64,000 nucleotides of DNA from Auanema rhodensis (Eukaryota > Animalia > Nematoda): the NCBI GenBank assembly GCA_964057225.1, contig OZ059898.1, positions 12,586,001 through 12,650,000 on the forward strand, in the 5' to 3' direction. The position numbers were made by a program, and so were the translations under genes. Positions 1 to 64,000 of this stretch are shown piece by piece (the first letter of the stretch is position 1; every line of letters starts with the position of its first letter). The notes below the pieces were generated by a model, which was given only the letters and a program-made list of their open reading frames with translations, ran no database searches and was not told where the DNA came from.

Positions 1-203
1 GCTCAAAGGATGTCCAACAGCGTTGCAGCTCAGGTATCAACTTCAGCTCTAACATGTACATAAAACTTTTTTTCAGATATTTACAATCATTAACCAAAAT
101 TTCGGCTCATGATAATCATACGGTTGTAGTTCCTATTCCATTAGAAGCTTTAAGAATTATTCTACAGCGTTTTCAAGAAAAAAATAATTTTATTGACTTC
201 TAG
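1..203 (+). CDS. 3' end of a stomatin/band-7 (SPFH) family gene, partial
   Basis: Exons 1-33 and 78-203 splice (GT..TTTCAG) to LKGCPTALQLRYLQSLTKISAHDNHTVVVPIPLE...DF*. ALQLRYLQ is the stomatin C-terminal signature. Confidence 0.85.
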   Translation, partial: SKDVQQRCSSGINFSSNMYIKLFFRYLQSLTKISAHDNHTVVVPIPLEALRIILQRFQEKNNFIDF

Positions 204-482
204 AATATTCACCTTTTTGTTTTTTTTTCTTTGAAAAATTGGCCAACAAAATAAAATTTATTAAATATATATTTATGTGCATATATAGTATATACATGAT
301 TCATGTGTATATGAGATTATAATATTATATACTTAAATACTAATTATATCACATGAATTAAATAATTAAAAATAATTAAATAAATAAATAGATAAAAGAA
401 TTAGTTATAGATAGATATTTACTTTTGTATACGCATATTTCCTGATGAATTTGTTAGACTAAAAGAATTTTGTTTTTGAATA

Positions 483-572
483 TGCAACCGTTCAGATATT
501 CTTCAAAATACGAAATAAGATGTCAATAGGATTGGCGCGAAGTTCACGTCACTTTCACGTAAAATTGACGTG
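483..572 (+). other. Dispersed YAACCG...RCGY element, best copy
   Basis: TGCAACCG at 483. GCGC/ACGT/ACGT/ACGT at 535, 546, 557 and 568 (exact 11-bp period). Confidence 0.65.
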
Positions 573-591
573 CTGTTACATTTAATATAAA

Positions 592-2554
592 TCAATTGTA
601 AAATGATGTATGAGTAGGAAATGGATGATTTTCGAAATTAGGTGCAGGCTTTGGTTTTTCAAAGTTCAAAGTATTTTGAGGAGGTGATGACTCATTTCGT
701 GCTCGTTTATGTTGAACATCTGCAAAAAATAAAATTGGAAAATACATAAAAGATTTCAAAAAATAAATATATATGTATGTAATATAGTTAATAATATATT
801 CTAAATATATTTTAAAAGAAACTGAAAGTAAATCTTACTTTCTGGTAGCATTCCAATATCCAGACATCGTTTTAATCGACAAGCTCGGCATATCTTACGA
901 TAGCCTGTACCTAAGAATAAATAAAGCATAAATCTTTATAATTATATAATAAAAAATAATAAAATATCTTTTTCTTGCGTTCAATTTTTTTTTCTGAAAA
1001 TTCAACAGAATCATGTAGTTATAGAGGGAAGTTTAAAGAAAATATAGGTTGATATATCCTATATAAGGTTGTGACTAATCAACAAGTCAAAATAAATAAG
1101 TTGAGTGCAAAACGATTGAATACGAACCGTCTTTGCTGGCATTGTTGCAGCGCTGGTTCCGTTTGCAAGAATATTGTTTATCGTCGCTTACAGTTCGTCG
1201 GAAAAATGCGGCACATGCTGCACATGTTCTTGCTCCAAAATGAAGCCCATTCGCTTGAGTTGCTTGACAAACCTAGAATTAAGAGAAGAATACATGCATA
1301 AGTATGTATCTTATAGTTGACATTAACTATTATAACTTCTTAATTTAACTAATATACTATAGTAAGTTTTTTGAAAATTATTAAAACCTGGCAATGTAAT
1401 GGAATTCGAAGCCCGGAACTACCAACGCCATTTTTGTTTGGCACAGTGTTCGTCTTCATGTTAGTTTCAACCTGAAAATTACATATTCGAATGTTCTATA
1501 AACTCTATTTGTATCTGAGAGTCTTTATATTTATACAATATACAAATAATATATAATAATAATACAAAATATTATTTGGAGTACTGTACCTTGATAGGAT
1601 TGTTAACTGAGGGGGCGGAGTCAAGGGTTGCCATTGGATAATGAAATACTGGATTAATGTGATTAATCAATAAGTTATCCGCATGAACACTTGAAAATAA
1701 TAAATTTATTTAAGATAAGTTATAAAAAAGGAGAAAAACCTTTGATTATTATACATTGCAGCATCATGTTCCATATCTTTATAAACTAAATTCTGATTAA
1801 CTAAGTTTTCATCCAAAGGTAGTGGCTCGAAATGATAATCAATATCAGATATTCCAAAGTCTAAATAAGAAATTAATAAGATTTTCTACTTGTCTTTCTG
1901 AAAATATTATAAGATTTCAAATAATTACATGAAGAGAATGGAATATTTGATAGTATGTTTGGCTGAGGTGGTAAAGCACTTGTCTCCGGAAGCGCAAACG
2001 ATGGCGTGGACTGCAGCATGCCATCTCGAAACGGTAAACCAGAGATATCAGGTCTTAATAAATTGCCTAAAAGAATAACTTGAAAAGTGTATGTTAAGCT
2101 GGATATGCTGGATATGCTGGATATACCATTTTCAATTCTCTTTTTTTTTCTTATTTATCCATATTTTTGCTTTGAATATTTGACGTTGTGCACAGTCATA
2201 TCTAATATGATATTGGAACAAAAATGGCAAAAAATAATTTCAAAAATACTTCATCTCAAATGGATTTTATATTTTTCTCCTATTTTGCTCGGCAGATTGT
2301 AGTTTTGATTTGAAAGACAGAAAAAACTCGAAAACAATTTCTGTTAAACCGAAAAACCTACCTTGCGATGCGGGATGATGTACTTGAGAAGTTAAGTGAG
2401 AACCAACATGAAATGGAAAATTGAAATCTACATGACTTATTGGCGCATTTGTTAGACTGTTAGTAGGAACTTGAGATTCAGGTATAGATATGGATGTAGT
2501 CGGCTGTATAGAAGGCCTTTCTTGGCTGTAACTTGGCACCCAAATCTCTTCCAT
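592..2554 (-). CDS. odr-7: ODR-7-type nuclear receptor (C-terminal DNA-binding domain, no LBD), ~8 exons
   Basis: Spliced exons give CQVCQATQANGLHFGARTCAACAAFFRRTVSDDKQYSCKRNQRCNNASKDGTGYRKICRACRLKRCLDIGMLPENVQ near the C-terminus, after a long low-complexity N-terminus. Stop TGA at 594-592. Confidence 0.9.
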
Positions 2555-4263
2555 TTTTCTAAAATAGGATTATCAGTATGAACAGAAATGAGTAGAAGCT
2601 TATGAAAAGAATAGAAATGATATAATAATTTTTGGAATAAATTCTCTACAATTTCAAATTAAACTTGAAATATGAAAAATGTTTTGATTAGCATCAACTA
2701 CATAGTATCGTCTTTAATTATTTTCTTCTTTTTTTTTTGAAAAAAAAGAGAACAATCACAAAATTTTATAGTCATTAACACGAGTTAAATTTATTTCTTT
2801 ATGTACGACCTCTTATTATACAAAATAAATTTTGTCTAATAGATACACACAAATGTTTGTAGCTCTAAATAATTAAAATTTGAATTAAGTAAGTCTAAAG
2901 AAGATTTCTATATGACAAGTTCAGATGTCAATATGCTTGGAGGTGAAGCTGGTGCTTCTATTCTACTCACGAAATCATTAATTTGCATTATATCAGTTTG
3001 ATATATAAGTAATTTATATATTAATATTATTAAAACTTAAAGAAAAAAAAAATGAAGAAAGAAAAAATTATTTTTCTTCCGAATTAAGAACTGGAGGAGT
3101 TGGTTGCACGGCGCATGGAAGACGTCAATTCGTTTGCCAGCTTTCTCTCCACTTCATTTTGCCTCAACTTGACTAGACTACAATTGACCTGATAAGGATA
3201 CGGTAATCATAAACTTGGTTCTTTCCCCACAGATTATTATTATTTTTCATTTTGTCTCTCAAGAAGAAGGAGGGTGTATGTAATGTGAGTATGTAGAGAG
3301 GGAGAAGAAACAGAGAAATATAGAACTATTCGATCATAATGATCAGTGCAGTAATGATCAGTGCAGCATTCTCGAGAAAAACTAGAAATTTGAAGTATGA
3401 TATTGGAACCAGTACGGAAACCTCATGTATATACAAATTCTGAGTAGGTATTATAAGTAGTTCTAGGTTAATTAATTTAAAAATTAATTAATTTAAGACA
3501 ATTCAAATGAAATCTGTATTCTATGGATTCCATATATCAATGAGATTAATTCAAAGAAAAACAACAAATTTATATTTAAAATTAATTTTTATTTCTTGAA
3601 AATCGTCTCATCCAGAACTAACTAAATAGCTCATTGTTCAACGAAACTGATTTAATAGCTTATGCTTATGAAATGGCTTGATAGATCAAGAATATCTTTA
3701 AGACGCAAAATCTCCAAGATTCGTATATGTAAAGCTCTTGAAATCATTTAAGAAAATCAATTATAAGCTTAAGAGGTAATTGATATACACACCTTTAATC
3801 CTTGACTTATTGCTGACTAATGTAAGAAAGATTTTGACCTGGATTACGGTATTTAATTTAGTCTAAGCCTCATCTGATGATGACCTCAATAGCTAGAAAG
3901 CTACATATGTTTCATTTATTTACTGTACGAAATGCTAAAAGATGCTGAAGTTATGGATCATAATGTCTAAAAGATGACAGATTGTTCTGTTTTTGATCTT
4001 TTTTTTTTCGACGGAAATTTCAAGTTTTTTTTGTTGAAATCTAGGTTTGAGGCTTGTTAAAATAGTTTCACCTCTCGTTGACACATTGCATCCAGTTCAC
4101 CGAGCACAGTCTAATCCCTATTTGGCTATCTGTCATGGTATGCTCAGTCAATCCGGAAAGATGTCGAACGAAATCCGGCTATATCTATGAAATAAACATA
4201 TAAATACCCGACGAATATAATTGAATTATTTCGAAATTTCGTTTTTGAGAGAAAATTTCAGAA

Positions 4264-5295
4264 ATGCATATATATTCCACATATAGCCTTCTTATTATGC
4301 TGATGGTTTTCATTCAACTAAGCGGTATGTTTAGGTATTTATTGATTCTTTTTATTTTATTTTTTTTTCTATTTTCTTTCAAAAACACACACACATGCAC
4401 ACATATATACACATATACACAAGATATACACAGACACACTACTTTTTTTCGTGTTTTCTCAAAGCCTTTTCAATTCAGACACCGAAAAAGCCCAATCAAT
4501 GCCTTGTTGTCTGGAATCATTGGGGATAACAGCTTGTTCCAAACTTCGAACACATAAACCTTTATGGTTTAAACACAGGTTCCTTCTTAATGCTTCTTTG
4601 GTTTCAAATTTTTTTCACTCAAGCATTTTTCAAATAAACGAACCTAAAATCTGCTCTCTCATATGGCTATTTACTCGAACAGCTTGTCCAATTTGACAAT
4701 TCTTCGAACTATTTGCCATCTAATTCACTGTGATTGACATATTAAAAGTTCAAAGCTAGAGAAAAAAGCTAGGATATATCTTTAAAATGTGAAGAAACAC
4801 TAGAAAGAAAACATAAAGATAATCTTTGTCGCTTATGATATCTTATTCAAAATCTATATTTTATGTGTGAGACGGTAGCCGATTTTGCGTTAGTACAATG
4901 CTGCCATTCGTGTGGTACGGATGTTCAAGTAAGTTGTACTCTCTCTTATCTCCAAGAATCTGTGCTTGGCAGTTATCACTGTTACTTCTCAATAATATTC
5001 ATTCAAGGCGTTTGGACAGAAAATATTTTCCAATGGAGATCGTAGTCCTCAATGTTTTGATCGACATAACAAGAAATATTGTGACAACTTCGTAGATCAA
5101 GTCTGTTCCAATGAATATCCCTGTATAATTCTATAAATGTTTTAGAGAGATTCATGGACTAAAGATGGACAGATGACCTGCTCAGGGAATGGAGCATCAT
5201 TAGCTTTTCGTATTTGTCGAAAAACATGTGGATATTGCAATGAAACCTTATATCAGTTGAGCTTGTATGATGCAAATTGTCCAGTTATTGGATAA
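4264..5295 (+). CDS. Small secreted cysteine-rich protein with C-terminal ShK-like motif
   Basis: TTTCAG 2 nt before the ATG. Signal peptide MHIYSTYSLLIMLMVFIQLS. Exons give PCCLESLGITAC...RCETVADFALVQCCHSC...CFDRHNKKYC...AFRICRKTCGYC...CPVIG*. One acceptor (~4864) is non-canonical (see findings). Confidence 0.75.
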
Positions 5296-8200
5296 TAGAA
5301 GAATAGAAATGATGATAAAAGTGAAGTGTACATAATGTATATATAATAATTATTATTATATTTATATAATTATATTAATTTATATTGTTTTTGTTTTTGT
5401 TTTTTGTTTTCATCATACATTTGTGTCATATCATAACATTTATTTCAACAAATCTTTTAACACATTCATCATAATAACTTATTTTCTTGTAACATCGCTA
5501 CATTTCTATAAAAGTTTGCACGATTGCTCTGTGAAGTCTTTTGATGTTTTCAACAGATTTTTCATTTTTAATTTCATATTGATTTATAATGTTTCCTCGT
5601 ACTTAACTTAAGCTTTTCTTAAGCTTATACAACAAAGGATGTACGAGTTCAAACCTTTGTAAAGCTAATTATATAGAATATATTGTATTAATAAAAATAA
5701 TAAAACAAAATAAAATTTTAGAATTATAGTAAATAAATCAATATTTGTATAGATTATAGAGTACAAATAATATCCAACAACTTACTTCTTTTTTTTCTTT
5801 TTTTCTAAAAAATAAAATTTTTTCTAATATTTGAATTCAAATAAATGCATATTTTTGAATCTCTGCAAATGATTTTCACGTACATTTCACGCAAATCTCA
5901 TTTAGCTCATCGTCTTTTTCATTTTGATTAGTACTAACCAGATGATCGGTTGCCTTTTTTTTCAAATTCAGACATTGCTTTTCCCGCAAATCTATTATTT
6001 ATTATATGAAATAAACTATATTGACTCTTTATTATATAATATTTTTTTAATTTCGTAATCATAGAAGAAGCACTATTCACTTACATTCAGTATATATATA
6101 TTATATTAAACATATGGAAGTAATTATAATATATTATATATAATGCTTAATAGAAAAAAAGGAAACGAATGTATATGCTATAGTTTAACTATATGTTTTT
6201 GACTTGAAGATTGAAGTTCGAATCTCATCTACTCTTACATCTTCCTGTAATGCACATTCGCATCTTTTTACTAATTTTCCAACTTTTCCGCTTATATCAT
6301 CATATGGTAATGACGTTTTTGTTTCTTCTATTCATCTTGTCTTACTCTTCTCTGTCTGTTCATCTTGGTCTAGCTCTCAACTTTGTCAGCTTTTTCTTTG
6401 CATTTCTCATTTTTATCTATGAGATATGAAGCATATTCTTCCATTCTGATACTATTGAGTACTCTCCACAAACTAAATTTACATAAAATGCCACAAATAC
6501 ACATAAGCATATACATATTTTGCCCATCCAAATATGGAGAAAAGAATGACAACGTGTAATTCGGAGCAGCTACAGATACTTCATCAATCATTTTCACTTT
6601 TCAAACTACTTTTGCTTTTCGATATCCGTCTTCTATGTGTTTATATCAGGTATCACTTTGTTTTTTGTTCTTTACTTCTTTAGAATCTCATTTGCTTGAA
6701 GTTTTTTTCTCAATTTCTAACGTCTTTGGACTAAGTGCTGTCGAAACTATGAAGATCCATCTCGTCAAAAATTCTGAAGGGTTCTATCTTACTCAAAAGC
6801 TTGGATTGTTGTTTGGTTGAAAAAGTCAACGATTAACTCAACCAAACACAAAACGGGCTCATAAACTCCTTGTGACTATGTCTAATTCAAATTTCCGTTC
6901 ATCGCGAATGCTTTGCTTTTCCATCTTTATCTGACTGTTCATATCAATGAAGCTTGGGAAATTTTACAGATCACAGGGCTTCCTTAGTCATCAGATGTTG
7001 TTTCTCTCTCTCTCCATCCTTTTCTCCCCCTCTCTCTCTTTCTCTTTCCCTCTTTCTCTCTTTCACTCTGACTATTTTATCACTATTTAGTTCTCTCATT
7101 TGCGTATCATCTGGTTTTCTCCAGATAGTTTTTGGTGTACTCTTGAGAGTTGCTTCAATGTCTTCTATATCAGCATCTCTTCTTTCTTTTCTCTTGTTCT
7201 TCAACTTTCCTCTGATGCTTCTTCGTTGGAGCTATGGTCCCAGCAGGCTAGACTTCGTCAAATCCTTTATCCCACCCTCGCTGCTTCTGCTTTCGAATGA
7301 TACATATGAGATTCGACAAAGAAAACAAGACAAAAACGCCTTGCTTTTCTTCACAAGAAGAGCTTCTTTACCCTCTTTGCATTCTTTTTCTTCGCCTCTC
7401 TCTCTTTATGATAAGCTCTTTAGCTCTTTTCCTCTCTTTCTTTCTCCCTTTCTTCACTGTTCCCTATATCCCTCTCTCCTCTTGCTTGATCATGTTCCAG
7501 CTGCCGCTTATAAGCAATTTCCAGAAACGCAAAGCGTCCATATATATATGAACATACGAAAAAGGGAAGAGAAGCAGAGATAAATATAAAAAGAAAAAGG
7601 AAGAGAGGGAAAAATAGAAGGGATTGGGAAAGAGAGAGGAAGACAGCTTCAAAGAAAATGCTATGTGAATCCACAGGGTTTCCCTTCATAAAGCGTTCTG
7701 CGAGCGCCTTCTTACAAACTGATTTTTCCACTCGGACTTTTTCTACTACTTCTCCTACTTGTTTATCATCTTACGTTACCTACCCATATTTGTGTCTGTG
7801 ACAAGGATGCGTCAAGCATAGCATGCCATCTACGTTCCACTCACTACCATCGATTCCATTTGATTTCAATACTTAAAGCATTATATGAAAAAAAAATTCC
7901 CAACATATATTCACTTCATTCTATCTTTTTGAAATTTCCGAAAACGTTTCTGCTGATTCAGCTGCAGCTTCTGCTTGGTGCTGTTGCTGCTCCCGGTGAC
8001 AGCAGCCAGCCAGAGAAGCGAATTACTTATACTGCGTACTTCCATTCGAGCTCTCGCGCCTTTTATGGAATTCAATTTTCGCGTACTTCGTGATTAGATT
8101 TTCCTCACTCTTGTACTCCGTTTTCCTCTTACTTCCAACTTTACCCTTTATGTCATCTGGTTTTTTTTATTTTTTTAGCCATTATTTGGTAATTTTTTAC

Positions 8201-8321
8201 ATCTAATTCACAACAATTTATTAAACTAATTGACTGCCATAGTAGCCAGTTTATATTCATTTTCTAGTTGATTCTTATAGTTGTAATAGGTTCACACACA
8301 CGCACACACATGCGTGTATCC

Positions 8322-8325
<4 letters not shown>

Positions 8326-8357
<32 letters not shown>
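8326..8357. repeat. (GA)n microsatellite
   Basis: Direct read of the sequence. Confidence 0.95.
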
Positions 8358-8359
<2 letters not shown>

Positions 8360-9028
8360 AAATTGTGTTTAGCTGTATTTAGTTTATTTTTCCTTCTTAC
8401 CCTTCCTTCGTCTCTATTTGAGAATTTTTTATTTTTTTGATACCCTCTGATATGTACTTCGTATCCAGATGTGAGTTCAATGATGGACTAATCTCATTAA
8501 TCGCGCTCAAAGTATTTGAAATCAGAAAAAGTCTCATATTCCTTGACTTTACTTTGATTATGATCAATTCTTCTGATTAACTTTTAAGAAAAAAAAAGAA
8601 ATAAGAGAACTAAAATATAGGAATGAAGAATTTACTATTGATCAATACGATTATTTTGTTGTATTTGTTTGTTTGTGTTTTTTTCCTCTTTTTTTTTCTT
8701 CTTTTTCTCTTTTTCATCTATGACTTCTGGATATTATTTCTCTTTCTCTCTCTCTAAACACCACACATCTCGTAAAGAAATTGGTGAAAAGGACGCCAAT
8801 TGAGGCAATCTTCTGAATTTTCTCATTACGAAGAAGACATCCGATTCTGTTTTGCATCTCATTTCAAATGAATGTTCTCCCTCCATTCATTTCCTTCCAT
8901 CTTCTCTCGCTTTACCTCATACCCTCTAGTCGATCATTACCTCTCTTTCTAACCCTATTTATCTCATCTCTTTTAAGCCTTTATCTATCTCTCAAACCTC
9001 TTTAATATATATTTTGCCCAGCTCTCTT

Positions 9029-9070
9029 AAAAGTTAACTATATATATATATATATATATAGTTAACTTTT
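9029..9070. repeat. 42-bp perfect palindrome AAAAGTTAAC-(TA)11-GTTAACTTTT
   Basis: The arms are exact reverse complements around a (TA)n core. Confidence 0.9.
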
Positions 9071-9947
9071 CTATATAATATTAAACTTTAGTATATATAT
9101 ATAACTATTTCTATGATGAGCTGTATACATCTTTAAAGAGAGTCAGACATACATTTGTACATATCTATACTCTTGCCACTTTCACTATTTTCTTGTTTTT
9201 CTCTCCTAATATATCTTACTCTCTCTCTCTCTTTTTCTCTCTCACACGCTTCTTTTTTTGAAAGTCAAATACCTTACTTCACACTTGTTTTTTTTTTGTT
9301 TCTCTATAAAGTATGTCCTACCATTTTTCATTGCTTATTACTTGGTAAAGTCATTGAATTTTTCTCCGGAAGTTTTTTTTGTCCAAAAAACAAAGAAAGA
9401 GTAAGCAGAAATAAGAGAATCAGAATATCTTCTCTCAATTCCCGGAAGAGAGCAAAATGCAGACAGCAGCTGATGGAGCAGAGATGGCTTGAATCCGAAG
9501 TGCTGAAGCCTGTTAGCTAGCTGGCAAGTTCTGGAAAGTAGTCATAACTTTATTTTTAAGGAATTCTCAAACATATTTCACTCAATTTACGTATCTACTC
9601 CTGCTCTGTCCCTTTTCCCGGGTTTTGTATGTCCACCAAATCTTTGTTAATATGCATAAATGATGTCATATGACCGCAAAAGCATCAAAAACTTTTCTGT
9701 TATAGCTAGAATTATGTTGAAAAGGTTTAGCATTGCTACGTTCACCTACATACATCATGCAAATTTGACGCGTCTCTCACGTGAACTGCTGGCTGTTATT
9801 TGTCATTTTTGAACTTCAAGTTCATGTAAACGGTTGCATTTTTCTCTTATTCTCTCGCCTACTCTACCTCAATCATTTTTCTATTCCTCTTTTGCTAATT
9901 CTGTCATGAATCTCATTCGTCTTTGCCTTCTTTCTACTAGCACTCTC

Positions 9948-9952
<5 letters not shown>

Positions 9953-10028
<76 letters not shown>
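9953..10028. repeat. (CT)n microsatellite
   Basis: Direct read of the sequence. Confidence 0.95.
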
Positions 10029-10030
<2 letters not shown>

Positions 10031-13000
10031 TTTTTGAAGTATACACGTCTTCTCCCTATCTACGACAGGCTTGAGTCGTTTTCGGTCAAACTACGCTTCG
10101 ACTCGAAGCAGCAGCTCTTCGCTTACTATGCCAGATAGCTGTTATTTATGCGAACTTTCAGTGAAGAGAATATCGATTGTCACATTGGCGCCGCAACACA
10201 AACATTACTCGGCTGGACTGCCTCTGGAGTCGTCGGGACATAGCTCACGATGGCCAAGGCTACTCTTTTAATGGCCTTGTTATCTTGTATCTATATATTA
10301 TTTCTTGATTCAATTATTATACAGCCTGCTTCATATGCTTTGACAAGTTTGATTTTCACCAGAACGTAGCCATTTTCTTCTGCAGCTGAGACTTTATAAA
10401 CTATTTCATTGTACATTACTTTTATTTTAAGCCTGACGTATATACCTCCAGTTTACGATATTAGATGCACATTTAGTTTGAATATACTTAGCAGCATAAC
10501 ACCTGACAGTCTGTTAACACCTCCATACAAAGCAGCAGAGCTTTTATGAGCTCATGCTACTTCTGTTGCGTTGCTAACTATCTCGCGTTCTTTACCTCTC
10601 ATTTAGTTTTTTATTCTCGTAGACTCACGCTTTTCCTTTATGTTTTTCTCTCTATATAGGTTTCTCTCATCGATATTTCGTTTTTGTCTCTTAGCAATGT
10701 TGGAAGGATTGGTTGGATCGACCAAGGCCTTTCCGCTTCAGTCATTCTTCCGTTGTGATCCAAAATGAGCTCTTTAATGTCGCAACGAGCTTCTCTTTCT
10801 CCCTCTCCATCTCTCTCTCATTCCCTCGCTTCAATCTCCAGATCCCCATATTGTCATGTCTTTTCTCTTATTCATCTAATGCTTCTTCTTCGTCGTTGAC
10901 ATTGTTGTCATCTTTAGCAATATCTTATCCGAAATACTATCTATCTAGCAATTTTGATTTCTTTCATAGTCCAAGCATTCTCTTGAACCTACGCTTGTGC
11001 TTGCATACTTTCAACTTGAATCTTCAAGCTGACCTTTCCACATTCAGTTATGAACTTATCTGTTTCATTTTAAGCAAGATATATCAACTTTGAACTTTGA
11101 TACTACCAGCTTGCCGTAGTTGGCGGTCTTCAAACAATGTGGTTTACTCTTTAATTGTTCAAGTTAAGATTATATAGGCTGTTTATGCTCGTCGAACACT
11201 TCTGTTCCTGCTTTTCCTCCAAATTCTATCTCAGGGAAGCTAAAGTACGAGCATTTCCTGTATTAGTTTTGCTCTTTCTCGTTTCTAATCGTTCGATTTT
11301 TACATTTTAGTGACTTATACAAGAAATATTGAATGTCTATGATTCTCCTATTATATTCTCTTATGTTTCATCTTGCATGACTTGAAATCGAAAGTGTTTT
11401 GAATGAAAAATTAAGAAAATTAAATATAGATGATTTTTATAGTTAAATTTAAATAATAATATAATGACATAACTTATTTTATATTCAAGTAATTGCTAAA
11501 AAATCTCAGTTAATATCGTTTTGCCTGGCTTTTCAGTTTTCTTTTGAAGCTTCTCCAACCTTAGAACAGCGCAATTAGCAGCTAAGATTCCATATAAATA
11601 TTTGTTGTCTTTGGGCATGGTGGATAACAAGAAAAAGTAGACAAAAAAACCCAGAAAGGAGTGAGGTAGAAGTGGATTTACAAGAATAAGCATTCGGGAT
11701 AAGGAACGTAGTAAATCTAAGCATAAAAAAAAGGTTTGAGGGAGGGATTTTAAGAGAAAGACGACTAAAAAAGAAAAAAAAGAGTGAAAAGAAGAGAGAG
11801 ACTCTGCATAAACATGTGTGAAAGAATTTGAAATATAGATATTAAAAACTTAAAGAAAGGGACAAAAACAAAGAAAGGTGATAGAAGCTCACATGTAAAA
11901 CAAAGCTTTCTATAGCCTGCTGTTCACTTGAAAGGGTCCTTCACCTTTCCATCCAAAACATCATCACGTCGTATTCAATAAGCTTCCAATGTTCTCTTCT
12001 TTCTTATTAATAGTATTTCTTTCTAATTCATAGATTAGGATTCAGATGCCAAATCATGTGTATACAAGGTACTTACTCACCTGTTTTACTAACTACAACA
12101 TGAAAACATACCAAATGCTTATTTCTATGGCCGTGCTGTTCTCATCCATTCTCATCCATTCTCTCTAATCAGAAGTCATTATGCTTGACGATAGTTTGTT
12201 CAGAACACAAGGCACTGCCAAAATCCTCTGTCAGGACATTGTTCTATTGCCGAATTTGGTCAATTGGATCGTGCCGAGACAAATTTTCGGCTTTACCCAG
12301 TCCTCAGGGGAAACAATCAGGAGTCTCTCGCGGCAGGCTACCAGGCGCTGGCCAGTCGAAATGCAGAATCGTTTCTCCTCCCCTACTGTCTCTTACTTCT
12401 TCTCTTCACTCCCTCCCTCGCTTTCTCTCTCACTCTCTCTTTCTGCTTATTCGCAACAACTCTGAAAGAGTCTGAAACAGCTTCTGGAAGAGATCCAGAT
12501 GAGGAACGGAATCCTAATTTGAAAAGTAGAAAACGAAACACACTGAGTGCTCACACAGCAAAGCGGTTTGCTCTCATAGATAGATGAAGCACAGGCTCAT
12601 TCTAGGCTCTCGAGGGTCCTGTTTTTCTTTCATTCACAATCTGTAGTAGGTTCATTTGACTCGAATTGAACTTCATAATGAACTTGATGAAACATAATTT
12701 GGTCTTTAGCATTAGGAATTACAAAAGATTACTGGAACATGTTGTCTTTGCATTCAAAATAGTAATTTGGCTTCTTCCAAAAAATGCTTTAAGTCTTGTG
12801 CATGATGATGCATAATTATTCTAATGCACAACTTCTAATAAGAATTCAGTGTACTGCTATTTCTTACACCTGAACTCATATGCACATATCACGCTATCTT
12901 TTATTCTGAGGAGCTTTTCGCCATCCGTCAGCTTCATTAAGCAGAATAGAGGGCCATTATGACCTGTACCTTAGAGCTTCCATAAGGTTGACTTTCTTAG

Positions 13001-14360
13001 CTTCTCTCTGTGTCATTCGGCCTTCATATATTCACACTTGTGTTCATCGATTCTTCAGTGTGAGCAGTCGCCCCTTTGACGTCGTTGTCGTCAAGTCTTC
13101 GCTTCCTTTTTCTCCTTTTCTCTGTCTCTCTCTTTGAATTTCCCTATTCTTTTTTTTATTTTTTTCATCTGGCACTCTCTTCTGATTGTCTTATATCTAA
13201 TAGTGTCTAGTCCATCCTTTCATAGACTGACTGGCCAGGCTTGTCCGACTTGAAGCTTCCCTCACCAAGTATCGGATCCGTCCAACTCTCTGCATCTCTG
13301 CTTCAGGATCAAGTCTCATGCATCTCTCTCCAGTTACAGTGCTGTCTACTCAACTACTTGCTGCCCCTGCATTTTCTCTCAACTTTTTTCGTTTTTCCCG
13401 TTTCCCTCCGTTGCATCCTCCACATCTTCATTGCTTCGTCTCTCGTTTTCAAGCATTCTAACTCTCTTCAAACACCATTATACATTCGTTCATCTCATTT
13501 TCTCTTTGGCTCCAACGTCTCTCTCTCTTTTCTCACTCTAGCTCAACTGTCTTTCTCCCTATCACTCTCTCATTCTCCCTCTCTCCCCAGTCCCCTTTTT
13601 CAGTTGGCCAGCCCCGGGGCGCTCCGGCCACAAATCCATCCATCTAGAGCCTTTTGCACAATGCTTTTAGTCCCAAGCCCAATTTCAGTCCACCCTCCCT
13701 TCATCCCTTATACGGACATGCATACACACAGACATATGTACATACGTGTACGTATATTCGTCTAGCCTCATATGGAGCATATTGATAAGCTTAAAGCATT
13801 TCCTACAGCATCTATCTTCTATAATTCTATATTTAATATTCAACTTTTCATTACATAACTAATTTGTTTCAGACTTCTTTATTTTATTTTTAAGCAATTA
13901 TTGTTTAATATTATAATATTTTATAATTAATTTCCAATCAGCTTTAAACAGGCTTTAGTCCCATCCGCTTCTGTCAACTTTTATTCTTTTTATTTCTTGC
14001 TCAACTACTATTCCAATGTCTCATCTTATTCACCAACTTTTCATTGTTTTCTATCAGAATGTCCAAGTAGCATTGCATTCAAGCTTGCTGGAACATCAGT
14101 TTCATTTCTATCCAACACTTTGAGAACAACCTCAATGCCTTGAACTAGTATATGAGATCTACCTCATCATCGTTTATTCTGCACTTTTTTCTGTTATAGT
14201 TCTGTTCTCACCTTACGAATATAATCCAATAATGTGTGATAACCAGATACGTGAATCCTATACTTTCTTTATTGATATCTGAACTTATTTCAATTCTTGT
14301 CATCGCTCTTCTCTTTATTGTTGTCGTCTTCACCGCCGCAGTAGTTGTAGTTGTCGTTTC

Positions 14361-14404
14361 CATCATCATCGTCCTCATCATCCTCCTCCTCCTTCTCATC
14401 ATCC

Positions 14405-14480
<76 letters not shown>

Positions 14481-14490
14481 AGTCATCGTC
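14361..14490. repeat. (CAT)n/(CCT)n trinucleotide repeat
   Basis: Direct read. It explains the poly-I, poly-M and poly-D ORFs in the track. Confidence 0.95.
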
Positions 14491-15254
14491 ACCATTTTTC
14501 ACGTCCACGTCTCCATAGCTTATGGCCATTGTCAACGTCATCGTTATCGTCAAACTTTTCTTCTCTCTATCCCTTTTGCTTCTGATTCAGCTTTTCCTGG
14601 TTGCCAGCTTTTCTAAATGCATTCGGGCTACTGAAGGATTGCATAATTTCTGAAATCTGCCTTTAATCCGCCGTCCGAGACTTTTCCCGAACTTTTTGAA
14701 TGCTTTTGCTTGCATCTAGCAAGCCTCATAAGTAGTGTTGAAAAGTATTTTGTCGAATTATGCCAATAAGCTTTTTCATGCTCATTGTTTTCTTGATTTA
14801 TAACGCTCTGCTTTTCTCATCAATCATTCGAAAGTTAAATTTTATATAACTACTCTGTATAATCCTTAACATCATCATTGAACTTGTCACCTTTTAATTC
14901 TGAAAATTACCAATATAGCTTAGAATCTTCACAAATTTGTCTAAAAGCATGTACTTTATTCACATCTACTCATTTGAAATGTTATTATTATCCTGGTAAA
15001 TCTCTTAAAGTCTTCTAGTGGAAGAGTATAGAGAGTTTCACTTCGTTGGATTACTCTCACATATACAGCTTACTACTTCGTAATTTTCTTCTTCTTCTTC
15101 TTCTTTTCTTTTTTTTTGGTTCTTTTTTGTTTTCGTTGTTGATTATCCAATGGATTTTACTTAATTTTTGCGTAATATTGCAGTTGTTTCCCGTCGGGGA
15201 CTTTATGTTCTGTGTGGGCGTCCCTCACTGACATGTGTGGACGTCCCCTCGTCT

Positions 15255-18200
15255 ATGCGACTTCGACCGTCGCCTACACAACGTTCTCAGACTGAATCCC
15301 CATCCAAGCACTTTATCTATCGACCACATCCACGCATATTTAAGGTAAAAACAGTATATTATTCTGTATGTATCAATATCTTGTAGGCTTCACTTGTGGT
15401 ATTCGTTTTCTCGCTGCTCGCGTGTGCGGCAGCGAGTGGACTGTCGTCAAGTCAGCAGCCCTGCTCGTTTAGGTCCGAAATACAACAACATGTGGTACGC
15501 TTTTTTCGTTTTTCTTTTTTTTTCAGCTCCTCAACCTAATATTCCAATCTATCCTATTCCATACTGAAGAAGATTTAGCCTTCTTTATATACTGAATACA
15601 GTGCTTCCATACGATAATTCACAATTCATTTCAGTCGAAAAGGCTCAACTCTTCAAAATCATCAACATCGATGGAGCAATGTGTCATCTGGAGTGAGGAC
15701 AGCCCCCGAGAATTATGCTTGGTGGAGCCAAATCAGCGAGTTCGCAAACTCAGATCCACTTTCCTCTTTTCTCAAGTTCAGCCTCTATCTCTATATGAGG
15801 TTAGTGACGAACATCGATTTTCCATTCTCTGGTATTTCCAAAATCTTCAAATTGATATTTGAAATGTTGCCAAATTAGTGTTCTTCCTTTTAGTCGAAGA
15901 AGAAGTGGGGTGGGTGGGTGGTTGGTGGAAGAAAAAATTCAATAAGATTGTAGAAGAAACGAAAAAAAAACAGATATATTGCACACAACCGTTCGTTTTC
16001 GTTAGTAGAATTCAAATGAATGAAAAAAGGCAATTTGATTTTTTCACGTCTTTTCACCTAAAACTTGGCTATTTTTCGGAGAAGAAAAAAAGACCATTTA
16101 TTCGTAAGAAGCAGACATGTAAAGAAGGGGTGGGGGGAACGTTTGAGGGACGGGGTGGGGTGTAGCAGCAGAATTTGGTGAGACAGAATGAAGAGCGGAA
16201 AGTCGAAAGAGTTTTAAGCTCAGGTTTCAAACTTCTATTAAGAAAATGCAAAAGGAGATAACTACAATGTCATCTGAAACCCTGTTTCTGGCAAGCTCCA
16301 GTAGCTTGTCCTTATTTGTAATTATGCTGTCATGGAAGTCAAATTACACAGATATACATATGTGTATAGATTAAAAAATATGCATTATCGTTCATTTTAT
16401 TCATAAATTGTTGAGAACATTGATGTAATTTAATTCTTAGTAATGACTTTGGTATATCATATTAAAGTTTAGGATTGTATTTATTTGGTGGAGAAAAGAG
16501 CTCAAGGTGACTATTTCCAGTGGAAAAGCTTCCTTGCTCCTTATCCTTTAACCACTTTACTAATCTTTTCACACATTTATTTATTAGAAATTACCCAGAA
16601 TGCAAAGTAAAGAGAACATGGGAGAATATGAAAATCAGTAAAATTTCGGAAAAAGATATTGAATGAATTTGAAAATTCAGAGAATTTCCTGAGATTGAAA
16701 CAAAATTCTTTCGTTGTATTATTTCATTTTCATATTAGCATGATGCACAATATTTGGGGATTAAAAAAAGAAAACAACTACCAGAGTATTGTCTATTGTG
16801 ACAATTAAGCTTCAACAAACCCTAATGTACCTTTTTTCAGGTTCTTGCTGCTGGTTCGAGAGACGATCGGATACAGAGTGGCTTGCGTATGGGAGAGGAT
16901 GGACTGGACTGCGTCACCGGACGCGACACAACATGCTTACGATGCTACCAGCGTCTGGCAAATGGCTTACGTCGTCTGGACGAGGCTTATCGATCGTTCG
17001 ATCAGGCTCTTCAACGATTTGACTGTATGCCGGCTGTTGATACTGCCAGTGCCACCAGACCATTCTCACCGAACGGCTCATGTAACACATGTCGAGTAAG
17101 TTCATCTTAGCTTACATATTGTTGTTTGTTTCCCGAAATTCATTCACGTTTCGTAAAATTCTAAATATTCAAATATTTCTAAAATGCCTATAACCAAATG
17201 CCATAAGACACTCAGATGTTTCACCAAAACTTGTCACTTATGTGAGGGAAAAATTGAAGAAAGTAGCAGTAACGCAGTTCGTCTTATCCCTTCCTTATAC
17301 ATGAAAGAAAATAGTGAAGATGCTGCTTTCAGCCTGCCAGATCTGAGTCAGTCTTCAGTTCCACACATCGACCAGAAAAGAATGAGTTGCGTAGGCGAAA
17401 GTAAGAAAGCGAGAGTATGGAGCGGTACAGCAAAAGAGATAACCAGATAAAGGCAGAGAATTGAGAGAAAAGTAGTGTCTGAGCATACAGCAGCATCTAG
17501 TGGCTACTTCTCCATCCAATATACCTAGAAATAAGCTGGTTGAGTGTTGTTTAAGGACTACTCCTCTCACGAAAGCTGAAAAGAAATGAATCAAATGATC
17601 TTATTTGTTAAAAGTATAGAGAACAAAAGGGAATTGAAACATTTTCTTTCTCTTTACAATTCACCAACTAGTATTGTTTGAAGAGTAAACTGAGAAAATG
17701 ACCTGTCTGCATTCCATTTAATAAATTTTCTTGCCAGAATTTTCGAGCAATGAGTCATTGTCACGGAAATTCCCTCTTCCTTTGCTTAGGATCATTTTGT
17801 CTCTAAACTATTTCCGCCTTTCACTTTTCAATTAAAACGAATGAAATTGAAGAATTAACAACGAGTTATGAACTTTCAATCTACTCTTGCACAAACATCA
17901 GGGTCACAATACATAAATGTACATATGTGAACTTATAAAAATAATTCATATAATACTAAATAGGGCGAAGTCTGGGGCTTAGTCTTTCATTTACATATTC
18001 TATGCTATTAGTTTTAGAATTTAGTTTTCTTTTACTTCAACTTTTTGTGTTCCAGTCATGGTATCGACGATGGCTACTTGTTCAAACGATCAACATGTGG
18101 CGATCACCACCATGTGTCAATTGGTGCTACTATGCTCAGCTGGCTTGTCCACATTTGGCCACCTCCAAAGTTGTCGACTACGCCGGTCATCCATCGTTCC

Positions 18201-18891
18201 AATGTCGAGGTAAGACTTTTCTATGAATTTTTAAGTTTATCGGCTTTTTTGACCTGAATGCCATAAATTATGAAAAGCCCTAAAGCTGGGAACAACCGCT
18301 CATCGCATTTACATATCATACAATTTAGTTTTACAAATTCACGAGAAATTTTCACACGGCATCATTTCATTCGAATAATATATATTAAGCTATAGCTAAC
18401 CATAAGTTATTTTTTCTATTTCAGACCTCGAAATTCCTTCTCGAGAGCATTCGGAATCACGTTGTGAATGCGTGCATCCCTGCGATCTCCGAGGAATGGT
18501 ACCCAGCGCGGATGAGGAGGGCGCGGGCGGGCGCCGGTCCGGGCGCCGTTCGGCGAAGGACCACGAATTCGGTCTACACGACTTCTACGCCTCGCAGTCT
18601 CACTGTCGAGCACGCGATCGCGAATGCGGCCGGATAAGAACAACGGCCGATCGAACGACAGCACATGATAGGCGACAGCAGCGGCTCAAGACGTCGGCCA
18701 GCGGCGTAACTTCGTCCGCGGCGTCCAGTACATCGTCCACGTGGTCATCATTGCCAATGTTCAGGTCTGTCGTGTCGTCCGTAGGACGTCACGGGAGTAT
18801 TTGGCCATTTGGCTCTGTTGTCCGGCTGCCAGCTGCCGGTCTTCTTGCTGCCTTTTGTTGTTTTCTTATCAATGCTGTGATATACGTTTGA
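15255..18891 (+). CDS. nlf-1: NALCN/NCA channel auxiliary factor (NLF-1/FAM155/Mid1-like)
   Basis: Exons 15255-15344, 15387-15494, 15635-15799, 16841-17095, 18056-18209 and 18425-18891 are in phase. Hydrophobic N-segment. Cys-rich domain CNTCRSWYRRWLL...PPCVNWCYYAQLACPHL...YAGHPSFQC matches the FAM155/Mid1 pattern. Ser-rich then hydrophobic C-tail. The start codon is uncertain. Confidence 0.85.
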
Positions 18892-20222
18892 TACCGGTCC
18901 ATCCAATTCGTCTCTCTCAAGCACATTTTCATGTTTTTCCATTTGAAGTTTTTTGATTACATCACACTCCTTTCATTTTTTATCTCTTTATTTCTCAAAT
19001 CATCATCTACTTCAAAGACCTTGTTGCTCTACATTCAACTTCATTTTCCAATTAAATTCGAATTTTCTATCCCACTTTTCTCCTCCATTCATGCTCTCAA
19101 GGTACGACACTTTGTCTCTATCGTCTGGCCCCTCTTATTTACGTGACATTGTCACATAACTCGGTTCATCTTCGAGCTTTAAATTTATAGTATTTTTCGA
19201 TATTGAATTTCATCAATCTTCTACAGTTTTTAAGAAAAAAATTCTATTTTAAGGTTGACCTCATTCGTTAATAACTGACAGATTTCCGTTTTTTTTTTGT
19301 CCGTGGTTGTCAAATCCTTTCATATAACAGCTCACTCTTCATGTTGTATTGTATGCATCCGTATCCCACTTCGATTCATATAGCTTGATGTCGCAAAACT
19401 CCATTCTAGGTAACATTCCATATAAGGGGTAAATTTATAAAACATCGTCTACGATTAACTAAAACTTACATCTCGAATGAATCAGCTTTGGCTCAGAAAA
19501 CTTTGACTAGGTCATTATGACTTGTTAAAGCTTACTGGATTCTAGCATCATTCTTTTCCATTTCTGGCTAATTGTATTCCAAACTTCTATTTGTGCCTGG
19601 ATTTTCGAAACTAATGCTTCATTCATATAGGATTTTGCAAATTTTACGTGAACACTCAGACAGATTGTTAGCAATTAGAAGTTGAAGAAACTAGGAGCGT
19701 AATCAGGCCCCTTCTCACTCTCTTCCCCTCCTAGTGGTATAGCTCAAACACGGTGTAGCTAACAGGCATCCCATCGAATCCCTTCACAACCCTCACCACC
19801 ATTCTTGGATACTACAAAGGGCTTTCCTTTGCAAAATCAAGCCTTTACTCAATCTTCACCGTTCCGGAAATCCAACCTCTGATCCGTTATCGTTCAACGT
19901 AGACCCCAAAATTGTTCATCCATTCATACATTGTTACCTTGTATCTTTGACATCATACATTTCTTTCTTTGCCAAATCATATTCTCATTATCGTATAATT
20001 GTGAATATATGGATTTTATCTTTATAAGTGTTCAATTTTTTCAAACAAACAGACGAACGCACAGTTACACGCACAGTTACACGCAACACCGGAAATATTA
20101 AAAATACAAAAAAATTTGTGAAGCTCACAATACATTAAGAATGGAGACCTAAGTGTTGATATACCCTATTAGAAAAAATGTTTATGGTTTGGTCTTAGGT
20201 TTTAATCAAAGAGATTGAGAAC

Positions 20223-22400
<2,178 letters not shown>

Positions 22401-22663
22401 ATGCCTGAAGCATATAATCATGTTGATCAGGCTTTAACTAGAAGAGCAAAAATACTAAAAATCAAGTAAAACTGGTTTTTCAACCGGAAATAAAAGTACA
22501 CACAAAATAAAATAAATCATTTATAGTATATCACAGCGAACAAGTTGCGAAAAAAAATAAATTATAAAACTCACACCCCAATGAGTAAGAAAAGCCTCAA
22601 AAGAAGCTATAATAAATACTTATAATAGGAGTTACGCGTTTTTTCAAAAAACAGGCAGTAAAG

Positions 22664-23566
22664 TTAGAAAATAAAGAATCGTCCGATCAAGAGAATGAAA
22701 CCGAATACTCCTAAAGAGACAGCAACTTTGAAGAAAGTCGATCTGAAAATAAATTGTTTTAATTACCTAGGAAATATGAGAAAAATGTACCTTCTATTCA
22801 AAGCTTTAGCATCCTCTCTATACTTTTTACTTAAACCAGATAAGTCAGAAGCACGAGATTCGAGAACTGAAAAAGATAATTTATAACTTATCTGAAATGC
22901 AACTAACTATTCAGAGCTTCTCCCCTATGTATAACGTCCTCAATGTTGCTAACCATAATCCTTGCTACATCTTGTAATTCGTTGGATACTGCGGACATAG
23001 CATATCTAATAAAAAAAATAAAAAATAAGTTTTATAATATAGATATACCTGCTCCTATCCGCGAATTTCCCTTTGGCTTGTTGAATATATTGATCTATAA
23101 TTAGCTATGTATTACTACAATACTCTATAAACATACCGAATTCTAAGAAATGATACGGCCTAACCACTTGATCGATGCGAAAAGCATTTTGATTTAAAAA
23201 TTCCTGTCCAATATCTTCCAAATAGGCAAAAGCCTGCTTGCGAGGAAAATTTCTGTCACATAAACAAAGACAGCAAATAGATTGTTTGATGACATAGCTC
23301 AAATGATAAAAATAATGTTAATAAGAAAATGAAAATTTCTTACTGAAACATATATGGTCCTGATTCGACAGACTGCATTTGTGGAGCATTTTGTAACTTT
23401 TTGAAAAGCATTTTAGCCTGATTAGAATATTTTACCAAGTTAGTATCTCCCTTAAATATGCTTAATTACTACTTCAGTAAGAAACAAAACTAACTCCCTC
23501 TCCTCCTTCAATAGACGTAGCAAGAATCAAACCATCCCGAACTCTAGCTATAAGAGTTAATTCCAT
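22664..23566 (-). CDS. sec-22: Longin R-SNARE Sec22
   Basis: MELTLIARVRDGLILATS, FPRKQAFAYLEDI, RPYHFLEFD, ELQDVARIMVSNIEDV and a C-terminal TM. Confidence 0.92.
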
Positions 23567-23893
23567 CTAAAATATCATTTAGGTGAATTTCTTGAACTAG
23601 ACATATAAATAAGGTTATACCAAGCGTACAAAAACGATAACAAATTTTATCACCAAGATTTACCGATTTACAAATTTAATTTACAGAGGTTTTAATATGG
23701 TAACAGTAGTTTTAAAAGCAAAAGCTCCAACACGTCGAGTAAGGGAATCGCGCGTTTTACATTCACGACAAATTGCGTACCATAGCACAGGAAATGAAAT
23801 AGCTCAAGTTCGATTCATCACATAGCAAGAAATACAAATACTGTTTCACAGATATAAAATTAAATTTCACAAATAAAAATTTTGGATTAATAC

Positions 23894-25223
23894 TTACAAG
23901 CAACCTTCTTCAATACCGGTTTCGGATATATCCGTAGCTTCTGGAAATAACGATTAGGAAATATTTAAATACCTATGAATCATACCGTTTTCGCTGTCGG
24001 TCTCCACCTCTCTTAATTTTACATGGTTATGAAATTGAAACACAAGATCGGCAAATCTCATTTTGGCGGAGAGCTGTAAAGAGCATTACATAAAAAACGA
24101 TTTCCAAGAAAAAAAAAGTAATAATCACCATTTCTACGTCATTATTCTTTTTGGTATTCTGATCTAGGTCAACATTTACAGGATAATTCTGAAAAAAAAT
24201 GAAAATAGATACAAAACTTTAGAATCATAAAATACTTCGGGTTCAGGATCATTGTTACTCCTGCTCGAACTAGGAATAGCTTCAGTAATCTTCTAAAATA
24301 TCAGTACTTGTAAGTCTTAAAAGTTCAAATTACAGTAGCAGATGCGGATACTGACACAGACAGACGCCTGGTGCACTTAGAAATTTTAGCTACAGGAGAA
24401 CAATTTTCCGTTTTGTTGATCTAAAACAAGGAAAAAATATTGTTATCAAGGATATACAAGAAATACCGATTTTCTCTTCTCAAGTTTTCTCCGGACTGGA
24501 TTAGCATTCCTGTGATAATAAATATACACTAATAAATATAAATAGAATATTTACTTTGTAACTCTTTTTACTAATTTGGGCGCTTTTTTGGAAATAAGTT
24601 CCATTGGTTCCCATTCAGGAGTATCCTCGCCAATATCAGAATCAAATAAATCTAAGAATCTGAATAGTCAGAATGAACAATTTGAATGTAATACCCGAGT
24701 CAGAAGAAGTATCAGATAGAAACATTCTATTGTAATAAGCGAAAGAGTTGTCCCTATATCTATCAGCAAATCCAGAGTCATTATTCCTGAAATAATATGC
24801 ATATATTATATACAAGAGATCCGTTTTTACGTCTTTTTTGACCCCTTTCTCTCCGGAGCTACAGGAGACAGTCCTTCACTATCATCAAACGAACGATCGC
24901 GGAACAAAGATCTCCTAGAGAAGTTAAACTTCATAGGGAAAGAAATTTTAAAAACAGCGCAAGGATTTAAGTCTATATTCTTACCTAATTCGAGATACGT
25001 TCGGAGACTCATCAACAGCTCCCAGCCTAGCTCTGGTTACTACAGTTCCAGTTGGCATATGAACGTAAGTGCCATTATCACGTGGCACGTGAGATAAAAG
25101 ACTAGCATTATCTTGAAGCTAGAAATTGAAATTTCAAGTGGAAATTAGCATAAGGTATTGATCTACCTGTTTTTTATTAAAAATATCAAAAGGAGTACGA
25201 GCTGGAGAACTCATGTCGATCAT
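23894..25223 (-). CDS. Uncharacterised multi-exon, Ser/Pro/acidic, probably disordered protein
   Basis: Regular ~45-nt GT-AG introns between open exons (MSSPARTPFDIFNKKQ...NDSGFADRY...LSAKMRFADLVFQFHNHVKL...IEEGCL*). No family recognised. Confidence 0.65.
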
Positions 25224-25868
25224 AGTACAATTGGTTAAATATTATAATATTCAAAAACAAATAAAAAAAATAAACAAAGATGATAAAGTTGCTCTCTTTG
25301 TAATTACCTAGAAAAGAAAAGTAATATAAATTAATCAAGTTCTTGGAAGGACTCTTTTTTACAACCTTTAAATAAAAACAATTACCGTAAGATAAATTTT
25401 AGAAGTTACCGTAACCGAAGAAGAGATTAAGTAAGAGTAAACAAAAATTTTGAAAACTTAGGCAAAAAATAGAGAAATAAAGATAGTTTTGGAATAAAAA
25501 AGCATTAGAAAACATAGTATAAGATATGTTAGACTATTAAAACAATGCTTAGACAGGATTTGATAATCATATAATGTGCCCAGATCCTATTATCCAAGTG
25601 TAATTTGAGCCTACTATAACTACTACTTATTCATAGTTTATGAACTACTTGTGAACAATGTCATTTGATTATAGAACAATAGAAGAGAGTTTATGGGAAA
25701 GTGGTTAAGAAACTGATGTTAGGTAATATACCCACATTTGATAGCTTACATATGTATATGAACAACCGATTACTGCCCAGAAATGAATAGCAAATTATTT
25801 GAAATTTGAGGTTTGTACGTGAAAACGTGAAAATCAAATATGATCAACCAGTTCATTTTTAAAACAAA

Positions 25869-26470
25869 ATGGAATCTAATGCGGCTGCAAATATCGGATC
25901 TGTTAACAGTAGTAGTACAACCGTTACTGTCCCTAATGAATCGGTTCGTTTATTATAATAGGAAGGCTATAGTGAATTAGATAACTTATAAAATTCCCTC
26001 ATTTTTTACTTTGTTACTTTCTTTTATTTATAATCAGCATTTTTCAACAATACAGTTGTTTATTAGGGAAATTATGAACATGAGTTTTAGAGAGGGCAAC
26101 AACCAGATCAACTCATTTTACGATTGCGATCATCACCACAAAAAAGCCCAAGAGTTTCGTTTGCCAACGATGTTATTGGTATTTGTTCACATAAGTGAAC
26201 AGTTTTTTCTATTATCAAATTATTGAAGATAACGAGCATCTTGGACGATTGAAATCTAACTGTTGTTGTATTTACGTTAGACCTCGAGTATGGGATGATC
26301 CATCCACGTGGGAACAAGATGAACACGAGGTGAATAATTCTTTTTTTCCCCGATATTTTCTCACTCAACTATTCGCAATTTAGACAGATCACTGTCGTGG
26401 TCATACTTTGCCAGACCCTGCGAAACAGCCGAAAAGAGATAATAATGAACATGGTAATAATTGTTGTTGA
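25869..26470 (+). CDS. Protein phosphatase 1 inhibitor-3 (PPP1R11/Ypi1 family)
   Basis: Four exons give [32 protein letters not shown]: an RVxF motif plus the DNE..G...S.CCCIY signature. Confidence 0.88.
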
Positions 26471-27213
26471 ATATAATTGTAACTATTTTATAAAGATTTT
26501 TTTCTTTTTCTTCTAACATATTTACCAGAAATGGTTAGATTATTCTTATATATTATTTAAAGCATGTAGAACAAGCAATATGCTTTCTGTTTATCATATA
26601 ATTTCGCGATAAGACTTAACCAGTCAATCGATTTAAGAAAATTTTCATTCGTCTACTTTTGATCGACAATATCCATATGCGGATGATGTTTCGTTTACTT
26701 TGCTACACATAGATGAACGTCATTTGCCTTTGCTGTCCAACGTCTCCTTCTATTTATAACGTCTGCTATCTCTATAAGAAGAGCCTGCATGTTCTATTGA
26801 TTGATTAAGAGATGTTCCTTTTCTGTTTGATCTTGTATGCCGTCGTACTAAGCCAAGCCATCGTAATGTTTGTTCAACCTCCAAATGCCGTTTGTTAACC
26901 TGAGCCACTTTCTAATGGCTCTGACCACCACATACCCTATTCCTCTTTGATTCTATTTTTGGCTTGGTCTTTATAAGTATGCTTTCCTAGTCTAAGAAAA
27001 GATGGCAATTCATGCAAGTTTCGTGTACTACTCTTATCATATTATTTTGTTTAAAAACCATCATATTAACTGAAGTTTTCAAGTTTGTATTTCAACAACT
27101 TCAACAAATCAAGTTATCTTTTTTTGTGATATTATCGATTAGCGTCTGTATTTTTTCAATTGTGCTCAGCCGTATATCACTCATACTATACCCCACCTAA
27201 TTTTCATTTTCAG

Positions 27214-30200
27214 ATGAAGAAATTACTATTTTCATTTCTATTACTTGTATTTCTAACAGTAGCAAACTGCGATGGTGATAAGGATAGTAAGAGCAAAGGA
27301 CCTATCGTGTCTACTCCATTCGGAGATATAGAGGGATTTGAATACACAACTCATAACAACGTAGATGTTAATGTATTTTTGGGAATTCGTTATGCAGAAG
27401 CACCAGATCATATATTCAGATTTGAGGTAAGTTACATTCCATAACTTAAGGTGTCTGTATCTGTTTAAATCTCATCCATCTCTATATTTCTGTTGTATGT
27501 TCCTTTATTATATACAGTCAAGTGCGATAAAAGTCGGACACTAGAAAATCAAAAAGTTCAAAACTTCTTTACTAAACTACAAAAAAGGAAAATTTATCAA
27601 GTTTTGATAGCTTCTTTTCATGATATAACTTATTAAAATAATTATTTGTAGAAGAGCAAAGTTTTTCTCTTGTCCTCTGAAGGTGTCCGATTTTCATCGC
27701 ACAGTTTGTATAAATTTCGACATATTGCATTGGCTGTCACGAAGAGTTGAAAAAATGGAAATACCTATATTTTTTCTGGTTAAAATAGCATTTTTTTACT
27801 GCTCATTTCACTTCTGTTTTTCTGATTAACAGAAAACGACCGTAGTCTTTTAATTTGACCACCCAGTTAAGTATTTTTTTTGTTTGATACATAGACAACA
27901 ATATGTATAGAACCGGTCGAACACAAATTTTCTGTTGATTAAATATCTTCTCATTATCGAAAAAGACGAAAATAGTCAACTTGTCACTGTTTCAGAAACC
28001 TAGAATTGTCGAGAAATGGAACGGTCTTGTTCATCACGCTAAGAGATATAAGGCAGCTTGCATTCCTTATCATCGTAATACATTACAAGCTGAAAATTAT
28101 TCAGAGGATTGTCTCTTTGTTAACATCATGACTCCAAAAAATATGAATGTTTGTCTTTCTGAAACATAATGTAATATCAACGTAAGCATATTAGGTTGAA
28201 AAGAAGTATCCAGTTATGGTTTTTGTTCATGGTGGTGGCTATCAAGTCGGAGACACAGAAAGTCTTGGATATAAGAATGCTTCTGAAAACTTTGTTTCAA
28301 ATGACATTGTTGTAGTTACCGTTCAATATCGTTTAGGACCTCTTGGTTTGATGAAACAGTATAGGTCTAAGTAACTTATAGCTTCAGGTTTCTTCACAAC
28401 CGGTGACAGTATCAATCCTGGAAATCTTGGATTATGGGATTTGACAATGTCTCTTCAATTCCTTCATCAGGTTTTCCAAAATTATTAAAAATTTTGCTCA
28501 TGGAAGGTTTGCAGGTTCTTCCATCATTCGGTGGAGATATTGATAGAGTTACTCTTGCTGGACATTCTGCTGGATCGTCTGCTGTTTCAGCGCTTATGTA
28601 CTCACCTCACGCAGATCGTGAGTTGAGCTCTGGCACTATTGTATTCAATTTTGTTGCAAATTCCAGACTATTTCCATCAAGCTATTGAATTATCCGGATC
28701 AGTTTTTTGTGAATTTTCAATGAGTGATTCTGTCGTTGAAGGTAAGGAGCACCATTGTTTTCTGTGGAAGTAAAAAAAAGAGTATATAGTTCGAAATTCA
28801 ATATTATTATAAATGACAGTTACAACCGATTCTTCAAGTTTTTACAATTCAAATAAAATTTATTCTCACGTCAATTTTGCGTGGAAAACTCACCCTTTTC
28901 TTATAGTTATAACTTATGCTTTCCCAATTATTTATTATTACTATTTCACATAAATCTGCATTTTAGAAAGCAAAGCTTTGGCTCAGGCTGTTGGTTGCAA
29001 AATGACAGACCCATTACAAATTCGAGAATGTATGAAAGAGCGAACAATGGATGAAATTCTCGATGGTGTTGATAAGATTGTGAGTACCTGAACTATTGTG
29101 AGAGAACAATGATATTTTATAAATTTAGGGAAGCAGTCGTCGTCATGCCAATTTCCTGAAATTCCATCCTCGTTTTGATAATGATTTCTTCCCATTTAAT
29201 TCTGATGACATGGTTCGCAAAGCTCCAAAGAAGAAAACAATTCAGGGAGTTACCAGCTTGGAATCGGGTTTATTCGGTATAAAGTTTTGTTCTACCGACA
29301 AATATAGTAATTGTACTTCTTACAGTCTTTGTACCCGGATTAGAAACGATTGCTGATGTTAATATTGAAAAATCCAGATATCATAATTATACTCGTGATG
29401 AGTTTATGGAATTCATTACAACTGGAGGTATATTGCTCTTTGTTTCAAAAGGTTTATAATTTATTGTACTTAAGTTGTAACTGAAAAAGAATATGGAAGA
29501 AAAATGGGACCATTCCTTCATCTCTTAACTGAATTCTATGTAAACGATTTTGATGAAGATATTGAACGTGATTCTATGTTCTATATCGAGAAGTATACTG
29601 ATGTAAGAATATGTTTTATTTTTTCAAAAGATTGAATTCAAATAATGGAATCAGTTCCTTAATTATTTTGAATTTTACAGCTTCTTAGTGATCTTCAATT
29701 CTTCATTCCTTCTGCTTATGAGATTGATTTGAAGCGATTGAACAAATGGAAAGACAACTATTTTTATGTCTTCGATTACGATAGTGATACTCAATCATTC
29801 GGTAGTCCAGTTAAAGGTAGTGGAATTTATTTTTTATAAATAAAGTCTACATAAATCGTTTTTCAGGAGCATTACATGCAGCTGAGATGCGATTCTTGTT
29901 CCAAAGCTGGGATTTCCATATGATTCCACTTTCAGAAAATGATAAAGTAGTGCAAAGAACCATTCTTGAAAGTTTTACTAATTTCATAAAAACTGGGTAA
30001 GATTATATTAATATTTGGTTTTATGTAACAAAATACTTTAGAAATCCATCAACATCTAAGGTCAATTGGCCCGCTGTCAATGATGAGCATCCGTTCCAAC
30101 ACTTGAGAATCAACGAGAAGCCTTCAATTCAAGAATCATTCCGTGCAGAGGTATACAACCTTGAGTTGATTGAGTCCTAATTATATGTTTAAGGCTATCA

Positions 30201-30301
30201 AACTTTGGCTAGAAACTGTTCCAAAAGTAATAGGAACTGATATACTGAAACGTACCCGATTGCCAGGATCTCATGCTCGTAATAGACATACTGAGCTATA
30301 G
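27214..30301 (+). CDS. Type-B carboxylesterase, ER-luminal (C-terminal HTEL)
   Basis: Signal peptide, FLGIRYA, SEDCLFVNI, VHGGG, QYRLG, GNLGLWD, nucleophile GHSAG, GALHAAE, ends RHTEL*. Confidence 0.93.
27515..27708. mobile_element. Non-autonomous Tc1/mariner-like MITE in carboxylesterase intron 1
   Basis: Left end TA-CAGTCAAGTGCGATAAAAGTCGGACAC. Right end reverse-complemented TA-CAAACTGTGCGATGAAAATCGGACAC. This gives ~27-bp imperfect TIRs with TA flanks and an AT-rich interior. Confidence 0.7.
28821..28884 (+). other. Dispersed YAACCG...RCGY element in 225-nt esterase intron
   Basis: TACAACCG, TTCAAAT at +25, then CACGTCAATTTTGCGTG. Confidence 0.65.
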
Positions 30302-32240
30302 AGTGTTAATCCTAATACACCTTTTAAAATAGAAGAATATCAATACGCGGTTTTTGTTTTTTTCTTTGCTTTTAATATATTTACCATATTTGTGTAATGT
30401 TTTAAATAATTATTTTTAATTTATATCTAAACGAGTGCCTTTTCTGGTATTGGATTAACCTTCATAGCTTTGCAAGTCAATACGACCCTGAGATGCTTGT
30501 TTTGTTCTTTTTTCCTACTGTGATTTCATGAATTCTTCCCACGAACAGCAATTGTAATGAGATGGATTTCTGAAAATATTGTAATTAATAAAATAATTTA
30601 TGGAGCGTTTCTTTGAACACAGCCGCACACTCAACCAGTTGAGGTCAAAATAAAAAATAAACTTTTTTTGTAGTTGACAGTAATACACAACGATGTAAGA
30701 CAAGAAATAGAAACTTTAAAATCAGATCTTAATAAATTATATTGTAATATCATTATATTTATACAAAAATATAAGTAGTATAAGTCTGTGTGATATCTAA
30801 TACAATGATATGCTTTTTGCTTTTTTTTGCGGAAGTGTATTCGATTAGGCGGTCCTTGCAAAACCTGTCTCTGATATCATGTGAAAGAAGGAAATAGTCT
30901 CAGAGCCTCTGATTGTAAGCTGCTTAAGATATTTTTAGCAAATTCTGCTAATTTAGCTTAACCTTCTCATTACCATTTACTATTTATGTCATAAAGCCAT
31001 GCATATTTTCTAATTATATCACATGAGATTCACTCTGTTGTGAACTAAATACAATGTGTAGCTCAATGGTTTCTTCAACACTTTTGAAATTTATTTCGAA
31101 AAACAAGATAGAAGTGTCGTAATGTTGATATAAATCTTGATTAAGAATCTATTTTTTAAGATAATTATCCATTAATATTAGTTATTATCTCTCTTTTAAC
31201 ACAAAGTCGTACTTTCAATCATATATATTTCTTATAGTAATATAGATAGAATACCATCGTTTTTTTTTCAAATTCGATCAAACAACCTACACACAAAATC
31301 AGAAAATAAGATTCTATTATTGCTATTCTTTTCAAGAAAACCAAAAGTAAACAAGCTCAAAAGAACTAAACATTTTATAAATTTAAATTTATGTTCCTTT
31401 CTTTTCTTTATAATCCTCATACTTCAAACATAAAACTATACAAGTCAACGACAACCAGGAAATCATTAATACAATTCTTTCTTATGAACATATTTTCACC
31501 TTTCCTTGCTCATTGATTACAAGCGCTCATTGATTTATAGATCAAAATATGTTTTTTTTTAATTTTAATATAAAGTTTTTTTCTATGCATTTGATAATAC
31601 TTTGAAAATATTTTTTTTTCGTTTTTAAGGGCATCATTGATTACTTTCCTATCCTCCAGAACATTTCGTGATCTCTGAACGGTACTTGCAGAAGGAAATC
31701 TTTTTTCTGATATAAAATGTAGAAATTATGATTTTTAGAATCATTGTTAAATTTAAAACTAATTCTTAATGACAAATAGTATTATATCAGATTTTTAGAT
31801 TTAATAATTAAGTAAAAATATAATTTCTTTTTCTTTTCTGAATTAGCAATAACTTCTCATTAAGCATTATTAATAAACTTGTTCTCTAATCCTATATCGT
31901 GTTCTTATGTTAGTAATTAGTCTTCAAAATCAAATTCTAAAGATCTGTTTCTATCATATTATCTTGTTGCTTGTTGATATAACAACATACTACTTCTTCA
32001 CTAACAGAAATATATTTTTATCAGTTTGTCTTCGTCATTACCTCAAAGTTCATATCTATGTATATACAAATTGCTATATAAAGAAGATACATCATTATAA
32101 CTTCTCATGTGCTAAAAATTGTCAAAGTGTAATGTATTAGAATTGGGTGTTCTAACTTTATTCTTTAATAAATTTTCTCATTTAGCTTCTACTTAAAAAG
32201 AAAAAATAATTTCTCATATTTTGCAGTTTCATCTATAATC

Positions 32241-32520
32241 ATGGATTCTAAGACGAATGGAAGAATTCCGTCACATCACGATGTTGAACCAGATGACATT
32301 GGGCCTTTCTTCAATGGTTGGTTTTGTCATACATTTCTTGTATTTTCCAACTATTTTCATGTAAAGTGTCTTTTCAGTTCGTCCATCATCTCATTTCAAT
32401 ATAATGAATCTTGAATCGGATATACCTCATATTACTCATAGACCTAGCATGTATCTTCAACGTGCACTACGTGAACACAATCTCAGAGAAAATCCAAAGA
32501 AAACAAAAAGTAAAATATAA
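32241..32520 (+). CDS. Small two-exon orphan protein (~72 aa)
   Basis: TTGCAG acceptor before the ATG. Exons 32241-32316 and 32378-32520 join in phase (GT..TTTCAG): MDSKTNGRIPSHHDVEPDDIGPFFNVRPSSHFNIMNL...KKTKSKI*. AATAAA at ~32652. Confidence 0.5.
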
Positions 32521-32672
32521 TTATTTCGTAAGATGTAAGCTTTTCAAGAAACAGAAAGTCTATTATAATATTTCGGATAATCGCTTATTGTCATATACAT
32601 GTGTACAGAAAATTTTTTATTTGTTCAAACCAGTTGAATAATGACTAGAACAATAAACACATTCAATTATCA

Positions 32673-34781
32673 TTAAGTTTTAGATGTTGTTGTTGAATTT
32701 TCACAAAATATTAAAATATCCTGAAAAAAAATGAATGAAACTTTTCTCTCTTGAAAAAGTGATATGAGGAAAATATTATTTCAAAAAACTGACACTAACG
32801 CTCTTCGGGTCTCCGGACAACATCAAGATATCTTCCTTAAATTCTGCTGCTATGGATCGGATTGTGGCTATCCGTAACAGAAGTTGAGTAAATAGGCCAG
32901 AATCTCTAGGACATTTTGACAAACAATGATCCAACAGGCAATTATAAACTTTTTCTCGTCTTTCTTCTATTTCTTCGTGAAGTTTAATATAGGGTGCTTC
33001 TGCAAATTCAAGGTTTATCTATATTGCTTAGTTGATAGATCTGATGAATCGCACCGTTGTCAAGCAGAAATATCAATTTTATTCCTCCCATCATCATTTT
33101 ATCGATAGGTAACTCTCCTAACTTATCTACCAATTGATATAATCTTCTGAAATAGGCAATGTTTCATTTTATTAGTTTCAAATTATATTAGATTCTACCG
33201 ATAAAATAGTGGATAAGATGCATTGAGTGTATGCTCATCAGAATCAAGATATAAATCTAGAGCTAAATCGCAGATTATCAGTTCACAGTAAGCTGTAAAT
33301 GTTTCGTTCTTTGTAATGGTTGGCCGTTTTGCTGTTAGCTATACCGTTGAAGATAAGACTGGACTGATCAGACGGCGGAAGTTGTTGAAACGCCGGAATT
33401 TGAAAAGCAAAATCCAAAAGTCGTTTCCGATAATAATTTTTCAAATATATCTCTCTCTCTTCACTTTTCACATCATCATTCGTATTTGTTGCTTCCTTCG
33501 TACTTATACTCTAAAATTGAATGATTGTTATTGTAATAACTACAGTAAAACTTAATTATTACTGTAATGGATTACTTGAGACGGAATAAACTCAGAAATG
33601 ATATTACACTTTTCTTATTCATTGCTCCAATATGCAAAAAAATGAAATACTTACTATATTTAAATTGCTGTTGTCAGAGGTGGAAGCTCGAATATCGCCT
33701 GCTTGTAGAGAAGTTGATGATGTTGTTGCTGAAGACATGGGTACATTGATGACCTCGGCTACCATTATTGGGGTTAGGTGTCGTTCTTCTTGAACTGCTA
33801 AAAGTCTAGTTGAAGTTTTAGTATCATTAGCTGTTTAAATATACGTTTACCTTCCTTTCTCATTCCCATCAGCATACATTTTTCGAAACGACAAGCTTGG
33901 CATCGATTCCGATGTCGTTTATCGATTAAACATTTACTGAAAATGGATCTTCACTGTCATCTTCTATAATTTAGCTTTAAAAGCTAGCAAAAAGCAAATA
34001 TTTGTCATTTCTTTATGGAACAGAGGATATCTCATATACTGAATTAAGCATGGATGCTTACCCATTTTCTTTACATTGATATTGCATGTCCTTTCGAACA
34101 GTTCGCTTGAAAAACCCTTTACAGCCTTCACAACTAAAAAGTCAGAAAAATCGAATAACAAAATAAGAAGATATCAATACAAAATATTTTTTTCACGAAG
34201 AAAAGCAAAACAATCGTACCTGTAAACTCCGTAATGTTTACCACTAGCTTTATCAGAGCAGATTGAACAAGAATGTCTTGACAATCGTCTCCAACTGAAA
34301 AATCAAACTTAGTTTTTGATCATCATTATTTAAAAGAAATTTTGTTTCTACTACAAACAAATTGTTTAAACTAAATTTACGTAAAAGTCCACGTATATTT
34401 AACATAATACGATTTTATTTTAAATATTAAGTATGCAACGAACGGTTGTAGAAAAAGAAAGTTTCGGCAAAAAAATCGAACCTCTTAGACGATGCTTCAG
34501 TTCTCCTACCCATCGATAGGCTCGTGGTCTGAAATACATAAGAACTTGATTTCATTTAAGAACTTTCTCAAATGTACTCCGATGGCCTGATATGGCGATG
34601 CCAGGCACTTGGAAGAAGAAAAAAATGAGGAGGCCGTACTTTCAATTACAATATTTTACTAAATTGTACATTTCGAGTTGTATTCAAAATATTCATATAC
34701 TTGTCACTTTCACCTTTCCAGTGGTAACACTCGATTAACGGAATTTTTAAATGAATACGGATAAGGAAGAATAGTTCCCGT
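32673..34781 (-). CDS. RXR/USP (NR2B)-type nuclear receptor with divergent, shortened LBD; 5' end uncertain
   Basis: [81 protein letters not shown] pieces [31 protein letters not shown] and [11 protein letters not shown]. Confidence 0.85.
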
Positions 34782-35994
34782 CTATCGTCCAAAAAAATGA
34801 AAAGAAAATATTAGACCGATATTAGATAGTTGCTGGAAGAAAGTGAATGAAAAACAAGAACCCAGAGCTTTATCTGATAGTTTCTGCCTACATCGATGCT
34901 TTTCCAAGCAAGTAAATTCGTTTTGAAGGCTAACAACAGGCTCGGAAATAGTACACAAACAGGACAAGAATGAAAAGGTAGGACAAGGTCAATTAGATAA
35001 GGGCATCGTTAGAAATGCCTATTGGATCGTTGTCACTTGCATGGGCAAAACTTTCGAGAACTGTACGGTAAGGCATTTTTTTAGACTTTTTTCACTTTCA
35101 CCTCGAAATTTCTGTCAAAAATTTCACCTGATTGTCTTGTTGGTGTGAAACTCATCTTCGCCTTTTCGTGTGAGTGTAGTTTCTAAGAGTACAAATCTGA
35201 TAAAAAACTTTTATACTTCAGATTTTATTTTATCAAAACCTATTTCAATTAGAATTTAGTACAAAATTATATAAAATTGAATTTACATTAGATGATTTTC
35301 GACTATTAAACTAGTCCTCCTCGATCGGGTAGGAATTACGGCAATTAAGTGGTTTGCCGGTTCAAAATGTAATTTTTCGGAGCATTCTTATCAGTTCATT
35401 CCTTTTCCTTTCAACAGTCTTGTTTTCCTTTTTTAGTTTTCAAGGCATATCAGAGCTGAACTAATATCGTACAAACAATGTGATTTCTTCACAAAAACCG
35501 AAGCTTATATACACAGAAGAATAATAATTAGAACCATATTTTTATATTACCTCAATCTATACAATACAAAAGGAGTTAAACCCAATAATAATCAATATTA
35601 TGGGAAACTTCCATGAAAACAGAAAGTTTCCAAAAAAAGAATCTGTGAAAGAAAGCACAAACATGTGAAGACTGTTTCAAAGGAGAAAAATGGAGCTTGG
35701 ACAAGATTCATAAATATTCTAAACTTACGTTTCAGAAAATACTAGTTACCGCAAATATACTGTAACATAATTTTAAGACCTAATGGCGGCAAGTAAATTA
35801 TTAGACCAGATCTAAAATGACGTTCAACATAAGCAACACGTTCACGAATTAAACAAAGTATAAGAACAGGTGAGCAATAAATACAATACAACTATAATCA
35901 CAGCCTCACTAAAAACCGGAGAAACTACCCATACCTTTGTATGAAGAGGGAAATGGCAATGAGAAAGATGTAAGAAATTTAAATTTAAGAAAAT

Positions 35995-38431
<2,437 letters not shown>

Positions 38432-38815
38432 CTATAAGAAAAGATTGAAAACTTTAACATACTTTGATCTTGCGCTTAACACATCTATACTGCCCATCTT
38501 TTCGCAGCGCTAAAAGTGGACTCGTTCAGTAGCATCCACAAGCTGGCCAATATCCTAATAGTTAAGATTAATCGCAACTAAGTTCAAGAAAACAAAGGAA
38601 AAGCTACGAAGAGCAGAAATAAGCAATATTTAGCTTTTATAGCTTCAGTACGTAAAAACAATTTTCGATTTTTTTTCATACGTGAAATGTCGTTTCAATA
38701 TGCTCAGCTGCCAAATTCGGCTTTCAAGTTTGAATAAATATCTTAAGTTTTCAAGTTAACTTGGCTCTATATTCCGATGCTTTTATGTTATATCAATAGT
38801 TAATGATGCTTTAGA

Positions 38816-39428
38816 ATGTCGGGGTTACCAGCACCTGCAGGGAAAAAAAGTAGTAGTCGTACTGTTGCCACAAAGAAACTTATAATTGATGAGTACAAGA
38901 GAAGATTAAAAGATAATATCCGATCTTTAAGTGATAATTTTAACCAAATTATTCAAAATACGAAGGTTACTTTGTTTTCGATCGATAAACTTATTTTTTA
39001 TTTTTTATTTTAGATTAATGTTGATGAACAAGCTAATAAGGTTCAGGGTAACAAAATGGCAGAATTTTACGTTGTAAAAAATGAAATGAGTGTTAGAGCA
39101 GCGCTTATTGTTAGTTTGTTTTGTTGTCGTACCTTCAATAACCTGATTGTAGGCTAGAGCATGTGATGAACTTCTAAAATTAACTAATGATCTCAAGGAA
39201 TTTCTAGTTTTACATGATTTTAACTTCCTCACACATGCTATAAAAGCGTAAGCTTATATTTTCAGTTTTTGCTATTATATGTTTGTTTCTTTTCTCAGAG
39301 CTGAGGACGAATGTGATGTCAAAATGAGTGTGCAAGTACAGAAGCACAATGAGATGAGGTTTGATGTCACAAATTTACTAACGGATCTTGATAAGGAATA
39401 CGCTGATAATTATTCTTTCCGGCACTAA
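38816..39428 (+). CDS. mdt-22: Mediator subunit 22 (Surf5)
   Basis: YKRRLKDNIRSLSDNF...EMSVRAALIARACDELLKLTNDLKEFLVLHDF. Confidence 0.9.
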
Positions 39429-39578
39429 GCTTATGTATTATTTTTATTATCGGGTATTTTCATAATTTTTATAAATAAATTAAATCTTTGCGATAATGCT
39501 GCATATTTTTTATGGTCATGCTCCATGCTTATTACTTTTACAACTATTCTAATCACATTCTTCATTTTTGCTTTCGAG

Positions 39579-40957
39579 ATGAACTATGCGGATCCTTGGA
39601 GAGAGTTTCTATCACTTCTCTCAGAAAATAAAAAGGGATTTTTTAAAAAACCTGATTATGATAGGATCCTCTCGAGAATGACAGTTCTTAGTAAAGTAAT
39701 AGAGTGAGATTGATATATTAGGAAGTATATCATTTCACCACATTTCTTAAAGGGATGATGGAATTTTTGAGAATGCTGCAACTGTGCATGCGGAAATGGC
39801 GTCGATTTACAAGACTTTGGAAAAGCATACGCAACGAGAACAACATTTAATAGATGCTGCCAATTTATTAATTAAACACATGGAGAGGAAAAGACGGGTC
39901 CTAAGCAAATGTAGTTTTTTAACAATCAATGAAATAAACATATAATAAATATAGTTGAAAGTCCTTTCAAGCATGACGCTTTTGAATTTTACAATGCGGC
40001 AGTGAAATCAGCTGACGAAAATGGGTGTAAAGCAATGGCAGGTCAGGTTATTTAGAATTAAAAGTAATATGAAATCATTTTAGGCATTTACGCCCTAGGA
40101 GGAGCCAATCGCATGAAAGATGTTGAATCGTTTGTTTTAGCAGATAGACTATATCGTAGAGGTTTTGCAAATTTTATTCGATTAGTGATATTGGAATTTC
40201 AGCATATTATTACCATGAAGGCAATTATCCTATGCAAGTGACAATCCTCTGGAATATGGCAGAGATTTCAGTTGCTCAAAAATCGCTAAACAGAACTCTG
40301 AATGTAATGGATAAGATATGGATGCTTATTCTAAAATCTCGAACAGAGTAAAATATTATTGTTTGTTCTTCGTAATTCCGTTGCCTTCAGAACAAAGACG
40401 GCTTTGCCATACCTTCAACAATGTGAAATGATAACGGTTCTTCTGCTAACACGATTACGAAAAGTAAGTTTATAATTCCAAATGTTTTTATTTGAAATTT
40501 AAATTTTTGTGTTTTTTTTACAGCGAATCTAACCGATTTATCAAAACTTTAGTGAAAATGAAGACGTGTGAAATTTCACGTTGGATTATGACTGCATTGA
40601 AACTTTTATGAAAACTTGATGACTTTATTTTTTTCAGAGAATCATTTTAACGGGCAGACATAAATCAATATTAGAACTATATTCAGTTAAATTTTTTGAC
40701 GCTGATTCTAAGGTACTGAACATTTTTAGGTACTTCTAGATATATTGCCTTTTTAGGTTACTAAAGAGGCTGAGAAAGAGAAAACTACATTAGAAGATGT
40801 TGTGTTTAAATATTTTTCTGTATTAATTCATTTATATGCAAGTTCCGAATTATCCGAAGCAGCCGAGAAGTTGAACTCTCGAGATTATTCTTTTATATCT
40901 GGAATAGTGAGGAATGTTTGCGTTATTTTATTAGAGAAAGATTTGATAATCGACTAA
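39579..40957 (+). CDS. HAP40 / F8A-like helical protein (putative huntingtin partner)
   Basis: KKGFFKKPDY...ENAATVHAEMA...HLIDAANLL...FYNAAVKSADENG...LYRRAA lines up by eye with HAP40 KRFLRKPNV...YAA...A..A...LTEAARLF...FQRAA. Confidence 0.6.
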
Positions 40958-41909
40958 CAAGTTTAATTCGATAGTATATATAAATTAGCTATTATTTCAA
41001 TTTGTACAAATTTTCATTGTTTTTCTATTATATTTCTGCCCATTCCATAATTATCTCCGGTAAGCTAATCGACCTACAAAGAAAAGATCATGTATAAATC
41101 CCTTTTATCTACCATTGTTTTTTTTAATTTGCCTTTAATTTATTACAAAAATGTAAATAAACTTATTTATTTCTTTATTTTAGTGAGCTTAAACAATTTG
41201 AAATTGTCGATGTAAAGAGATCTATTTCTGAAGTACGCAGCAATTGAAGTACGTGAACTTTCGTTGCTCCGTTTTTTTCGATATTTGGCTTCAAACTTAG
41301 AAAAAAAATTCTATCTTACTGTCTTACAATTTGTTCTCATTTATTTCGACGAAAGTTTTTTACATTGTATATAGTGGTTGATTGAAAAGTTTTTTTCTTC
41401 ATATAGGTGAAGAATTTTATATTGTTGACATCATGCAGTCATAGTTTAGAAACACAAATATGAGACAATTTATGTAAAAAGAACTGCCATTATCGTACAC
41501 CTGGGTTTAGTCATTGATAAAGGGGCACCGAAAATCAAGAGAAGGCTGGATATCTTCTTCCTTTTATCGATTTCACAAGTTTCGTTCACGTCGTCACAAG
41601 CTGTTGCTGTCTTTCTCTGGTATCCTTGGTGATTTCTCTTCGCTCCGTTTTATTGATTGCAAAAGAATGACCAGGGTTTAAATTATGAATATCTATATAT
41701 CGATCTTCATTCCCTTAAAGCTCTAGTGTATTTTATTAATATACATAGTACCTAACAACCAAGGAAAAGTGTTTCGATTGGGCTACAAATTTTTATAAGT
41801 TGTCAATAAAGTTTCTTTTCAAAATTCTAGTTTGAACATTTATCTTTTTCTCTCATCTTCCTTTTATAGATTGCCTGTTGGTTGTTTTTTATTCTTTTAC
41901 TATTTTCAG

Positions 41910-43201
41910 ATGGCTGACATTCCTTCTCCACATCAAGATTTTCCTCCTTCAGAAGAATTGTCTTTAGACAGATTTGTGATTGAAAAAAAGATCGGAAAAG
42001 GCCAATTTAGTGAGGTAAAGCATCATTGTGATTTGCTGGTGAATAATGTATTTCTTGAGGTTTTTCGAGCAAAATGTGTGTGGGATGGACAAATGGTCGC
42101 CCTGAAGAAAATACAGGTAAACTTGTTTTCGTAAAGTTAGGAAAAAAGCATCGTTGTATAGGTTTTTGAGATGGTTGATCAGAAAGCTCGTCAAGATTGT
42201 TTAAAAGAGATTGACCTTCTTAAACAGCTAAATCATGTAAATGTTATCAAGTGAGTTCTTACACTTTATTTTTTTCATTAATTGAGGTTTGCCTTTTTTT
42301 GTGCAAAATATATTCATTCTTTTTGTGTGTTTTTTGAATTCTAGTGTATTCATTTTAGATATCATGCCTCGTTTATTGATAATAACCAGCTGAATATTGT
42401 TCTTGAATTAGCCGAGGCAGGTGATATGAGTAGGATGATCAAACATTTCAAAAAAAATGGACGACTTATTCCCGAAAGAACTATTTGGAAATACTTCGTT
42501 CAACTTGCTCGTGCTCTTGCACACATGCATTCTAAACGTATAATGCACAGAGGTAATTCAAATATATCTTGTGTATTGCATAATTTTTCTTCTGTTGAAG
42601 ATATAAAACCTGCAAATGTCTTCATTACCTCAGATGGAGTAGTTAAACTTGGGGATTTGGGACTGGGCCGCTTTTTCAGCAGTAAAACTACTGCAGCCCA
42701 TTCCTTAGTGGGAACACCTTATTACATGGTACGAAATTATTTATTTCTCATTAGTCATCTTTAAGTTATTTTCTAAAATTTTTATGTGTTGTTTTCAGTC
42801 ACCTGAACGCATATTAGAGTCAGGTTATAACTTTAAATCAGATTTATGGTCAACAGGCTGTCTACTATACGAAATGGCTGCTCTTCAGTCGCCATTTTAT
42901 GGAGACAAAATGAATCTTTATTCACTATGTAAAAAAATAGAAAATTGTGAATATCCTCCTTTACCCTCTGATATTTATTCAACTCAGGTCAGTGTTTAAA
43001 ATGGGTGTTTCATATAATTTTAAAAATTTTAGTTGAGAGATCTTGTATCCAGATGTGTTCTTTCGGATCCCAACCGTAGACCCGAAACTAATGAAGTATT
43101 GGAGGTTTGAAATTGTCCTATAAATATGCTTATACGTATTTTCTCAGGTTGCTGAGCGCATGAATGCCTACTTCCAACAACAAGCTCCTCCAATCAAATA
43201 A
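41910..43201 (+). CDS. nekl-3: NEK6/7-family kinase
   Basis: [49 protein letters not shown] and [17 protein letters not shown]. Confidence 0.95.
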
Positions 43202-43531
43202 GCGAAATTAAATTTGATTTGATTTCAAATTAGCCTTATTCTTTAAGATGTATATATGACATTATTTTTACTTTCAAACTCATAATATAGATTTAATTAA
43301 TATCTTTATTTTATCTGCTTCAAAATTTTATACATATTTCTTGCCATAATATTTGATATAGTGTGCCATTCCAAAGATACTATTTTTTCTGTGAAACTCG
43401 TGTGATATGTTTTCTGGTTGTGATAAAAATATATTTTTTATAAATGTATTGTTGTAATTTTTGGTTTCAATACCATTATATTTCTCATTTGTTCCTTATC
43501 GGAATTTTATTACGAACTCTCAACTTTTAGC

Positions 43532-44435
43532 ATGAAGTTGCTTCTATATTTTATTAGTTCACTTCTATTTGCTAATGGATGTGATTGGCTGAAAAAGATT
43601 AAAGAGAAAAAAGTAGATTTTAATGTATGATTTGATTATTACAATACTAGGTAAAATACAATATGTTCAGATCATAGGTGCAGGACAACATAGAACTCTA
43701 TCTGTTCGTACTCGAGTTACTAGTGAACAAAGGTTTCTAGAATGTCGTCTTCTTTATGAGTTTGAAATCCCGGATGGAGCTTTCATTGATACAGATGGGT
43801 GTGATAGAGTTTAATGACCTGTAATACAAACATCTGTTACAGAATTAACTCTACTCTTATCAATCACAAAGCTTTTATCAAGGAACCGTTCGATGTAGAG
43901 GCTATGCAAAGCAATTCCAAAAGCCAAAAAGTCTTAGTCCTACTTACTACTATTATTCGACGAGCGTTTGTGATAGATGATACCTTAGATCTCCCTGTGC
44001 ACATTAGATATCACCCAGCAAGATCAGGTTTTAGCATGATGTATTTAAATGACCTACAATTTTTATTTCAGGAGAATTTACAGATAAACTCAATGATAAA
44101 ATATCGTTTGTAACTCCAATTATATCATTGGATTGCCCCAATGATTATGAAGCATTAGGATTAGCAAAATGCCCTGGAAAACGAACCTATAATGCCTTTA
44201 GTATATTGCCAATTTGTTTTTCTTCAGACTAATCAGTATTTTTTCAGAAGTTAAATCTGATTCTCCTTACTGGGTTCTTTTAGAACCTTTGAGCAAAATT
44301 AAGAAATCAGTGAGTATACCAGTAGGCAATGTATCTCAGATATCAATTGTTATTAATATGCTAATATCCTCTTTGTTGATTGGTGCTTATCTTGTTTTTA
44401 GTGCTAATCCCTTAAAGCCTATTATTAGAACTTGA
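43532..44435 (+). CDS. PIG-X/PBN1 (GPI mannosyltransferase I subunit)-like
   Basis: Signal peptide, GAGQHRTL, CRLL...IPDGAFID, FDVEA, LPVHIRYH, IPVGN and a C-terminal TM. Confidence 0.78.
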
Positions 44436-44813
44436 CTAGTTTAAATGAACCTCAAGAACTTAAAAATACTAACAAGTTGTCTTATTGTCAGAGTTTGTCA
44501 TCTTATACTCTTCGAAGTATAATTAATTGTGTTCACTTTTTCCAATTCAAATTCTCGTCGGGCTGCTTTAAATTATAGGAGCTTTAAGCTAGATTTGACT
44601 CGGACTTGAAATATTTCATCTTATATACCCTGGGTTGTTTGAATAATTTATATTTATTTCTTCAATAAAATGCTGGTCATTTATTTATTTAAAAAGTGTT
44701 AGATTCCAAAATTTTCTTCTCAATTCTTGCATTCATCTTAGTTGGCAATCTGGAGCATTCAACCTCTCAGTACTAAGTACTTTGTGATAAAACTGTTGAG
44801 TTAAACATAGTGT

Positions 44814-44885
44814 GACTGCTTGGCGCAATGGTAGCGCGTTCGACTCCAGATCGAAAGGTTGGGCGTTCGATCCGCTCAGTGGTCA
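44814..44885 (+). tRNA. tRNA-Trp (CCA)
   Basis: 72 nt GACTGCTTGGCGCAATGGTAGCGCGTTCGACT-CCA-GATCGAAAGGTTGGGCGTTCGATCCGCTCAGTGGTCA with an intact cloverleaf, A/B boxes and a downstream T-run. Confidence 0.97.
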
Positions 44886-45116
44886 GAATTTTTTGCTTAT
44901 TTTCAATATCATTTTCCTGTTTAAATACTTCTAACTCAAATAAAATTATCAATTTTCTAAATCTTTCACGAAGAAAATGTAAGGTATTACGATTCCCTCT
45001 TATGGTTATAAATAGGAAGTCTGTTATTTTTGAAGTGCTTGAAATAGTTCTTAGTTGAAATACAAAACGAACATTTTTAATTTGTACAATTTTATTGTTA
45101 TAAATAAGTTAATAAT

Positions 45117-48051
45117 TTACAATTTCGATTTTGCATCTTTCATCATAGGCCCCAAATACTTGTGATATGATGGTAACACCTGAATAAATAAAATTAAGAA
45201 ATTTTTAAGAAATTAAAATACATCAGTTTTATTTAAAGGGCTTTGTTGGACCCATTCTAGTAGAGCAGGATATACATTACCATCACGTCTACCAAGAACC
45301 TAAAACAAAGAACATGAAAACATTTGAAATATTCTCTAAAAACTAACAGATTTCAACTCTCTGTCATCAATATCCCAACTATCTACTAGAGCAACAGCAT
45401 TTGGGCGAATAAGTTCCAAACAGTGATAAATGCCGGTTCGGATATTGTTGATCTGATTTTCATTCATGTAGCCAAACTGAAGGAAATAAATTGTGAAAAG
45501 TATAAGTTGTTTCAAACCTTCAAGAATTCTCCTTCAGAATGACCGATCAAATCAAATGCATATAGCTTAGCCAAGTAGGTGAGAGGCTCTCTTATTTTAA
45601 GATCTGTAGCTTTGGCTACTTTATTCAAGAAATTTTTTACAAGATAAAGTCGTACATGCCACTGAAACATTTGTGAAAATTTTAAATGTAAAAAATGGCA
45701 GTTTATACCCTGGATGCTTTACTTAGCTCAACTGACACTAAATTCCAGGACTCTTCGACAGTGTTGTTTTTTTGAGATGCTCGATATAAATCATATGCAC
45801 GGAACACCTAAAACATAAAAAAATTAACCAAAGGAATAATAATGCAAAAATGCAACCGTTCACAACGTTAAAGTTTTGGAAATTAATTTCACGTCGCTCA
45901 TAAAAAGAAAAAACTAGTTACAAGACATTATACTAATTTATTTTGAATATATTCACCTGATTTCTGGCTACATGTTCGAAATCTTCGATAATTTGCTCAT
46001 TACTGTAGGTCTTCCAATTAGTGAATGCTGAACGTGAACGTCCAGATCGTCCTAAATATGCACAGATATCGGCTAACCGAGCTTTTCCATTGCGCACTTC
46101 TTCTGCTGCTTTTATTAAGAAGCGAGCAACTTGTTGTAGCATAACTAAGTTTTCTCCTTCGTATGTGCAACCTCCAACAGCATAAGAATATATTTCGGGA
46201 AAAGCAGAAGCTTGGGAATAGCCATGTCCTCCACATGCAAGTCTACATTGCTCTATTCCCTAGAAAGATAAGTTTTAGAAATGAAAACAGATCTCATCAA
46301 ATGTACACTTGTACGGAACAATAATATCACCTTTTACAACCTTTCGAAATAAAAAAAACATTTTATCAATTAAGCCTTATTTTTGTTATCAATTTACTAG
46401 TTATACTTTAAATTCTGCTCACCTGAGCAGTTTCCCAAGAAACTACAGACTTTAATCCAGAAGACAGTGCATGAATTTCCGGGAGAAGATCAACATTACC
46501 TTCAATCAGTTGCTCAGTGAGCTGAAAAGTAAATCAATTTTCAGGAATATTTTAAAACGTTTCTAATTCATTCATACCTTCATGTAAAGGTCTCTAATTT
46601 CATATGCTGCGAATATGAATGCGAAAGCACGAGCAAGTTGTGGAAAAATGCGGTATTGTTGTGTTTGATAATCAATAATTTGTACTTCACCATTTCTAAA
46701 ATACACAAAAATGTGCTGAAAAAGTTTTTACCAAGTTTTTTACCCAGCCACTTTTTCTCCTTGCCGACGAATAGCACTATAACGTGTAGCAATGCAAGCA
46801 GCAGCAGCCAATTGGTGTGATTGGTCCTTAATCATAATAGATCGTACAAACACCATTGTTCCAAAAGCAAGCTTGGAATGTTTTGGAGCAACGTATGTAC
46901 CATCGGGAAGAACCTATATAGATATACAATAGATTATTTAACTTTTTGTTTGTTTTGAAGACCTTAGAATATCTCATCATCATATTTTCTCTTGGAACAC
47001 GATAATGGTCAAAAATAAGGAACCCATTATCACTGCCATTAATACCTAACTTGGGACCTATGTCACCAAGTTTAACTCCTAAACAATTCATTTAATTTTC
47101 ACTTAAGATCAAAAATAAAACCTTTCATAGGCATATGCGTTTGTTCATCTCTGAGTTGTACAATAAAGGGATGTGGTCCCATATTTTTTCCTTGAGTGTA
47201 TAGTTGAGCTACTACAATAGCATGGTTAGATGATTTTCCAAGGGCACCAGGCCACCATCTAAAGCATTCTAAGTAAACGGAAATACTCAGGTTAAAATGC
47301 ACTTGGTGGCCGTAATTGTTGGAGTATGAAGAATAAATTCTTGAGTTTTAGGATCATACGTAGCTGTTGTTTCTAATTTTGCCAAGTTAGTTCCATGCCC
47401 CAGCTCTGTTTGAGCATAAGTTCCGACGACTCCTCTTACAATAGCCAGAGTCAACCACTTGTCTAGTTGATCATCATCGGTTTGACCTTGTAGGGTGGGA
47501 ATAAACATTACATAATGTAAAGACATTGCATGCAAATCTCTTCCCATAACCAAACTAAAAAGAAAATCCATTTTAACTCTAACTTTTAAACAATCTAAGT
47601 GTTACCTTTGGAGGTACATTCCTTCACCAAAGAAATCTGATCCATCAATTGCATCTGTGTTATCAGTCATTGCAACAATCTTAAGAGAAAATTACTAATA
47701 CAGTTTGTATAGTGCTATAAATTATTTATCTATGTGTGAAATATTTACAAAATTCCAGTAGGATTCATAAGAAAAATTCACCTTTCTTGTTCCATTTTCA
47801 CATCTCTGCTCCCTGGTCATGAATTCAACAGGGATTGGGTCATCAAATTCTTTAAGTGACTTAACAAACTCCAAAATTTCTTTTCTTCTCTGTGAACAGC
47901 CATGCTTTCACCAAAAATATATAAAATGAAATACCACTAAAACTTCTTCACCGCCATGGATGAAAGCTGCCATTCGGTCAACATCGAAAGTTGCACTTAG
48001 TCGCTCTTTTGTGATATCGGGATTATCTCCCGGCTGGATCAGGTTCTTCAT
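45117..48051 (-). CDS. Peroxisomal acyl-CoA oxidase (acox-1 family, most like acox-1.6)
   Basis: [65 protein letters not shown] and PTS1 SKL*. Confidence 0.95.
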
Positions 48052-48568
48052 AACTCTATGATAGCAAAATTAGAAAATAAGAGTAACACACCAAAACAAG
48101 AAAATAGAAGAAATTAAGAAGAATGAGGCTACATGAGATTGTCTTCTATAGTACCGCCCCCCAATTCATATTGCTATCAAATCAAACTGTCATAATAGAC
48201 TAGAGTACACATAAGTGATAATGACTCCAGAAAGTCATCTTCAAATACTGCTATCATATTTAGTTAGAATTAGTTTTACTTAATGTGAACACAAAAACAC
48301 AATACTAGACTAGATAATCTTCTATTATATTTTTTACTTCTTTGAAACATGACACATTTTCAAAATGAATATAAATAAAAACAATAAATATCAAATAAAT
48401 GTTTATAAAAACTAATAATCAACAATTCAACAATAAGATTCAACAAAAAATTGAGCTAATGAGATAAGTTCTAGAAAGGGGATAGAACATGAACAATGGT
48501 CAACAACAGTTTAATCGATAAGAACAGGTCCTAAACAGGAAAAGACGCCCTAAGGAATTGAGCATGTA

Positions 48569-50588
48569 TTAATGACTTCTTAAAAACTTATTGTAAACTG
48601 CTAGATATGTGTTTGCTGTTTTTTTTGCGAAAACGACATCGCTAGGATGTAAAAAATCTTGAAGAGCTATTGGCTCCCGTTCAACATCATCATCTTGATC
48701 CGGAACTTCAGTGTTGCCTGATTTTTTGGACGAATCGTTATCACGAACTCTCTGACCCTCATAGAAATTTCGACTCAATTTTCGCAAAAATTCATGACTG
48801 AAATCATTAGATATGGAACTAATATGACCCAGAAATAAAAAACGTACCGACTTTTGATGCTGCTCAGGGAACACCGAAGTATAAAGGGATTTTCAGAAAT
48901 CACTTTATTGGATAGTTGCATAACCCGATATATATAATAATAATTGTTTAATATATACTTAGCGTCTGAAAGCAAAAAGTAAATTTGAACATTTATCATG
49001 TTAAGTGAAGCATGGCTACGTGAAATTCACGTAAAATATTTATTTCAAAATCGCGCATATTCACAAACCGGTTGTATGAGCTTATGTAAGTTTTTAAATA
49101 TTATTGAGTTCTTACCCATCATGAAGAGACGGGGATCCATCAGTAGCATTTGTTTTATTTCTGCTGGTGAGAATAATAGCTCTTTATTGAACATATTAAC
49201 CAATCTCTGAAAAAACGTTTCAGATTATCCGGTAATCAATGATAAATTTTACCTGCAATGGGCCCAATCCAAACATCACAATTCTGGCTTCCTTGACAAT
49301 CAATTTTCTCACATCATTGCCAGAAAGGCCAAACTGTTTTTGAATCCATCCTAATCGAGCATCCATAGTTTTAACATCAACATTTAACCAATACCTAAAA
49401 ACTTACTCGATTACATTAAAAACATTAAATTCTACCTAAATTCTTTAACGATTTTAACTATTTCAGCTTTAGTAAACCGTTTGGATTCCAAATAGTTGTA
49501 TCTAGCCTTAAATATCCTGTTATTGAACTCTAACAATTCAACACTAACCTTCATATCATCAAGATTTTGTATCAAGAAAAAAGGATTTCGCGTAATATAT
49601 TCTCCTAAATCACTCGGCTCAAATCCTACAGAAACCAACCATTGAAGCTAAAAGGATGAGAAATTATTTCAATTGAATATGGAGCATACCTTTGGCTTAA
49701 CATCCTTATCTTTATCAAGGCGGATAAGATGTCTTGATAACTGGGTAGTGGTATCAATCTGGAAACTGAGAAATGTGCTGACTTCAATGAGAAAAGCATA
49801 CTTCAAATAAGTTTACACCTAAATCGACTAGAGTTTGTAAAAGTGGTACATGATTAACATAAGGGGCAATCGTTCTGGAATAGACAGGAGGAACGCTGTC
49901 ATCAGGATTGAAAGGGTGTGGATTATCGCTGTAAAACTTTGAAAGTACATAAAATAAATCTAGCTAAACTAACCGAGAAGGTGGTTTACTCAGATCAGAA
50001 TTATCAAGTTCACCTTCTGTATACGAAATAGACCGGAATTTAACTTTTCCCGTTTTCTTTTTCAATTCAATCTCATCCTCCGTCATTTTTGGGACCCTAT
50101 CAGGAAGACTCTCATCGTAATGAGTTGTAAGTTCGGAAAGCATTTCCACAAGCTCTTGGGCTCTATTATCCCAATCACGTTCTTCATCTTCAACGCATTG
50201 TTGAAATTCTTCATCTGATAACTTGTATGGTCCAGAACGAACTACATCTTCCTAAATATGGAACCAAATCAGTAATAACAAAACTATATTTAACCGTATT
50301 CATGGTATACGTTTTGTTTTTCCATTTTCGTATTCGTCTTTTAGTGTTAAGAAGCTCTACGTTACTATTCTCTGGTATTCTTTTAGTATTTCGTTTCTTC
50401 GGGGTAGTCTCTAAATCGCACGTTTTCTGAAGATTCAAACTCTTTAAATTTCGATATACACAGCTTACATCTCCGTCATCTAACCCGAATGAATCAGATT
50501 CGCATTTGCTAGTAGAAGGCATATCTGAGGCACACATCCGAGAAAATAATTTTGCTGGCACATTTCGAAGAATGCAATAACGTAACAT
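48569..50588 (-). CDS. mTERF-family mitochondrial protein (mTERF3-like)
   Basis: Mitochondrial-leader-like N-terminus; IAPYVNHVPLLQTLVDLGVNL, RNPFFL, DARLGWIQKQFGLS and RYVFLRKLSR. Confidence 0.8.
49017..49076 (-). other. Dispersed YAACCG...RCGY element in 150-nt mTERF intron
   Basis: Minus strand reads TACAACCG, TTGAAAT ~26 nt later, then the palindrome TACGTGAAWTTCACGTA. Confidence 0.65.
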
Positions 50589-50790
50589 CTCAAGTTGATT
50601 GTCTTAGTATTTGCCTTATTAATAACATTTCATATATACATTATAGCTGGTATAACCGTTTGAAATAATCGTTTAAAATTAAAATTTTTTTATTAAAGTC
50701 TAAACGGGGTTCTAGATCAAATCCAAAAGGATTCCTAATAAATTCAACAAAAAACGAGATTGTAATGATTATAACAAGACTATTTCTTCT

Positions 50791-51243
50791 TTACTTCTTG
50801 GCTGCTTGCATAGCTGCACTGGGTCCAAGCAACATTTGTTGTTGTTGGGCGACCTGTAACATGAAACATCAACTGCTTGAACGTGAAACTTAAATTTTAC
50901 CTGAGTTTTCTGGAAATCACTTCTTTCCTTCTCAATGAGATATGGCATGAACATAATCAATGATGTGGTAGCAGTTACCCAAACTGCATTTCTTGCTAAC
51001 CAGAACTAAAACAGATCTCTATCAAACGTAACATACTAGCATTATACCGAGGATTTAACTCCCCAAACACTCCAATCAACGGATCCAGAAAGAAATCTTC
51101 GTAAACCATTAGGGAACATTTCCCCTAGTCCCTCAATTCTTTCCATGAGAGTCTCCTTAAAAGACATAAAGTGCAAATTTGTAGTTACAGGGCAACATTA
51201 CCTCAAGCTCATCATCAGGAATCTGATCCCATTCATCAGCCAT
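50791..51243 (-). CDS. tomm-22: Mitochondrial import receptor TOM22
   Basis: MADEWDQIPDDELEETLMERIEGLGEMFP...WVTATTSLIMFMPYLIEKER...QQQMLLGP. Confidence 0.92.
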
Positions 51244-51440
51244 TTTATAAAATTTCTACAATCAAAGCAGATTAACATATGCCAAATAAGTGATTCAAGT
51301 GTCATAGATATGAAATGCGATATGAAACGCAAATAAATTAAAACATTATGTACAGAAAATGTTCAACAAGATCATGAAAACATTGGACAATATTAACAAC
51401 CAATTGAGTATCGTGTAAAGACAAAACAAAAACAAATTAA

Positions 51441-53397
<1,957 letters not shown>

Positions 53398-53935
53398 CTG
53401 AAATAATTGTTTTCCTACTTAAAAAATTAAAAAAATAAGAAATTGAGAAACGAAAAATGATGAAAGAATTTTTTCAACTGTGAGTACACTATTACATTCT
53501 CTTTACAGGAACTTTAAACGGGTCAAACTTTAAGAAAAAAATAAATTTCCAAAATCTGCATATTTCAATTCAAATTTTTTCTTTATTAAAATTATTAAAA
53601 GCTTTTGAAAAATATATTTAATATTTATTAAGCTATCAGAAATTTAAATCCTTGGAACCGGCCCAAGGCAATCCTCTCGAGACCTTGTCGTTTACGCTCT
53701 CTAAATTAAATACGCCCCATATCTAACAGCACCGCGTTATATACCGTACTTAGTGGCATGGCCGTATACACGACGCGACTAACGCACACCCTCTCTGTGG
53801 TTAAGTAGTGTCCGAACGAGCACTATCTATTCTCATTCTCTTCTATTCACTCTTCTTCTCTTTTCTATCTTTTTACCTTAAAATATAAATATTAAAATAT
53901 TTCTAATTAATTATTAAACTCAGAAACCAGTTAAA

Positions 53936-54247
53936 ATGGCCCCAAAGCAGCGTATGACTGTTGCCAACAATGCTTTCAGCAAGAATGTTACTAACCGTGG
54001 AAATGTTGCCAAGACTTTGGTAATTTTTAAAAAATTTTTTTTTCATAAAATATTATAATTTTCGTTATAAATTTTGTATTTTTTATAGAAGCCCCAAGAA
54101 GACAAATACCCAGCTGCCCCATGGCTTATTGGACTTTTCGTTTTCGTTGTCTGTGGATCAGGTATCCTTATCAATTAAAGATTCTTCATACGTGATTATA
54201 TTTCAGCTGTATTCGAAATTATCCGATATGTTAAGATGGGATGGTAA
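53936..54247 (+). CDS. RAMP4/SERP1 stress-associated ER protein
   Basis: Three exons: [65 protein letters not shown]. Confidence 0.93.
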
Positions 54248-55525
54248 AACACTAACTGCATTAATATTGGGAGTAACAATGCTTTCAAGTTTATGAAAAT
54301 TGTGAGTGCAGGTCTTACTGTGATAGTATTTATTTTATGATAACTTATCACATTGTAGCATACTTTTTGCGTTTTTATGTATTTTGACTGGTTTCTTTAA
54401 GATTTGGCTAGACTAGAAACGTCTGAAACTTAACCGAATTTTTCGATTTTGTTGTCTATCATTCAAATTCCATGAATGTAATTAAATATTTATATTATAT
54501 CACTTTGATTTTCGGAAAATAATATACATGAATTTTTCTTCTTAAGCTTTAACAGATATTTATTCTCAAACAAGGTTTGTTAAATCAATAGCTTCTTCGG
54601 GGATAAGTTTTTTATTAGATGCGACGTAAGGCACTTGTGTGTAAAAACTTATTAGTATGAGTGACCTGCTTCTCTTATCGACCATAATATCTCTTATTAT
54701 GCGATATCTATTCTATAAGATAAAGTGCACTGCAAGGTTAAATATTGGTATAATCGGAATCGTTTAATATATGATCATAATATAACTGAGATGTTTTTTT
54801 AATGAAATAACAATGTATATAATTTAATCATTTTCATTCAAGAAAACTATTTATAAAGCTAGTTCAACTTTTATATGTTTTTAATTTTAAAGTTATCGGT
54901 TATCATTAGTATGCTAATGAATGGAATCGAGGGAGAATTGATTCATTTATTCAAATTTAATGTTTTATTATTCTTTGCGGTTAGATTAATATTTTTTTAA
55001 ATAAACTTTGATAATATTTCGGATATATCCAGGTAGTAGTAGTAAAATTTAAAATTGTTGATAAGGACCGTCAAAAAATCACGAATTTAAGTAAGAATGT
55101 CATTCATGACTACAATATGTCATTTGATTCAATCACCAAGCTTAATATTTTCAAGCAACGTATATAAACAGATCACTAGATCTTGAAGATATTTGAAAGA
55201 TAAGAAATATGCTTTAAAAAATTGAGATATTACATTAAATTCATATGTTATAAACAAAATTTATTTTTAATTGAAAAAATACCGTATCCCATAGATCACG
55301 AACAATTCAGTATTATATTCATAACACATAAAAAGGCAGAACGGGATTGAATTGCGCTCTAATCATAACGCGGTAACCTTAAATTTCAAAATATAATTAT
55401 GTAATTTGCTGTAAAACTGAATAAAACTTTGAAAAAGCTGTAAAATCTTGTTTGGTTTTGAAATTTTGATCATGTTTACTTTATATATCTCTGTTTCAGG
55501 TGTGTTGTATATATAAGTTTAAAAA

Positions 55526-58500
55526 ATGGATGATTTGATTGATTTTCTCTCAGCCCAGTTTCATTCAGTTGATCAATTTTCCAATGATTGGGTCTCGAAC
55601 ATGTATGAAATTATGATATTACTTTGATATGATTTTTTTGAATTCTAGAATTGATGGTAATTTTACTGAATTCGATACTATATCCGGAGTTGTGAAACCA
55701 GAGTTTTTTGAAATTGATGTGTCAACACAAGTAGAACTATGCAAAAAATGTATTTCGCTTTTGAGTTAAAAAAAAACATATTCAACATATGTGTTTAGTA
55801 TCAAAGCTGTTATACAATTTTCAAAAAAATTCCACTATGGAGGATAAAATTTGGGAAAAAATGACAGAAAGAGGAATTTCTGGTAAGAAACTCATGCTCT
55901 TATTCTGGTATTCTATTGAAACTGCAATTTCGAAGAACAGGTATTCTTTGTTTTTTTTAGTAGTTTTTCTTTTTTTTCTTTTTAGCACGGGATTGGATAT
56001 AAAGTCAGGAATAGCTGCCGCATCTTGTTATCACTATCTTTGTTGTATAAAAGGTGCTCAAGCTTATCATATATTCAATCCAGTTCTGTTTGAGGTAAAG
56101 TCTATTCTTCTAGCTATGCACTATTTTGCTATTCTAGAAATGTTTGGAACTTTTCCGTATTATTTTTCGCTGTATAAAATTTGAAGCACGTGGTGCTAAT
56201 ACTAAATCAAAACCAAAAGGAAAAGGAAAATCCAAGAAAAAAGAGGAAACTGTAGAAGATGGTAAGTTGTGAAGATGTTCATGGTGAAATCATAGTGTTT
56301 TTTATAGAACAAGATATGGGTGTCGCTTTAGAAAAAAGCGAATTGGTGGAGCTTTTAGAAGAAGCTACTTCAGCGTTGTATGTGTTATTGAACAATGGTA
56401 ATCGTGATCAAAATATTTTTATTGTTTCTGTTTCAAGTTGCTTTATCGGCGTTTAAAGAAGCCAGTGAGGCTACTGCTCTATTTATAAGAGATATAGCTA
56501 CAATTGATGCCACAAAAGATACATGCGTTGATGCTTCCGAAAGTATGAGGGATTTCAGCAGATTACCTTATATGTCTGATAGATCTTTTGCCTTAATGCA
56601 TAGACTTGTAGAAGAAAAGCATAGTAACGAAGGAGGTCTTTTGGTAAAGTTAATAATTTATATTTGATTTTTATGAATAAGTTAAGGTGTACTCGCGTAT
56701 TGTTTTTCCTCGATTGGCATATTGGGGCTTTGACTTGTCTACTGTTGCATCGTCTTCGAGTATTCCAGCTTCGTACACCATGTGGAAAGATTTGATGATA
56801 CGTTTCATTATTTCGAGAATTAGAGTTGGGCTCAAATCAGAAATATCAACAATTGTTAAGGTTAGTTAATGGTACAAATAAATAGCGCGTATGTATTCAT
56901 GATAAGAATTAATTATAAGACGTGCAACCGAAAATGCAGCGTTCTTCAAATATACGGTAGAAGTAATATACGTAGCTGTCCTCCGGGCTGTTCACTTTTT
57001 AGCTTTTATATATTAATTAAAATAAGAACTTTATAGATTCTTGAAAATTTATTTTGTCGATGTACGGATCGCCAGGATTACAGAAGCAAGCTATCGGCTA
57101 CGGTAGTTCAAATTCTGTTGGAATTACCTAGAAAGGAGCAATATGTTAGTATTTTACAGAAATTGACTCTTCAATCCCTTTTTTAGGACTTTCTTTGTAG
57201 ATTAAACGTTTTTTCTCGCAATCCCAAAACATCTCTCAGAAATTTTACAGTTGAAGTCGTGCCTCAAATCTTAAAATCGATAAGTTAGTCGTAGTAATGC
57301 TATGTATCCTAATTTTTTCTCCAATTTCAGATCTTGAAGAGGTAAATAATGCTTCTACAGAAGAGGCTATCGATGAAACAGTTGACGAAACTAGAGTTGA
57401 TGAAGTGAGGTTTTTCTAAACATCCGCATATTATATTTTTATTCAGACTAGCAGTGCAAATGAAAACAATACTAACGATGAAGACAGCGACGATGAAATA
57501 GAAAAACTTAGAAGAAAGCGGGCAAAGGAAGCTGCAAAGAAAAAGAAACTAAAGTACTGAGTTTTCTGTCATTATCAATGTTTAATTTTTGTTTCAGACG
57601 ACCTGTTTTAGAAAAAGTCGATGCTAAAACCGTATTGTATGACTGCCTTGTACGATGTTGTGTGGATAAGTCTTCCGGTGTTCGTGGAAAGGGGATAATT
57701 CAAGTAGCACAATTGCTCACTGACCCTATTCACGGAGAAAAATTAAAATCTATTGCTCAGAAAATGGTAAGATATTATTCAATTTATTTTTTTGTTTAAA
57801 ATGTAGCTTTAGTATGAGGAAACTCCGCAATTGTTTACTGGCAAGCTTTCAGAGGAAGGTGAAGTCGAGGAGCAGGAGGGTATAGATGAAGATGTCCTGG
57901 ATGATTCTTTGATTGAAATTACCAATGTTCTTTTCTATATTATCACATCTGCTATGAAGGATGAAAAGGTCATAATTCGGCTAAAAATTAAACTGTTTTA
58001 ATATATTGGTGTTTAGGCTGTAGTTCGAAAATCTGGTATAATCGCTATGCAATCTTATTTTAGAATGATAGATAATCGAAACGAATTCGACGAAGCACTG
58101 ACATTGTTAAAAGTTAGTTCTAAACAGGAACGACTAATATTCTTGTCCATTTCAGAAATCTGTTGTTGATGCTTCTGTGCTGGTTCGTAAACAAGGTGCA
58201 GAGACAATTAATCAGATTCTATCAAATGATACTCTTTTTAAGTATGTATAGGTTATTAATATCTGATTTATAATCATACTTCTCAGAGATCATCTCGAGA
58301 CGATGTGGCTGAAAACTGTTCTTCCGATGATTAATGATCGAGAACAGTCTGTCTCAGATGTCGCTGGTAAACTCATTTCTGAAACAATTGTTCAACCTAT
58401 ACTGAATGATGATGAAACTGTCTGGTCTTTGCTAGGTAAAATCGAGCAAGAAGATAATCATAGGTTCGGAGAATTAATATATATTTTTATAAAGACTCAC

Positions 58501-61500
58501 ATTTCAGGCGTCTGCTTGTCCGTGCATTATTCCATCAATCTAAAGAAAAAAAAGTGAATGAAAGAATTGTTGATGTTCTACTTACAAGATTACTAACTGA
58601 TGCCAAACGCACAGATGTGATTTGGATGATGTTAGCAGAGCTTAGTATTGTATTTCAAGTATGGCGAGATCATATTTTTGTGTCCACATGGAGAATTTTC
58701 AGATTAAACCAGCTAAAGCTCTTGATCATTGGTTCACTTTATCAGAAAATGAATCCAGCAACAAAGTATGATCTTAATATTAGAAAATATTTTTCTTTAT
58801 TTCCTTTTTAGGTTCGATATATTGCGAAAGTTATCACGTCATCAGTATCTCAGTTGACTCCGGCTCAAAAATCTAGACTAACCGAAGATCTTGAGTTTAA
58901 AATATCTCAGTATCAGTACGTTTTTTTAGTATTTATAAATAAGATTCATAATTCATTTTTTTCAAGACTAGAAGCAGGGCATATATCTTCTGTGTATCTT
59001 TGTCTTGCAAAGTTATTAGATGCCGTTGGAGAGGAAGCAAGTGGGTGGGCTGTTCTTCGTGAGTATGGAGCCAAAGTTTTGAGCGACTGCAAAAGACAAG
59101 TTCGTAAAAACCTTGATGAGTTTAGCTCTGAAATTCATATGGTAGATGGAGAAAGGTGATTGATATACCAGTAATACGAGTTAATACGGTAATGTTTTTT
59201 CCAGTTTGTCCACTATGGAAACTAAACTTATTCGTGTAATTACTACGATTGGTGAAGTTATTCAATTCTCTCCCACTCTCTTAAACTCATGTGGCGAATT
59301 AGTCAATGCATTGAAGATTATTATGGCATCCGCAGATCTTCAAGCTGACGAGCAAGTTTGTGGAAGAAGTAAATATTGTTTTTGTGAAATCATGCAATTT
59401 TTATAATTTTAGTCATTAACTCTGCTGTTCCTTCGGTTAATCCAACTCCTCTACCATCACGTACAGGAACTGCCTTGGGACTGTATCCTGATGCACAATC
59501 GGTATTGACTTTTATTTTTTTTTTTTAGAAGGATTGTTTAAGGAAATGTTTTCACAACCAATGTCTATGGGATCGCAACCATTATCCTCTCAGGGCCAAC
59601 TCATAATTCCGCATCATATGATTAACAAAAAAGATCATTGTGTTGGTGTTCAGCTTTTTACTCCGTTAGTTAGAGCTTACTGTGTATTGGCCATCGGAAA
59701 ATTCTGTCTTATGGTAATTCTTGTTCACTTTTGAATTCGAAATTTGGTTTCTTTGTAGGACGAAAAGTTGGCTAAAAGTTGTGTGCCTGTCCTTGTCAGG
59801 CAACTTAAAGTCAACCAAGACCATATCATCAGAAATAATGTAGTTTTCGTAATATGTGATTTGTGTATAAGGTTAGAGCATTATTTTTGAATTTTTGTGA
59901 ACGTATATTACTCCAGATATACATTACTTGTTGATCGCTATTCTCCAATTATTGCTAGCTGTTTAAAAGATAGATCAACTCTAGTCCGTCATCATACGCT
60001 GGAGTCGTTAACTAATTTGATTAAAGAACAGTTTATTCGGTGGGAAGGCCAGGTTTTCTTTACTCTCTTATATTTTTTAAATTAAATATTATTAAGATTA
60101 TGTACCGATTCGTCTCTACTATTTTGGACGAGAACCGAGCAATCAGGGAATATGCAGAATTTTGCTTGGTTTTTAATTTATTTATTTCTCATTACTATTC
60201 TTCCTTTATAGAAAGAAGTTCTCTTGCTTCAATTCCCTGGAATGTTTTATAATCATTTTATTGAATGTCTGATTTACTTTAACGACGTACCCCGGAAATA
60301 CATGCCAGGAGGTTAGTGAATCATATATACCATCTGCTCACGAAGTATTAATTAAGCATCTGAGGATCTAGACGTAGATAGTTCTTTGAAATTTTCACTT
60401 AGTGGAAAAAGAAATTATAATGCAAGAATGATTTTATACAGATTTATGGTTTTGAAAAACATTTTTCTTATCCCTTACTTTGATCATTTTTCAGTTAGCT
60501 ACCTTCGATGATAAGCAAAAGTTCATGACTATGTCTCACATTTGTGAACAAATTTTCCGTCCAATTTACAGTGGGGAAATGGATTTCCAAAGCAAACATG
60601 TTTTAGATTTGTTAACTGATTCTTTTGATGTATGAGAGTAGTACTTTATACCTTTATATCTTGCTCAATCATAGATCATGTCTTCAAAGGAAATTAAATT
60701 GAACATGGATGTTGGAAAAGGAAATGATGAAGATGAGGATGAACCTTCACCTGCTATTGTTGCTGCTGCCAAAAATATGATTTCGACGGCATTCAGGAAA
60801 GGAATAATTCTCTCTATTATGCCACCGTTATTAGAAATGCGTTCTTTCCTTCTCGAGAACAAAAGTCCGCTCATCAAGCAATGCTTTGCTGTTTTGAGGT
60901 ACTTTTTCATTTTTAATTAGAATATATATATATATATATATATTATCAATATTTTCAGAGCTATTTGTCGGGAACACAAGGAACAAATTGACGAATTTTT
61001 GGCTGGTGATAAGCAACTCAAAGCTGAAATTGAGTTTGACATCAAACGTTACGAGGTTAGTAAAGCTTCACGTAGTGTGTATATTGTTGCGATTTAGCTG
61101 TACGAAATTGCCCAAAGAAAAAAAGCTGCAGAAGCAGCACAAAAAGCTCGACGTGAACGTAGATCTATCGCAGTTGCTAATATGCTTGTAAATAATACGC
61201 AACCCATAGTAAAGAGTGAGCCTACCAGCCAAGGCAATGAAGAAAACGTGAAGTGCGATAGTCAACCTCCCGTGCCTGTTAATCGGAAGTCTCAGCCAAT
61301 GGAAAATATTGCCGAACAAGATGAACCTATGGAAGAAGGCGACGATGTTGTTCCCGTTGAATCAAACAAATCTCAAATAGCAAAATCACCTAAATGCGAT
61401 AATAAAGCAACCACGAGCTCCTCTTCCACAAGTGCTGAAGATCAATCCACCCAAAATGATGAGCCTGAAGGTGAAGAAATGGAAGTAGATGCTCAAAAAG

Positions 61501-62058
61501 AGAATTTGGAATCTCGTGCAAAATCTAGATCACCTTCTATTGTACCAGAAGTTTCTGATACAGGTTTAGAATGTTTCCAATACGTACTGTAATTTGTTTT
61601 TTTAAGCTAATACTTCTATACGTACAAGACGACAGAAGAAACTCGAAGCTGAGAAAACTGCCAACGAGTCTGCAACATTTGTAGTCCCTAAAGCAGGAAG
61701 AATGTCTGTGAGAAAGGTAAGGAACATTTTTTTGGCTCATTCTATCCTTCTTTATTTCATTGCAGCGTTCCCGATTATCTGTTACAAATTCAGTATCAGA
61801 AGAAGATGTTTTCGCTCGAGCTATATCAACTCCAAACAAAACTATGGATCCTAATGTAAGCAGCGTAAATTTTCTATATTTTCTAATTTTATTTTTACAG
61901 CTCACATTTGCTGATCTCAATCTCTCTGCAATTAGGAGTGACTCTGAAGTGAAACCTCCAAGGTTAAGTGGTATGCTTACAAACTTGGTTTTTTTTCTGA
62001 TTTTCATTTTTCAGTAAGAAGCACAAGGAGAACAACACTGGATCGAATTAATGAATAA
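55526..62058 (+). CDS. hcp-6: Condensin II HEAT subunit CAP-D3
   Basis: Many short exons. Cnd1-type region IRNNVVFVICDLCIRYTLLVDRYSPIIASCLKDRSTLVRHHTL...FIRWEGQ, then an acidic tail with RAISTP. Confidence 0.88.
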
Positions 62059-62253
62059 CTGTGAAATTTTAAATGTTTCTATCTTTTTCATCTTATATTC
62101 ATGTAATGACAATAATCTAATTTTGATTTCATACTAATCATATCATTTGTGAAATAATACATTCTCACTTTTATTGAATTTTTACTATTTTCTGTTCGAT
62201 GCAGATACTTATATTTCAATTAATCATATTTGCTTGTAAATACCTTGTTAAGG

Positions 62254-64000
62254 ATGCTGGGCCCACGTGTTGTTGGAGCTTGTTCTCGCTTGGTCGCGGC
62301 TTCACCTTCTCTTTTGTCATCTCAGGGAGGGTCTCGCCGCCACTCTCATACTATCTGGTATCCTGATGCTCAATTCGAAAGACAGTTCAAGGTACTTTAT
62401 ACAGCATGTATGGATGCGTAATTTGTCTTGTTATCAGACCGGAGGAACCCTCGGGCGATTGTGGATGTCTGAGAGAGCTAGTGAATATGATGAACAGATA
62501 GGATTAGATAAGTTTGAGAAGCTTATGCAACAGGAGCCCGTCCTTTCTGATACTTATGAAGGAAAACATCGGTAATGCCAATAGTTTTAACCTCAATTTA
62601 TCTCGTTCTTTCAAGTGAAAAAAGTCTGGAAAACATGATTCTTAACTTTGGGCCTCAACATCCAGCTGCCCACGGAGTACTCCGTCTTGTATTGAAACTT
62701 GAGGGAGAAGTAATCATCAAAGCTATACCTCATATTGGACTTTTGCATCGTGCTACAGAAAAGCTTATTGAACATAAGACTTACACTCAGGTATGAACAG
62801 ATTACCATATGTTTGAAATCTAGGAATTATAGGCCTTACCATATTTTGATCGTCTTGATTACGTATCTATGATGTGTAACGAACAAGCTTGGTCTCTCGC
62901 TGTTGAAAAGTTGTTGGGAATTGACATTCCTCCCCGTGCTAAGTATATTAGAAGTATATCCTCATTTTCAGTGTGCTTTCTTTATTTTTTAAATTTCAGC
63001 CTTGTTCGGTGAATTAACTAGAATTCAAAATCATATTATGGGTATCACAACTCACGCTTTGGATATCGGAGCTATGACACCATTCTTCTGGATGTTCGAA
63101 GGTGAGTCTTTGATATGTTTTAGAGTAATTAAATTGTTTTAGAACGTGAAAAACTTTTCGAGTTCTCCGAACGTGCTTCTGGTGCTCGTATGCACGCCAA
63201 CTATGTTCGCCCTGGAGGTGTTGCTTGGGATTTGCCTATTGGATTAATGGATGACATCTATGACTGGGCTGTGAAATTCCCAGAACGTATTGATGAGCTC
63301 GAAGATATGCTCACCGAAAACAGAATCTGGAAAGCCAGAACAATTGATATTGGTAACTAGGAACTGTTTTATACGTTTTTGAAACGAGTTTTCAGGTCTT
63401 GTCTCTGCTGCTGATGCTTTGAACTGGGGATTCTCCGGAGTTATGGTTCGAGGTTCTGGAATTAAACAAGATGTTCGTAAAACTCAACCATACGACGCTT
63501 ACGATCAGGTTCAATTCGATGTTCCAATCGGAACCAAGGGAGATTGTTATGACAGGTTATTCATATACTAAGTTCTATATTCATTATTTCATTTAAGATA
63601 TTTATGCCGTGTTGAAGAGATGAGACAATCACTTGATATTATTGTCCAGTGCTTGAACCAAATGCCACAAGGAGAAATTAAAGTTGATGACCATAAGGTT
63701 GTTCCACCAAAGAGAGGAGAGATGAAGGTATCGCTTATACTTTTTTTCAAATTTTAAACTTGTTGTATATAGGATTCTATGGAGTCTTTGATCCATCACT
63801 TCAAATTTTTCACTGAGGGATTCCAAGTTCCACCAGGAGCTACTTATGTCCCTATTGAGGCTCCCAAGGGAGAATTCGGAGTATACCTTGTTGCTGATGG
63901 AACTAGCAAGCCATACAGGTATGATCAGTTATTCTTGGTCTCAATTAAGCTAACTACCTTTACAGATGTTTCATTCGTGCTCCAGGATTCCCTCATTTAG
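62254..64000 (+). CDS. gas-1: Complex I 49-kDa subunit NDUFS2, 3' partial
   Basis: [42 protein letters not shown] and [11 protein letters not shown]. Confidence 0.95.

Follow-up and report, generated by a model that had tools for sequence, protein, structure and literature searches.

A recurring three-box module in introns and intergenic DNA of Auanema rhodensis, a proposed Pol II initiation cassette

The window analysed here is a stretch of 64,000 nucleotides of Auanema rhodensis (contig OZ059898.1, positions 12,586,001 to 12,650,000) in which a carboxylesterase gene, a mitochondrial-carrier coding exon, an acyl-CoA oxidase gene, an mTERF-like gene and a RuvB-like gene were recognised. Dispersed among them on both strands is a three-part element for which the initial annotation had listed 14 copies. 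Twelve of these are genuine three-box composites, far above chance, which upholds the recurring tripartite element and most of its copy list (Table 1). The other two, both labelled weak from the start, were rejected as copies: 37210 lies inside the mitochondrial-carrier coding exon, and 22481 has neither an ACGT box nor an in-phase YATT.

Table 1. The 12 copies of the module, with strand given in the direction from the ACGT boxes to CGGTTG and box positions relative to the putative start.
Copy	Positions	Strand	ACGT boxes	Start	CGGTTG	Class
1	482..575	-	three (-55, -44, -33)	TATT, ~516	490-485	strong
2	5874..5955	+	TTTCACGT and TTTCACGC (-43, -32)	CATT, 5921	5947-5952 (exact +27)	strong
3	9764..9839	+	ACGCGT and TCACGTGA (-37, -26); perfect ATGCAAAT octamer farther upstream	CATT, 9805	9831-9836 (exact +27)	strong
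4	15983..16062	-	ACGTGAAA (-32) and AGGTGAAA	CATT, 16017	15991-15986 (exact +27)	strong
5	18290..18365	-	decayed to CGTGTGAAA and TCGTGAA	AATT at start position	18298-18293	degenerate boxes, diverged
6	25760..25833	-	two TTTCACGT, 8 nt apart (-34, -26)	shifted 1-2 nt	25768-25763	strong
7	28820..28886	-	CACGC and ACGTGAGA (-28, -17)	TATT, 28854	28828-28823 (exact +27)	strong
8	34375..34451	+	TTTACGTAAA and CCACGTAT (-38, -26)	TATT, 34417	34443-34448 (exact +27)	strong
9	40527..40586	-	ACGTGAAATTTCACACGT, inverted (-22, -8)	TCATTT, shifted 2 nt	40535-40530 (CGGTTA variant)	strong
10	45850..45898	-	one ACGTGAAA (-10)	TAAT, 45884	45858-45853 (exact +27)	strong
11	49014..49077	+	palindromic ACGTGAA-T-TTCACGT (-24, -13)	shifted 1 nt, ~49042	49069-49074	strong
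12	56922..56977	-	one TACGTA (-17)	poor match	56930-56925	degenerate boxes, weaker

CAACCG, one form of the core by which the copies had been recognised, occurs 18 times on the two strands of the window, compared with 9.4 expected from 300 dinucleotide shuffles. Downstream of seven of the 18, at +30 to +95, stands a pair of RCGT cores separated by 7-15 nt, a clear excess over the 0.03 expected in the shuffled controls, and on the opposite side of CAACCG such a pair was found at none of the 18. Among all 4096 hexamers, CAACCG ranked first for this downstream property.

Read on the strand opposite to that used in the initial annotation, each copy runs from upstream ACGT boxes through a start-site-like YATT(T) to CGGTTG at +27 to +32. 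The boxes first described as RCGY tetramers are in fact of the ACGTGAA/TTCACGT type, present in 8 of 12 copies and in 5% of control segments (P = 2e-8). One to three of them lie 8-57 nt upstream, where they are the sole enriched words; their distance from the start varies across copies, as that of activator sites does, while the proximal-to-distal distance is mostly the 11 bp originally noted. The annotated YRAAAT box, YATT on the opposite strand, is also real and rigidly positioned: at 6 of 18 sites its first base precedes the C of CGGTTG by exactly 27 nt, against 0.32 expected (P = 4.5e-7; P = 8e-5 once corrected for 181 offsets). CAACCG is separated from this box (box B) by a fixed 23-nt gap, as a downstream element would be from a start site. 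The exact +27 spacing holds in only 6-7 of the 12 copies, the remainder being off by 1-2 nt, which counts against the start-site reading. CGGTTG itself is near-invariant (11/12), and the start box has T at +3 in 11 copies, its most conserved position, T at +2 in nine, A at +1 in eight and Y at -1 in nine. T-rich runs immediately precede the start position, and the match to an initiator is loose, with TCATTT present in only three copies. From +4 to +26 there is no sequence constraint, and the G+C profile peaks at 0.53 at +25 to +30 before falling to 0.19 at +40 to +45, a stability profile, high and then low, of the kind that has been tied to polymerase pausing (PMC6436959). No enriched words were found at +33 to +110, and none of the copies has a match to an Rfam family nearby; the copies have no conserved RNA product. 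Orphan ACGT boxes in the window are never paired with a start site and a generic downstream element, and CGGTTG sites outside the copies lack YATT, which indicates that the parts make up one unit.

Spliced RNA contigs from four runs place two copies entirely within introns of expressed genes: copy 10, in sense, in an intron of 149 nt (45805-45953) that belongs to the acyl-CoA oxidase gene on the minus strand, and copy 11 in a 150-nt intron (48966-49115) of the minus-strand mTERF-like gene, in antisense; neighbouring introns measure 41-56 nt. Depth arithmetic on the assembled contigs of the four RNA runs revealed no stable RNA over either intron, and no RNA 5′ end was observed at the copies in these contigs. 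Copy 7 lies antisense within the plus-strand carboxylesterase gene, with carboxylesterase-family matches flanking both sides. Most of the remaining copies look intronic and antisense: splice-site prediction puts copy 4 antisense to a plus-strand host, copy 5 in a plus-strand gene, within an intron of 215 nt (18210-18424), and copy 9 antisense in an intron (40464-40637, GTAAGTTT...TTTTTTCAG) of a plus-strand gene, while copies 8 and 12 are both predicted to be antisense, copy 8 to a minus-strand host and copy 12 in a plus-strand gene region. Copy 6 is intergenic, ~490-570 nt upstream of a gene in the same direction (ATG near 25222). The initial description of all copies as non-coding is therefore demonstrated for 45853 and 49074, which are spliced out, and supported for 28823, but fails for 37210. 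Its strand independence holds only in part: relative to host genes, about seven intragenic copies are antisense in the putative firing direction and one is sense, a ratio in which only three placements are RNA- or homology-based. No copy precedes the verified gene starts of acyl-CoA oxidase (48057) or the RuvB-like gene (~53295).

These data show the architecture, rigidity and statistics of the module, its placement in introns and its restriction in lineage, and they uphold it as a real multi-box unit for protein binding; from them we infer a transcription start and the nature of the RNA. The reading we favour, and to which we give about an even chance, is that each copy is a self-contained cassette for Pol II initiation, from which a non-coding RNA, short or unstable, would be made. 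The initial annotation had likewise seen a multi-protein site, and the small-RNA promoter that it offered as an alternative comes close to this reading.

The downstream promoter element (DPE) of flies is contacted by TAF6/TAF9 of TFIID. Its sequence there is RGWYV at +28 to +32 under a strict spacing rule, a shift of 1-2 nt costing several-fold activity (PMC5580651), and a computational consensus ends in KCGGTTS (PMC4803293). As in Drosophila promoters with Inr and DPE, the copies combine a YATT(T) resembling a start site, with A at +1, a GGTTG at +28 to +32 that fits RGWYV within a CGGTTG equal to the ending of the fly consensus, a fixed gap, upstream activator sites and no TATA box. The match of GGTTG at +28 could be a coincidence. 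Unlike the degenerate fly element, the downstream box is almost invariant, so that general TFIID contacts fit less well than a sequence-specific factor. The T-rich start box agrees with TCAKTY in a minority of copies only, and the module is dispersed among introns, frequently in antisense, and absent from verified gene 5′ ends. In C. elegans, downstream promoter elements are reported not to be enriched (PMC3730108).

There is a small chance that the copies are instead the piRNA-type mini-genes of this lineage, or make some other kind of short capped RNA, in which case a precursor of ~28-32 nt would extend from the A, the mature RNA would begin with U at +3, CGGTTG and the AT-rich valley would form a pause or termination signal, and the ACGT boxes would replace the Ruby motif. 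With 21U-RNA mini-genes of the Pristionchus type, which lie in introns of active genes, the copies share intron residence, whole units fitting inside introns with no long RNA seen, as well as a YRNT-like start whose T at +3 (11/12) matches the 21U-RNA rule and some 20-odd unconstrained transcribed nucleotides, as would follow if their function lay in sequence diversity. Both would consist of very small, independent Pol II units in their thousands; at one copy per 5 kb, the module would have ~10^4 loci in the genome, provided that its density is the same throughout. A stability peak followed by a valley has been reported as a pausing signature of nematode piRNA loci, strongest in species in which introns of active genes house these loci (PMC6436959), and the peak and valley of the copies around +30 and +40 match this signature. 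However, no GTTTC Ruby motif lies upstream of the copies, though it is reported to be conserved across piRNA-bearing clade V nematodes, and the ACGT boxes, unlike Ruby, are variably placed. A discrete conserved box at +27 to +32 is absent from piRNA loci, regular spacing with no pair less than 2.3 kb apart is unlike independent small-RNA loci, and the apparent ~7:1 orientation bias contrasts with P. pacificus loci, which are about equally sense and antisense.

Also unlikely, to a similar degree, is a protein docking platform, an intronic enhancer or silencer without its own start site, in which one factor would occupy the ACGT boxes and a bipartite or paired factor CAACCG and the AAAT box two helical turns away. 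Such a platform would account for conservation confined to the boxes, their partly flexible relative positions, a CAACCG nearly invariant as for a sequence-specific factor, roughly one copy per gene-sized interval, and the fact that no RNA was seen from the copies; but the exact 23-nt gap, the T-runs and conserved letters of box B and the polar G+C profile speak for a start site, and several of the window's genes lack a copy, the four genes in 45-53.3 kb having two between them. It takes in the Myb and CHR (LIN-54) resemblance noted in the initial annotation: CAACCG agrees with YAACNG, the Myb pattern, and TTCAAA or TTTGAA is present in several of the B boxes, a likeness in sequence to cell-cycle promoters. 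The conserved letters of box B, an A and a T two positions on (opposite strand), are not TTYRAA and differ from the CHR hexamer, and the copy number and intronic placement misfit a cell-cycle regulon.

We consider it improbable that the module is a chromosome-level spacing element, such as a boundary, an anchor for loops or for cohesin-condensin, or a replication origin specified by its sequence, that looks like a promoter through open chromatin. The even spacing first noted does hold within the window: the 12 copies lie on average 5.1 kb apart (CV 0.35, minimum gap 2.3 kb), more evenly than under uniform placement (P = 3e-4, based on the 11 intervals of a single window). They occur both within introns and between genes whatever the gene identity, with some genes lacking a copy. 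Gene size and a rule of at most one copy per gene could explain this evenness, which a simple promoter model does not predict. Fixed polarity and the geometry of start site and downstream element are not needed for such roles. The proposed roles in holocentromeres, condensin/cohesin loading, sex-chromosome marking or pairing found no support.

More doubtful still is the forward reading, in which CAACCG would be an snRNA-type proximal sequence element, the A-rich box 23 nt downstream would be TATA-like, and a small intronic RNA on the host strand, perhaps a Pol III transcript, would have its start close to the ACGT boxes. A rigid gap is typical of snRNA-type promoters, and seven of eight intragenic copies would be sense to the host, like many C. 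elegans intronic ncRNA genes (PMC2527325). Yet no known RNA family lies downstream, conservation ends at the ACGT boxes, whose place would be at the start or beyond it, by a distance that varies, the A-rich box reads AAAATRAA and not TATA, and a TTTT between the two boxes of one copy would terminate Pol III. The C. elegans intronic promoters UM1/PSE, UM2 and UM3 (PMC2527325) are comparable as short, host-independent promoters within introns of protein-coding genes, but precede snRNA, snoRNA or stem-bulge RNA genes, whereas the copies have no known or conserved RNA. A single transposon or MITE family of which the copies would be the decayed remains is hardly credible: a past copying mechanism is plausible for a ~35-40-bit composite per 5 kb, which is hard to build de novo, and a collinear contig of a related nematode holds no copy, but box spacing differs between copies, nothing aligns outside the boxes, and searches for a shared repeat, terminal inverted repeats and target duplications found none. 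As already proposed, the module is not a young repeat, because the spacers share nothing; boxes kept while everything else is randomised point to selection on function.

In the favoured initiation cassette, an activator would bind the E-box- or bZIP-type sites with an ACGT core (ACGTGAA/TTCACGT), of which each copy has one to three, 8-57 bp upstream and often one helical turn apart; a T-rich stretch would end in the initiator-like YATT(T), with transcription starting at its A; and RAWCGGTTGYAT, with GGTTG at +28 to +32, would serve as a pause box or downstream promoter element, fixing the start site and probably holding or releasing polymerase ~30 nt in. In a few cases, 25763 being one, the copy may in addition be a promoter of the next gene. 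The module is restricted in lineage, to judge from its absence on the related nematode's collinear contig, and, given that neither conserved sequence downstream nor stable RNA cover accompanies it, its product would most likely be a short or unstable non-coding RNA.

The hexamer CAACCG occurs 18 times in the window (9.4 expected), and seven of these sites have, at +30 to +95, a pair of RCGT cores separated by 7-15 nt, against an expectation of 0.03 from 300 dinucleotide shuffles. On the other side of CAACCG the pair was found at none of the 18 sites. CAACCG ranked first of all 4096 hexamers for association with the RCGT pair, and it adjoins nearly all ACGT pairs spaced about 11 nt apart in non-coding DNA. 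The recurring composite proposed in the initial annotation therefore stood up against shuffled DNA, and 12 of its 14 listed copies hold (485, 5952, 9836, 15986, 18293, 25763, 28823, 34448, 40530, 45853, 49074 and 56925, each named by the first base of YAACCG). The other two were discarded: copy 37210 sits in a coding exon of the mitochondrial carrier, and copy 22481 has neither an ACGT box nor an in-phase start box. The boxes first described as RCGY tetramers are present, in the true form of ACGTGAA/TTCACGT-type boxes in either orientation (8 of 12 copies versus 5% of control segments, P = 2e-8). MAFFT alignment of the 12 copies retained the boxes alone and a repeat finder saw no family covering them, in agreement with the earlier view that this is not a young repeat; with no end-to-end alignment and nothing aligning beyond the boxes, a transposon or MITE family was rejected. 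The even spacing was likewise borne out (mean 5.1 kb, CV 0.35), a CV equal or lower being reached in 3 of 10,000 uniform placements. A position weight matrix built from the seven exact-phase copies was over-fitted and recovered its own training set alone.

The geometry of the cassette was read on the strand opposite to that first described, by aligning the sites on CGGTTG (CAACCG in reverse complement) and taking the A of YATT as +1. A YATT start lies exactly 27 nt before the C of CGGTTG at 6 of the 18 sites versus 0.32 expected (P = 4.5e-7, or 8e-5 once 181 offsets are corrected for; the mean of all other offsets is 0.5). Among the 12 copies, the start box has Y at -1 in nine, A at +1 in eight, T at +2 in nine and T at +3 in 11, and is preceded by T-runs. 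Its spacing to CGGTTG is exact in 6-7 of the 12 and off by 1-2 nt in four (25763, 40530, 49074 and 56925); copy 18293 keeps the register, but AATT replaces YATT, and the full TCATTT start occurs in three copies only. The downstream box has the extended form RAWCGGTTGYAT at +24 to +35, which places GGTTG (GGTTA in 40530) at +28 to +32, with C or T at +33. Upstream, the proximal ACGT box lies at -8 to -33 and the distal one usually 11 nt beyond, ACGTGAA/TTCACGT being the only enriched words there; no word was enriched at +33 to +110. Mean G+C is 0.53 at +25 to +30, a peak that owes most to the CGGTTG box itself, and falls to 0.19-0.25 at +40 to +45. No orphan ACGT box was followed by a start box together with a generic RGWYV, and CGGTTG sites outside cassettes lack YATT. 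Octamer-type words lie upstream of two of the 12 copies: TGCAAAT at copy 5952 and a perfect octamer immediately 5' of the ACGT boxes in copy 9836 (see the table).

RNA from four runs of the same organism, as assembled spliced contigs, placed copies 45853 and 49074 in spliced introns, so that the claim that all copies are non-coding held for these two and failed for 37210. In the bins that contain these introns, contig depth is what the share of exon bases alone would give, so neither cassette is covered by assembled RNA in the four runs. Over the whole set, the majority of copies appear to sit in introns and many appear antisense. The codon-bias track for the host strand is weak at 0-19 kb and 30-35 kb, which leaves the hosts of 485, 5952, 9836, 15986, 18293 and 34448 uncertain. 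The distance from intergenic copy 25763 to its gene falls inside the outron range reported for C. elegans, where the median is 369 nt (PMC3730108). Two copies lie among the four genes of 45-53.3 kb, and none is upstream of the verified gene starts at 48057 and ~53295. With 45853 and 49074 in spliced introns and the verified starts lacking a copy upstream, we rejected the idea that, in the orientation first described, the copies are promoters of the host mRNA or of the next one.

Copies, genes and other features of the window
Feature	Position	Strand or orientation	Remarks	Basis
Copy 45853	149-nt intron 45805-45953	sense to host	wholly within intron of acyl-CoA oxidase	RNA contigs
Copy 49074	150-nt intron 48966-49115	antisense to host	wholly within intron of mTERF-like gene	RNA contigs
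Copy 28823		antisense	inside carboxylesterase gene	family matches both sides
Copy 40530		antisense	predicted intron	consensus splice sites and frame continuity
Copies 15986, 18293, 34448, 56925		antisense		splice-site and codon-bias prediction only
Copy 25763		same direction as gene	intergenic, 490-570 nt upstream of gene	
Acyl-CoA oxidase	45.2-48.06 kb	minus		
mTERF-like gene	48.4-50.3 kb	minus		
RuvB-like	end at ~53.3 kb	minus		
Protein kinase and PIG-X-like exon	42-44 kb	plus		
Carboxylesterase	27.1-29.4 kb	plus		
Mitochondrial carrier	near 37 kb	minus		
FAD oxidoreductase	near 22 kb	minus		
tRNA-Trp (CCA)	44813-44886	plus	between 3' ends of plus-strand gene and minus-strand acyl-CoA oxidase gene	Rfam
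Pyrimidine-rich stretch	4000-16000	plus	strongly pyrimidine-rich; GC skew to -0.25, AT skew to -0.20; coding signal weak	
(CT)n / (GA)n runs	8322-8362, 9191-9250, 9925-10034		long, forming inverted pairs	
Perfect octamer	9748-9755		ATGCAAAT	
CAT/ATG trinucleotide array	14325-14516	both	long; overlaps open frames, poly-Asp (minus) and poly-His/Ser (plus); codon bias favours minus	
Tandem repeat	20057-20092		three copies of 12-nt unit ACGCACAGTTAC, inside minus-strand gene region	
Double E-box	25078-25093		TCACGTGGCACGTGA, without CGGTTG partner, in putative exon 2 of minus-strand gene (start near 25222)	

The genes of the window are mutually unrelated; its G+C is 29-39%, and introns are GT..AG, mostly of 41-56 nt. 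In one RNA contig the acceptor at 48057 on the minus strand (48049-48057) is joined to CCAAGTTTG, which is the 3' terminus of the SL1 leader, indicating that the acyl-CoA oxidase mRNA is SL1 trans-spliced; this acceptor follows the 3' end of the mTERF-like gene by ~360 nt. The tRNA-Trp, matched by Rfam at 44814-44885, was the only Rfam hit in the window apart from chance-level matches away from the copies, and beside the copies no RNA gene appeared in Rfam at the gathering threshold or at E up to 5. A known RNA gene adjoining the copies was accordingly rejected. An snRNA-type PSE (+TATA) promoter is very improbable: no recognisable small RNA gene ~55-60 nt downstream was found in Rfam.

The nematode Logan contig L001 (16 kb; 57-12012) is collinear with window 45105-52369 at 50-70% protein identity and has the same gene order (RuvB-like, middle gene, mTERF-like, acyl-CoA oxidase). 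Both cassette-bearing intron positions are present and long (~230 and 310 nt); the cassette is absent from both, and no composite occurs anywhere in the 16 kb. The L001 intron matching the mTERF-like cassette intron holds a Ruby-like TGTTTCA in sense at 5949-5955, a single case that may be chance. Two further acyl-CoA-oxidase contigs gave 0-1 matches to a relaxed rule in 41 kb, the sole match lying in an ORF called within the acyl-CoA oxidase gene, against 11 matches in the window itself. A locus (L005) from another nematode assembly (GCA_958295435.1) showed one cassette-like site at L005 8380-8470 (+), ~1.5 kb upstream of an mTERF gene, with an ACGTG box, CATTTTTTT and then CGGTTG one nt nearer than in the window; it may be chance. 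Exon-level protein search, exact-ORF look-up and a search of all representatives returned only other genera (40-73% identity) and no protein of the same genus. The absence from L001 and the few relaxed matches in the other two contigs suggest that, as far as could be tested, the element is lineage-restricted.

Of known layouts, the fixed geometry, polarity and letters of the cassette fit a polymerase II core promoter best, and we prefer to read it as such a promoter with upstream activator sites, at roughly even chances. The fly DPE is RGWYV(T) at +28 to +32(33) relative to A+1, obeys a strict spacing rule and is contacted by TAF6/TAF9 (PMC5580651); a computational fly consensus is CRWMGCGWKCGGTTS (PMC4803293). 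The GGTTG or GGTTA of the cassettes agrees with RGWYV at these very positions, whereas the strict fly spacing is matched only by the exact-phase copies and not by the four with slips. Against the fly initiator TCAKTY, or more generally YR, the start box gives a mixed picture, with Y at -1 in nine copies and A at +1 in eight but the full TCATTT in three. The DPE-type design is reportedly not enriched in C. elegans (PMC3730108). Given the intronic and often antisense position of the copies, with nothing conserved after the cassette and no stable RNA cover, the product is likely to be a non-coding RNA that is short or unstable.

The same boxes could instead form a docking platform for DNA-binding proteins. 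CGGTTG is near-invariant, several copies show spacing slips of 1-2 nt and no start site has been observed, which keeps this reading alive, unlikely as we judge it. A Myb-MuvB/CHR promoter is not favoured: the initial annotation had likened YAACCG to a Myb site and the second box to the CHR site, but the CHR hexamer TTYGAA is not the conserved core of that box, whose conserved columns are the A/T positions of TTYATTTT on the opposite strand.

Alternatively, each cassette might be an independent mini-gene for a short capped, piRNA-like RNA, with about ten thousand such units in all, one per ~5 kb within introns of active genes. In that case this lineage would have exchanged the ancestral Ruby/SNAPc promoter for a new design, in which an ACGT-box activator is combined with a YRNT start and with CGGTTG as a hard-wired pause/termination box at +27. 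This version is attractive because the near-constant T at +3 satisfies the YRNT rule (the 5' U of the small RNA), +4 to +26 is free to vary, the high-then-low G+C resembles a pause signature, and the copies reside in introns as in Pristionchus-type species. Such a YRNT start and downstream stability profile are shared with nematode 21U-RNA loci, the latter in the cassettes largely through the CGGTTG box. Those loci, however, carry a Ruby motif (GTTTC core) ~40 nt upstream (PMC6436959), reported as conserved in clade V, whereas in no copy of the 12 does GTTTC occupy a fixed place upstream, and TGTTTCA is likewise absent there; nor does the model predict regular spacing, and we consider it quite doubtful. 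Canonical Ruby-motif piRNA loci were rejected, the excess of TGTTTCA (34 versus 20) being confounded by TGTTTCAG splice acceptors. A chromosome-level role is formally alive because the spacing is even, yet is very improbable, and no support emerged for a role in centromere, condensin or sex-chromosome biology.

If the cassettes do fire as polymerase II core promoters, a fly-style start and downstream-element design would have spread through the introns of this lineage at ~1 copy per 5 kb. They would then offer a natural system for studying the control of initiation and pausing by a downstream box at +28, and the purpose of pervasive intronic antisense initiation, and would bear on how a composite module can multiply into the thousands yet leave behind no repeat family.
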